A DNA stretch of 64,000 bases from positions 310,001-374,000 of the forward strand of contig NC_047064.1 in assembly GCF_902459465.1 (NCBI RefSeq), given 5' to 3'. This document shows positions 1 through 64,000 of the stretch, in pieces. How positions within the stretch are numbered: position 1 is the first letter of the stretch; each line of letters begins with the position of its first letter. Below the pieces are notes generated by a model. It searched no databases. It was not told where the DNA came from and saw only the letters and a list, made by a program, of their open reading frames with translations. Source of the stretch: Asterias rubens. Taxonomy: Eukaryota. The translations under genes were made by a program, and so were the position numbers.

Positions 1-2284
1 ACCTAGCCTGGTAACTAGTCACTGAAGCGTAGTTGCAATTAGAAGCCACAGTGGCAGTGGTGATTGGATGATTTCAGGGGCCATATAACGGTCATTGAAT
101 TTAACACCAAATGCAGAATTATCAATCAAGGATGTCCTAGCCACCCAACCTACATCTTAGCTTCTACTCATCCATACTGCATTCTCTAATCGTGTCCCGT
201 AGTGGCATGACCTGAATTTCTTTAACTGTTCTTAAAAAAACAAGATTTTCTGCTCGTCTTCTCTATCAAGTTGATCCCAGCACTCTAGTCCTGTCCTGTT
301 TACCCAAGTTCACCTTCCCAGAAAGATTGAACGTTAATTGGATGAGGGCAGAAATATTCATCGGTAGGAAACTTGACTAAACCCCCAGGCAGGTGTTTGT
401 GAATCTACGATTTGGATTCCCCCCAGTGCACTAAGTCTACCCAGGGGGTATCTTTGCTTAAAACTCAATGATTGGTAGATGCCTCATCCAGTACTGGAGG
501 AACCTCTAGGCAGCCATCTTGAATTCACACCTTGAAGGGGTTCGTTGGAATCGTCATCTCTTCATCATGAAAACTAGTAGGGAAATAGAGGATTGAGGAA
601 TTCCTTTACCTGATCCCGCTTGAGGGAATAATCAGTTGTACTGCGGCCTGATCAGCACCTTAAACACATGTTTTTACCCGTTGGATTGATATGACCAATA
701 TCTGTTGGCTGGCTGACCTGCTGTAGGGTTTTGGATATAACAGCCTGCTTCAGTGTATTGAAGGCAATAGATAAAGTGTAGTCTGAGAGGCAAATGAAAG
801 ATGGATTTTCTCCGTTGTGTTTATCTGGTTCTGCTTCACTTCAATTCTGTGTCTCATTTATTGACTTAAGTTAGTCAGGTACGACTGACGAAAGCACTTC
901 TTGAGAATGAGTGGCTTGGGTTTTGTTTGACTCTCAAGTTAATGCTGCTCTCAACTGTCCAGAGATATGGGAAGTTTTGTTCCAGATAATACTAAAAAGT
1001 ATGTGTACCTATACATGCATATAATTGTATTTTTTATTTTTTATTACTTTTCAACTTGACAAGAAATGTAAAAAAATGTCCTGAAACTTCTTAACAGTAG
1101 TTTTCTATCCGAGACAAAACAATCCAAAAGGTTTTCTGAAAACTTTCTTCTTAATTGTAGTCAAAGAAATTTTGAGTCATTAAAAATAGAGGATGTCTTT
1201 CATCAGTCTATATTAAATCGCACTATTTTCATCAGTCAAAGGAAGTGCAGGAAATTGGCTGTGAAAGACGGAGGAGCGTTGGTCAATACTTACGCAAATA
1301 AAGAGGCTCTACCCACTTGATATCAGATGTCAAGCATGTTACATCCATTGACTTATTGTGTGGGATGTAACAGGACTCTATAAGTTAATGAACCATTTAG
1401 CCGCCCCATTGTCTGATGAAATAATGGTTTGAATACGGAGTTATAGGACGCCAGGCTTGATCCTATTTTCACTACATGGTTTATTCAATGCTTTAATTGA
1501 TGTACTTAATGGGCCTTAACGGCTTTGGAGCAATTTGGAATTCAGTCACTGGATCAAAGAGAGACTCTTGTACAAAAAGGACAAATGAAACGTGGATTGA
1601 TGTGGGAGGATGGGAGGCATATTAAAGGCACTGCATGTTGGAAAAAGGAATGATCATTGGTGTTTGTCGGCAGCTTCTAGACAGATGGAATAAGTTAGAT
1701 CCAAGGTCCCTGATGAGGAATTCCAACCACTATTCTTACCCCCCCCCCAACAAAAAATAGACAAATCAATTCTTTGAAAAGAACAATGTTTTGATTTGAA
1801 ACTCAAAACCTTTTAATCTAAATACATAGTGCAGTTCAGAATCAATACTTGTACTTGCACTATGTTAAACATGATGTTGGACTTAATACTGTTCTTATTC
1901 CATTACATTTCTCTCATTCAAGACCATTGATGTTTAATCTCACTCCTTCATTTCATTTCTTTTTATATTGAGTTTCATTTTGTTATTCTATTCATGTTTT
2001 GTTGTATTATTATTTGTGGATGTATGAAATTGCATGAATTATACCTGTTACAGCCATCTAAATTTTATGTAACCTTTGTGTTAATTTATGCTTGTTATGA
2101 TTTCAATTTTAATTTGTTGTTAAGTTCTAACCTTAATTACCATTGTTTGCATGATTTTCAGTATGTATTTGACTTCATTGCAAGCAGCATGTTTTCATGT
2201 AACTGCATGGCCATATTTTAGTTTGGTTTCTTTTTTTGTTTTGTTCCTTTGCCCACCTTGTCTGCTGGATGTGCACACCACTAG

Positions 2285-2522
2285 GCATTGTAATTCCTAC
2301 ACGTCTACCTGTGACGTCAGCAGTGATTACAGCTGCCCCTCTACCTCAAATAACCACTACCTCTCCCCCTGCTCGACCAGACTTAGGACCCGTTCCAAGT
2401 GAACCTAGGTTCCTGACAGCATCTGATGTACAGGCAAGATCTTTCTCACTATCATGGCTGGAGCCATTGCAGATGAATGGAAACTTAAACAACTACAGGA
2501 TTTATCTCAAATGGGATGGAAA
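2285..2522 (+). CDS. NEO1: Gene 1 exon: Thr/Pro-rich linker plus FN1 N-half
   Basis: ctag|GC..AA|gtaagc; [79 protein letters not shown]; phase 1-2. The acceptor is less certain than the donor. Confidence 0.8.
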
Positions 2523-5500
2523 GTAAGCAAACTTCCTTCTCCTTAAACTATTGGAGACTTTCAAATTGTAGTCTTTTTTGTGCAATTAAAATCAATCTGT
2601 TTCAGACTTGTTCAAAAAAGAATTTGGTTTTGAATCAATGTTAAGATCTTGCCATGGTATAGAGATATATTTTTGTAGCTCTTTGTATTTAATCTTTTTT
2701 GTCATGTTGCTTGGCAGAAGCTCAAAATCCCTTTAAAAAAAGTTTTGTTTTGTAATTTGCAAAACTACAAAATTGAATAACAAAAGTGTTTGCATCTTAA
2801 TAAATTCCAAACATTGGAGATTTGACACAGTTAGGTTTCAAAACAGATTGAAAGAAATTCTAATTTGATTTTTTTTGTTTTTGAGGGTATTTCGCTTCAC
2901 AAATCTTTTAAAAGTCAAATAGTCAAAGCCAGATTTATGAGAGCTCAATGTTTTGTAGTAATTATGATCTAGTACTTGAACTAGTGTTAAGTTATTAAAG
3001 TATGATTTTAAATATTTAAGTAATAATTAGCTACCTGACATTTTTGTATGAATTGATTTTTATGAACAAAGAAAATTTGACTGGATTGGAACCTGTATCT
3101 TCAGATTGATATTGGAGCGTCTAACAACTGTGATATCTAGCCCTATGTTGGCAGTCTTTAATTCTATAACAACTGTGATATCTAGCCCTATGTTGGCAGT
3201 CTTTAATTCTATAACAACTGTGATATCTAGCCCTATGTTGGCAGTCTTTAATTCTATAACAACTGTGATATCTAGCCCTATGTTGGCAGTCTTTAATTCT
3301 ATATCACCCACATACATGTAGGAAGACCATCTCAAACCCGATGCTTCACGGAGGCAAAGGCGATTAATTGCCTCCATGCCCCTGGTCATTGCCTTGGTGC
3401 ACTTGCCCTTTCAAAAAAAACATACAGGCCTGTCATAACTATAGGGCTACATAGCTCTGTTGGTAGAGTGCTGGAACATAAATCCAAAGGTTGTAGGTTC
3501 ACATAGAATTGATTTCAAATTTTGAAATTTCAGCTTGAAAATTGAGTCTGCTTATGACCTGAGAGCATTCTTGAGTGACTTGGCACCAGAGACGAGATAC
3601 GAAGTCACTGTCTTCGCTGTCAATGAAAATGGAGATGGAGTGGAATCAGAAACTCTGATTGTGGAAACGCTGCCTCCAGGTTTGTAGAGTTATTCAAATT
3701 ATTGGGAATGATTGGTCAACACTTTGATTAATAGGTGTGAATAACAAATTAGATTATCAAATACAGCATCAATAATCAATAAGATTACCAAATAGATTAT
3801 CAATAACTCATAAGATTATCAAATAGATTATCAATAATAGGTTACCAAAAACCCATAATATTATCAAATAGATTATCAATAACTCATAAGGTTATCAAAT
3901 AGATTATCAATAATAGGTTACCAAAAACCCATAATATTATCAAATAGTGTATCAATGTATATCTGGCTACTTTCTAAATGTTGCAATACCTAACCTCATA
4001 ACTGTGTACCAACTTTCCCTGATTCTGCAGAAAGTTCCCAAAAATAAATCAATCTTTCCACGTTCTGTTGAACAAATTTGAAAGTCTCCCCGAGTATGGA
4101 AACTGTTTCCTTGTTGTGTCAAGACCTGAACCCAAACCAACTCTTTGTTAACACCAGAATGTGAGTCCTAGGCAAGACCTGAACCCAAACCAACTCTTTG
4201 TTAACACCAGAATGTGAGTCCTAGGCAAGACCTGAACCCAAACCGACTCTTTGTTAACACCAGAATGTGAGTCCTAGGCAAGACCTGAACCCAAACCAAC
4301 TCTTTGTTAACACCAGAATGTGAGTCCTAGGCAAGACCTGAACCCAAACCAACTCTTTGTTAACACCAGAATGTGAGTCCTAGGCAAGACCTGAACCCAA
4401 ACCAACTCTTTGTTTACACCAGAATGTGAGTCCTAGGAAAGACCTGAACCCAAACCAACTCTTTGTTAACACCAGAATGTGAGTCCTAGGCAAGACCTGA
4501 ACCCAAACCAACTCTTTGTTAACACCAGAATGTGAGTCCTAGGCAAGACCTGAACCCAAACCAACTCTTTAACACGAGAATGTGAGTCGTAGGCAAGACC
4601 TGAACCCAAACCAACTCTTTGTTAACACCAGAATGTGAGTCCTAGGCAAGACCTGAACCCAAACCGACTCTTTGTTAACACCAGAATGTGAGTCCTAGGC
4701 AAGACCTGAACCCAAACCGACTCTTTGTTAACACCAGAATGTGAGTCCTAGGCAAGACTAGACTGCTCTGTCAAGACCTGAACCCAAACCAACTCTTTGT
4801 TAACACCAGAATGTGAGTCATAGGCAATACTAGACTGCTCTGTCAAGACCTGAACCCAAACCAACTCTTTGTTAACACCAGAATGTGAGTCCTAGGCAAG
4901 ACTAGACTGCTCTGTCAAGACCTGAACCCAAACCAACTCTTTGTTAACACCAGAATGTGAGTCCTAGGCAAGACTAGACTGCTCTGTCATGACATTCCAC
5001 ATAATACACAGCAACATTTCTTCCCAATCTAACAAAGTTTCATCTACTCCTGGTGTGCATTAGGTGACTATCTCGGTCCACCAGTCAACATTCAGGCCAG
5101 AGCAGGACAGGGTAGTTGTACATCTCTACTCATATCATGGGAACCCCCACAAGATGGTGAAGGACAGAATTACGTTGTCTACTACGCTGACCTTAGCGGA
5201 GGTGTTGCCCAAGAACTTCAACTGTACACAGAGGAAGAGTTCTACATAATCACTGACCTGAAACCTTATACTAGATACGGTCTGCGAGTAGTTGCTAATA
5301 ATGAGAATGGACCTGGTGCCTCATCAGGGAATTTGGAAGCTCGCACATCACAATGTAGTAAGTAGTAAACGGCAAGCAACTTTCAAAGTGAAATGAATCA
5401 AAAGGAGTCTTCTTATTATATGATGTTAGAAGAACCAAGGCAAAGTTTACTAGAATCCTTCACCGTATATATATCTCCTAGATGTCTTGAGTGAAGGAGT

Positions 5501-8500
5501 TGTGTACTAGCAGATTTATATCAGAACTGTAAGAGAGATTTCATGTGAACAGTGTTGCTAAAAACCTTCCTAGAATTATACGAATTGTCCTTATCCTTAT
5601 AAACTTTTTTTTTTTTTTTTTTACTTCCTCCCCCCTTCACCCTGACCATTGTCCCACCTCACAAATCATCCAGAGCCCTATGGTTTCCCAGCTAACATCA
5701 CAGTAGAAGCAGATTCAGCATCAGCTATCAGGGTCTTATGGAACCAACCAATCTTCACTGAACGCAATGGTCTGATCACTGGCTACAAACTCAAATACAG
5801 AACAGTTGATAACGGCAAGCGAACGCATACACTCATTATAGATGGTGATGTTAGATCCTATACAATACAAGGTAAGTTGTTTATTAAGTAAGGTTATTTT
5901 AGAGGTGTTGATGGAGTGATGAACTACCACATCATGTAATTCTAGCTATGGATACAACTAAAACAACAACAACAACAACAACAACAGCTAAACGTGAATA
6001 CAAAGATTTATTTATTCTTACTCTGATTGCAGAACCAGCAGCAAAAAACAACAATAACAAGAAGAAGAATATGGTTTGACCCTAGCCCTATATAGGACTC
6101 TTTCTCTGTACACAGGAACAGAGTCCTAACTATTGAGGCCCGTTTCTGGGGCGGAAAAATTTTACAGCTTCATTACTTAAATCTTACCTGCAACAAGCCA
6201 CTAATTTCAACAGAATCACATTCTATTGCGGCATACATTTTTCTGCGGTGGGTTTTGGTCCTCATATTTTCCTCACAAATCCGTCATTTTCGTGAAATAA
6301 TGCAGCTTCCAACGTAAAACAATTCCCGTTTCGATCGTTTTCTCACAGTGTTGTCTGTTGTATGCGTATACATTCGCGTGCAAGACGCATGATGCAAGCT
6401 TAGACGCGTGAATTATTGGTCACCGTATCTTGACTGCACAGCGTTAACACGCAACACAATTCAAAATTTGCACGTCGTGCGTCTTGCGTACACACGGCAG
6501 ACTGTGAGAGTACGAACAAAAATGGGAATTCCTTAACGTTGGGAGCTGCATTATTTCATGAAAATTACGGATTTGTGAAGAATATATGACGATCAAAACC
6601 CACTGCAGAAAAACATATGCTGCCATGGAATGTGAATCTGTTGAAATTAGTGCTTTCTTGCAGGTAAGATTTGAGTTATGAAGCTGTGAAAATTTTCCGC
6701 CTCAGAAATGTACCCTGATGTCCAGAACGTCACTGTAGTACAAAACGAAAGTGTAAGGCCGCCAGGGCTAGGTTTGACCCATACATTGTGTTTGATTTTA
6801 CTCTGATCTTTCCAAGAAGGGCTAAAAAAAAAACCGGAAGATTTGTTAAGACATGCTCTAGAATGAAAAGTACATGTATGCATGTGAATTTATTTCACTG
6901 CATGATTCAGAGTGGACTGGATAAAGTATGTTACTGATCTTAAGGTATAACCCAAAAAAATAAGTTGGTAAACAATTTGACTTTCCTTCTTGATAGATTT
7001 AGAGAAGGAGACTGCATATGAAATACGGATGGCTGCTAGCAACGCTAACGGCACTGGACCATTCTCAGACTGGGTGCAAATAGCAACATTTAAAGAGGAT
7101 AAAAATGGTACATTATTCAATATTTCCCCTCTTTTTCTGAGCGCTTTGTAACCTTATGAAAAGGCGCTATATAAATGGTATTATTATTATTATTATTTTT
7201 ATTTTTTTTTTATATATTCAGGGGATTATTTGTTTCTGTGTGGTTCACATGTAACCCAATTGTCTAGATCTTATTCAGAAAAATGTCTGTCAAAAACACT
7301 TTTTTATTATGTTATAAATACTGGTTCTTCTACAATACAGCTATCCCAGTAGCTAGATCAGGGCACTTTACAACATTCTTATCCCTGTTCATCGAGGAAA
7401 CTTAGACCACTCCTCAAACTTTCTCTATTCTCTGAGGTGCATATAACCTCAAGCACTTATCCATCATAATACCATTGCCGCTCTCGCCGGTTCCCACTTA
7501 TAAATCTGTGTTAAGAGAAGCAGTTATGGTTAAGTGTCTTGATACAAGTTTCACAACCAAGATTCAAACCCATACTCTGAAGCCTGGGCATCAGAATTGA
7601 TATTCTAGACCACTCAACCATGACTCGTTTAGTCCATCAGAGCTTGAGTTGGATACACTTGACCGCTCGTCCATGACCAATTATTAATGACTTGATTGAT
7701 GGGGTTTAATGGTCCTGCTTACATGAGATGGACTGTCACTATCTATTTTAAAAAGAATCAATCAATCAATTGATTGTGATGTACAGTTTTTAGTTAAATC
7801 CCTTGCATTCCTTTTGGAAAAGATACATTTTCATTTATTCCCCCAAAACAGCTCTGTTTTGAAAAATTGTGTTTTTCTTTTTTGGTGATGGAACTTTTAA
7901 CTACTGCTAATAATAAATTAATGGATGTTCTGTTTTAATGCTTAGTGTGAGTGAGAAGATATTTTCAAAGAGCAATTAACTTGTTTCCCTCAATAACAAA
8001 AACATGGAGTTAGTGGTGTTATATTTACCCATGGGACTGATGTTATATTTACCCATGGGACTGGTGTTATATTTACCCATGGGACTGGTGTTATATTTAC
8101 CCATGGGACTGGTGTTATATTTACCCTAGCCAAATAATTGTAGATTATCTTTCAGCTGATCAGTGTTAAGCTACCACAGCTGAGCCACCAGCTTAGCCAC
8201 TGTCTGCTTTAAGCCTTAGCCTAAACAGGAACCATAGCCTAAGCTGGTATCTCAGACGGAGCTTGTGTACTGTATCAAATCAACCAAGAGCCAACAAGTC
8301 AAATGTGTTGACTAAAGATGTAGAAAACATACATTTCATCAAAGACTGAAGATTTTGCCAACTAGTGCTAAAAACAACAACTCATCCAAAGTGTGTTGCA
8401 GTGAAAACTAAAGATACTGGTTCTAAATCTCATGCAAAGCTTCTTGAAGTGACAACTATAAGAACACTTCAGCTCAATCTGTTTAGTGCCTAGAATCATT

Positions 8501-11500
8501 TTCTGTGCTCAATCTAACGGACCTTCATTGGCATTTTTTGTGCACATTCACAGCCATCCAGCAATTCTTGCCTAGCCCATTTGCAAATTAGATTTGAATG
8601 GTCTTTTACAATGCCTTGTTCAGTCACAAGTGAATGCTCAATTTGATTTCATCAAGCCTAAATTCAGTGTTGCTATGTCACAAGGTTCAGGCCAAGCATT
8701 TTCATTGCAACCTCCATATCAGCAAAGACCGGTATCCTTGCTGTGCCAAACCATTTTATTTAGGAATGTGTGAAGGTGTTTGGCGTCTCTTAAAGTAAGA
8801 AAAAGCTGGCCCTAACCATGTGACATAACAAAACTGGATGTAGTGTGAGGAATTCAAATACAGCATTCACTTCTGACTGAACAAGACTTCGTACCAGACA
8901 TCATTCAAATCGAACCTGCAATTAGGACAAATTGGTGATGGGATTATGCTTTTGATGATACAGTACAAGTAAATATCTTTCTCATAACATACTCTGACTA
9001 TGTGCTAAATTCCATGCTTGTGTCATCAAAGGTTTAATTCCCCCATATCACGTGATCTGCCAAACTAAAATGGCTTTATGAGTGTGTTAATGTAGTGCAT
9101 AGAAGCTGTGTTATTCTGGCCAATGAAGAGGCAAACATTCTGGCCAATGAAGAGGCAAACATTCTGGCCAATGAAGAGGCAAACATTCTGGCCAATGAAG
9201 AGGCAAACATTCTGGCTTTAGTAGAGGCTTTGTATCGGAACTGTGCCAGATTGGGCTCAGAACATCAGCAGTCAATTAACCATTTCTTGCAAAGCTAACA
9301 ATTCTTTCTATTTCTCTTTTTCTCTTTCTCTCTTTACCTCATTCATGGTCCTATCCCTTCAATCTCTTGGGTTATCTGCGTGATATAATCCATCCTGAAT
9401 CCTGCCGTGTGATCCAAATATCATTCCATCCCAATGTATTTTGCACTCATCCCCGTGCGTTCTTTCTACCATTATATTGTTTCCCTCTTGAACCTTCTTG
9501 GTTCCACCCCAACCCCCCTTACCACAACAGAAAACACAGTGCCCCCGATTCTGTCTTTATTTAGTGCCATCCCCTCCTCCAATAAAATCGTTGTCACATG
9601 GGCACCCCCATTTGAAAGCAACATAATGATCCGAGGGTACATCTTGGGTTATGGGGCTGGCATCCCTGATGCCTTCATTGAAACCTTCAGTAGTTCAGAA
9701 ACCCAGTTTACTATTACTAACCTCAAGCCCAGCACTATCTATGTACTCAAACTACGGGCTTTCAACAACGCTGGTGAAGGGATGTCTTTATATAAAGATG
9801 TTGCAACATCAGTAGCAGGCAGTAAGTGATTCTTGATTACCTTCTTGTGCTTGCGTGTATCTGTGGTCGTAAAATAAAAATGGTTGGTCAATCTTATATG
9901 GAATGTTACTTGGAAGTTTCCAATGGAACAACAGTGAAAATAAAACTTTGAACAAACATTGAACGAGTAAAAGCTTTGTGATGATCACCTGATGTAAAAA
10001 CTGAACATTGTATGTTCAACATCTTTAAAAAAAACTGGGCGATATTATCTGGAACAATTCCATAAAACTACTGAAGTAGAAAATATTTGCTTAAAAGTAG
10101 AACATAGTTTGATATTGTATTTTGTCTGGTAACCTATTTCTGGTTAGCAGCATTCAGCATCAGTAACTCTTTATAGGGGATTGACCAATCAGATGATATT
10201 AACAAATTTTTCTCTTGAATACACCTATGATCCACAACACACAACAAGGTAGCTTTACTTAACCCCGTCCAAGACATTCTTCTCATTACCATAGCAACTG
10301 TTCATCTTGAAGTAAAAATTGCAACTTATAAACATAATCACCACCTTCATTTCAGAGCATGTGACATTCCACATGTAGTTATTTCATTTTCAAGTGAATT
10401 TGAGAGACATTTTTTTTCAGACACCATTAAGTTTTTTTATTCCTTAATTTTTTTCCCAACACTAATCCCTTCTTTGGCTAACTGCATCTAAATCATGTGC
10501 ATCTACATTAGGTTTTGGGTTATTGGAATGATATTAAAAGAATAGTTTTTTAATTCTTGGTCTTGATTACTGGCATGTGCCTGATTCTTAAAGCATGATG
10601 TCCAACATCTCCAGTGGATCAAATGCATGAGACCAACTCCTATATTTTTGATTCAGTTTCATCTACGTTAAACATTCCAGAACATTTTTACCCTATTTAT
10701 TAATATTGTCTTGGTACTTTCAACAACCTTTGTGTAAACCCATTTTTAGTCAATTTATTCCCAAATATTTGTGACTATTTCATTTTTTCCATAAATATGA
10801 CGGTCTTCAGCATCACCAAGTTTAAAAGGAAAGTTTCACAAACAGTTCCAAGAAATGCTGGGTTTTTTTCCCAAAGAATATCCTGCAATATCATTAAAAT
10901 TATTCCAAGAAGATTCTGAATTGTTTCTGTCTTTCAAAAACTTATGAAGGTTTGTTTGTGTAGATTGTTTGTGTAGATAAACTCAAATCTTGTCTTAAAT
11001 CAAAAGGATGTACCTCTGGGCTAAACAATTTTAGAAGGTGTTTGCACAAAGTATTTATCAGAAAGGTCATTCAACCTCCAAGATATCTCCTTATTTTATG
11101 AAAACAAAAGTAATTAATTAGCTGTGTTTAAATGGTGACTGGATCCATGTTCCAAACACTCCTTTAGTCTCTGCATTGGAATTGTAGTTGAGTTGGACTT
11201 TCCCCAACCCAGTATTGGCTTATTATTTCTCTGTTAGTAAAAGGAGTATTCATTACCTTTCACAGCCTTGGGGCCTAGCCCAACAAGGACAATACACGTT
11301 ACTACAAGTAAGACAACCCAAACATCCCAAACCTCCAAAATGTTGATTACTTTGTTGTTAGTTATTGTAGTTTATGTCTTAGTGCATTGTGTATAAATTA
11401 TGTTTGTCCCATTGTGTTTTGTACCCAGCCCTTAGTTTGTGAAGTGGCACACGTTGCTCTCCTCGGCAAATCCTCAGATAATTTGTGTCTTCTTCAAATT

Positions 11501-23500: not shown

Positions 23501-26500
23501 CAGGACATCATGATGCAGGTATCAATCTCTTCATCATCATCATCATCTTAGAAATGTAGTCTTTATACCATCTTAGATATTGGTCATCATAGTCACTGCA
23601 TGTATTACGTTTAGTTATCACAACACACACATTTACTACTCATCATTCTTCTATTTCTTACTCTCTCTTTCAACTCAGTTGAGTATTTCATATTTATTTA
23701 AAATATTCAACAGCAATTTCCCTTGTATCAACAGTGTCCTTCTTAACTGGAACCAAATAACCTGACAATGTCAAAAAATTTTCGAAAAGGGCTAAATGGG
23801 ATGCACAACTAAAGTTTCCCTACCCATCTGAAGACCGGCGTTGATACTTACAGTGGCCACTAGTTTTTGCAAATATCACCACTTGTCAAGACTTGCCAAA
23901 GGGAATACTTCTCCTCCATCGCTATGTATCAAGAACTCACTGTTTGCTGGCTGCAAAAATAGTTTGCTTCAATCATCAAGTGGAATTAGTTACCACCTTG
24001 TTCATTTCATCAGCCATGGGAAATACTTCTCACTCTCGTATTTAGGTGACATTGATTCATGCTACTAACATTGAGCATCAGGAGGGTTTGGGGGGAATGT
24101 GTGCACTCATTTTAATGTTTCAGTTGTCAAGAAAATTATTTTAGAACTAACCTTCAAAAACAGTTTTATGTCTTGATGAGTGCTAAGAATTGTTGTCAGC
24201 AATGTTTTTAGCTGAGTTTTGTCCCTGATCACTTTTCTCTCAGATTTATGTGTTTCAAAGCAAAATCAAATTTAAGTTGTTAGGTTGCTAAACTTTGAAG
24301 GAATACAAAAGAAAGTAACAATTGAGCATTGTGAAAATAGAATTAGCTGTTGCAAACTGCTTACCAACCAAAAGGACTTATGGTTTAAGAGCACAAAAAA
24401 TATGTAATGGCAGACTCTTGAGCAATTTCTAAGGTATTTTTGGCACTTATGAATTAATGATGTTGTCAGTGTTGTCCAGATTAAACATGTTTGGACTTGA
24501 TTGTTGAATTAAAGAATGAATATTGCATTTTTATCTGGACAGCTGGTATTCAACCGTTGAATGTTTCTCATATTAGTAGATGGGCTAATCAAGCTGCTGC
24601 CTACAAACGCGCAGGTATGAGGGCGCAAGGAAATTAACTACCTCAATCAATAATTCCTGGTTATGTCATCCCAGGTATACTAAACCTACACCTTTACATA
24701 TTAGGGTGATCAAATTGATCTTTACAAACATGGTTTACTAAACTACTAGTTTAAAATTCACAGAAACAGGAGTGATGATACAAAAATCAACTGAAACATG
24801 AACATATATTACCAAACTCATGATGGTCATCGTTGCCACTGCCAAAAGTTTTTCTTCAAACACAAATTATAATATTTTACATCAGTAAATCAAGGCTAAT
24901 TAGAAGATTTAATTGCACAGGTGTATTTTCGTGAAAACCTGAATTTGATTTTATCATGACACAGAAAGCACTCAATGAATCAGAATGATCACATATCAGT
25001 TTATACATAATTGTCTGTTGTTGTTATCACAGTGTTTTAACACATTAGGATACACATTAAATCACAGCTTTTTCTCCTTCTGCAACCAATCTCAAATGCA
25101 AAGTATCCAGGCATTCTCATTTAGAAAATCAAACCTGTTTTATTGTTTGTTCTTTTTTTTTCAATAAATTTTAGAGACATCATTCGATCACAAAGCGACA
25201 TTTAGCTTCAGAAAAAGATAGATTATTCAAGAAATCCTTTAGACCTTGTATTCCTAAACTGTACTAACCTAACTATTATACTGATTTTCTCTGCACACAT
25301 TATAGTCACTAGGGGCTCAACTAACGTCCACCACCGGTCAGCCCTGTCCCAGCATGCCACCCCCTCCCCACCATACCCCTCTTCCTATCAGCATAATGCC
25401 CGTAGGCATGGTGGTCGGAGCCCATCCTTACCAGAAACAGACGCTAATTTTGATTCAATGCCGCTGGGATTTTCAGCTGAAGATTTTACTTGGCAGCGAG
25501 GTAGATAATTTAGTGTGTAGTTATTAACAAAAAACCAGTCTATGCTTAACCAGTTTTAAAACAGATGCAAAGTTGGGTTCAACAAATTGAAAACAACTTA
25601 TATATCTTTAGAACCTCCAGAAACAAAGGATCAGTTGTTATTGTAGTAAACTAAAAGCATTGTTAAGCTTGGTTGGTTGGTTACTTGGGTCTTTTCCAAA
25701 CCTTGGCTCATGTTCAGAATCCAGGTTCTGTTTGATGTAAACGGACCATGCAAACTGCTCCAACATTGATGACAGAACCTGAGCATAAATTTAGGTTTGG
25801 AAAAGACCCTTTGATTGAAACTAATGGTTTGCTCTAACTCTAGCTCTTGTCAAATATTTTGTACCACTCCAGAATATTATTGAACTGTCCAGACACTAAT
25901 TATTCCAGAGGCAAACAGCTATTAACCTTTGCTTGTTAATCTAATATGTTTTCATGTTTTACATAGTAATGTTTGTACCTATTTATTACGTTTGCCTTGT
26001 ATCTTGTAATGAGTCTAAATCTGATATGGGTGTCAAACTTATTCTTAGTTTACTTCTGTAATTATCATGGGCTAATGATCTAGAACAAGCTAGTTTTTGT
26101 TGGTGTAAGACTTTTACTAACATTTCAAACAGTAGATTAAATCAAGTGCCTCAGACATATGCACTTGATTGAGGTAGGCCTACGCTAAATAGTCAAAGCA
26201 ATTATACAATAACTCTCTTATTAATGTCATGTTTGTGTTTATGTCCAATGTGTGTGATGTATTTTTTGACCTGATCTTAACAGCTCGTCCTGTCACGTTG
26301 TCTTCTTCACCTCGCATGGAGAACCTTTCTGAGTTTGTGACTCAATCAGAGGTTCATAGCAGTTCAGGTAGAGTTTATTCCTCTAAGTTAGGAATAGTCA
26401 ATCATTGTTCCCACCTAGACATATTCATAGTTAGAATACAGGCCTGATACTTCACAAAAACAACCTCCATGCCCCACCCCCACCCCCACCCCATGGGCCC

Positions 26501-29500
26501 AATTTCATAGCAATGCTTAAGCACATCAAGTAGCTAAGCACAACAAAGATTACCAGATTAAGGTTACTTGCCAAAATTACAATGAGTTATGTGCCATTTG
26601 TATCTGATATCCTGATATTGTTTTGCTGAACACAACAAAATCATGCTTACCAGATTAAGGTTACCAGCCGAAATTACAATGAGTTATATTGCATCTATAA
26701 CTGGTATCCTGCTATTGTTTTGCTCAGCAGAGTTTGTTTAAGCAATATTTTCTGCTTGAGGCGTACTATGAAATTGGACTTTTTGGAATATTCCTGTAGA
26801 CATGTAGACTTCCTCATAGAGATGCCCTTTATTGAAGAAAAACTGCCTGACCCTTGTACAAGAACAAAATATATGTAACTCAGCCCTCCAAAGAGATGGA
26901 CTCATCTGCTACCATTAAAGATTAGTTTTCACATTAGTTTGCTTTAAAGAATCGAATGCAAAGATTACTAATGAAAAGAACTGTCCAGGTAGTGATATTT
27001 CTGGAATCACTTAGTGTAATCGTCTAATATTACATGATGTTTGTAGGTGTAGATAAATCAGTTGGATGAACTTATGAACTTGGGTACAAACTTGTTCAAA
27101 AAGTAAACACATATTATACTCAACATTGGTAGGATTGAAAACATTATGTTCCCATAATTTTCACAGTATGAACAAGATCATGATGAAAAAACTCCTGTAA
27201 AATATTTTTTGCTTGAAAGTTTTCGACAAATTAGTTTAACAATTGGTTTTTAACTCACAAGTTCAAAACCCATGTTTGAAAGCAGTGAAGACACATCATG
27301 TTTTTCCACTATTTTCTCATGACTGTGATGACTGATTGATCTTAAAGTTTCACAGGTTTGTCATTTCATGTATATGTTGGGTCAAATACTGGTCAAATGA
27401 CTATTACCAATGTTGTCTGCACGCTTTAAGCTAATTGGTACCTGTGAGATTTATTCTAATTAAGCTATCGGTTACCAATGTCTCTGTCCAAACAGTTTCA
27501 GCAGCCAAACCATCTACCTCGGAGTACCAGTCTGACTCCTTGATTCATTCAGAGATTCAGAATGATGATGTTATCAATTCAGATGAAGGTATTGAAGTCG
27601 AGCTAGCATGGCTTAAGAATTCAGTGCAACAATTTGCTTGCGCCAATTTTTCAAAATTAGAAATTTTCTTGTAGTGTTTGTAGATAAAGAATTGTAGACA
27701 ACACCTTCTTTTATGTGATATTTTCAACTTCAGAAGATCCAATAGATTGCCGCCAGATTAAAGGGCAAAGTATGTAGATCTACAAAAAAGCTAAAAGGTT
27801 CAATTAAAGTGCAGGTTAAATAATATAAATGGGATAACAGATGAATAACTGCTTTATACTGATTTGAATTCGTCAGATTAGAGATGGAAGGAGGATACAT
27901 GCTGTTACTGAATTCCAAAATTTATTCACCTAATATTACCTGTTCTGGTTAAAGACAGTGGACGCTATTGGTAATTGTCAAAGACTAGCCTTCACAGTTG
28001 GTGTATCTCAACATATACATAAAATATCAAACCTGTGAAAATTTGAGCTCAATCGGTCATCGAAAGTGCGTGATAATAATGAAAAAAAAATAACCCTTGT
28101 CACACGAAGTTGTGTGCGTTTAGATGGTTGATTTCAAGACCTCAAGTTCTAAATCTGAGGTCTCGAAATCAAATTCGTGGAAAGTTACTTCTGTCTCGAA
28201 AACTATGGAACTTCAGAGGGAGCCGTTTTTCCCAATGTTTTATACCATCAACCTGTCCCCATTACTCATCACCAAGAAAGGTTTTACGCCAATAATTATT
28301 TTGAGTAATTACCAATAGTGTCCACTGCCTTTAACAATTATTAGAGTCTCAAACTTCATTAAACAAAAAACCTCATAGAAGTTGATGGGGGTGTAGTCTA
28401 TAGACTTCCTCTGCACATTCAAACATCTTTGTTTTAGTGATATGCGCTATATAAATACGGTTTATTATTATTATTTATTATATTATTTATAGTTCCATAA
28501 ATAACTTCCAAACTTAATTTTAATTAAAAGAGTATTTGATGTCAAGTCTTTTTCGCTCAGTGTAGTTGAACTGCATTGTTATTTCTTGTTTTTAGTCATT
28601 GTTCAGAGTAGTAATTATTAGTGTTTGGTATGTTTTTCAAATAATGTGAACTTTTTAGATTTAGTAGCCCTTTGAATTCATTTTTGTTCCTGTCTCCTAT
28701 TAATTTTAACCTTATCATTGCCTCACTTAATCCTACTAACAATAACATAGATACCAGAGTTGATCCAAAGCAATATTGCCCTCTATCGTTGCACATGTTT
28801 GCTTCATCTCTGTTCATTTCAATTATCATCAAGTCATTAACATCAACTACTAATACTGAAATAGCTCAACCATAAGCAGTCACTCCACACTAATAATAAT
28901 GACATTAATTTGTTTACTTCTATTGAGTACATGATTATAAGGTTTTACCCTTACACCAATGTGTAATAAGCACTTTATACTAAGCTGTTTAAATATAGAA
29001 AAAATATAAAAAATAACTTATAAAAGCTTGAAAAGATAAAAACCAACACGCACATGATACCTTTATTTGTTGGCAAGCCATCTCATTTCATTCATTTTTT
29101 TGATCTGAAGATTATTTCTGCTTTAAAATCATTTTAAAAGTTTGTAAGCTCTTCATGTTATGGCACAATTGTCAGGCTGTAGCAACTTAATAGGAAAGGG
29201 ACACTTCTAATACTGCCATATTATTTGACTGACTTTTATTAACTCACATTTTTAGTTTTAAGGATGGGTCTCTAGGTAGACAGTCAATGTTTTGAACAAG
29301 AAAGAAACGAATTATCGGTTGCAAACTGCTCACCAACTGAATTGACCCTTGCAGAGTCATGTTCAAAGGCTAGCAGAAGACTCTGCCAGGGTCAAGTTAA
29401 CTTTTTTTGCAGTCAATGTTTTAAAACCATTATCCTGTACAATAACCTGTATTTTCAAACGAGCCCATCTTAACTGCTCAATACCTGCTTCTTATTATTT

Positions 29501-32500
29501 ACAGCTGGTCGTACCTCACCACGCTATGCCACATGGGGTGCTAAAGCCAACCTCAATGATCAACAAAAGTCCAGCAGTGTCAACTACAACTCAACCAACA
29601 TCCACGTTGAGGACGTAAGGAACAACTACACTGCTAATGATAGTTTCTCCACACTGCGTGGTAATGGGCACCAGGGAAGCCGTGGAGAGGCCTATAACAC
29701 ACTGGATAGACAGGCATCTCATAACAACGCTTACTCTGCTGATAATCAGATCATTACGTTCCCAGAGACGGCTGGCGGACCTCAACCCTTCACTATCACC
29801 TTTGAAGAGACGACTACTTCCCATAATGTGGAGAAGTCTGTACCTTTACCGGATGGCACAAACTTCAAGACGTCTTCCAGTCATCAAACCTTTGCTAAAT
29901 CTTACAGCACCTCAGATGCATCTCAAGATCAGAATCTTCAAGCAATGTTACAAGGAGGATTGGAGAATGGACCTCTGGCAATAGAAATACCCAATTCTAA
30001 TAACACCCTACCAGGTAGAAAATTACTTCAAACGTATTTTTGTATTGGTTGTTTTTCTGAAACTCTAATAATTATTCTAAACAACATGTGCATAATATTG
30101 AAATGTTTAAATGTTATGAGAACTGTACAACTGTTCTGCTGCATTGAAGACGAATGCAGCGCACATCAAAAAGACCTCTTCTTTCAAAAAGAAGTTAAAA
30201 CATGGTTGTCTCTTTTTTTGTTTTATTCATTATTATTTTACTTAGATGCCACTCATGGTATTGGGGCTACAAAGAAGAGAACATTTGTTATGCTCTTTGA
30301 AGCTGGCATAGCATTTTCAATACTAAGTTTACTTTGTTTGTGTCCTCTCCAGCCATTACCGCTGCTCCTATGTTCCGTTCCGGTAGTTTCAACCCCATCC
30401 CTCAGGACAGTCCTTCCTCCATTACATCTCATGCTAATAGCCGCTCTCCTCCAATGACCAACTACAACTTCACTAACTCAGAAAACAACTCATCTCAGAC
30501 GCAATCTAGCGGTTATACCAGCGCTGGTAACACAAGAGGGCGTGCTTCAAGTATTGGTGCATCATCTATTGATAGTATGGGTTATCGGGGAAGGCGTGGC
30601 TCAGAAAATTACAACAGTGAATATAAGAGCAGTGTACAGGGGACTTCGCCGATAAACATCCCCCCGCCAAACCCAACCTCTGCATATTCTTCAAGCTTCC
30701 AAGACTATGCTTCTTTGAGAAGGGAAGAAACTGACAAGGGATATGGATTGGGTCGATCAGCATCTGACCTTTACAACGGGTCATCTGGTATAGGGATGAG
30801 TAAACCTAGAGCAGGATTCAACACCATTGACCGCTCAGCTGGATTCAACACCATTGACCGCTCAGCTGGATTCAGTACTGACAGTGCTTATGGAAGTCCA
30901 ACTCATGGTTCTGGGTTCACACTCCCTAGCCGGACAGGTATGTACAGTTTCTTATTGATAACAAGTCCTTTCCTAATAGATGCTAAATTTGCATCAAACT
31001 GAAGAATATTACTTGTACCCTTACAGTGGTGTGTGTAATTAATGTATACTCATTACTTTCCCGAGTTATGTGAACAAAATCACAGGCGTAACACTCAAAG
31101 TCCTTTCCTTTCGAACCTATTTGCCTTCTTCTGTTCATGCTGTTTGAGATAGGCTGTTTGTTTTTTTTTAGTTTGAAAAATGCAGTCAACAAAACTTAGT
31201 CACTTATTTTTAGTTCCAAACATGCTTTGCTTGAAACTGTCTTATATTTCAAACTACAACTGAATGATTTCATTTCTTTGCTATTTGAAGGTGGTTTGAC
31301 CGTGCCAGAGTACCGCCCCAGCAACTCTTACCAATCCAGTGCTTTCCAGAACTCTTCCGAATCTCAATCTTTTGGTTCCTATGGCAACGGTCAGCGTTCT
31401 GGTAGCCAATCTCAGGTCTCCTACAATAATAACAATGCCTCAATACCTAGACAGGTGGTAGAGGTTGATCATGCTGAAGTACAAACACCAGAGAGGTTTA
31501 CAAGCAAATCAGGTGAGTTTATCTGTAGGAATTCCATTGCTAACGTCGGCAGTCTTGTATTGAGTCCTTGAGTCAGAGTGAAAACTTTAAAACATGATAC
31601 AGCTTGGTCCTTAGCCTGGTACTTCCCTCTTGCAGTTATAAGACTGTAACTTTGGCTAAAGCCTCGATCCTGTATATATGTAGATGAGTCAACTGTAAAT
31701 CATTTTTTATTATTCGCCTGAATAAGCTTTTTTTAATAACTGTTTTTCTTGATTCATCTTGAAACATCAAGACTACACCAGCTCTTTTCAGAGCCAACAA
31801 TCCCCCAAAATAGATTTTACACATGGTTGTACCCGCAAGTTTACTGTTTACCTTCTTACGTATAGTAACTTCTTAATTAATCTCCAATGAAAAACACTGA
31901 GAGTTTCTAAACTTCTTGCCCGATCCAGATCTCCTGCAGTCATCTTCCTACACATCACCTAGCATTCCAGAATTCACAGCTAGACCGCTAAGACGCTCGA
32001 TGTCTGTTGATCATGAATTCGGTCTTGAGACTAGCGATAATTTCTGGAACAGCGGCAGTAATACTAACCTCTCAAGTTATCATCGAGAGACAAAAGAATC
32101 AAGAGAAAGTACCCGAGGGGTTGATTCTGGTGCTTCAGAGTCACAACGAGGGCGCTCTCGCTTCGTTGGGGAAAACACCTACGGAGGAGTCAGCTCAAGA
32201 TCTCGGTCACTTGATAGGTTTGGGGAACGTGAAGGTAATCCGCAATTATCGCGTGTTGATTATCTCTGATGTATGTCAGAGAAGCAACAAACTTAATGGA
32301 CACTGGTGATTGGTTCTATAATGTTAACCATCTCTTTTTTCTGTTCTTCTTGCAGTGCTCAAAGTTTCTTCAAAACTAATTCCTTTTTATGAGGTGTTTT
32401 TTTATCAGCTCTTTTGTTATAATGATTGTTTTTGTAAATTTAATTGCTACTGACTATATCTTGGGTACTATTTCTTTTGTTAATTCAAAATATTTGTATT

Positions 32501-35500
32501 TACTGCTGTGTTTTCCAATTAATTAACTAACTCTTTTTGACTGCTTTTTCTCATTGCAAAATATGATTTCCTTTTGCAGGTCTACATAATGGTGGTGGTG
32601 TATTCTAATTGCTAACAATGAATCTCTCTTGTCCTTAATATCTTCTTTCTTTCAAACTTTGTCGACATTTTCTACAGATGTGTATCGCTGATGATGAGAC
32701 TTCCTTGCTTTCTCATAAACAATAGTGCAATATAAACAGTCACGCCTGAGGGCATTCCAGCAAGTCATATGAAGCCATGTTTAAAATGCCACATCTGTTT
32801 ATTCTCATATTACTATAATGAGTTGTGTTCAATTAGTGTCATTTGAGGTTACACAATTGGTGTGCCCCACAATGCATTGTGTTGTCATATAAAGAACTCA
32901 CAGTTTTTTTGCATTTTATAAGTTTCCTCATTTTATGCATGAAAAAAATTGAATAAAGTACTCTCTGTATGTTATGCACTCCAGAAAAATTGTCACGACC
33001 TCAAATCAACAAGAACAATCCACAAAACCGTAAGAAACATTTAGTTCATGTGCATGATGCCTCGTGGTAAAAAAAACCCAAAAACAAACAAACACCCCAA
33101 AACCCCAACCCACCCAAGACAAGCAAACAATTGTCCATTTCTCTTTGTTTCCCTTCTCAAACTTCCTCCTGATATGGGGTCATCTTGGCTCAGAGTTAGC
33201 GTGAAATAATAAAATAAAAAGATTAGAGCTTGTGTTTTTGTAGTGAAATTGTGCATGACAAAGATTGACAATGACATTGCATCGTGCTAGGGTAGGCTTG
33301 TCATCACCCCCAAACCTCAAGCCCTTTTCTTTGCTGCATACTGTAATGGTAAACTAATTTCTTCAATACTAATATTTGCGTGGTTTACAGAACGTCACAT
33401 GTCACCCGTTGGAGGTTATGATTATCACGCATCGTCCCCACGACAACATCAAATGGATCGTCCTGCATACATGTATAATACCAACACAACATCATCAGGT
33501 ACCATGGAAACCAGACTGTTAAATACCTCCAGTCTAAGTTCATAGAACCTTCCCCTAAGGCCAAATTGTTAATTCTAAGCTGTATTTTCCAGCTTTCTGT
33601 TCATGGCAGTAAATCTCTGTCTTCTGAAGAAACTCTTTCTAGTAAATATTCAAAAATATAAGTACACTCGACTGTTTACAAAAAGACTCTAAAAAATATT
33701 CTATGAATGAGTGTGTTTTTGTTTTGTTTAATCTGCAATGAATTTTAAATCTGCACAGTTTGATGCCTGGTTTTTATTTAACATGAAATCCTCACACCAA
33801 TTTACTTGAAGGTTAAATTGAAGAGATTGTGATTGAGATTAACCGTGTTTTCTAACAATACACTTTTGAAGCATTTGGAGACAAACTTTGCACTGTTCCA
33901 ACTTTATGCTAATTTTGTTATGCACTTGTTTTTGCTTTCTTGAGCTTATCTTTGCTTTCCTACTATTATTGCTAGTTCTTATCTGAAGCCAGTTTTAATC
34001 CCTGGTTATACTTCCTGCAAATGCAAATTTGGAACAAATTTTAACGTTCCAGCTCTGCAAATATTTTGCATGAGTTGAACACAACTCAGCTTTTCAGAAT
34101 TATTTGTTGCGAATTTGTGACGTCAAAATACGTATAGCATTTGCATTGGTAGGAAGTATGAACCAGGTTTTAGACCCTGAGTTCTCTTTCTGATCAAATA
34201 ATACAATCATTCTTGGTTGAGGGTTTTTCTTCTGACTGTAGCTCATTTCTTTCAAACTCTCTCAGGTTACCATAGCGATACTAACACAACAAGTTCCCAT
34301 GATGATGGTTCGAGTACCCAAGGGTCGACATCCAGGGCTGGGAACCCACTTTCAAGTTTTAGTGTCCCTGGCCCACCTCCTAACTACCAAGCTGCAAGAG
34401 GTGATAGTTACAAAAGAGTACTTTAACCTTCGGCTATGGCCATTTTCCGAAATCCACGGCTTCGGCACCAGAATGGGCTTAGGCTAGCTTGGCCCTGTGG
34501 TTTGTTCATGGTTTGCATATGCACTCAGGGCTTCAGATGAGAGGACTGAGCCAGAAGCCGAATCCAAAAGCTGAAGCCGTGGTTTTCAAAAGGGCTGATG
34601 ACTCATTCTACAACATTCTTACAAGAGCCAACAGTTGGAAAGCTTTAATAGATTTGTATTTTTATTTTTATTTCAAACCAAATTTGTTCCAAACTTCTTT
34701 TGTTGTTAAGAATCTTGTTAAAATTCAGTCTTACACCATGAGCAACCATTTCCTTGACTTGCTGATGATTCTTTCCTTGATTGATCATGATCTTAATCAT
34801 GTCCAGCATGATGTAATATCATCAGGTGGATAACATAGTATCATGTTAATCCAATGTTTGTTGTGTATGAAGATAAATTACATTTCAAGCTTTCCGATAT
34901 TGATGTAATGTTTGTATGTATTTATGCTCTGATCAACAAACATATAAAGACAGTCAAAGTGGTGGAACTCAAAGCTGCTAAGTATTGAGGTATATTTTAA
35001 TTTTGGATTACAAAACCTGTTGATCAGAAACTCCAGTTTGCCTGTATTAGGTCTTTACACCAATGATATTTTCTGATTTCAGTTAAGATTCAAGCCCCAA
35101 GCTACAGTCCATTGAAGCGTAACACCCAGCCTGGTGTGGCTAGAGTACGAGCTCAACCATTGCCTGTAGTCACCCCTAGAGCTCCTGATGTGACGTACAG
35201 AGGTATTGGTGATGGTACTAGCCCAGGGGTGAGTTTATATCAGGAGGTAAATAAACAATAAGATTATATCAATTAATCATACATTGGTGTGTTAGGTTTG
35301 AATGATGTCTGGTACATTGACTTGTTCAGTCACAAGTGAATGCTTTATTGGAAATCCTCAGACTGAATCAAGTGTTACTATGTCACATGGCAAGCCCAAT
35401 TTCATAAAGCTGTTTAGCAGAAAATACTGCTAAGAAGTGTTTTCACTTAGCAAAAATTTAGTTAGGCTAGGAAATAAAAAGCTTGGTCAAACTATGTGAT

Positions 35501-36106
35501 GTAGCAAGAGTATTTTTAATCTGAGGAATTCAAATTGAGCATTTATTACAGACCAGGCAAGTCAAAGTTCCAGACATTCATATTTAACTCGCAAATGGCT
35601 TTATGGGTGATAAAATAAAGATATTAGTATTAACTTAATATTAGCTTAATTGAATCATAGTGATCATGCTTTCTTTTATTTAGTCTAACTGTTTGCCGTT
35701 TAGGTTGACCATGTAAAACATGATTCATTTTAAATATGATTGTGTAAAAATTTGACACAAGTGTGCTGAGTATTCTATAAGCACCATACAAGCATTTGAA
35801 CAAGTGTACAGGCAAATCAGACACTCTCTGGAGCCATTAAGTTTGTTTGTGAGGATATCCGTACCAGGGTTTAGAGACGTGAAGGTACCATCAATTCGCT
35901 GCACTGCTCATAATACCAAGGATGGATCCATACAGATGTGTAACAAACATTCAGCCGACATTATTGACAAACTGACATCCTTTTTATTTCCTGTACAGTC
36001 GACCAATCGTTCCTTCAGTACTGAAGATCTTAATACTGAAATGTTGAACCTTGAGGGACTGATGAAGGACCTGAACGCTATCACAGCATCGGAACTACAG
36101 AGTTAA
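2285..36106 (+). CDS. NEO1: Neogenin/DCC/Frazzled-family netrin receptor, 5'-partial (about 30 exons in window; Ig domains expected upstream)
   Basis: Six FN3 domains match DCC/Neogenin FN1-6 in order (FN3 [13 protein letters not shown]4 [22 protein letters not shown]6 [19 protein letters not shown]). They are followed by a TM helix, P1 [15 protein letters not shown]2 [13 protein letters not shown] and P3 [16 protein letters not shown]. All exon phases are compatible. NEO1 versus DCC cannot be resolved; this is probably a pre-duplication pro-ortholog. Confidence 0.93.
3122..3301. repeat. Minisatellite, 45 bp x4
   Basis: Unit taacaactgtgatatctagccctatgttggcagtctttaattcta. Confidence 0.95.
3337..3432. 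mobile_element. Short copy of a GC-rich GAGGCAA/TTGCCTC element
   Basis: Shares gaggcaa..ttgcctccatgccc..ggtcattgccttggtg..ttgccctttcaaaaa with 14729-14895. Confidence 0.6.
3444..3501 (+). pseudogene. tRNA-derived fragment or SINE head
   Basis: A-box-like tagctctgttggtagag and B-box-like gtaggttca; no 3' acceptor stem. Confidence 0.55.
3534..3679 (+). CDS. NEO1: Gene 1 exon: FN1 C-half
   Basis: tttcag|..|gtttgt; [48 protein letters not shown]; phase 2-1. Absent from the ORF track. Confidence 0.9.
4120..4989. repeat. Minisatellite, 53-bp unit switching to a longer variant at the 3' end
   Basis: caagacctgaacccaaaccaactctttgttaacaccagaatgtgagtcctagg; later units add caagactagactgctctgt. Confidence 0.95.
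5064..5357 (+). CDS. NEO1: Gene 1 exon: FN2
   Basis: cattag|..|gtaagt; [63 protein letters not shown]. Confidence 0.9.
5674..5871 (+). CDS. NEO1: Gene 1 exon: FN3 N-part
   Basis: atccag|..|gtaagt; [65 protein letters not shown]. Confidence 0.92.
6134..6718. mobile_element. Foldback/MITE with long (about 250 bp) imperfect inverted arms
   Basis: tttctggggcggaaaaattttacagcttcattacttaaatcttacctgcaa.. is mirrored by ..ttgcaggtaagatttgagttatgaagctgtgaaaattttccgcctcagaaa. Confidence 0.85.
6997..7107 (+). CDS. NEO1: Gene 1 exon: FN3 C-part
   Basis: tgatag|..|gtacat; [36 protein letters not shown] resembles the C-half of DCC FN3. Confidence 0.9.
7140..7200 (+). mobile_element. LINE/SINE 3' tail (gcgctatataaat plus (att)n)
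   Basis: The same tail occurs at 28441-28490; it is a typical CR1/L2-type 3' end. Confidence 0.55.
7440..7680 (-). mobile_element. Degraded tRNA-derived SINE
   Basis: Minus strand reads ggtttgaatc (B-box-like)..caagacacttaacc, resembling the core of many animal tRNA-SINEs. Confidence 0.4.
8014..8126. repeat. 24-bp minisatellite, about 4.7 copies
   Basis: Unit tggtgttatatttacccatgggac. Confidence 0.9.
8590..8912. mobile_element. MITE with about 90-bp imperfect inverted arms
   Basis: gatttgaatg..ttgttcagtcacaagtgaatgc..atgtcaca versus tgtgacat..gcattcacttctgactgaacaa..cattcaaatc; one arm recurs at 35293-35390. Confidence 0.7.
9113..9216. repeat. 24-bp minisatellite, about 4.3 copies
   Basis: Unit attctggccaatgaagaggcaaac. 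Confidence 0.92.
9531..9821 (+). CDS. NEO1: Gene 1 exon: FN4
   Basis: caacag|..|gtaagt; [63 protein letters not shown]; single phase 1-1 exon. Confidence 0.93.
11266..11307 (+). CDS. NEO1: Gene 1 candidate 42-nt cassette exon in the FN4-FN5 linker
   Basis: cctttcacag|..|gtaaga; phase 1-1, no stop, (T)[13 protein letters not shown]. Confidence 0.65.
12643..12796 (+). CDS. NEO1: Gene 1 exon: FN5 N-half
   Basis: ctatag|..|gtaagt; [50 protein letters not shown]; phase 1-2. Confidence 0.9.
13168..13322 (+). CDS. NEO1: Gene 1 exon: FN5 C-half
   Basis: ggacag|..|gtaggt; [51 protein letters not shown]; phase 2-1. Confidence 0.9.
14034..14141 (+). CDS. NEO1: Gene 1 exon: FN6 N-part
   Basis: ttacag|..|gtgggt; [35 protein letters not shown]. 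Confidence 0.92.
14453..14647 (+). CDS. NEO1: Gene 1 exon: FN6 C-part
   Basis: ttatag|..|gtaatg; [64 protein letters not shown]. Confidence 0.93.
14729..14895. mobile_element. GC-rich MITE-like element (GAGGCAA/TTGCCTC family)
   Basis: Terminal inverted agtcctgatacttc..gaagcagacggact; homologous to 3337-3432. Confidence 0.6.
15462..15494 (+). CDS. NEO1: Gene 1 candidate 33-nt Pro-rich stalk exon
   Basis: ctttatag|..|gtaaga; phase 1-1; (A)[10 protein letters not shown]. Confidence 0.65.
16604..16898 (+). mobile_element. 5'-truncated copy of TTAA-MITE family B
   Basis: Collinear with 44100-44379 (atggtgaaagacttctcttgaaatat..gatgaccgattgagcctaaa..ggacaatactgtttaccg). Confidence 0.85.
17067..17436 (+). 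CDS. NEO1: Gene 1 exon: transmembrane helix plus Cys-rich juxtamembrane segment
   Basis: ccacag|..GC|gtaagt; [23 protein letters not shown] followed by 27 Cys in 70 aa, then RERKKAK; phase 1-2 joins the P1 exon in frame. Confidence 0.88.
17563..17625 (-). mobile_element. tRNA-derived SINE head remnant
   Basis: Minus strand gctcagtgg (A-box)..gtgggttcaatccc (B-box). Confidence 0.45.
17838..18266. repeat. 39-bp minisatellite x11
   Basis: ccatgtaataattctcttttgaggtagttttggctctga; 429 bp = 11 units. Confidence 0.97.
18324..18526 (+). CDS. NEO1: Gene 1 exon carrying the P1 motif
   Basis: ccacag|..|gtagga; [37 protein letters not shown].. (DCC/Neogenin P1 consensus PPDLWIHHE). Confidence 0.93.
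18967..19017 (+). CDS. NEO1: Gene 1 cytoplasmic exon (51 nt)
   Basis: ttacag|..|gtaaga; phase 1-1; [16 protein letters not shown]. Confidence 0.75.
21975..22088 (+). CDS. NEO1: Gene 1 cytoplasmic exon (114 nt)
   Basis: atttag|..|gtagtg; phase 1-1; [37 protein letters not shown]. Confidence 0.7.
22734..22748 (+). CDS. NEO1: Gene 1 candidate 15-nt microexon
   Basis: Long pyrimidine tract gtcctcttccctcactcccccag|atctgcatgtacgag|gtatgg; phase 1-1; (D)LHVR. Confidence 0.5.
23462..23518 (+). CDS. NEO1: Gene 1 cytoplasmic exon (57 nt)
   Basis: ttttctctgtctcag|..|gtatca; phase 1-1; [18 protein letters not shown]. Confidence 0.6.
24543..24614 (+). CDS. NEO1: Gene 1 cytoplasmic exon (72 nt)
   Basis: ggacag|..|gtatga; phase 1-1; [23 protein letters not shown]. 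Confidence 0.6.
25306..25500 (+). CDS. NEO1: Gene 1 cytoplasmic exon (195 nt)
   Basis: ttatag|..|gtagat; phase 1-1; [64 protein letters not shown]; GC content elevated relative to the flanking introns. Confidence 0.7.
26284..26367 (+). CDS. NEO1: Gene 1 cytoplasmic exon (84 nt)
   Basis: taacag|..|gtagag; phase 1-1; [27 protein letters not shown]. Confidence 0.65.
26495..26780. mobile_element. MITE with GGCCCAATTTCATAG termini
   Basis: gggcccaatttcatag..ctatgaaattggact with an internal tandem duplication; related ends near 35395, 52143 and 60624. Confidence 0.7.
27496..27588 (+). CDS. NEO1: Gene 1 cytoplasmic exon (93 nt)
   Basis: aaacag|..|gtattg; phase 1-1; [30 protein letters not shown]. 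Confidence 0.6.
27949..28334 (+). mobile_element. TTAA-flanked MITE family A (Kolobok-like non-autonomous), full length
   Basis: ttaa|agacagtggacgctattggtaatt..aattaccaatagtgtccactgcct|ttaa; TTAA TSD with purine-purine termini fits Kolobok rather than piggyBac (CCC). Confidence 0.85.
29505..30014 (+). CDS. NEO1: Gene 1 cytoplasmic exon (510 nt)
   Basis: ttacag|..|gtagaa; 170 open codons, [29 protein letters not shown]; phase 1-1. Confidence 0.8.
30353..30937 (+). CDS. NEO1: Gene 1 cytoplasmic exon (585 nt, Ser/Gly-rich)
   Basis: ctccag|..|gtatgt; [45 protein letters not shown]; phase 1-1. Confidence 0.82.
31291..31512 (+). CDS. NEO1: Gene 1 cytoplasmic exon (222 nt)
   Basis: ttgaag|..|gtgagt; [25 protein letters not shown]; phase 1-1. 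Confidence 0.8.
31929..32234 (+). CDS. NEO1: Gene 1 cytoplasmic exon (306 nt)
   Basis: atccag|..|gtaatc; [42 protein letters not shown]; phase 1-1. Confidence 0.78.
33391..33498 (+). CDS. NEO1: Gene 1 cytoplasmic exon (108 nt)
   Basis: ttacag|..|gtacca; [35 protein letters not shown]; phase 1-1. Confidence 0.72.
34266..34400 (+). CDS. NEO1: Gene 1 exon carrying the P2 motif
   Basis: tctcag|..|gtgata; [44 protein letters not shown] (Neogenin P2 HPLKSFAVP-like). Confidence 0.85.
34438..34595. mobile_element. Small MITE with GC-rich TIR
   Basis: ggccattttccgaaatccacggcttcggc..gctgaagccgtggttttcaaaagggc. Confidence 0.6.
35083..35228 (+). CDS. NEO1: Gene 1 penultimate exon
   Basis: tttcag|..|gtgagt; [48 protein letters not shown] (resembles Neogenin PMPVVVPSAPEV); phase 1-0. 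Confidence 0.87.
35999..36106 (+). CDS. NEO1: Gene 1 last coding exon with the P3 motif and stop
   Basis: gtacag|[35 protein letters not shown]. Confidence 0.95.
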   Translation, partial: STNRSFSTEDLNTEMLNLEGLMKDLNAITASELQS

Positions 36107-37556
36107 AGACCCCCCCCCCCCCCCCCCCCATCCCCAAACTCTTTCCTAATCTATAATCTGTATAAAGAAAACCGCATCTTGTTTTCATCTTGTGAATTAA
36201 TCAAATAAATGTGGTTTAATAATGTTGGGATGACCAATTTTGATGGATTTTTAGGTAAAAGGGAGGATGAGGATTTTGTATGATGATATTTGCTTGTATA
36301 ATAGAGAGCTGTTAACTGTAATCTATAGGAGTTTGTCTCGGATGTGTGTGTGGGGAAAATCTGTTGGCAGTTCTGGTCACAAACTAAAAGCAAGAAGTAG
36401 GATATGTTGCCTTAATGATGGTTTAGACACCGATCACATGCTGCAATAATTGTTATTTGCCAAATTGTGATTGAGAAATGGGTGGCTTGTGACACAGTGT
36501 GAAGTTAAACATCACAGCGTTAGATAAAAGTATCAAATATACACATGGCTAGCTTTGGAGCAAACTTATGATTCATTAGATGCAAGAGGTCATTGAGGGT
36601 TAACCTCAAGTCATGACCTTTGACCGTTTCAGAGTAGTGACATTTTGTAAGACTTAAAAGTAATGCACTCTTGGTGTTTATGTAATCGCACTCTCTTTTG
36701 TTGTACTGTGAAGCAGTTTAAATTATCTGCAATTTCAAGTTTTACCTAAGAACTTTTGACCAATTCCTGCGTCAAGGGGGTAAAACAGACACCGCAGAAT
36801 GTTTTTATGTTAAATTTTGAAAAGAAGAAAGAAAAACATTCACATTGATAAAGTAGACTTACATTGGGTAGCCCCTTTGGTTGACAGAAATGTTACTTGC
36901 CTGGCATTGGCGTTACACAACTATGAAAGGCTCATAGAGAGTTGTAGGCCCAATATTAACTAAGATAATGATTAGTTTAGTGTCAGGCTCTATCAAAATC
37001 TTTGGTCTATTTGTGATTGTCAAAGGTCACAAAAATAACATCTTATCAACAAGAAAAAATTAATGATGAAGAAACCTTTTTGAAGTCTAGGTTTGATACA
37101 TGTCTTTTTGAAAAATGTAAATTGATCAATTTTGATAAAATGCCCAGAGTTTAGTTTTTGTTGTGGACAATTTTTTTTACAACAAAAACAAAAGAGTTGT
37201 GATTTTAGCTGTATATTTTAATAAAAGGGACCTGCTGGGGCTAACAAATCAATAATAATAATGCAGTAGTATTGGTATATAGTAGCAATTAATTCATCAT
37301 AAATTCACACATTTTTTACAAGTTAATGTACACATATTTCTCCCATTATTTTGTTGGTGCTGTTTAAAAAAAAATGATAACGAATGAGAAAAAAAAATGA
37401 GGGTGTTAAAATGTACACTAATGAATGGGTATTTGGCCCCTCAAAAACAGGTATCCATTGTATGCTTAATATAATGTTGTTCTATATTTAGCACATTATT
37501 CTTTGAGTCATTCAACATCCCCTGTATCAAACATAGGACCTCTTAAAATAACTGTA

Positions 37557-37572
37557 TAGCGCCCTCTAGTGA
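37557..37572 (-). promoter_or_regulatory. CTCF-like motif
   Basis: tagcgccctctagtga = TCACTAGAGGGCGCTA on the minus strand, 15/16 match to the CCACTAGAGGGCGCTA CTCF core variant. Confidence 0.4.
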
Positions 37573-39121
37573 TAAACAAAGGTTATTAAAGGAAGTTCTA
37601 GTGTAGTTATTTTTATTAAACTTGAAACCAATAATTCTCAGTGACGAGAAGTTGGTTTTCTTATACTTGCCATGGTGATTTCAAAGATTCTAGAGTTTCA
37701 GTTCTAATAGTTCAGTCTTAGATAACTTTATAGACTAGGAATATAAGTTTCTGAAACTGACGGAGATAAATATTTCTTTTTTTTATTTTGTGCAAGGTTC
37801 ATCTTGTTGAAAATGCCATCACTACAGTGTATTTCAGATTGATGTAAAAAGTATACCTGGCTCCTTTGATGACCAAGTATTAATATTTGTACTTAAACCT
37901 TACTTAGTTGAATACCATGTACTGAAAGTTCTTTTTTTTAAGGTTAAGCCCAGCATTTTATATATTTTTTATACTAAATTATTTGCTTGTTTTGTAACTG
38001 TATGGTGCATCAGTGCATTTGTAAAATTAACCTATATATAAGAGGTGGTGGGTAATGCAAAGTAATACCCATAACATATGGTAAAATTAAAGAGTTATTT
38101 ATAGGTAAACAGTTTTTGTTGATTTGGGGGTTTGGTTTGGGTTTTTCCCTTATACCACTGAAAATGTGACAAAATTATAGATGGAAATTCACAGTAGTTT
38201 CCTTTTAAAGATGAGGACATTTGTTATAATATTGACAATTGTACCTTTACAAAATGTCTGAATGCAAACTCGATTTCAGTAAAAAAAAAAATTATTGCAA
38301 AAATGCAGAATGTAATATAAATGAGATAACATGTTAAGGGTGCTGGAAACAACCTGGAATACTTACTTACATGCTAAAGTTCTTACACTGTTCAAAGCTT
38401 CAGAAACTTGCTTGTTATATAAATAAGAAATTAAATCAGTTGCTTTGCTACTTATTCAAAATTAGGGAGAGGGTTTTGTAGCTTTGTAAATACCACCTGC
38501 ACTAGTCAGAAGTGCAAATGTTAAATGTACGAAAAATTCTTGATAGAATTTAAGATGTTTCTTTTTACAATTCAAATGAGTGACAGACTGAGATGTGGTG
38601 GATGGAAGATTTACACGCTGTACAGGAATAAATAGCATGGTTGAGGATCATGGATAACGAGTTGAGGTTTTTTCTCATCACCACAGTTTTTATCAAAATG
38701 GTAAAGCTAAAGTTGATTATTACAGAAAGATCATTGTTGTATATTTGATGACTGATGTGAACCATATCATTGTGGTTGTTTATTGACGAGACTGTACTAG
38801 TTGGTTATTTTAAAAACATGCACTCATTCCTTTTATAGATCAATTGTTGGATTTTTTTTTTAAACTAACTTATTGCATAATGTTTTAGAGGATTTGTTTT
38901 TTCAGTGCAAGGAATATTAATGGTAATACTTCGCTTAATACACTTTGTGCAAAAAGGCTTTTTCTAATACGCTTTTTGACAAAATGTTTTCTTTGTGCAA
39001 GAATTGTTGACATACTTTGTTATGGTGTACTTCTATTTATTTTTAAAGTAACTCTGTATAGAGTACAGTGGCAAGTATAAAGTGTAGGTATAATACGCGC
39101 TGGCATAAACTTATCTTGAGA

Positions 39122-39127
39122 AATAAA
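39122..39127 (+). terminator. Candidate polyadenylation signal of gene 1 (implies a 3' UTR of about 3 kb)
   Basis: AATAAA followed by a GT-rich tract (gtgattgtcttct). More proximal AATAAA also exist, e.g. 36204. Confidence 0.4.
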
Positions 39128-41662
39128 CATGTAGTTCAACTCAAAGTGATTGTCTTCTAGGTCTATATTAGAGAGATATACTGATAGGCTCAATAATGGT
39201 TCAAATAATAAAAAAAGACCTTACAATGCAATGGTTGAATGCAACTTTTACCAAATTGGCCTTAAATCCTAACATTTTGATGCTACTTAAAAGTAAAGTT
39301 TAACGGTAAATTTCAACGAAGATGATAGTAGATTTTTGTGGATAATATCAAGAAGCGTAGAGGTTTCATGAAAGATTGTATTTGAACATTATACTTTACA
39401 CTCTGGCACGTATTGCACAAGGGTGACCCACAAATAGGAAGATTGAATTCAAAACTATTTAAATCTTCACCTAAAGGTTAAGATACATGTACTTACGTTT
39501 AGCTTCTTTTTCATGAAATATTTTGAGACATAATAATCAAAGATTTGTAAAGAATTGAAGTTGAGATCGACTGAAACATCAGAGTGGGCCAAGAAGTTTA
39601 ACAAGTTCATTGATTGTGCCATTGTCTTTCCAAAAAAACTTCAGTTTTGAAGAAGTGTTAAAAGGGTACCCGGTAATGTACTTGAAAAGGTGATAAGTTT
39701 ACTTAAACACGTTTATTTGCTAGTTTCATGACAATTTAGCAGAAAATAGATCTGTAAAAGTATGATTTGACACTTCATTTCGTGACTCCTTATGTTGTCA
39801 TCTTTGCCTTTAAAGTTGACTGATTCCTGTGAAGTTGTTTTGGTTTTGACCAACCCATAGTTAGGATGTACAATCATTGGATACTACAGTACAGTACTTA
39901 ATGCAGTAAACTAACTGTATGGATACTACAGTACAGTACTTTAAAATGCAGTAAACTAACTGTATCAATATACAATCATTGGATACTACAGTACAGTACT
40001 TAATGCAGTAAACTAACTGTATCAATTTAATTATTAGTGTAAATAGCTTCAGGAGTCTAGGAACGGACCTTTATCATATGGCAGTCATCTCCATAGTAAA
40101 TACATGTAACCAGATTGTATAATAGTCTGGTTCCTAGCTGATTATTCTTGAATCAGTGCATTGATATTGACAAAGATTGCCCAAGTGTTATTATCACAGC
40201 AAAGGCACATTAATTAGCAACTCAATGTTTCGATCAGTATGCTCATTTTGGGTTTTCTTCCTTAATTTGTATCTATACTTGATCAAATTAGTTCATCAAG
40301 ATAGGTTAGTGTTAAGTTTTCAAAGCACAACCAATAAACATTTAATCTGTTGGAGATGAGAGTAAAGATGGCTGCATTTGATAAAGGTTCTGTGTGGTAA
40401 TACCCATAGCATACCTTGTCTGTCTGCTTGGGATGTCATTCAAAACTCGTGTACAAAACAATAATATTAATAATGATGTATGTTAATGAGTATCACAGCT
40501 TATTCTGTATGTGGGCTTAAGTTGGGTTTCATTCTGTAGTAAATTGTGGCATAATTTGGACAATAAAACTTAAGGTTTTTTATTTAAAAGACTGGTTTTG
40601 TTGTGGTTTGTTTTGTCATTGTTTTTTTGTCGAGGTGTTGCTTGAATGAAAAGTTTCCCATTTATTTAACATCTTTTGAAGCATTGAACCTTTTTCTACC
40701 CATGCTCTGGTCTGGAAGGGGGAAGTCTAGTATGTCCTTAACTTTATAGATGTTGTTAAAGTAAAATTACTAGATAAATAGTTCTAAATGCCCAGATCAA
40801 CAAGCCACATGAAAGAGCAACATGTTTATGCACAAACGGATGGACAGGCAACAAACAATTCAAAACTTGACACGTTGTAAGCATTTTGATTTCTTTGGGG
40901 AGGGGGGATGTTTATATAGGCCAGTGTAAATTATTGTAAAGAACTGAAAGCTAAACAACTTGCTTGCAGCATTCTTGTAATAGTCCTAACAGTATTTGTA
41001 ACCCCACAATCATGTACATGTTGGCATATAGGCCTAACATAAACAAATGTTACGAACAAGAAGGCACAACAAAACCATAAATGATAAAAAGTATGTCGGG
41101 GTAATATCACGGTCATATACAAACTTTTACAGTTGTAAACCTAGAATCTAAACCTTAGTATTTATTGCCCATCGCCCATAGTAGAAAGGTCACTTTACTG
41201 ACATTTTTATGGTGGTTGTTACTCCATGGGTTACTCGAGGGAGTCTATAACCTTACCCATGGAAGAAGGAATTTACCTTCATAGGTTTTGTTTTCCTTTC
41301 GAATCAACATCATTTGTCAAGGCTGTTAAATTTGGGGACGTGGTCTTCTTTTGGTTTTACTTTCGGCCACAAATAATACCATTGGTTTCAAACAACTATA
41401 TTTTTTTAAACATAACAATTATTGTCATAATCAATTCATATGAGCATGAGATTTGTTTCTTCAAAATTTGTCATAAATTCAGTATAAAGTATAGATTGGA
41501 TTTTATTCAACAAACTGAAAAAAAATATTTAATTTACTATATAGTTTGAACTGGTAAGTTTTTTAATTAGGCAGATTTTTAATTCAAAAATTCTGATACA
41601 CTAGTCTTGAATGTATTCCCCAGTCCTGCATGGTTTCATTGGAGACAAATTCCACCTGTTTC

Positions 41663-41670
41663 TATAAAAG
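41663..41670 (+). promoter_or_regulatory. Possible TATA box of gene 2
   Basis: TATAAAAG about 380 nt upstream of the gene 2 ATG; position only, no TSS evidence. Confidence 0.25.
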
Positions 41671-42046
41671 CGCATCACCCCAAACACGGTTTATGTGGGC
41701 GAGACCAAAAAGTTTCTTAAAGGGGTGCTTTGTTACAGTTATTAAAGGTCCGTATATGTCATACTAGATATTTGCACTTTTATTTGAAAATCTGCACAAA
41801 AGCTTGCGTAGTTTATGTTTTGAAAAATAAGTCCTATCAACGAAAATAACAAAATCAGGAATCCCCTTCAGTTAAGTTTTTTTGTTAAGCTTGGTAACAC
41901 CCTTGGAACAAATGGATCTGTCTTACCTTGAATTGTTGTGCGTGGAGCAAACAATCTAGATCTTTCTTGGTTGTCTGCCTCAAGCAAGTGGACCGTCTCG
42001 GAGAACCCAGCCGTGTCTTGTCTAAATATAACGACCAGGACTAGCG

Positions 42047-42119
42047 ATGGCGTCGTTTCCATGCAACTCTTTGCTGTTGCTGACAACTTTGATAGCAGTG
42101 TTGATGTCGTGTGATGGAC
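42047..42119 (+). CDS. Gene 2 exon 1: signal peptide
   Basis: gcgATGGCG..GGAC|gtaagt; MASFPCNSLLLLTTLIAVLMSCDG with a hydrophobic core. Confidence 0.8.
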
Positions 42120-45100
42120 GTAAGTTATCCAAGAGACTTGGTACTTTTGTTTTCTAGGTCGGGCTGTTCTTAGTGGCGTAGACCCAATCTCCATCATGTT
42201 TGTATATCATCATGTTCTTTGTTTACATTCAAGTCTTCAGCCACACCTCCATCTTTTATTGTTTAGTGTTGTAACAAACAGTAATGTGTTGATATAAATT
42301 CATGAGTCTGTTTTATCAGGTTGCTCCAATGTCACGAATGTGACAAATAATTGAAACCACACTCCACATAGTATTAGTATAGAGGAAGAAAATTCATTTT
42401 GTGTTTTAAAAAGGTTTAGATTTAAAGGAACATTACAGAATTGATTTTTGCTCACAAAACAGTTGCTGGCAGTGTATAAGCACTTTATGCAATCCACCAT
42501 ATACATAAACTAACAAACCTATAGAAGTTTGAGATTGATCGGCCATTTGGGTCATGAGAGAATAGTGAAAAACCGATAACAAATTTTGCATTGCATCGAT
42601 GCCAAAATAAAAATGAATAAAACTCTCACTGAGCGATTAACTCCAAACGCGAAGTTAGATTGTTTATTTCTCATCAAATATGAAATTTCAGACAGAAATA
42701 TTTCAAGGGATGTTTTCTACTATCATCATCAATAGACCGTGTAAGTTTTATCTAAATCTGTGATCTTCACGATTTTTGTTTCTTAACCAATTCTGTATTG
42801 TGCCTCTAACTTACTGGGCTCAATTTCATCTCAGACTCTCTATAGCATGACAAATTGTTGGCTCTCTGTCCCATTCCATCTGACAGCACCTCATCTAAAA
42901 GCGCTGGGATGGGCATAATTCTACCTCCAGTCCATGGATACTTGATACTTGATAATTATTATATTCCCTGGTCACCCTGTCCTGTTTTATGTGTTTACAA
43001 AAGATTCCATTGACCCAATATTAATGTTGTTCTTTTGTGTAATTTCATTCCAAATAATCATTGTAAATACTTGCCTTGTACTGAAAAGTAGGGCTTGGTC
43101 GCAACACTATTCTTAATTTGGTTTGAAAAGATGGTTTAGGTACTATGATACAAAGAGCTATATTGTATGTATGTGTGTGTGATTAGATGTATCACTGCAT
43201 CCTGAGTGAGAATTTGTACAAGCTCCATCAGTCCATCCCAGTGGTCTCGCTTATAAAAGCAGAACAATGCAAGCTAATTTTTTTAACAGGTTTGAAAAAT
43301 GTTTTGTTTTGCTTCAAACATCTGATTATTTTTCGCTTGTAGTACAGCTAGCACAGCACTTGCCCTGTATGCGGAGAACAGTGACTGTAAGTGTCAGCCC
43401 CAAGTTATGCCATTGGGCCCTGCTCTGAATTATATGCATTTGTTAGAAATCCCTTTTGCTAATATAAACTTGACCCTACCAAGGAAAGAGTAGAGAATCA
43501 AAGCTTGGTATGGTCAGAGTGTATGAGTATACGCCATAAATTACCTCTCGGTTTCTGGTTCTGAGCCAACTACATGTACTTGGGTTATAGGTGCTGAAAC
43601 AGCATTTCATGGCCACAAGCAAAAATATTTGTGTTTATCCGACGATGTTAAAGACACTAGACACAATTGGTAATTGTCAAAGACCAGTCTTTTCACTTGG
43701 TGTAGCTCAACATATGCATAAAATAAATCATAATTGTGAAAATTTGAGCTCAATTGGTCTTCGAAGTTGGGAGATAATAATGAAAGAAAAAACACCCTTG
43801 TCACATGAAGTTTATGGCTTTCAGATGCTTGATTTCGAGACCTCAAATTCTAAATCTGAGGTCACGAAATCAAATTCGTGGAAATCGTCTTTCTCAAAAA
43901 AACTACTTTACTTCAGAGGGAGCCATCTCATAATGTTGTATACTATCAGCAGCGCCCCATTACTCGTTACCAAGTAAGGTTTTATGGTAATAACTATTTT
44001 GAGTAATAACCAATAGCCTTGAAAGCCATTATACACTTTCAGTAAAAAAAAAAAAAAAAAAGTTCACAGATTTACAAATAATTTACAGGGTTTACAGAAG
44101 GTAATGGTGAAAGACTTCTCTTGAAATATTTGTCCATGAAATGCTTTACTTTTTGAGAAAACATTAAAACAATATCAATTCTCGATAGCGAGAATTACGG
44201 ATTTATTTTAAATACATGTCATGACACGGCGAAACATGCGGAAACAAGAGTTTTTCTCCCGACTCCGATGACCGATTGAGCCTAAATTTTCACAGGTTTG
44301 TTATTTTATATATAAGTTGTGATACACGAAGTGTGGGACTTGGACAATACTGTTTACCGTAAGTGTATAATGGCTTTAAGTGATATATTTTTTGAATAAT
44401 TTTTTAAAATGAATCTGAAAACAAATTCTCTGAGAGTATTTTTGACATTTAAAAAACCCCAATTTCTGAGCTATACCACAACCCCTAGTAAATGTAAAAA
44501 TACTTGGATGAATCTTTGATGTATCAATCACAGCTCTGCTTTTTTTCTCAGAGAAGATATCAAGATACCAAGTTATACTCAGTTCGGTGTTTTAAACATG
44601 TGTGCCATTTAAACATGTGTGCCATTTTTGTTGTCAGTTGTTCCTGAAATTGTACATGGTTTACTAGATGCCAACCTCTTAACACTGTAAGGTCATTTCT
44701 GAAAGCCCCTGGTGTTAGGTAATTTGATTACTGAATACCAAGGACATCTCCTTAAACTTATTAATGTCCCAGGTGGTTCAAGTTTAGGATTTGACATAAA
44801 TCATTACATCCAAGGTGAAAGGAAAACCAATTGCAAATTGATGTTGTAATGTTAACTTTTTGTTATTTACTCCCAGGGGAATAATGAAGTAAAAGTATAA
44901 TATTTTGTGTTTTGTTTTGGAAAATCATCGAAACTCAGGAATGCACTAAAAAACAAACCCTATTCAAGAATTAGACTCAGTTTTTTTATAAATGTTGTCA
45001 TTAACAGTAAAAGTTAAACTTTTTTTCATTAGAGCCGGTGATACTCTGTGAAAAGCCAAAAAAATCACTCAAAAAAATATATTTTTTAATGTTTGGGGCC

Positions 45101-48100
45101 AAAAATCTGACATAACATCTTTAACAAAGTTCACACTGGAATGGTTTAAAACAAAATGGCTTTTCACACACTTTTAATGTGAGAAACTAGAAGTTAGAAA
45201 CTTTTTCCCCACTTTAATAAGTACTCTGTCTATTTGAAAATGAGTACATTGCAAAACTTGATTTGACCTTGGAACCCTTATTGGAGTGGTTTGTGGTTTA
45301 AAAATAACACAGACAGCCCATCTGAAAAAAGTATGTCTCTACTGAAGAAACTTTGGCTTGTAAGAAACCAGACTTTGTTTTTGCAAGGTACACAATAATG
45401 TGAGATAAAGTCTGCACTGATGGAAGCATCCTGCTGTCCAGTAAATTGACTATCTAGTTTTGTAATATGGCCTTTCCCCAGGCTCGTCACCTGGGTTGTC
45501 ATGTCTGGTTGTGTTGCTATGGTTATTTTACCTCTGACTATTGGATCTCTGTGTGATGTTTATTTAGTTTAAAATGTTTTATTGTATGGGGTGTTGTGCT
45601 GTTCTAACTTGAGGTTGGTGTGTGTCTTGCTGTGTACTAGTTTCCCGTCCACATATTTTGTTTCCCCCTCAAGGACACGCAGCAACTGTTTTATGAAGTT
45701 TTAACTGAACAGTTCAGCAGGAAAAAAATAAAGAATTTCAAAATTGTATCAAATTATTGACTTGAAATAGCTTGACATTGTCACTGTGATAACCTAGATA
45801 TTGAATACAACGATGTTGCTGAAACTCCTAAAACATAATAGGATCATGCTGTTTGTACTTCACTCTCTACAAAAATTCTCACAATGTTCAGTCAGACTAG
45901 CATTTTCATCGGTTTAGAACTTGTATTATTGCCATCAAGAGATTTCCTCCCATTTAAAGAAAAACATCATTAAGTAAAGAAATTTGTTAGAACTTGAATA
46001 AATAGAAGGTCTCTGTAATGACAGCCATTTGATTGCGAGCAAAATCAGGAACACTGTAATATGAAGTGGTTTAGTGTGGGGTACTATACTCAAAATAATT
46101 ATTGGCATAAAACCTTTCTTGGTGACGAGTAATGGGGAGACGTTGATGGTATAAAACATTGTGAGAAACGGCTCCCTCTGAAGTGCCATAGTTTTGGAGA
46201 AAGAAGTAATTTTCCACGAATTTGATTTTGAGACCTCAGATTAAGAAATTGAGGTCTCGAAATCAACCATCTAACTGCACACAACTTCGTGTGACAAAGG
46301 TGTTTTTTCTTTCATTATTATCTCGCAACTTCGATGACCGATTGAGCTCAAATTTTCACAGGTTTGTTATTTTATGCATATGTTGAGATACACCAACTGT
46401 GAAGGCTAGTCTTTGACAATTACCAATAGTGTCCACTGCCTTTAAGCTCTTGTTTGTCAGAGTGGGGGATAATGGCATTGTGGGGTCAACAAGATATTTG
46501 ACAATCATTGCTTTACCCTTCTGATGCGATGAGTTACCTTGATAACATTCTCTTTATCAAACAGGTCCTACCGCACCAGACTTCACCAGTTACTTCACAT
46601 CACCGACTAACCTAAGAGTTGAATGGACTCCAGGAACAGATGATCGAGGAGGAACTGTTAATGGATACAGGCTTCATTACAGACTGGGGTCAAAGGGCAA
46701 GATGGTGAAACTCAAGATCCCTGACTCACCATTAATTTATGATATTACAGGTAAAGTGATCCGCTCATTTGCATAATATGTTGATAATAGTTTATGCAAA
46801 ATATAATTTTGCTCCATTATGTCTAAGCATCAACACAAGGATCTATAAGGCATTTATAGAGTGTTCGCCACAGCGATAAATCCAAATAAAGAAAATGCTC
46901 TTTTTTCCTTTAGCATGATATTGTTCTCTGTCTCAAACTTTTTATACACTATATAAAATATCAGTCGTGTCAGCAAAAAAATAGGAGTATTCACCGACAC
47001 ACGGTTGAATCACATGAGTCCTGTGAGCAAAAGAAACAAAAGAATGAATTGTGTTAACTGGATTCACAAGACACGGAGACTTATTATTGAGATCAATCTT
47101 TCATGTCTCACAGTACTTGTTCAAATAAAAACAGTTTAATTCATGTTAAACTTTGTCAGAAATTTGTCTGTAATTTTGATTCTTGTAAAAACAACGTTGG
47201 TCCAGTCAACACTTTGAGCTACAGAAAGCTTTGTGATCTTGTGGATTTTCCCTCAAACTCGAGCCCTGTGCCAAAAATAAAACTTGATTGATACTTTTGG
47301 GGTTGGTAGTGTAATCAGAGCATACATTCCCCAAGTAACATTTTGTAAGGAAACATTTTGTAAATAAGTAGCACTTAAAAAGTTCTAAACAGATTAATAT
47401 TTCCTTCTTGTATTAGTGTTATTATGATGATTATGTTTGTTTTCTAGGTCTCCAGAATTGTGGAGATTATTTTGTAAGGATGGCAACAACTACAACTTCT
47501 GGTTTGAGTCGTTACAGTAGCTTTGCATCAGCAGAGAGTAAGTAACCTTTATACAGTTATAATCTTTTCAAATTTATGGGATTTTTCATCTTTTATTTTG
47601 TTATCAACTGATTATTTTTTTCTTCAAACTTACAGTCCTTTTTTTAAGTGGCGTTGGTTAAGTCTTGAATGAAAATTTGTATAAAAGTTGGCTAACATTC
47701 AAAGTATTACAAAATATAAATCTAATAAAAAGAGAGAAGTTTTCAGAGAGCTGTAGAAGCACACTTAACATATATTTGTTTATTCTGTTTTGTTTTTTTA
47801 ACATAAATTGTTTTTGTTATTGGATAATCCAGAAGTTGCATCAGCGCCCAAGAATCTGAACGTGGTTGCACAGTCTGGCACATCAGCAATGGTAAACTGG
47901 ACCCCTCCATCCAAAAGTGCTTGCATTGGTGGTTACCAGCTACAATATGGTCCCAATGAGAATAGTCTGAACACGATGACGCTACCTGCGGACTTAGACC
48001 AGTACATCCTAGGGGATTTACAGTCGGGTACCAGCTATCTGCTGACGTTAGCAGCTACTTCTACGGGTGAGGTGGGAGAGGAAGCTTATGCACAGTGGTA

Positions 48101-51100
48101 CCAAGGTAAGATGGAAGTCCTACACATTCTGATATCACTTTTACTGCATGCCCTCTGAGTAAGATATTGGGGTGCATTCTATTCTTATCAATAAGGCATG
48201 CTACTTTCCTTGGATCAGCTGATTTCCTCTTTTATTCTCAGTTTTACCATTCAAAATTGAAAAAATACTATACAAAATCATTACAATTTGAATTGACCTC
48301 TTTTTTTGTGAAGTTACAGTTGCATGCCTGATCATTACTGTTTGACCTCTAAGGTGGTTTAGTGGAATGACTTAAATATATAAGGTGTAAAAATTGTGTG
48401 ATGCCATGTTTCTTTTGGTAAGTACTTGGTGACTTCTCTGATGTGACAACTTTTAGATATAAGACATTCTAAATAGTAAACTTTTATTTTGAGGGAGTGT
48501 TGGCTCTAAAAAAGAGCCTGTGTGGTTTTGCCTATCAAACATATACTCTGCTCGTCTTCAGGAGAATTTTTTAGATCTGGTTTTGCTTCATCATGTAACC
48601 TTACTTTTCTAGTTGAGACCTAAAGGACTAAAAAGAGATACTGAGATAGGTTACCAGACTACAACACTGGAACTATGTATCAAGACCTGAGTGATCGCAT
48701 CAATGGTTTGCATTTATTGTACCTTTTTTAATAATCACAAACTAGATATTTGAACGAAGCAATGTGGGAACATAAACTATAATTGTTAACAGAGGTTATT
48801 GTGTCCAATCAGCACCAGAAAGTTCATCTAAAGTACCTCCAATACCAAGAAGGATTCGAAGCAGCCAGTCCGACACAGAGATAGTGGTAACTTGGGAACC
48901 TCCATCAGATACAAGTATTCCAATTGAAGGATACACCCTGACCTATGGAGAAGGAGTTGCTTCTGAGCACCAACGAAGATTCACAAGTACTCAAACTGAG
49001 TTTACCATCACCGATCTTATTCCTGATACTTCATATGTTCTCAGTCTGAAAGCATTTAATCAAGCTGGTGAAGGGAAGGCATTGGTTTTAGAAGCCTCAA
49101 CAGTGCCAAGCAGTAAGTTAATCGTCAGCTATTTCCTTGCAATCTGAACTTCGACTCAAAGAGAAGATCTTTGTTTCTTACTGAAAGCTTTTAAAGCACA
49201 ATACACATTCATAATCTGAACATACATCCTCGGGGATAAACTAGAATTTACCCTTTGGGCTGTTTTAGTTCTTCAATTCAATAAAATTCAAAAATTGTAT
49301 ATTAAAACATGTATCGCAGTTAAAACTGAACACATGCTAACATCAAATATGTTTTAAAAATACATCAAATAGAAATTAACAATAAGGAGATAAACAAGAA
49401 GTTATTCTCTGTTTGGAAAGGATCTTACATACATTGTGTTAACAGTCAATGACAGTCAATGTTTCAGCGTAACAACTGGTGAAGTTGAGTGTCAAATCAG
49501 TTCATTACAATGACCTTGGTGTTAAACAATACTACATTTTTTCAGTGCCAGGAAGTGTGGTTCCTCCAATACCACTAGGCATTCAAAGCAGCCAGTCCGA
49601 CACAGAGATAGTGGTAACTTGGCAAGCCCCGTCTGATGCAAGTATTGAAGGATACATCCTGTCCTATGGAGTAGGAGCTCCGACTGAGTACCGAGAGCGA
49701 TTTCCAAGTACTCAAACTGAGTTTACCATCACTGATCTCATCCCCGATACTGCATATGTACTCAGTCTGAAAGCATTTAATCAAGTTGGTGAGGGGCCGG
49801 CATTGTATTTACAGGCCTCGACAGTGCAACAAAGTAAGTCTCCTGATTACACTTTCAAGCAGCATGCTTCATCATAAATTTTCATCATTGCTTAGTTGCC
49901 AAAATTAGTGTCTCAATTTAGTGCTGTCCTTCATCATCAAAGTACCATCCTTTCAGTCTCAGTTTAGTACCCAGCTCATTCACAATTATTTCATCATCAT
50001 CGCTTACAGGTCAAAATTATAGTCTTATCATCAAGTAATACTGCTTTCCATCATCAAGCAAGTAACTAGCTCCATTCATCAGTTAAGTTAGTACTCTCCG
50101 TCATCTTCCATCTTCATGCTAGTATCATCTTTTGTCGTCAAGGGAGTACCGTCTCTCATCTTCATGTTAGTGTCAAGGTAGTACCATCCCTCATATTCAA
50201 TGTAGTACCATCTTCAGGTGTCAAGGAAGTACCCCACTTCATCTCATTTTCATGAGATAGTCCTCTCCTTCATGATGGCATCAATGCCATCATGCATCAT
50301 CAAGTTAGTACCCAACTTCATCATCATATTCATAAGCCAGCCATCTACTTTATCATGAAGTTAGCACCATCTTTCATTGGCAAGTTAGCACCCAGCTCCT
50401 TCATATCCATCAGTAAGCTCTCTCCATCATGATACTAGAAGCCCCACCACATCATCAAGTACCCAGCTTCATCATCATATTCATTAGAAATTCACGTCCT
50501 TCGTGATAGAGTCAGTTTCACCTCTCATTTTCTCATAAGTACTATCTTTCATTGGCAAGTTAGCACCCAGCTCCTTCCTATCCATCAGTAAGCTCTCTCG
50601 ATCATGATACTAGAAGCCCCACCACATCATCAAGTACCCAGCTTCATCATCATATTCATTAGAAATTCACGTCCTTCGTGATAGAGTCAGTATCATCTCT
50701 CATTTTCTCATAAGTACCATCTTTCATTGGCAAGTTAGCACCCAGCTCCTTCATATCCATCAGTATGCTCTCTCGATCATGATACTAGAAGCCCCACCAC
50801 ATCATCAAGTACCCAGCTTCATCATCATATTCATTAGAAATTCACGTCCTTCGTGATAGAGTCAGTTTCACCTCTCATTTTCTCATAAGTACTATCTTTC
50901 ATTGGCAAGTTAGCACCCAGCTCCTTCCTATCCATCAGTAAGCTCTCTCGATCATGATACTAGAAGCCCCACCACATCATCAAGTACCCAGCTTCATCAT
51001 CATATTCATTAGAAAATTCACCTCCTTGGTGATAGAGTCAGTATCATCTCTCATTTTCTCATAAGTACTATCTTTCATTGGCAAGTTAGCACCCAGCTCC

Positions 51101-54100
51101 TTCATATTCATCAGTAAGCTCTCTCCATCATGATACTAGAAGCCCCACCACATCATCAAGTACCCAGCTTCATCATCATATTCATTAGAATTTTCACCTC
51201 CTTCGTGATAGAGTCAGTATCATCTCTCATTGTCTCATAAGTACTATCTTGCATTGGCAAGTAAGCACCCATTTCCATCGAATTCATCAGTTGTGTCTCT
51301 TCTTCAAGGTGTTAAACAGCCTACCATCTCTTATCATCAAGTACCAACCTCCAGCATCATATTTTGAGTTAGTCGTCTCTTTCATAAAGTTGATAACATC
51401 TTCCATCTTCAATCAATGTAATAAAGCACTGAACAGGTACAAGATGCATGGGCCCAGAGCCAGGAGGAACGATGAGTGCGCAGGCACGCCTGTGCAGTTG
51501 GAGCAACCTGTCTGGAAAGACGACCAGAATGTCTCGATAAGCAGTGTATGTTACACTGTCTCTTCTATTGTTACTCTCTAGTCTCATTTGTTAACTGACC
51601 TACAGTCATCTTCACATCAGTTGCCTTATTTAACAACTTACCTTTTTCCATCAGTTGTCAGTTTCCATAGTTTACTGTTTTCCATTTGTTGCCATATATT
51701 ATTATTTGCCTATTTCCATCAGTTGCCTTTTTCCATAATTCCTTTTCCCATAATTTACCTTCTTTCCATCAGTTGCCTTTTTCCATAGTTCCCTTTTTTT
51801 CATTAGTTGCCTTTATCCCTCAGTTCCCTTTTTCTATCAGTTGCCATCTCCACTCAGTTGCCTTTTTCCATCAGTTGCCTTTTTTCCCACCAGTTACTTT
51901 TTTCAATCACAAATATCCAACGATTTTCAACTCCAGTGTTTTTTATGAGTTTACTTTAACAACATTAATGTTACCTAACATTCTAACCTGGTCAGAAGCC
52001 AAATATGCCTCATAATTTCAGTCTAGACAGTCAATTACAATGTAATCCTTTTTCACAACTTCCAAAAGATGTCTCCAGCAGACCGAAACTAATTTGTGTG
52101 ACCCATTCTTCCATTCTGTGGTTGATTTGGGAAGCTTTTTTACAGGCCCAATTTCATCGCTATGCTCAAGTTCTTAACAATTTCCTGCATAGCAAAAATG
52201 AGAAGGATACCAGTCACTGAATGGCATATGTGCCATGATGTTTGGATGGTAATCCTAAGTTGCTAAGCATTGCTGTTTGTGCTTAGATACTTTTAGGAGT
52301 TACACATGACTTCTTTAAAGTGAACAAGAAATTGTATTTTGGCTGATAACCTTATTCTGGCTTAAAGCAGCCCAGATTATAAAAACAATGAAAAGATTCA
52401 TGTGTACAAATTTAAAATGAGAGTCTTGTTCTATTTCATCCTAAATGGACTACAACAATGAATCCTTGAATTGCTGAGTATTTACAGTGTCATGATAGAT
52501 GAAATAAAATGTGACTTCAAAATTGTAATTTGTCCATCGGGGAATTTAACAATTACTATGTGAAAAGGAGATAAACAAATATACTTGTCGGAATTTACAA
52601 CAACAACAACAACAACAACAACAATATTTTGCACACTTTTTTGTAATGAACTGTCTTGTGCAACTTACTTAACTCATCATATTTTCTTTTTGTATGTGTC
52701 TAGCTGGACCACCAATTGCACCTACAAACATCCGTGCCAATCCAACGTCACCCCAGACTGCCATTATATCATGGAGCCCTACATCATCAGGTCTCACTCG
52801 GTATACCTATCTTTATGGTCCAGTTGGCTCTCCAGATAGTAAACTAACCCAAGGACACATTGAAGCTAGTTCCATGATGGTTGATCTAGAAGGATTAGAT
52901 CCTGGTGTGGAGTACGTGATTAAGGTTTCATCAGTCAATAATGTTGGTGAGAGTCATCCTGCTTCACTTCTATGGTCTCAACCTGGACCTGCTACACAAA
53001 GTAAGACTCTCTGTCTTTAGGTTTTCTTGTAAATCTTTTCAAGTTTTCTTACAATTTAGTCTACTGATGGTCTGTCACAATCATAATCGTTCTGCTGAAC
53101 TAAGGACCATCTTAGGTCTTGTACTAAACTCAATGGCATAACTAAAGGGGCAAGTGAAGCATGGGGAATGTCGACAGATCATTATGTGTGGCTTCTCCAT
53201 GAGTTTAAAAAATACTCTTTCAAGAGATCTTTGCACCACCACATCCTTTCAGTGCTTCAAGTTCAGTTTAAAAACATATTTTTTTAACTGTTCTTTCTAA
53301 ATCTTAGTCAAATTTTTTGAATAATTGTTACCACTAATTTTCTCTAAAGTGCGCCTTTATTGACAGATATGTGCTCGGTATAGATATATTATTATTATTA
53401 TCATGCAATCTTGTACCTTCTTATGTTGATCAGAGCCTCCAGAGATCCCTCTACCAGCTGCTCCTGGTCAAGTCTCAGTCCAAAGCACCTCACCCCGTAG
53501 TGCAGTCATCACATGGACACGCCCTGCAGGAAGCATCCATATTGCTGGATACATTGTAGGGTTCGGACTAACTGGTGCATCACAGAGTGAACTAATGTTA
53601 AGAAGTGTTGCATCAGAACAGCTTGCTCATGAGATTGAAGGCTTGAAAGTTGGTACTAAGTATAGAGCTACAGTTCAAGCATATAATAATGATGGTGATG
53701 GGCCGGTAGCAAGGGCTGAATGGCATCAACAAGATGTACCAGAGCAACTCAGTAAGTACATCCAATTAAAGTTTGATTAGACATGAGAATATTGTGCAAA
53801 ACTGCAATCTATGCTTGAACTTGAATATAGTCATCTGAGAAATTTGAGTCAATGCACAACTTTTATCCCTCGGGGTCTTGTACACAAACACTATGAAAGT
53901 AAAATAAAGAGCACTTAGAAAAAGTAGATCAGTCAAAAACAGAAAACAGAGAGATGTTGAATGGTAAAGTGCATCACTAAATATGGGAAACGGTAAAAAA
54001 TAACCCAAAAAACAAACATATACACGCACAAACGAATACGCCTTGTAGTTGTAGTTAACAGATGTTTCTGTTTAACTGTTTTCATTCATTCGGCCTACAT

Positions 54101-57100
54101 TTTAAGTGTTTACATGTCTAAACTTTTGGCTGTTGGTATAGATTGTTTCCACATGTCAATATATGCCTGTGAAATTTTTTCACAGGACTGGGGAAATTAC
54201 AGAGTATACAGTGCTAACACACATCGGTGTATGGGTAGATAAACCAAAATTAATAAAGTTAGAAAGCTTGATGCAGCTTCAAGCCAAAACTGAAGTTGTC
54301 ATTAAAGATTATTATGACGTTATTAATATTATCCCCCAAGGTTTACCAACCCAACCCAGAGGTGTCTTGGCCTACAGCTCTTCACCATCCTCCATAGATA
54401 TCAGCTGGATGTTATCTGAAATAACGGAACCAATCAGTGGATTTCAAGTTTCCTACGGAACTAATCCAGAAGCTGAAGAGTTCCGAGTTGAAGTAGAGAG
54501 AGAATCAGATTCAGTAGAGATACAAGACTTGAAGCCTGATAGTTTATACTATCTCAAGATTTATGCAATAAATGCAGCTGGGAGGAGTGATGCAGTCAGA
54601 AGAAGTGTACAGACTTTGGGTGAGTTTATTTTGAATTCATGGCCTTGCCCTCAGGATACGTAGTTACACTTTTCGAGGCAACAGGGCCTTTCCCTCAGGC
54701 AACCTAGTTACAGGCAACTTGAAGGCAACCAATTGCAGTGCATGCTACAGGACCATTTTGGTGGCACATGAGTCTTTCTTGAACATTATCTTATAAACCA
54801 CAAGAAAAAAAGGTGATCTTTAAAATGTGAATGGGTTTCCTTCTTGGAGATTGCCTGAAACTGGTTGCTTGTGTGACATACCCCTCAATTCTTAAGATGA
54901 CAAGTCAAGAAAATAAAATGTTTAAGATGATAAGTGAGGAACTTGTGGACCAGGTTGTCTCAGTGGTTTCTTCACTGCCTTTCCCCTCTACACGCCCTGG
55001 TTCACATCCCATCTCAGACCAGAGCCTTGCATTTGGGTTGGGTTTTCAGTCCCTACCTGATTGGGCGAATTTTTCCTACGTGGGGTTTTCTTCTCATAGA
55101 TGAAACATGACGTTCTTCATCATCTCATGTTTTCATACTTAACTATGTTGGATGTGTTCTAAAATAAATTAAAATATAACAAAACGTTGATAGCTAACTT
55201 GCATAGTTTTCCCACACATTCTTATAACAAAACAATGCCTTACAACCTGTTTGTTTAAATACGAAGTCATATTTGTTTTTGACAACAATTTTGTTTCTTT
55301 TATTTCCAGATTTGCCACCTGGTAAGTTTATCTTTTCATTTCTCTTTTCTTTGGGATTTAGTTTCATAAAAAGTGATAATGCCTTTTATGTTTTTTTTGA
55401 AAAGTTTCTCTGCACACGTGTCATTTTGTAATACATTTTGTTTTGTGTTATTCTACAAATTGTTTTAGAAAACTCAACAAACGTTTAAAAACTTTTTTAA
55501 ATGGCATCAAGGAAATTTGAATAGTTTACCTTTATAAACTATAGAGACATAGAGATATGTGAGTGTGATATGCGCTGTACAAAAATGGTTCTTTGTTATT
55601 ATTGTTTTTATTGTTTAAACTCTAAGACAATGAGGAATCTTGATTGTTATTGTTGAATTCTTATGGAGTTACAAATGATTCCTGGTTTGATTTAACACTG
55701 ATGGAGACCTCTTTAGACTATTGATCATGTATACCTTCATCGTGTTATCTCGAAAAACCTGGAGTTTCTGATTCATTGTTGTTTTCACAAATAATTTGTT
55801 TTCCAAAACATTTAATTTCTTAAAGACACTGGACACTATTGGTAATTGTCAAAGACCAGTCTTCTCACTTGGTGTATCTCAACATGTGCTTAAAATAACA
55901 AACCTGTGAAAATTTGAGCTCAATTGGACATCGAAGTTGCGAGATGATAATGAAAGAAAAAAAACACCCTTGTCACATGAAAATGTGTGCTTTAAGAGGG
56001 TAGATTTCTAGACCTCAAAAACACCCTTGTCACATGAAGTTGTGTGCTTTAAGAGGGTAGATTTCTAGACCTCAAATTCAGGCCTAAAAATGCTCTAAGC
56101 AGTGGATATTACAACAGAAAAAAAGTCTGAAATATAAATGTATATATACAGAGGAGCGATGTAATCATCAACAGCAACAGTGCACGGAGCAATTTGGCAC
56201 CCTGCCCTCTGACGAGGAGGATGGGAATACAGTGTGCCCAAGAATCCTTCAAATTCTTAACTGTCTTCAGTTGCTACGGGATACCTGCATGCACGAAGAT
56301 GGGTACCGGGGAAAGGTTGATACAGTTCGTGGCACGTTCCTGAGGAAATCGTGTAATAGAAACCCAAGGTCACCAGCTGCTGGGGAGGTTATTGCAGGGG
56401 TAGCTGCTCCAACAGGTATCCCTTAATGAGGTTGACCCCCTCCAGCACCTTGCCCCCTCCTCCATCTCTCCCTGATAATGGCTCCAACAGGTAGCCCTTA
56501 ATGAGGTTGACCCCCTCCAGCACCTCTCCCCCTCCTCCATCTCTCCCTGATACAGCTCAAACAGGTAGCCCTTAATGAGGTTGACCCCCTCCAGCACCTT
56601 GCCCCCTCCTCCATCTCTCCCTGATAATGGCTCCAACAGGTAGCCCTTTACAAGGTTGACCCCATCCAGCACCTCTCCCCCTCCTCCATCTCTCCCTGAT
56701 ACAGCTCAAACAGGTAGCCCTTAATGAGGTTGACCCCCTCCAGCACCTTGCCCCCTCCTCCATCTCTCCCTGATAATGGCTCCAACAGGTAGCCCTTTAC
56801 AAGGTTGACCCCATCCAGCACCTCTCACCCTCCTCCATCTCTCCCTGATACAGCTCAAACAGGTAGCCCTTAATGAGGTTGACCCCCTCCAGCACCTTGC
56901 CCCCTCCTCCATCTCTCCCTTATAATGGCTCCAACAGGTAGCCCTTTACAAGGTTGACCCCATCCAGCACCTCTCCCCCTCCTCCATCTCTCCCTGATAC
57001 AGCTCCAACAGGTAGCCCTTAATGAGGTTGACCCCCTCCAGCACCTCTCCCCCTCCTCCATCTCTCCCTGATACAGCTCCAACAGGTAGCCCTTAATGAG

Positions 57101-60100
57101 GTTGACCCCCTCCAGCACCTTGCCCCCTCCTCCATCTCTCCCTGATAATGGCTCCAACAGGTAGCCCTTAATGAGGTTGACCTCCTCCAGCACCTCTCCC
57201 CCTCCTCCATCTCTCCCTGATACAGCTCAAACAGGTAGCCCTTAATGAGGTTGACCCCTCCAGCACCTTGCCCCCTCCTCCATCTCTCCCTGATAATGGC
57301 TCCAACAGGTAGCCCTTTACAAGGTTGACCCCATCCAGCACCTCTCCCCCTCCTCCATCTCTCCCTGATACAGCTCAAACAGGTAGCCCTTTATGAGGTT
57401 GACCCCTCCAGCACCTTGCCCCCTCCTCCATCTCTCCCTGATAATGGCTCCAACAGGTAGCCCTTTACAAGGTTGACCCCATCCAGCACCTCTCCCCCTC
57501 CTCCATCTCTCCCTGATACAGCTCAAACAGGTAGCCCTTAATGAGGTTGACCCCTCCAGCACCTTGCCCCCTCCTCCATCTCTCACTGATGATGGCTGAA
57601 ATAGCCCTTTGTGGGTCACCCCCTTTATGAGGTTGACCCCTCTCCAGCACCTTGCCCCCTTCTCCATCTCTCCTTGATAATGGTTCATGATGTGACAGGT
57701 TGAACCCCACTCCAACACCTTGCCTTGCCCCTCCACCCTAATGGCTGCTTATTACAAATAGCTTATAAGTTTTAATGTGATAGTTTATTGTTGGTTGTTT
57801 TCTTTTGCAAATTTCAGTATCTGTTTATGTTTTCTGAGTTCATTTGAATCCGTAGAGAAGGATGAAACATTTTCCTCTGTACAAAGTTTGCAAAGATTTT
57901 TGCAAGGGCCACTCCTAAGTTGGTCTACTCAGTACATTGTTTTAATTTCATAGTCGCAATCCACCCTTGTTTATTAAGCACACAGAACTTTGTTTTTTAA
58001 GATACTGGAAGTTGTAAACCTTGAGTGTTGGCTTAGCTTTGTTTGACCATGGAGGAAGGAAGAGAAGGAGTTTGAGCTCCTTCTCTTCCTTCCTCCATGG
58101 TTTGACCTTGCTGTTTAATCAATTGTCTGCTGTGTTAAATCCTCTTAATGGAGTCAATTCGAGTAGTTTACTTGCCATAAATAAAGAGACTTACAAACTA
58201 ACAAACATTGGGAAGATGAAGCAGAATTGCTATAATTTATTTTGGAATATAGGGTCATACATTGGAAAATAAGTAGGGTGAACTTTTTCCCAAAACCGGT
58301 ACTTGTCGTGAAGATGAAGATGGAAGTAAGCATCCTGTGAAATTATTTCATCTGAATCGCACTTTTGATTAGAAATCACGAAAAGTGTGTCAACAAATTT
58401 GAGTCTCCAAAGGTTTTCAATGAGCAATGTTTAGAAAATTCCAACTCTCTTGATGTTACAGTTTTTTGTAGTATTCTTTCAACTGAAATTTTCACAGGTG
58501 GCTTTTATTGTATCTTTGTTGTTTTCGATTTGAAATCAGCATTACATTAGAAACAAAAAACAAAGAGGACCCTACCTTTAAATTAAAATACAATCATTAC
58601 TGGGTGACCCCTACTTAACCCTAGCCAAACCCATACTTAACCCTACCCAAACTTAACCACTATGGTATAGAACCCTGATTTAATGTGGTTTGACGATCCT
58701 TTTTGTAAGGGAAGTTTTTTGTCTGCTTTTACTTATATGCTCTGGTTGTGTGAATTCTTTTTTGGACAGGCCATCATCAAAAGTTTAATATTTGTGTTAA
58801 ACATTCTGAAAGATATATAAACAAATTAAGAAAAGTACCTACACCAGGCATTTGGATAAATAACATTTAATCATATTTAAAAAACTAAAAATACCATTTC
58901 CAGAAACAGGTTTTTGATAACTGTTTATGGGAGGCACTTCTGCTTAAAAGTATCATCAAAATATGTCAAAATTTGTGTGGGTTAATTTGTTGTGGTATCA
59001 GAGTTTTTGGTGGGTTGATACGGACTAATGATGGATAAACTTATCACTGTGTGTGACTAAAGTTCACAACTCGATTACTTTCATGTATTTCATGTTTGAT
59101 TGAAAATTCACGTTCCAAACAGCTTGTAATTGCTGTGTAATCACTGTGTATGACAAGAGTTCTGTGCTCAAAACACTTGACTTAGTTATCACTGTGTGTG
59201 ACACTTCCCAGCTAAAGTTAGCACAATACGTGTTGTATGACAAGTTATTCATTTAAAAGGGAGAATATAGGTTTTCTCGGACAAATTCGGCAAATGAGCA
59301 GTCATTTACATTTTCATGCATTCGAATTAAAACTGTTTTGCCTCTCCAGTCGTTACTGCGTTTCAAATTCAGAATTCGGCCATTCAATTTCATCTTAAGT
59401 CGAGTAAAATTCCTTTAGCATTCTGTTCAATTTAGCGTATCGTCATTCTTTTTCGTGAAAAACATGCCTCAAGAAGCGTCTGCGAATTTGAATGCCGCTT
59501 TTATTAATTGTTAAATTGAATGTTTATTTTGTTAAATCGAATGACACAACATTACGTATGACTTATCATAAAACGAAATTGAATTACTCTTTTCAGTAGC
59601 ATTCGGTTTCGCGATAAATAGAATAGCTTGATAGTTAAATTGGCTGCTCTTTTTCCGAAATTGGCCGAGAAAACCTATAGTTGTGGTTAGCTGCATAGGT
59701 TTGAGCATCCCTGTTCCTTCTTCTTTTTCTACTGAATGTTTACTGAAATGTTTTACTTGAGAACAGTTTTTTACCTAACTCCTAGGCATCCACTGAAGCT
59801 ACATAACATCTCTTAAATGATGTTTTCCAATTGACTAATTATAAGCAGAAGAAATGTGCTAGCTTTGCATTATTATGACTAGATCTTGATTCTTGATTCT
59901 TGCTATAACTGAACCAATGATATATATTGATTCTTGATTCATGCTATAACTGAACCAATGATATATCTTGATTCTTGATTCATGCTATAACTGAACCAAT
60001 GATATGAGTCTTTGCAGTGTTGAGGCAATTGAGCCACAGATTTGCAAAAGAAAAATAGCTAACTGAAAAAGTGCTCTTGCAGATTGTTTAGGTTGCAGAA

Positions 60101-63100
60101 AGTGTAATATTTTACTTCTGGCATTTTTTTAATATTTTTTTTTTATTAATTTTTTTAGGGATTTGAATGGCTTTATTACCCAAAGTTCATGATAATCTCT
60201 TCAGTTTTTTTTGCCAAGTATGGTTTAAAATGCTGCAATACTGCCTGCAAAACCTAATACTTAGAGAAGCATGCTCCTTATATAGCATGAATGGATAATG
60301 TGTAATATTGATGTGACTTAACAGTTATAAAGAAAGGAATAGTATTGTAATTAATAGTTATTAATAAATCAGCATTATTTACACTAATTAACTAAGTAAA
60401 AATAACTAATGTTAATTAAATTAATGTCCTATTCTTGAATAGCATACTGTTCCTCTCCTCTGTATTAAGGAAACCAATTCAATCAAATGAACACTCACTA
60501 TGGTTACTACACATGCATAAAACACTTGAATGATTAAAGAGTTGGGAGAGATTCATCAATTAGGACACAATAAGTATATCCAGCAGTTTGATTGTTTCCT
60601 TAATTGGATGAAAGTATAAAGCAGGGCCCAATGGTAGAGAGCTGCATAAGCAAACAAAGTGCTTAAAAATCTTCTATGAACCCCAAATAAGCATTGTTAA
60701 ACCTATTCTAAGCCTAATGTTGTTGTGCTAATAGACCTGTTGTGCTTAATAAGCTTTAGGAAGTTGGAGCCAGGTTTTAATCTGGCTGGTAACAAAAGTC
60801 CAAAATATGCAAGAAAAACTGAGTACCTCCTAAAATGTTCTTCTAACTGGTCTTCCTGGAATTACTTCCACAGAAGTGATTGAACCTCCAGTTAACTTGC
60901 AAACTACAATCGTGGATACATCAACAATTCGTCTTTCATGGACTGATTCCAGCTTAGGACATTCACAGGTTGTGAATGATAACCGCTTCTACAATATCCA
61001 ATATGGAGTTGCTGGAGAGGAGAGGTGAGAAACGATTAAAGAGTATTAAATCTTGTTGGAGCTGTTCAATTGTTTTAATCCTATTTAGATTTTTTAAGGT
61101 ATTCCCGGAAATCCGGAGCGGTTATCCTTTGCAGGAAGACCAATCCGTAATTGGAATACACAATCTCAGAAACATATATGACAATAACGTTTCTCAAATT
61201 CAAATATTTGGGATAAAAGCGGACTTATTTTGCCTTATTTTGACTTCTTTCTTAATTATGCTTTATCTTAAGAAGCTGTTGTACTTCTAACCAAGTCAGT
61301 TTTTATTGCCATTCATTTTAAGAGTGATTACCAAACGAATACAGACTCTTTAAAGGTTCCCTAATAGGATTAAAACTGTCTCTAGCTACCTAACTAATCT
61401 CAGTAGTCTAGTTTGTAAGACCTCTGCTCTGGAAGACTCTTTAAAGGTTCCCTAATAGGATTAAAACTCTAATCTCAGTAGTCTAGTTTGTAAGACCTCT
61501 GCTCTGGAAGACTCTTTAAAGGTTCCCTAATAGGTTTAAAACTGCATCTAGCTACCTTACTAATCTCAGTAGTCTAGTTTGTAAGACCTCTGCTCTGGAA
61601 GACTCTTTAAAGGTTCCCTAATAGGATTAAAACTGTCTCTAGCTACCTAACTAATCTCAGTAGTCTAGTTTGTAAGACCTCTGCTCTGGAAGACTCTTTA
61701 AAGGTTCCCTAATAGGATTAAAACTCTAATCTCAGTAGTCTAGTTTGTAAGACCTCTGCTCTGGAAGACTCTTTAAAGGTTCCCTAATAGGTTTAAAACT
61801 GCATCTAGCTACCTTACTAATCTCAGTAGTCTAGTTTGTAAGACCTCTGCTCTGGAAGACTCTTTAAAGGTTCCCTAATAGGATTAAAACTGTCTCTAGC
61901 TACCTAACTAATCTCAGTAGTCTAGTTTGTAAGACCTCTGCTCTGGAAGACTCTTTAAAGGTTCCCTAATAGGATTAAAACTCTAATCTCAGTAGTCTAG
62001 TTTGTAAGACGTCTGCTCTGGAAGACTCTTTAAGGGTTGCCTAATAGGTTTAAAACTGCATCTAGCTACCTAACTAATCTCAGTATTTTAGTTTGTAAGA
62101 CGTCTGCTCTGGAAGACTCTTTAAAGGTTCCCTAATAGGTTTAAAACTGCATCTAGCTACCTAACTAATCTCAGTAGTCTAGTTTGTAAGACCTCTGCTC
62201 TGGAAGACTCTTTAAAGGTTCCCTAATAGGTTTAAAACTGCATCTAGCTACCTAACTAATCTCAGTAGTCTAGTTTGTAAGACGTCTGCTCTGGAAGACT
62301 CTTTAAAGGTTCCCTAATAGGATTAAAACTGCATCTAGCTACCTAACTAATCTCAGTAGTCTAGTTTGTAAGACATCTGCTCTGGAAGACTCTTTAAAGG
62401 TTCCCTAATAGGATTAAAACTGTCTCTAGCTACCTAACTAATCTCAGTAGTCTAGTTTGTAAGACGTCTGCTCTGGAAGACTCTTTAAAGGTTCCCTAAT
62501 AGAATTAAAACTGCATCTAGCTACCTAACTAATCTCAGTAGTCTAGTTTGTAAGACGTCTGCTCTGGAAGACTCTTTAAAGGTTCCCTAATAGGATTAAA
62601 ACTGCATCTAGCTACCTAACTAATCTCAGTAGTCTAGTTTGTAAGACGTCTGCTCTGGAAGACTCTTTAAAGGTTCCCTAATAGGTTTAAAACTGCATCT
62701 AGCTACCTAACTAATCTCAGTAGTCTAGTTTGTAAGACGTCTGCTCTGGAAGACTCTTTAAAGGTTCCCTAATAGGTTTAAAACTGCATCTAGCTACCTA
62801 ACTTATCTCAGTAGTCTAGTTTGTAAGACCTCTGCTCTGGAAGACTCTTTAAAGGTTCCCTAATAGGTTTAAAACTGTCTCTAGCTACCTAACTAATCTC
62901 AGTAGTCTAGTTTGTAAGACCTCTGCTCTGGAAGACTCTTTAAAGGTTCCCTAATAGGATTAAAACTCTAATCTCAGTAGTCTAGTTTGTAAGACCTCTG
63001 CTCTGGAATTGCAGCTGGAAGTCTACATAAATAACCTTTCTGAATCATTAACGGTTGACAGTGAATTTATACTTTATTTGTTTTGTTTGACTTCAGGAAG

Positions 63101-63318
63101 CTTAACAAACGCACTCGAGAAACAAGTTACGAGATTGACTTATTTTCTACTTTATTTATTTGACTTCAGGAAGCTTAACGAACGTACTCGAGACACAAGT
63201 TATGAGATTGATGATCTTCTACCTGGTGTTTCATATCAGTTTACAGTTCAGCTCATATTGGATCCGCAACGTAGGAGTGCTCTTAGTGAACCAGTTGTTG
63301 ATGCAACCAGGGATCCAG
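42047..63318 (+). CDS. Gene 2: signal peptide plus at least 8 FN3 domains, Ig-less Neogenin/DCC-derived paralog (3'-partial)
   Basis: 13 in-phase exons: signal peptide, FN3-like, six FN4-type domains, FN5-like. One FN4-type copy matches gene 1 FN4 at 43/90 residues without gaps (manual count). Intron positions match gene 1 FN3 and FN5. Confidence 0.85.
42422..42809 (+). mobile_element. TTAA-type MITE family D
   Basis: ttaa|aggaacattacagaattg..caattctgtattgtgcct|ctaa. Confidence 0.75.
43348..43386 (+). CDS. Gene 2 exon 2 (39 nt; completes the signal cleavage site)
   Basis: gtacag|..|gtaagt; phase 1-1; (P)STALALYAENSD(C) with an A-L-A signal peptidase motif. Confidence 0.65.
43648..44016 (+). 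mobile_element. TTAA-MITE family A copy with the right TIR cut off
   Basis: Collinear with 27949-28334; ends at ..taaccaatag where family B begins. Confidence 0.85.
44019..44379 (+). mobile_element. TTAA-MITE family B, full length
   Basis: aaagccattatacactt..aagtgtataatggctttaa. Confidence 0.8.
46088..46445 (-). mobile_element. TTAA-MITE family A copy (reverse orientation)
   Basis: Reverse complement of 27949-28334; one TIR intact (..gtgtccactgcctttaa). Confidence 0.85.
46565..46750 (+). CDS. Gene 2 exon: FN a N-part (Neogenin FN3-like)
   Basis: aaacag|..|gtaaag; PTAPDFTSYFTSPTNLRVEWTPGTDDRGGTVNGYRLHYRLGSKGKMVKLKIPDSPLIYDIT. Confidence 0.85.
47448..47537 (+). CDS. Gene 2 exon: FN a C-part
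   Basis: ttctag|..|gtaagt; LQNCGDYFVRMATTTTSGLSRYSSFASAE. Confidence 0.82.
47833..48105 (+). CDS. Gene 2 exon: FN b
   Basis: atccag|..|gtaaga; VASAPKNLNVVAQSGTSAMVNWTPPSKSACIGGYQLQYGPNE..GDLQSGTSYLLTLAATSTGEVG. Confidence 0.9.
48813..49112 (+). CDS. Gene 2 exon: FN c (FN4-like)
   Basis: aatcag|..|gtaagt; KVPPIPRRIRSSQSDTEIVVTWEPP..IEGYTLTYGEG..TEFTITDLIPDTSYVLSLKAFNQAGEG. Confidence 0.92.
49546..49833 (+). CDS. Gene 2 exon: FN d (FN4-like, close duplicate of FN c)
   Basis: tttcag|..|gtaagt; VVPPIPLGIQSSQSDTEIVVTWQAP..IEGYILSYGVG..YVLSLKAFNQVGEG. Confidence 0.92.
50366..51272. repeat. 175-bp tandem repeat, about 5 copies
   Basis: atcatcaagtacccagc recurs at 50451, 50626, 50801, 50976 and 51152. 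Confidence 0.93.
52704..53000 (+). CDS. Gene 2 exon: FN e
   Basis: gtctag|..|gtaaga; GPPIAPTNIRANPTSPQTAIISWSPTSSGLTRYTYLYGPVG..EGLDPGVEYVIKVSSVNNVGES. Confidence 0.9.
53434..53751 (+). CDS. Gene 2 exon: FN f
   Basis: gatcag|..|gtaagt; PAAPGQVSVQSTSPRSAVITWTRPAGSIHIAGYIVGFGLTG..EGLKVGTKYRATVQAYNNDGDG. Confidence 0.9.
54341..54619 (+). CDS. Gene 2 exon: FN g
   Basis: cccaag|..|gtgagt; LPTQPRGVLAYSSSPSSIDISWMLSEITEPISGFQVSYGTNP..QDLKPDSLYYLKIYAINAAGRS. Confidence 0.9.
55310..55321 (+). CDS. Gene 2 candidate 12-nt microexon
   Basis: ttttgtttcttttatttccag|atttgccacctg|gtaagt; phase 1-1; (D)LPP. Confidence 0.65.
55820..56078 (+). mobile_element. 3'-truncated TTAA-MITE family A copy with an internal duplication
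   Basis: ttaaagacactggacactattggtaattgtcaaagac..; aaaacacccttgtcacatgaa..gacctcaaa is duplicated. Confidence 0.8.
56407..57717. repeat. C-rich 74/75-bp satellite with largely alternating units
   Basis: ctccaacaggtagcccttaatgaggttgaccccctccagcacc..ccccctcctccatctctccctgata(atgg|cag). Confidence 0.95.
58046..58101. other. Perfect 25-bp stem / 6-nt loop hairpin
   Basis: accatggaggaaggaagagaaggag-tttgag-ctccttctcttccttcctccatggt. Confidence 0.9.
59266..59679. mobile_element. MITE with about 44-bp imperfect TIR and TA/TATA ends (Tc1/mariner-like)
   Basis: tataggttttctcggacaaattcgg..ccgaaattggccgagaaaacctata. Confidence 0.75.
59883..60005. repeat. About 41-bp tandem repeat x3
   Basis: tcttgattcttgattcatgctataactgaaccaatgatata. 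Confidence 0.85.
60874..61024 (+). CDS. Gene 2 exon: FN h N-half (FN5-like)
   Basis: ccacag|..AG|gtgaga; VIEPPVNLQTTIVDTSTIRLSWTDSSLGHSQVVNDNRFYNIQYG resembles Neogenin FN5 (WADNSLPKHQKITDSRYY); phase 1-2. Confidence 0.88.
61344..63008. repeat. Satellite of 91-bp (x15) and 75-bp (x4) units
   Basis: gactctttaaaggttccctaatagg..ctgctctggaa; 15x91 + 4x75 = 1665 bp, which equals the span. Confidence 0.95.
63170..63318 (+). CDS. Gene 2 exon: FN h C-half
   Basis: cttcag|..|gtaatg; KLNERTRDTSYEIDDLLPGVSYQFTVQLILDPQRRSALSEPVVDATRDP; phase 2-1. Confidence 0.87.
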
Positions 63319-63657
63319 GTAATGAGTTTTGCCTTTTTTTCCCCACTTTAGTCAGAAGAAGAGACTGGGACACTTCTAAACTAAGAAGTAAGACTTCTTG
63401 TCTTGTCACTAATTCACTCAATTTGTGTTATATCAGTTGAGCCAAAGAAGGGTTATTTTTGTTTTATTATTAATTAAATAAGCAGAAGTCCACAGGATAA
63501 AATGGGAGAGTATACCTATAGTGATTTTAACCTAAAGTTTTTAAGAATATGCATTGAAATGGTGTCTCTTGGAAAAATCAGAATTGCGATTGTTCTGGAG
63601 ATTTCATAAATGTAACTCAGTCTTTAGGAGAATGCTAGACCTGCCTACTGTATACAA

Positions 63658-63819
63658 ATATTGACTGCTTCGAGTGCTATGGTTAAAACTATGACTCCCG
63701 AGGTGATCCCCGGGAGCGTTCTATTTTCCCGAGGCGAAGCCGAGGGAAAATAGAACGCTATGGGGATCACCGAGGGAGTCATAGTTTTTAACCATTGCAC
63801 GAGTAAAAGCAGTCAATAT
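63658..63819. mobile_element. Palindromic foldback element (about 160 bp)
   Basis: atattgactgctt..ttttccc-gaggcgaagccg-agggaaaa..aagcagtcaatat. Confidence 0.85.
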
Positions 63820-64000
63820 GTGTTTTATAACACCCCAAACATTTCTAAATACTGTACTATTATTATTAAGTTACAGACCTGAATGCTACAATCCACGGAC
63901 GACGCGAATACAGATTGCAAACACTTTTACTGTGCTGCATGTAGTGTCGTGCAATCCGAAATGGTTACAGACTATTAATTTATCATCCTCGTACACGCAA

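What the first reader, a model, noticed from the sequence alone, without database searches (positions are those of the whole stretch)
42047..63318. Ig-less Neogenin-derived tandem paralog: candidate netrin decoy or multivalent co-receptor next to its parent
Seen: 6 kb after the Neogenin stop a new gene starts with a signal peptide (MASFPCNSLLLLTTLIAVLMSCDGPSTALA) spliced straight to FN3 domains, with no Ig exons found in between. FN a is split by a phase-1 intron at the same place as gene 1 FN3 (..YTIQ|xLEK versus ..YDIT|xLQN). FN h is FN5-like and split by a phase-2 intron like gene 1 FN5. FN c matches gene 1 FN4 at 43/90 residues without gaps. Established: FN4-FN6 of DCC/Neogenin bind netrin (FN4, FN5) and RGM (FN5-FN6), while the Ig horseshoe binds other partners such as Draxin. 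Inference: a partial duplicate kept only the ligand-binding stalk, forming a receptor plus decoy or co-receptor pair that I cannot match to a described gene.
Basis: partly seen in the sequence, partly recalled or inferred. Interest (0 to 1): 0.92.

Follow-up and report, generated by a model that had tools for sequence, protein, structure and literature searches.

The report
Secreted Ig-less neogenin-stalk paralog in starfish
Right after the starfish neogenin (netrin receptor) gene sits an expressed, conserved gene for a secreted protein made only from copies of the receptor's ligand-binding stalk plus two thyroglobulin-type modules, so it may soak up or present the receptor's ligands, though no binding has been tested.

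Summary
The window is Asterias rubens. At 42047, 5.9 kb after the neogenin stop, a gene starts with a signal-peptide exon. RNA contigs from three runs join that exon directly to the first FN3 exon (42119>46565). No Ig exon lies between them.

RefSeq already predicts the gene ("neogenin-like X2" 1065 aa, "fibronectin-like X1" 1153 aa). I found no paper on it. The gene runs about 6 kb past the window. It encodes a signal peptide, nine FN3 modules and two thyroglobulin type-1 modules. It has no transmembrane segment, GPI signal or P motifs, so the product is secreted and cannot be a membrane co-receptor.

A domain tree places module a in the DCC-family FN3 clade, c and d in FN4, and h in FN5. Module i is FN6-like only by intron position and weak PDB hits. 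Modules b, e, f and g sit just outside FN4. Introns inside a, h and i match those in the parent's FN3, FN5 and FN6.

dN/dS against A. amurensis is 0.12. Acanthaster planci has a syntenic Ig-less ortholog.

A ligand-trap role is plausible for netrin but doubtful for RGM. An earlier scan note (s1-150336) covers 47833-54619 of this same stretch.

The parts
42047..42119 (+). Exon 1: start codon and signal peptide (24 aa), phase-1 donor
   Evidence: Sequence. It is the only hydrophobic segment of the protein. RNA contigs start upstream of it and splice from 42119.
42120..46564 (+). Intron 1 (4.4 kb), full of high-copy repeats, with no Ig exon
   Evidence: RNA contigs skip it. tblastn with Ig1-4 regions gives no hit. 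Repeat depth reaches 1e4-1e7 at 42400-42800, 43600-44400 and 46000-46600.
46565..47537 (+). FN a (exons 46565-46750 and 47448-47537), FN3-type, split by a phase-1 intron as in neogenin FN3
   Evidence: Exon model translates to P0151. Same split codon position as gene-1 FN3. Inside the DCC-family FN3 clade at 98/96. It keeps 0/7 FN3-specific invariants, and its PDB best hits are generic.
47833..48105 (+). FN b, single phase 1-1 exon, sister to the FN4 clade
   Evidence: Pfam fn3 1.4e-12. Tree 96/82 with the FN4 clade. Best PDB hit is RPTP delta. Acanthaster ortholog is 63% identical.
48813..49112 (+). FN c, FN4-type module
   Evidence: 43/90 identical to gene-1 FN4. Inside the asteroid FN4 clade at 99/86. 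Keeps 5/8 FN4-specific invariants.
49546..49833 (+). FN d, FN4-type module, tandem copy of c (69/91 identical)
   Evidence: Best PDB hit is Neogenin FN4 at 80 bits, against 58 for the next family. Tree position. Keeps 6/8 invariants.
52704..53000 (+). FN e, single-exon FN3 of uncertain type
   Evidence: Pfam fn3. Groups with f and g next to the FN4 clade at 85/82. Its best PDB hit is the second FN3 of PDB 1fnf (the fragment deposited as fibronectin FN7-10, by my own knowledge, hence FN8) at 76 bits, against 29 for neogenin.
53434..53751 (+). FN f, single-exon FN3 of uncertain type
   Evidence: Pfam fn3. PDB best hits are titin, Dscam and neogenin. Tree position.
54341..54619 (+). FN g, single-exon FN3, in the FN4 position just before the linker
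   Evidence: Pfam fn3. Aligns with DCC FN4 in the collinear BLASTP alignment d-i versus FN1-6. PDB best hits are generic.
55310..55321 (+). 12-nt micro-exon (DLPP) in the g-h linker
   Evidence: Needed for the CDS to translate to P0151. It has strong splice signals and is conserved in A. amurensis.
56152..56415 (+). Alternative 88-aa cassette exon with 6 Cys (isoform X1 only), in the g-h linker
   Evidence: Maps from P0160. 86/88 identical in A. amurensis. RNA runs hold 0.74-0.84 of its sampled words. No Pfam or Atlas match.
60874..63318 (+). FN h (exons 60874-61024 and 63170-63318), FN5-type, split by a phase-2 intron as in neogenin FN5
   Evidence: PDB: the 11 best hits (E 2.4e-07 to 0.0084) are all neogenin/DCC FN5; four weak unrelated hits follow at E >= 0.03. 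35% identical to spider neogenin FN5. FN5 clade at 96/99. Intron position and phase.
63319..64000 (+). Start of the intron before FN i; the gene continues past the window to about window-equivalent 70054
   Evidence: Locus L003 is identical to the window where they overlap. It holds FN i (64233-64346 and 66652-66870), the TY-like module (67340-67505 and 68143-68195) and the TY module (68764-68914 and 69597-69673).

Best explanation
This is a real, expressed, conserved starfish gene in tandem with neogenin. It encodes a secreted protein of 1065 or 1153 aa.

Architecture: signal peptide; an FN3-type module (a); six single-exon modules (b-g), of which c and d are clear FN4 copies; an alternatively spliced linker; an FN5-type module (h); an FN6-position module (i); and two thyroglobulin type-1 modules. 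It has no Ig domains, no transmembrane segment and no cytoplasmic tail.

Origin (inferred): a partial tandem duplication of the neogenin FN3-FN6 stalk at or before the starfish crown group, followed by amplification of the phase 1-1 FN4 exon and addition of a duplicated two-exon thyroglobulin unit.

Mechanism (inferred, not shown): the protein acts outside the cell as a soluble or matrix-held binder of neogenin ligands. The main candidate is netrin, bound through the FN4-type modules c/d and the FN5-type module h. The protein would thereby sequester or present ligand to the neighbouring receptor. The variable g-h linker (micro-exon with or without the 88-aa cassette) would set the geometry, as the FN4-FN5 linker does in DCC.

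My odds: architecture and secretion 0.95; neogenin-stalk origin 0.85; retained netrin-type binding about 0.35-0.4; RGM binding about 0.1.
For: Architecture and secretion:
- The exon model translates exactly to RefSeq P0151 and P0160.
- RNA contigs join the signal-peptide exon to FN a.
- The only hydrophobic stretch is the signal peptide, and the C-terminus is not hydrophobic.
- Pfam finds 9 fn3 hits plus Thyroglobulin_1 at 43 bits against a 20.6 cut-off. No Neogenin_C or phosphatase domain is found.
- Both TY units align in tandem with thyroglobulin.

Constraint and age:
- dN/dS is 0.118 over 805 codons against A. amurensis.
- The same gene order, neogenin > gene 2 > TTC21 on the opposite strand, holds in A. 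amurensis and A. rubens.
- Acanthaster planci has an 833-aa FN3 gene 5.6 kb after its neogenin, with the same signal-peptide-to-FN a splice. Its FN a and b are 52% and 63% identical.

Origin from the stalk:
- Tree: a in the FN3 clade at 98/96, c and d in the FN4 clade at 100/98, h in the FN5 clade at 96/99.
- Intron positions and phases match the parent's FN3, FN5 and FN6.
- After the Asterias orthologs, nearly all the best-scoring named whole-protein hits are DCC.

Ligand logic:
- NET1 LN binds FN4, NET1 LE3 binds FN5, and RGM binds FN5-6 (PMC8063088).
- A soluble DCC FN5 domain traps netrin-1 (PMC2715117).
- FN4-FN5 linker length controls netrin binding in DCC (PMC5563286).
Against: - No binding data exist.
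- Residues that are invariant and specific to each neogenin domain type are only partly kept: c 5/8, d 6/8 (the invariant Arg of the V-R-G-Y motif is Glu in both), h 2/4, a 0/7, i 1/7.
- Three modules of uncertain type (e-g) separate c/d from h, unlike the short FN4-FN5 linker of the receptor.
- FN e scores far better against fibronectin than against neogenin in the PDB.
- FN i is not placed in the FN6 clade by the tree.
- Nothing in the neogenin pathway explains the thyroglobulin modules.
- The Acanthaster ortholog shows no strong TY hit in its Pfam list.
Confidence: 0.45

Rival explanations
1. It is a neofunctionalised matrix or body-fluid protein. The stalk modules now serve only as an FN3 spacer or adhesive array that has lost netrin and RGM binding. 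The active end is the thyroglobulin type-1 pair, acting for example as a cysteine-protease inhibitor or carrier, as in p41 invariant chain, saxiphilin or IGFBPs.
For: - Type-specific invariants are lost in a (0/7) and i (1/7), and there is a charge reversal at an invariant FN4 residue in c and d.
- b, e, f and g give generic, fibronectin-like or RPTP-like PDB best hits.
- The TY region hits thyroglobulin, saxiphilin, IGFBP-1, p41 and EpCAM.
- An orphan Cys-rich cassette sits in the linker.
Against: - c, d and h remain clearly FN4-type and FN5-type under purifying selection (dN/dS 0.05-0.10).
- The gene has stayed next to neogenin at least since the split of the Asterias and Acanthaster lineages.
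- The Acanthaster ortholog seems to lack a strong TY hit, so TY may not be the conserved core.
Confidence: 0.4
2. The gene is not neogenin-derived. It is a mosaic assembled by exon shuffling from unrelated FN3 genes (RPTP, tenascin, fibronectin) and only resembles neogenin in places.
For: - PDB best hits of b (RPTP delta), e (fibronectin FN8, 76 against 29 bits) and g (RPTP delta) are not neogenin.
- All module exons are phase 1-1 and so can be shuffled.
- FN4-type modules also occur in an unrelated Acanthaster mosaic protein.
Against: - a, c/d and h sit inside the DCC FN3, FN4 and FN5 clades.
- The order a...c,d...h,i is collinear with FN3-FN6.
- Three intra-domain introns match the parent in position and phase.
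- A constrained tree with b, e, f and g inside the FN4 clade is not rejected and has a slightly higher likelihood (p-AU 0.56).
- The gene lies in tandem with neogenin.
Confidence: 0.08
3. It is a membrane-anchored multivalent co-receptor working in cis with neogenin.
For: Only the tandem position and the shared stalk modules. The last coding exon ends in phase 1 with the stop codon completed in a further exon, so an unseen alternative 3' exon cannot be formally excluded.
Against: Both annotated isoforms end right after TY2. No hydrophobic segment exists beyond the signal peptide, and there is no GPI-like tail. Only about 3 kb separates the gene end from the convergent TTC21 gene.
Confidence: 0.03
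4. It is an annotation artefact or a decaying duplicate without function.
For: The names are automatic and there is no literature.
Against: - Spliced RNA contigs are found in several runs.
- The reading frame is intact in two Asterias species with dN/dS 0.118, while introns are 92-97% identical.
- An 82%-identical transcript comes from an unidentified, unnamed NCBI source (P0153).
- Acanthaster has a syntenic ortholog.
Confidence: 0.02

Closest known systems
DCC/Neogenin family netrin and RGM receptors (parent: A. rubens neogenin, gene 1 of this window)
   Same: - FN3-, FN4-, FN5- and (weakly) FN6-type modules in the same order.
- Identical intron positions and phases inside FN3, FN5 and FN6.
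- An alternatively spliced linker at the FN4-FN5 position.
- Nearly all the best-scoring named whole-protein hits are DCC.
   Different: - No Ig1-4 horseshoe, no FN1 or FN2, no transmembrane helix, no P1-P3 tail.
- Six single-exon modules where the receptor has one FN4.
- A C-terminal thyroglobulin type-1 pair.
- Secreted rather than membrane-bound.
Soluble receptor fragments used or produced as traps (recombinant DCC-5Fbn; shed neogenin ectodomain)
   Same: A free FN5-containing stalk fragment outside the cell. DCC-5Fbn binds netrin-1 and blocks receptor multimerisation (PMC2715117).
   Different: Those fragments are laboratory constructs or proteolytic products of the receptor itself. Here a separate gene encodes the stalk-only protein, and its ligand binding is untested.
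Thyroglobulin type-1 module proteins (thyroglobulin, saxiphilin, IGFBPs, p41 invariant chain, EpCAM)
   Same: Two six-Cys modules with the C-x-C-[IV] motif. Pfam PF00086 scores above its cut-off, and the pair aligns in tandem with thyroglobulin 617-710.
   Different: I know of no described protein that combines TY modules with an FN3 array. None of the 86 homologs outside Asterias carries PF00086.
Acanthaster planci LOC110984704 (Fz-Ig-FN3x2-SRCR-LDLa mosaic)
   Same: It carries two FN4-type modules inside the same asteroid FN4 clade. They are 48-53% identical to gene-1 FN4 and to c/d.
   Different: The rest of its architecture is unrelated and it is not syntenic. It shows that the neogenin FN4 exon has been shuffled more than once in starfish.

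Membership tests
DCC/Neogenin receptor family | Four N-terminal Ig domains (horseshoe) | tested here: not met
   RNA contigs join the signal-peptide exon straight to FN a. tblastn finds no Ig-like exon. Pfam finds no Ig domain in P0151.
DCC/Neogenin receptor family | Six FN3 domains of types FN1 to FN6 in order | tested here: inconclusive
   FN3-, FN4- and FN5-type modules are present and in order. No FN1 or FN2 type is present. The FN6 type rests only on intron position and weak PDB hits. Grouping i with FN6 is not rejected by the AU test (p 0.35) but is not shown either.
DCC/Neogenin receptor family | Single transmembrane helix and a cytoplasmic tail with P1-P3 motifs (Pfam Neogenin_C) | tested here: not met
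   No hydrophobic segment after the signal peptide. The protein ends after TY2. No PF06583 hit. Gene 1 does have the P3 motif.
DCC/Neogenin receptor family | Shared gene structure of the stalk (split FN3, FN5 and FN6; single-exon FN4) | tested here: met
   Same split codon and phase in a/FN3 (phase 1), h/FN5 (phase 2) and i/FN6 (phase 1).
DCC/Neogenin receptor family | Binds netrin (FN4, FN5) and RGM (FN5-FN6) | not testable with these tools
   Proxy only: type-specific invariant residues kept are c 5/8, d 6/8, h 2/4, i 1/7.
Thyroglobulin type-1 domain proteins | PF00086 match above the gathering score, with a six-Cys pattern | tested here: met
   43.2 bits against a 20.6 cut-off for TY2. The region 923-1065 holds 12 Cys. 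Both units align with thyroglobulin. Both are split by a phase-2 intron at the same place.
LAR-type receptor tyrosine phosphatases | Ig domains, a TM segment and cytoplasmic phosphatase domains | tested here: not met
   The full-length product has no PF00102 and no TM segment. Only modules b and g have RPTP delta as best PDB hit.
Tenascin / fibronectin | EGF and fibrinogen modules (tenascin) or FN1/FN2 modules (fibronectin) | tested here: not met
   Pfam finds none. Tenascin and collagen XII FN3 domains form separate groups in the tree. No fibronectin sequence was available for the tree.
Gene-encoded soluble decoy receptors (functional class) | Secreted copy of a receptor's ligand-binding domains, without signalling parts | tested here: inconclusive
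   Secretion and loss of the signalling parts are met. Retention of ligand binding is unknown.

The most novel reading that the evidence does not exclude
Starfish carry a conserved gene, separate from the receptor gene, for a multivalent soluble netrin trap or presenter. It is built from the neogenin stalk, sits next to its parent receptor, and is tuned by alternative splicing of the FN4-FN5-position linker. This would be the first natural Ig-less, membrane-less member of the DCC/neogenin lineage.
Probability: 0.3. Interest if true: 0.75.

Novelty: new variant of a known kind. Interest (0 to 1): 0.52.

Why it matters
Soluble stalk fragments of DCC and neogenin are known only as shed products or engineered traps. 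A separate, conserved gene that encodes just the netrin/RGM-binding stalk, lies next to the receptor gene and has its own alternatively spliced hinge would be a natural experiment in extracellular tuning of guidance signalling. Binding assays and knock-downs in starfish larvae could test this directly.

The locus also shows cleanly how one symmetric exon (FN4) can be amplified and shuffled into new secreted and mosaic proteins.

If the protein has lost ligand binding, it remains an example of a receptor stalk recycled as matrix protein. That would be of modest interest.

Tried and rejected
- Representative search: the search with FN d was swamped by giant multi-FN3 proteins ranked on summed score. 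Only P0013, P0060 and P0115 were useful.
- False negative: two word-indexed homolog searches with P0151 found no ortholog outside Asterias apart from one unnamed transcript, P0153. I nearly concluded that the gene is restricted to Asterias and its close relatives. The synteny look-up in Acanthaster showed that to be a false negative.
- Patiria: the neighbourhood of its neogenin could not be fetched, because isoform X1 was not among the listed cluster members.
- Acanthaster: the full 833-aa product could not be retrieved, so whether it has TY modules is unknown.
- Papers: the netrin-DCC/neogenin and RGM-neogenin structure papers (PMC4412161, PMC4369087, PMC4730555) are not held. I therefore used family-invariant residues as a proxy for interface residues.
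- Cassette exon: it has no Pfam hit, and its Atlas scores are only about 0.5.
- Rejected readings: RPTP (no phosphatase domain), tenascin or fibronectin (no EGF, fibrinogen, FN1 or FN2 modules), GPI anchor (no hydrophobic tail), pseudogene (dN/dS 0.12).
- Note s1-150336 (six-fold FN4 amplification) is only moderately supported. The tree gives 85/82 and the AU test does not reject it, but the PDB best hits of b, e, f and g are not neogenin.
- No structure prediction was run. FN3 folds do not discriminate between the domain types.

Full report
**What the window is.** Exons of the second gene match RefSeq protein P0151 (XP_033624169.1, 'neogenin-like isoform X2', Asterias rubens) at 96-100% identity per tblastn segment. 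A refined exon model then translates exactly to the first 805 residues of P0151. The A. rubens locus L003 is letter-identical to the window over the part where they overlap. The window contains no N runs.

Gene 1 occupies about 2.2-36.1 kb on the + strand. It carries FN1-FN6, a transmembrane exon and a C-terminal P3 motif that is 80% identical to that of spider neogenin. It is the single starfish DCC/neogenin ortholog, annotated as 'neogenin-like' with about 2000-2060 aa.

**Checking the observation.** The second gene starts with ATG at 42047, 5,940 nt after the gene-1 stop. Exon 1 (42047-42119) encodes a 24-aa signal peptide and ends at a phase-1 GTAAGT donor. The next exon starts at 46565 behind a pyrimidine tract and AG.

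RNA-derived contigs from three runs cover 42000-42119 and continue without any intervening letter at 46565-46748, then at 47833 onward. These are X2 record 8, X8 record 22 and X1 record 7. Non-repeat intron sequence has near-zero depth in those runs. X7 covers the introns evenly and is DNA.

tblastn with the Ig1-4 parts of five DCC/neogenin proteins gives no hit in intron 1. The FN3 and P3 parts of two of them (P0154, P0162) hit both genes. The Ig-less start is therefore real.

FN c matches gene-1 FN4 at 43/90. FN a is split in phase 1 at the same codon as gene-1 FN3. FN h is split in phase 2 at the same place as gene-1 FN5. The only slips are the residues after the signal peptide (the real sequence is CDG-R-PTAPDF) and two missed exons.

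**Full anatomy.** A CDS built from the window translates exactly to the first 805 residues of P0151. The exons are:
- 42047-42119
- 46565-46750
- 47448-47537
- 47833-48105
- 48813-49112
- 49546-49833
- 52704-53000
- 53434-53751
- 54341-54619
- a 12-nt micro-exon at 55310-55321 (DLPP)
- 60874-61024
- 63170-63318

Isoform X1 (P0160, 'fibronectin-like isoform X1', 1153 aa) adds an 88-aa cassette exon with six cysteines at 56152-56415. RNA runs hold 74-84% of its sampled words. It is 86/88 identical in A. amurensis. It has no Pfam or Atlas match.

Beyond the window the gene continues for about 6 kb:
- FN i in two exons with a phase-1 split
- a divergent thyroglobulin type-1 unit
- a canonical thyroglobulin type-1 unit

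Each TY unit is split by a phase-2 intron just before its C-x-C motif. Pfam gives nine fn3 hits and Thyroglobulin_1 at 43 bits against a cut-off of 20.6. Both TY units align in tandem with thyroglobulin 617-710.

The only hydrophobic window is the signal peptide, and the C-terminus (…AARLRC) is polar. There is no Neogenin_C or phosphatase domain. The product is therefore secreted.

**Is it functional and how old is it?** Against the A. amurensis ortholog (locus L001) there are 46 synonymous and 18 non-synonymous differences over 805 codons. dN/dS is 0.118. Introns are 92-97% identical.

Gene order is the same in both Asterias species: neogenin, then this gene, then TTC21 on the opposite strand. 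An 82%-identical transcript from an unidentified, unnamed NCBI source exists (P0153).

Word-indexed homolog searches found no ortholog in other starfish. The neighbourhood of Acanthaster planci neogenin told a different story. It shows an 833-aa FN3-only gene 5.6 kb downstream on the same strand. Its signal-peptide exon ends in the same phase-1 donor after …CEG. It splices to an FN a ortholog (52% identical), followed by an FN b ortholog (63% identical). Neogenin's own FN domains are 46-69% identical between the two species, so the paralog evolves about as fast as its parent.

The Ig-less gene thus predates the split of the Asterias and Acanthaster lineages. By my own knowledge that split is early Mesozoic. 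The Acanthaster product shows no strong TY hit in its Pfam list. Either the TY pair is a later addition or that model is incomplete.

**Where the modules come from.** PDB sequence searches per module gave:

| Module | Best PDB hits |
|---|---|
| a | generic (titin, RPTP) |
| b | RPTP delta 65 bits, neogenin 40 |
| d | Neogenin FN4 80 bits, next family 58 |
| e | fibronectin FN8 (second FN3 of 1fnf) 76 bits, neogenin 29 |
| f | titin 69, Dscam 60, neogenin 60 |
| g | RPTP delta 47, neogenin 38 |
| h (first exon) | the 11 best hits all neogenin/DCC FN5 |
| i | 10 of 15 hits neogenin/DCC FN6, all weak (27-29 bits) |

I also built a maximum-likelihood tree of 108 FN3 domains. It included DCC/neogenin from vertebrates, spider, nematode, molluscs and four starfish, plus tenascin, collagen XII, PTPRQ and FNDC3A.
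- All six DCC-family domain types are recovered as single groups.
- a falls in the FN3 clade (98/96).
- c and d fall in the FN4 clade (100/98), within a starfish sub-clade (99/86).
- h falls in the FN5 clade (96/99).
- b is sister to the FN4 clade (96/82).
- (g,(e,f)) is the next branch out (85/82).
- i is unresolved.

AU tests do not reject i grouping with FN6 (p 0.35). They do not reject b, e, f and g lying inside the FN4 clade (p 0.56, and the constrained tree is slightly better).

The order is collinear with FN3-FN4-FN5-FN6, and three intra-domain introns match. Together this shows a partial duplicate of the neogenin stalk. The evidence that all of b-g descend from FN4 is moderate, and the fibronectin-like score of e is a caveat. 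This evidence bears on scan note s1-150336.

FN4-type modules also occur twice in an unrelated Acanthaster mosaic protein with Fz, Ig, SRCR and LDLa domains (P0115). The FN4 exon has therefore been mobile in starfish.

**What it most likely does.** In the parent family:
- netrin's LN domain binds FN4
- netrin's LE3 domain binds FN5
- RGM binds FN5-FN6 (PMC8063088)
- the length of the FN4-FN5 linker controls netrin binding (PMC5563286)
- a free FN5 domain acts as a netrin trap (PMC2715117)

The starfish protein is a secreted chain with two good FN4-type modules, an FN5-type module, and an alternatively spliced linker exactly at the FN4-FN5 position. The linker is the micro-exon with or without the 88-aa cassette. 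Annotated neogenin isoforms differ by about 14 aa at the same place, in line with note s1-151175. The best-supported mechanism is therefore extracellular binding of netrin-type ligand, as a sink or as a presenter to the neighbouring receptor.

Conservation of residues that are invariant and specific to each domain type across 10-11 DCC-family proteins is only partial:
- c keeps 5/8 and d keeps 6/8; in both, the invariant Arg of the V-R-G-Y motif is Glu
- h keeps 2/4
- a keeps 0/7
- i keeps 1/7

This makes RGM binding unlikely and netrin binding uncertain. I put retained netrin-type binding at about 0.35-0.4. The rival, a matrix or body-fluid protein whose active end is the TY pair, sits at about 0.4. 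Membrane co-receptor, unrelated mosaic and pseudogene are minor alternatives.

**Comparison and novelty.** The protein works, at best, like a decoy form of neogenin. It fails three defining features of the DCC/neogenin family: Ig horseshoe, transmembrane helix and P-motif tail. It should be called a stalk-derived paralog, not a neogenin. The gene is predicted in RefSeq under two inconsistent automatic names. I found no paper mentioning it. I rate it a new variant of a known kind. It is of moderate interest now and of clearly higher interest if ligand binding is shown.

Noticed in passing
window 56406-57590: A 74-bp tandem array of about 16 copies (GC about 0.5) begins inside the last 10 nt of the cassette exon. 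Each unit repeats the exon's donor motif (CAACAG|GTA), so the cassette's 5' splice site is the first of many near-identical candidates.
   Followed up: partly
window 63082-63222; L001 28301-28906: A 73-bp unit holding the acceptor and the first ~50 nt of the exon at 63170 is duplicated (1.9 copies) in A. rubens. In A. amurensis it is expanded to about nine copies. Only the last copy is used, and 73 is not a multiple of 3.
   Followed up: partly
window 42400-42800, 43600-44400, 46000-46600: Intron 1 holds very high-copy repeats, with contig word depth of 1e4 to 1e7 in both RNA and DNA runs. A joint between opposite strands (43688 with 46396) suggests inverted copies of one element.
   Followed up: no
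P0115 residues 952-1147 (Acanthaster planci LOC110984704): Two nearly identical neogenin FN4-type modules sit inside an Fz-Ig-FN3-SRCR-LDLa mosaic protein. This is evidence that the phase 1-1 FN4 exon was shuffled into another gene in starfish.
   Followed up: partly
window-equivalent 67340-69673 (L003 31294-33627): Both thyroglobulin type-1 units are split by a phase-2 intron just before their C-x-C motif, so a two-exon TY unit was duplicated. The stop codon of the gene is completed in a further exon.
   Followed up: partly
gene 1, FN4-FN5 linker (window about 9.8-12.6 kb); P0257, P0264, P0251, P0255: Annotated starfish neogenin isoforms have either 1 or 15 residues between FN4 and FN5. This fits the 14-aa cassette exon noted at 11266-11307.
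   Followed up: partly
gene 1 FN5 (window 12645-13321): FN5 is the least conserved stalk domain of neogenin between starfish: 46-47% identity between Asterias and Acanthaster or Patiria, against 55-69% for the other five domains.
   Followed up: no
window 50369-51271 and 61343-62970: Two large intronic tandem arrays: 175 bp x 5 between FN d and FN e, and 91 bp x 18 inside the FN h intron.
   Followed up: no

What the first reader, a model, noticed from the sequence alone, without database searches (positions are those of the whole stretch)
47833..54619. Six-fold exon amplification of the FN4-type module
Seen: six consecutive single-exon, phase 1-1 FN3 domains (273-318 nt) lie between the FN3-like and FN5-like domains, exactly where Neogenin has one FN4 exon. 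Most show the FN4 strand-C signature (GYQLQYG, GYTLTYG, GYILSYG, RYTYLYG, GYIVGFG, GFQVSYG versus GYILGYG), and c, d and f show the AFNxxGEG/AYNNDGDG end. Established: symmetric exons duplicate without frameshift, and DCC FN4 contacts the netrin LN domain. Inference: a multivalent or diversified ligand-binding array in which each exon is individually skippable.
Basis: partly seen in the sequence, partly recalled or inferred. Interest (0 to 1): 0.78.

Follow-up and report, generated by a model that had tools for sequence, protein, structure and literature searches.

The report
Six-exon FN3 array, neogenin-like gene
A starfish gene that descends from the guidance receptor neogenin, but encodes a secreted protein, has six one-exon fibronectin domains where the parent has one: all six are expressed and conserved, two are clear copies of the parent's fourth domain and are skipped together in some transcripts, and the same origin is only probable for the other four.

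Summary
Six GT..AG-bounded, phase 1-1 exons (273, 300, 288, 297, 318 and 279 nt) lie at 47833-54619. Each passes Pfam fn3. RNA contigs of two Asterias species carry the b>c>d>e>f splice joints.

The exons match RefSeq XP_033624169.1, "neogenin-like isoform X2" of Asterias rubens, at 96-100% per tblastn segment, so the exons themselves are already annotated. That protein has a signal peptide, an FN3-like domain, b-g, a 4-residue micro-exon, FN5, FN6 and a thyroglobulin type-1 tail. It has no Ig domains and no P3 motif, so it looks secreted. It sits just downstream of the neogenin gene.

- **c and d:** these are unambiguous FN4 copies. They score 79-91 bits against an FN4 class model that sorted 36 of 36 control domains correctly. 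They evolve in concert and are skipped together in an unannotated isoform.
- **b, e, f and g:** they are conserved (dN/dS 0.09-0.44) but carry no FN4 profile signal.
  - For an FN4 origin: ML trees, an FN4-specific glycine, nearest-neighbour ranks, exon structure and position.
  - Against: profile scores put b nearer FN3 and g nearer FN1/FN2, AU tests do not exclude those placements, and unrelated FN3 domains land on FN4 in 4 of 12 control trees.

Verdict: a real expanded array. Two-fold FN4 duplication is shown; six-fold is probable (about 0.6). A multivalent netrin-binding role is not supported.

The parts
42047..42119 (+). Exon 1 of the neogenin-like gene: start codon and signal peptide (MASFPCNSLLLLTTLIAVLMSCDG), with a phase 1 donor
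   Evidence: The translation matches residues 1-24 of P0209 and is followed by a GTAAGT donor
46565..46750 (+). First half of the FN3-like domain (class FN3, weakly assigned)
   Evidence: 100% tblastn match to P0209 residues 26-87. The phase 1 intron is at the same place as in neogenin FN3. Class HMM: FN3 36 bits against FN2 31.
47448..47537 (+). Second half of the FN3-like domain
   Evidence: The loose end of an RNA contig before 47833 maps to 47508-47537. 100% tblastn match to P0209.
47833..48105 (+). Exon b: FN3 domain, 273 nt, phase 1-1. Class unresolved: profiles favour FN3, trees favour FN4.
   Evidence: dN/dS 0.11.
48813..49112 (+). Exon c: FN4-type FN3 domain, 300 nt, phase 1-1. Skipped together with d in one isoform.
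   Evidence: FN4 class HMM 91 bits with a margin of 40. Best single-domain PDB matches are neogenin/DCC FN4.
49546..49833 (+). Exon d: FN4-type FN3 domain, 288 nt, phase 1-1. Paralogue of c (74% amino-acid and 83% DNA identity, within the exon only).
   Evidence: FN4 class HMM 79 bits. The c>d joint is in 4 of 4 runs.
52704..53000 (+). Exon e: FN3 domain, 297 nt, phase 1-1. No class signal; its closest relative is f.
   Evidence: dN/dS 0.44.
53434..53751 (+). Exon f: FN3 domain, 318 nt, phase 1-1. Its nearest neighbours are e, b and the starfish neogenin FN4.
   Evidence: dN/dS 0.19.
54341..54619 (+). Exon g: FN3 domain, 279 nt, phase 1-1. Its near neighbours include c and d, but profiles favour FN1/FN2.
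   Evidence: dN/dS 0.09. A 72%-identical exon exists in a further species (P0002).
55310..55321 (+). 12-nt phase 1-1 micro-exon. It supplies the last two bases of the Asp codon, Leu-Pro-Pro, and the first base of the next Glu codon in the linker between g and FN5.
   Evidence: ag|ATTTGCCACCTG|gtaagt fits residues 702-705 of P0209
56152..56415 (+). Optional 264-nt phase 1-1 cassette. It encodes 88 residues with 6 Cys, is not an FN3 domain, and is present in RefSeq isoform X1 of A. amurensis.
   Evidence: P0153 against P0004 alignment; coordinates
60874..61024 (+). First half of the FN5 domain, true DCC/neogenin FN5 class
   Evidence: The top 11 PDB sequence matches are all neogenin/DCC FN5. Class HMM 57 bits. 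The phase 2 intron is at the same place as in neogenin FN5.
63170..63318 (+). Second half of the FN5 domain. FN6 and the thyroglobulin type-1 tail lie beyond the window.
9531..9821 (+). Reference: the single FN4 exon of the upstream neogenin gene (291 nt, phase 1-1, GYILGYG)
   Evidence: Leave-one-out FN4 score 92 bits.

Best explanation
The six exons form the middle of a transcribed, conserved gene, RefSeq 'neogenin-like', that lies directly downstream of the starfish neogenin gene. It encodes a protein that looks secreted: signal peptide, one FN3-class domain, the six-domain array, a four-residue micro-exon linker, FN5, FN6 and a thyroglobulin type-1 tail.

The array most likely grew by repeated tandem duplication of the one symmetric (phase 1-1) exon that encodes FN4 in the parent gene. 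There appear to be two age classes.

- Old copies (b, e, f, g): they have diverged until no FN4 profile is left, yet they remain under purifying selection.
- Younger pair (c, d): they are still recognisably FN4, exchange sequence by gene conversion, and behave as one alternative cassette. They are included together or skipped together, which keeps the reading frame.

Shown here: the exon structure, transcription, splicing and the c+d skip, selective constraint, the FN4 identity of c and d, and the FN5/FN6 identity of the flanking domains.

Inferred: the FN4 origin of b, e, f and g. Also inferred is the function. The protein would be a soluble neogenin-ectodomain derivative whose FN4-type modules (0 or 2, set by splicing) together with FN5-FN6 could bind netrin- or RGM-type ligands, while the four diverged domains act as conserved spacer or as new binding modules.
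For: - **Structure and expression:**. A spliced contig of a third starfish species holds b-g in one frame.
- **Constraint:** pN/pS is about 0.11 between the two Asterias species over b-f. dN/dS against the third species is b 0.11, c 0.34, d 0.36, e 0.44, f 0.19 and g 0.09.
- **c and d are FN4:** they are 45-48% identical to the starfish neogenin FN4. They score 79-91 bits against an FN4 class HMM with margins of 40 or more, and that classifier got 36 of 36 leave-one-species-out controls right. HHalign gives 134-138. The best single-domain PDB matches of c are neogenin/DCC FN4.
- **Kinship of the gene:** the FN5 first half matches only neogenin/DCC FN5 among the top 11 PDB sequences. Intra-domain introns have the same position and phase as in the neighbouring neogenin FN3 and FN5.
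- **FN4 origin of b, e, f and g, trees:** the clade {six FN4 references + b-g} appears in every ML analysis. Support is 98/92 with 53 rows, 94/91 without c and d and 79/86 with another alignment and model, and 84/64 with 46 FN3 domains of other families added. A tree that keeps the four away from FN4 is 11.4 log-likelihood units worse, AU p = 0.05.
- **Glycine after strand C:** 6 of 6 in FN4, 0 of 30 in the other DCC/neogenin classes, 3 of 46 in other animal FN3 domains, and 6 of 6 in b-g.
- **Nearest-neighbour ranks among 90 FN3 domains:** the top three for f are e, b and the starfish FN4; e has f second; g has c second and d fourth.
- **Position and exon type:** the array fills exactly the FN3-FN5 interval, where the parent has one single-exon FN4.
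- **Concerted evolution:** c and d of the third species are 81% identical to each other but 71-74% to their Asterias orthologues, while the N-terminal segments stay orthologue-specific.
Against: - **Profile methods see no FN4 signal in b, e, f or g.** Class-HMM scores against FN4 are 24-33 bits, which is the off-class background. b scores best on FN3 (43 against 33) and g on FN1/FN2 (35 and 34 against 24).
- **HHalign agrees for b and g:** b FN3 58 against FN4 39; g FN2 47 against FN4 31.
- **Closest solved relatives are not FN4.** For b, e and g they are tenascin, fibronectin or PTPRD domains; for f the best neogenin hits are FN6 (about 33-34 bits), roughly level with DCC/neogenin FN4 (29-32).
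- **AU tests** do not reject b with FN3 (p = 0.35) or g with FN1+FN2 (p = 0.16).
- **Tree control:** 4 of 12 unrelated FN3 domains added singly attach to FN4, with SH-aLRT 72-99. In two trees FN6L was placed with a nematode FN3 at 94/96 and 97/94.
- **The glycine is not exclusive:** it also occurs in this gene's FN5.
- **Exon type is not exclusive:** the parent's FN2 is also a single phase 1-1 exon.
- **Function:** c and d keep only 6-8 of 15 FN4-diagnostic residues, and an arginine invariant in FN4 is glutamate in both. Binding was not tested.
Confidence: 0.6

Rival explanations
1. Mixed origin. Only c and d descend from the FN4 exon. b is a copy of FN3. e, f and g come from FN1/FN2-type or other FN3 exons that were duplicated or shuffled into this intron-rich interval. 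The array would then be an assembly of unrelated single-exon FN3 modules.
For: - Class HMM: b scores FN3 43 against FN4 33; g scores FN1 35 and FN2 34 against FN4 24; e and f show no preference.
- HHalign gives the same picture for b and g.
- The best pairwise hits of b are FN3 domains of neogenins, including the starfish's own.
- AU tests do not reject b+FN3 or g+FN1/FN2.
- Unrelated FN3 domains reach FN4 in one third of control trees.
- The parent's FN2 is also a single symmetric exon.
Against: - The FN4+array clade is recovered in all ML analyses, including one with tenascin, collagen VII, Dscam and FNDC3A domains added.
- The FN4-specific glycine is present in all four domains.
- f links e and b to FN4, and g links to c and d, in rank tests. 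The same gene's FN3L, FN5L and FN6L show no such affinity.
- FN3 is a two-exon domain in both genes, so a single-exon copy would need an intron loss.
- No FN1 or FN2 exon exists in this gene.
- Domains of certain class in this gene (FN3L, FN6L) have also decayed to near-background scores, so a missing profile signal is weak evidence.
Confidence: 0.3
2. A multivalent netrin-binding array. All six domains keep the FN4 ligand surface, so the protein offers six netrin LN-domain sites, each of which can be removed on its own by exon skipping.
For: - All six exons are symmetric, so any subset could be skipped in frame.
- FN4 is the high-affinity netrin site of neogenin and DCC (PMC8063088, PMC5563286, PMC10871540).
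- c and d are FN4-type.
Against: - b, e, f and g carry only 2-3 of the 15 residues that define FN4 from nematodes to starfish (up to 5 for g in the third species), and they score at background on the FN4 model.
- Among the joints listed, only the joint skip of c and d was seen.
- c and d themselves lack 7-9 of the diagnostic residues.
Confidence: 0.05
3. c and d are mutually exclusive alternative exons, in the manner of Dscam, so each transcript carries only one FN4-type domain.
For: They are adjacent, of the same phase, and 74% identical. This is the usual anatomy of mutually exclusive exon pairs.
Against: The c>d splice joint (49112|49546) is present in all four RNA runs. The alternative form joins b directly to e and so removes both. 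The RefSeq models and the third species' transcript contain both.
Confidence: 0.01

Closest known systems
FN4 domain and exon of DCC/neogenin netrin receptors (solved in 4PLN, 4PLO, 7NDG; the high-affinity netrin LN-domain site)
   Same: c and d match this class in sequence. The whole array occupies the FN4 position between FN3 and FN5. A short separately encoded linker exon follows it, much as in the parent gene's FN4-FN5 linker.
   Different: There are six domains instead of one, and four of them have no FN4 profile. The host protein has no Ig domains and no P3 motif and ends in a thyroglobulin type-1 module, so it is not a receptor.
RefSeq models XP_033624169.1 (A. rubens) and XP_071789284.1 (A. 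amurensis), 'neogenin-like isoform X2'
   Same: They hold the same exons in the same order. tblastn segments of the A. rubens protein cover the window exons at 96-100% identity.
   Different: These are automatic names only. I found no paper on this gene in the searched library. The isoform without c and d seen in RNA contigs is not among the RefSeq proteins retrieved.
Alternatively spliced FN3 cassettes of tenascin-C, and the extra domains of fibronectin (from my own knowledge, not tested here)
   Same: One FN3 domain per symmetric exon, arrays enlarged by tandem exon duplication, and in-frame inclusion or skipping of domains.
   Different: The gene family and ligand context differ. Here only one two-exon cassette is seen to be optional.
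Alternative splicing of the DCC FN4-FN5 linker (PMC5563286, PMC10871540, PMC4930329)
   Same: Splicing changes the region that sets how FN4 and FN5 engage netrin. This gene also has a micro-exon and an optional 88-residue cassette in the equivalent linker.
   Different: In DCC only the linker length changes. Here whole FN4-type domains are removed.

Membership tests
Fibronectin type III domain (Pfam PF00041) | Score above the curated gathering threshold (25 bits) | tested here: met
   b 48, c 59, d 47.5, e 46, f 47 and g 45 bits
DCC/neogenin FN4 class, exons c and d | Best and clearly separated score on an FN4 class profile built from six bilaterian DCC/neogenins | tested here: met
   c 91 and d 79 bits, with the next class at or below 51. 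Controls were 36 of 36 correct. HHalign 138 and 134. The best single-domain PDB hits of c are neogenin/DCC FN4.
DCC/neogenin FN4 class, exons b, e, f and g | Best score on the FN4 class profile | tested here: not met
   FN4 scores are 24-33 bits, which is the off-class range. b is best on FN3 and g on FN1/FN2. They carry 2-3 of the 15 FN4-diagnostic residues in A. rubens.
DCC/neogenin FN4 lineage (descent), exons b, e, f and g | Monophyly with FN4 in a domain tree, with alternatives rejected | tested here: inconclusive
   The clade is recovered at 79-98 UFboot. AU gives p = 0.05, 0.35 and 0.16 for three alternatives. Unrelated controls attach to FN4 in 4 of 12 trees.
DCC/neogenin receptor family (whole gene) | Four N-terminal Ig domains | tested here: not met
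   In P0209 the signal peptide is followed directly by the FN3-like domain, and no Ig family appears in the Pfam scan of the orthologue
DCC/neogenin receptor family (whole gene) | Transmembrane helix and a cytoplasmic tail with the P3 motif | tested here: not met
   The C-terminus is a Cys-rich region with a thyroglobulin type-1 repeat (38.5 bits, cutoff 20.6). A motif search for P3 finds it only in the true neogenins P0149 and P0158. No transmembrane predictor was run; I saw no hydrophobic helix when reading the sequence.
DCC/neogenin receptor family (whole gene) | FN5 and FN6 of the family's own classes | tested here: met
   FN5L scores 57 bits on FN5 with a margin of 30. FN6L scores 37 bits on FN6 with a margin of 17.
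Cassette (skippable) symmetric exons | Same intron phase on both sides, and transcripts both with and without the exon | tested here: met
   This holds for c and d taken together. The b>e joint has depth 5.2 against 5.7 for b>c in one run and 23 against 63 in another. For b, e, f and g only the phase condition is met; among the joints listed none shows them skipped.

The most novel reading that the evidence does not exclude
The gene encodes a soluble modulator of netrin/RGM signalling that is tuned by splicing. Isoforms with c and d would carry two FN4-type netrin LN-domain sites plus the FN5-FN6 site and could cross-link or sequester ligand. Isoforms without c and d would keep only the FN5-FN6 site. 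The four old, strongly conserved copies (b, e, f, g) would be new binding modules that arose from FN4 by duplication and change of specificity. This would be a secreted antagonist or bridge built from a guidance receptor's own ligand-binding stalk.
Probability: 0.15. Interest if true: 0.7.

Novelty: new variant of a known kind. Interest (0 to 1): 0.42.

Why it matters
The case shows a guidance-receptor ectodomain being recycled. A tandem copy of neogenin has lost its Ig domains and shows no membrane anchor or P3 signalling motif. It gained a secretion-type architecture and enlarged the very position (FN4) that gives the parent its strongest netrin contact.

If the FN4-type pair still binds netrin, starfish would have an endogenous soluble competitor or cross-linker whose valency is set by splicing. 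That is directly testable with recombinant domains.

It is also a clean example of tandem exon copies of two ages: old copies diverged beyond class recognition but still constrained, and a young pair homogenised by gene conversion and spliced as a unit.

The limits are real. The exons are already in RefSeq. The gene was found only in Asterias, one further starfish, and an exon-level hit in a fourth assembly. No function has been measured.

Tried and rejected
- **Representative-protein search:** the query was the FN5 first-half exon, chosen to avoid swamping by giant multi-FN3 proteins (a titin fragment with 8 matched stretches already outscored neogenin FN4 with exon c). Most of the list was still multi-FN3 proteins, but it yielded the key full-length protein P0004 and two true neogenins.
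- **Word-based homologue searches:** the exon g query found only the locus's own ORF and one 72% exon in ENA assembly ERZ26222911, whose DNA could not be fetched. Two searches with the full protein found orthologues only in Asterias and one further starfish, and none in other echinoderm classes. This is not evidence of absence, given the word and length filters.
- **14-domain tree from the window alone:** it resolved nothing except c+d+FN4.
- **Single-domain placements:** they looked strong for f and g (98/92 and 97/91) but are devalued by the control with unrelated domains.
- **Mapping netrin-contact residues on FN4:** the readable papers give only the netrin side (F55) and show the receptor residues in figures. 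Xu et al. 2014 (PMC4369087) is not held. Class-diagnostic residues were used as a proxy.
- **Block duplication (b-c-d copied to e-f-g):** not supported by the pairwise identities.
- **DNA-level similarity:** none between c or d and the parent FN4 exon, and none between the introns flanking c and d. The c/d duplication is therefore not recent.
- **Extra FN3 exon relics:** none turned up in the array's introns.
- **Structure prediction:** not run, because FN3 folds do not separate these classes.

Full report
**What is in the window**

The + strand holds two genes. The first is the 3' part of a DCC/neogenin gene. It has FN3-domain exons from 2.2 to 14.7 kb, including a single FN4 exon at 9531-9821. 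It also has a membrane segment with a cysteine string near 17 kb and the P3 motif near 36.0 kb.

The second gene starts at 42047 with a signal peptide and runs off the window's end. The finding lies inside this second gene.

**Check of the observation**

All quoted motifs are present. Each of the six open frames is bounded by an AG acceptor that leaves two leading bases and a GT donor that leaves one trailing base.

| Exon | Coordinates | Length (nt) |
|---|---|---|
| b | 47833-48105 | 273 |
| c | 48813-49112 | 300 |
| d | 49546-49833 | 288 |
| e | 52704-53000 | 297 |
| f | 53434-53751 | 318 |
| g | 54341-54619 | 279 |

All six are phase 1-1. All score 45-59 bits on Pfam fn3, whose cut-off is 25.

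**Transcription and splicing**

I laid RNA-derived contigs of four public runs on 47800-53790. Two runs are from the window's species and two from a close relative.

- GT..AG joints b>c, c>d and d>e appear in all four runs, and e>f in three.
- c and d are therefore used together and are not mutually exclusive.
- A further joint goes from the donor of b straight to the acceptor of e, removing c and d together. Its depth is 5.2 against 5.7 for b>c in one run, and 23 against 63 in another species' run.
- That skip keeps the frame, because all four introns involved are phase 1.
- Four further joints were not displayed by the tool, so other skips cannot be excluded.
- g lay outside the 6-kb limit. 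Its use rests on three things: a contig that continues 2215 nt past f, the RefSeq model, and a spliced contig from a third species.

**Identity of the gene**

A search with the FN5 first-half exon returned a 1065-residue protein. Its 90% cluster holds two RefSeq entries, both named "neogenin-like isoform X2": XP_071789284.1 of Asterias amurensis and XP_033624169.1 of Asterias rubens. tblastn segments of the A. rubens protein cover every exon listed here at 96-100% identity. The exons are therefore already annotated.

I found no paper about this gene in the searched library.

The domain order is:

1. signal peptide
2. an FN3-like domain in two exons
3. b, c, d, e, f, g
4. a 12-nt micro-exon (55310-55321) that contributes the linker residues Asp-Leu-Pro-Pro
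5. FN5 in two exons
6. FN6
7. a cysteine-rich tail with a thyroglobulin type-1 repeat (38.5 bits, cutoff 20.6)

There is no Ig domain and no P3 motif, and I saw no membrane helix when reading the sequence. No transmembrane predictor was run. The product therefore looks secreted.

Kinship with neogenin is real.

- The FN5 first half matches only neogenin and DCC FN5 among its top 11 solved-structure sequences, with the conserved W-T-D...Q...D-x-R-F/Y-Y motif.
- The introns inside the FN3-like and FN5 domains sit at the same position and phase as in the neighbouring neogenin gene.

**Constraint**

Between the two Asterias species the RNA contigs show 29 synonymous and 10 non-synonymous differences in b-f. 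That gives pN/pS of about 0.11, and b has 5 synonymous and no non-synonymous changes.

A third starfish has a 3.5-kb spliced, transcript-like contig (L001, assembly GCA_014845345.1) with the whole array in one frame, 83% identical overall.

| Exon | dN/dS against the third species |
|---|---|
| b | 0.11 |
| c | 0.34 |
| d | 0.36 |
| e | 0.44 |
| f | 0.19 |
| g | 0.09 |

All six are therefore functional coding exons. c, d and e evolve fastest. An exon 72% identical to g, with an fn3 ORF about 500 nt upstream, exists in a fourth assembly.

**c and d**

They are 74% identical to each other and 45-48% identical to the starfish neogenin FN4.

I built class profiles for FN1 to FN6 from six DCC/neogenins: starfish, bed bug, shrimp, spider and two nematodes. 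In leave-one-species-out tests these profiles classified 36 of 36 domains correctly.

- On these profiles c scores 91 bits and d 79 bits for FN4, with margins of 40 or more.
- HHalign gives 138 and 134.
- The best single-domain solved relatives of c are neogenin and DCC FN4.
- DNA similarity between c and d (83%) stops at the exon borders, so the duplication is not recent.
- In the third species c and d are 81% identical to each other but only 71-74% identical to their Asterias orthologues, while their N-terminal segments remain orthologue-specific. This is the signature of gene conversion between old duplicates.

**b, e, f and g: evidence against an FN4 identity**

Pairwise identities to everything are 17-30%, no higher than between unrelated classes.

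| Domain | Class HMM, bits | HHalign score |
|---|---|---|
| b | FN3 43, FN4 33 | FN3 58, FN4 39 |
| e | FN2 27, FN4 26 | FN2 49, FN4 48 |
| f | FN2 34, FN4 33 | FN4 54, FN2 50 |
| g | FN1 35, FN2 34, FN4 24 | FN2 47, FN4 31 |

Closest solved relatives are as follows:

- for b, tenascin-R and fibronectin;
- for e, fibronectin;
- for f, Dscam and neogenin FN6, about level with DCC FN4;
- for g, PTPRD and contactin.

They carry 2-3 of 15 FN4-diagnostic residues in A. rubens (up to 5 for g in the third species), against 6-8 in c and d.

This test has low power in this gene. FN3L and FN6L, whose class is fixed by position, also score only 36-37 bits with margins of 5 and 17.

**b, e, f and g: evidence for an FN4 origin**

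The clade made of the six FN4 references plus b-g appears in every ML tree.

| Data set | UFboot/SH-aLRT |
|---|---|
| 53 rows | 98/92 |
| Without c and d | 94/91 |
| L-INS-i alignment with LG+G4 | 79/86 |
| 46 FN3 domains of tenascins, collagen VII, FNDC3A, Dscam2 and a giant protein added | 84/64 |

- A tree that forces FN4+c+d next to FN5 without the four is 11.4 log-likelihood units worse (AU p = 0.05).
It is absent from all 30 other DCC/neogenin domains, occurs in 3 of 46 other animal FN3 domains, and is present in all of b-g.
- Among 90 FN3 domains the three best partners of f are e, b and the starfish FN4. e has f second. g has c second and d fourth.
- The same gene's FN3L, FN5L and FN6L show no such affinity, so this is not a gene-wide composition effect.

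**Cautions on the tree evidence**

- AU does not reject b with FN3 (p = 0.35) or g with FN1+FN2 (p = 0.16).
- Twelve unrelated FN3 domains added singly to the reference set landed on FN4 four times, with SH-aLRT 72-99. Two of those four carry the same glycine.
- In two trees FN6L joined a nematode FN3 at 94/96 and 97/94.
- The parent's FN2 is also a single phase 1-1 exon, 5064-5357, so exon structure alone does not single out FN4.
- The glycine also occurs in this gene's FN5.

**Weighing**

The case for serial tandem duplication of the FN4 exon rests on position between FN3 and FN5, one-exon symmetric structure, the consistent ML grouping, the glycine, and the similarity chain (FN4 to c/d to g, and FN4 to f to e and b). 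This is the most economical account, and I put it at about 0.6. About 0.3 goes to a mixed origin in which b, and perhaps g, come from other classes. That c and d are FN4 duplicates is settled.

**Function**

FN4 is the high-affinity netrin LN-domain site of neogenin and DCC. FN5 binds netrin LE3. FN5-FN6 bind RGM. Splicing of the FN4-FN5 linker changes netrin assembly (PMC8063088, PMC5563286, PMC10871540).

By inference, this secreted protein could bind the same ligands through c, d and FN5-FN6, with splicing setting the number of FN4-type modules to two or none.

Four domains have no FN4 profile, and c and d have replaced about half of the diagnostic residues, including an arginine invariant in FN4 that is glutamate in both. 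I could not map receptor-side contact residues, because the readable papers show them only in figures.

**Earlier notes of this scan**

One follow-up note called the upstream gene the only DCC/neogenin-type receptor of A. rubens. That still holds, because this second gene is not a receptor. Another first-stage note on this same stretch called it an Ig-less neogenin-derived paralogue. My data agree and add that it lacks the P3 motif and any visible membrane helix, and ends in a thyroglobulin type-1 module.

**Verdict**

This is a real, expressed, conserved six-domain array that public annotation already models. Two-fold FN4 duplication, with concerted evolution and joint cassette splicing, is shown. 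Six-fold FN4 amplification is probable but unproven. The ligand-array function is speculative.

Noticed in passing
window 42047-64000 and beyond (protein P0209): The whole gene encodes a protein that looks secreted: signal peptide, 10 FN3 domains, then a Cys-rich tail with a thyroglobulin type-1 repeat. It has no Ig domains and no P3 motif. I know of no described protein that combines neogenin-type FN5-FN6 with thyroglobulin type-1 modules.
   Followed up: partly
window 55310-55321: A 12-nt phase 1-1 micro-exon contributes the linker residues Asp-Leu-Pro-Pro between g and FN5. It sits in the position equivalent to the alternatively spliced FN4-FN5 linker of DCC/neogenin.
   Followed up: partly
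window 56152-56415: An optional 264-nt phase 1-1 cassette encodes 88 residues with 6 Cys and is not an FN3 domain. It lies in a GC-rich stretch (0.51 against about 0.36 elsewhere) and is included in RefSeq isoform X1 of A. amurensis (P0153). Its origin is unknown.
   Followed up: partly
window 60874-61024 against 12615-12796: The FN5 first half of the secreted paralogue keeps the bilaterian consensus (SWTDSSLGHSQVVNDNRFYNI, about 50% identical to human neogenin). The FN5 of the true neogenin next door has diverged from it ([21 protein letters not shown]).
   Followed up: partly
L001 (third starfish species), exons c and d: c and d are more alike within that species (81%) than either is to its Asterias orthologue (71-74%). 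This indicates gene conversion between the two exons.
   Followed up: yes
window 50369-51271 and 51615-51909: The d-e intron holds a 175-bp tandem repeat (5.1 copies, 96% matches) and a degenerate 17-bp array, with strong negative GC skew.
   Followed up: no
window 48200-48400 and 52000-52400: These intronic stretches have very high RNA-contig depth and many variant joints in all four runs. They are probably dispersed repeats transcribed elsewhere in the genome.
   Followed up: no
window 63101-63170, and 13282-13400 in the upstream gene: There are short local duplications next to exon borders. One is a repeated acceptor region before the FN5 second-half exon. The other is a repeated [10 protein letters not shown](T/R)FESGR segment after the neogenin FN5 exon.
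   Followed up: no
protein P0093 (Mya arenaria, 'TFPI1-like'): A clam protein made of Kunitz, WAP, Kazal-like and Ig modules contains two copies of a DCC/neogenin FN5-like domain carrying the W-T-D...Q...R-R-Y-Y motif. This would be another case of this receptor domain reused in a secreted protein.
   Followed up: no
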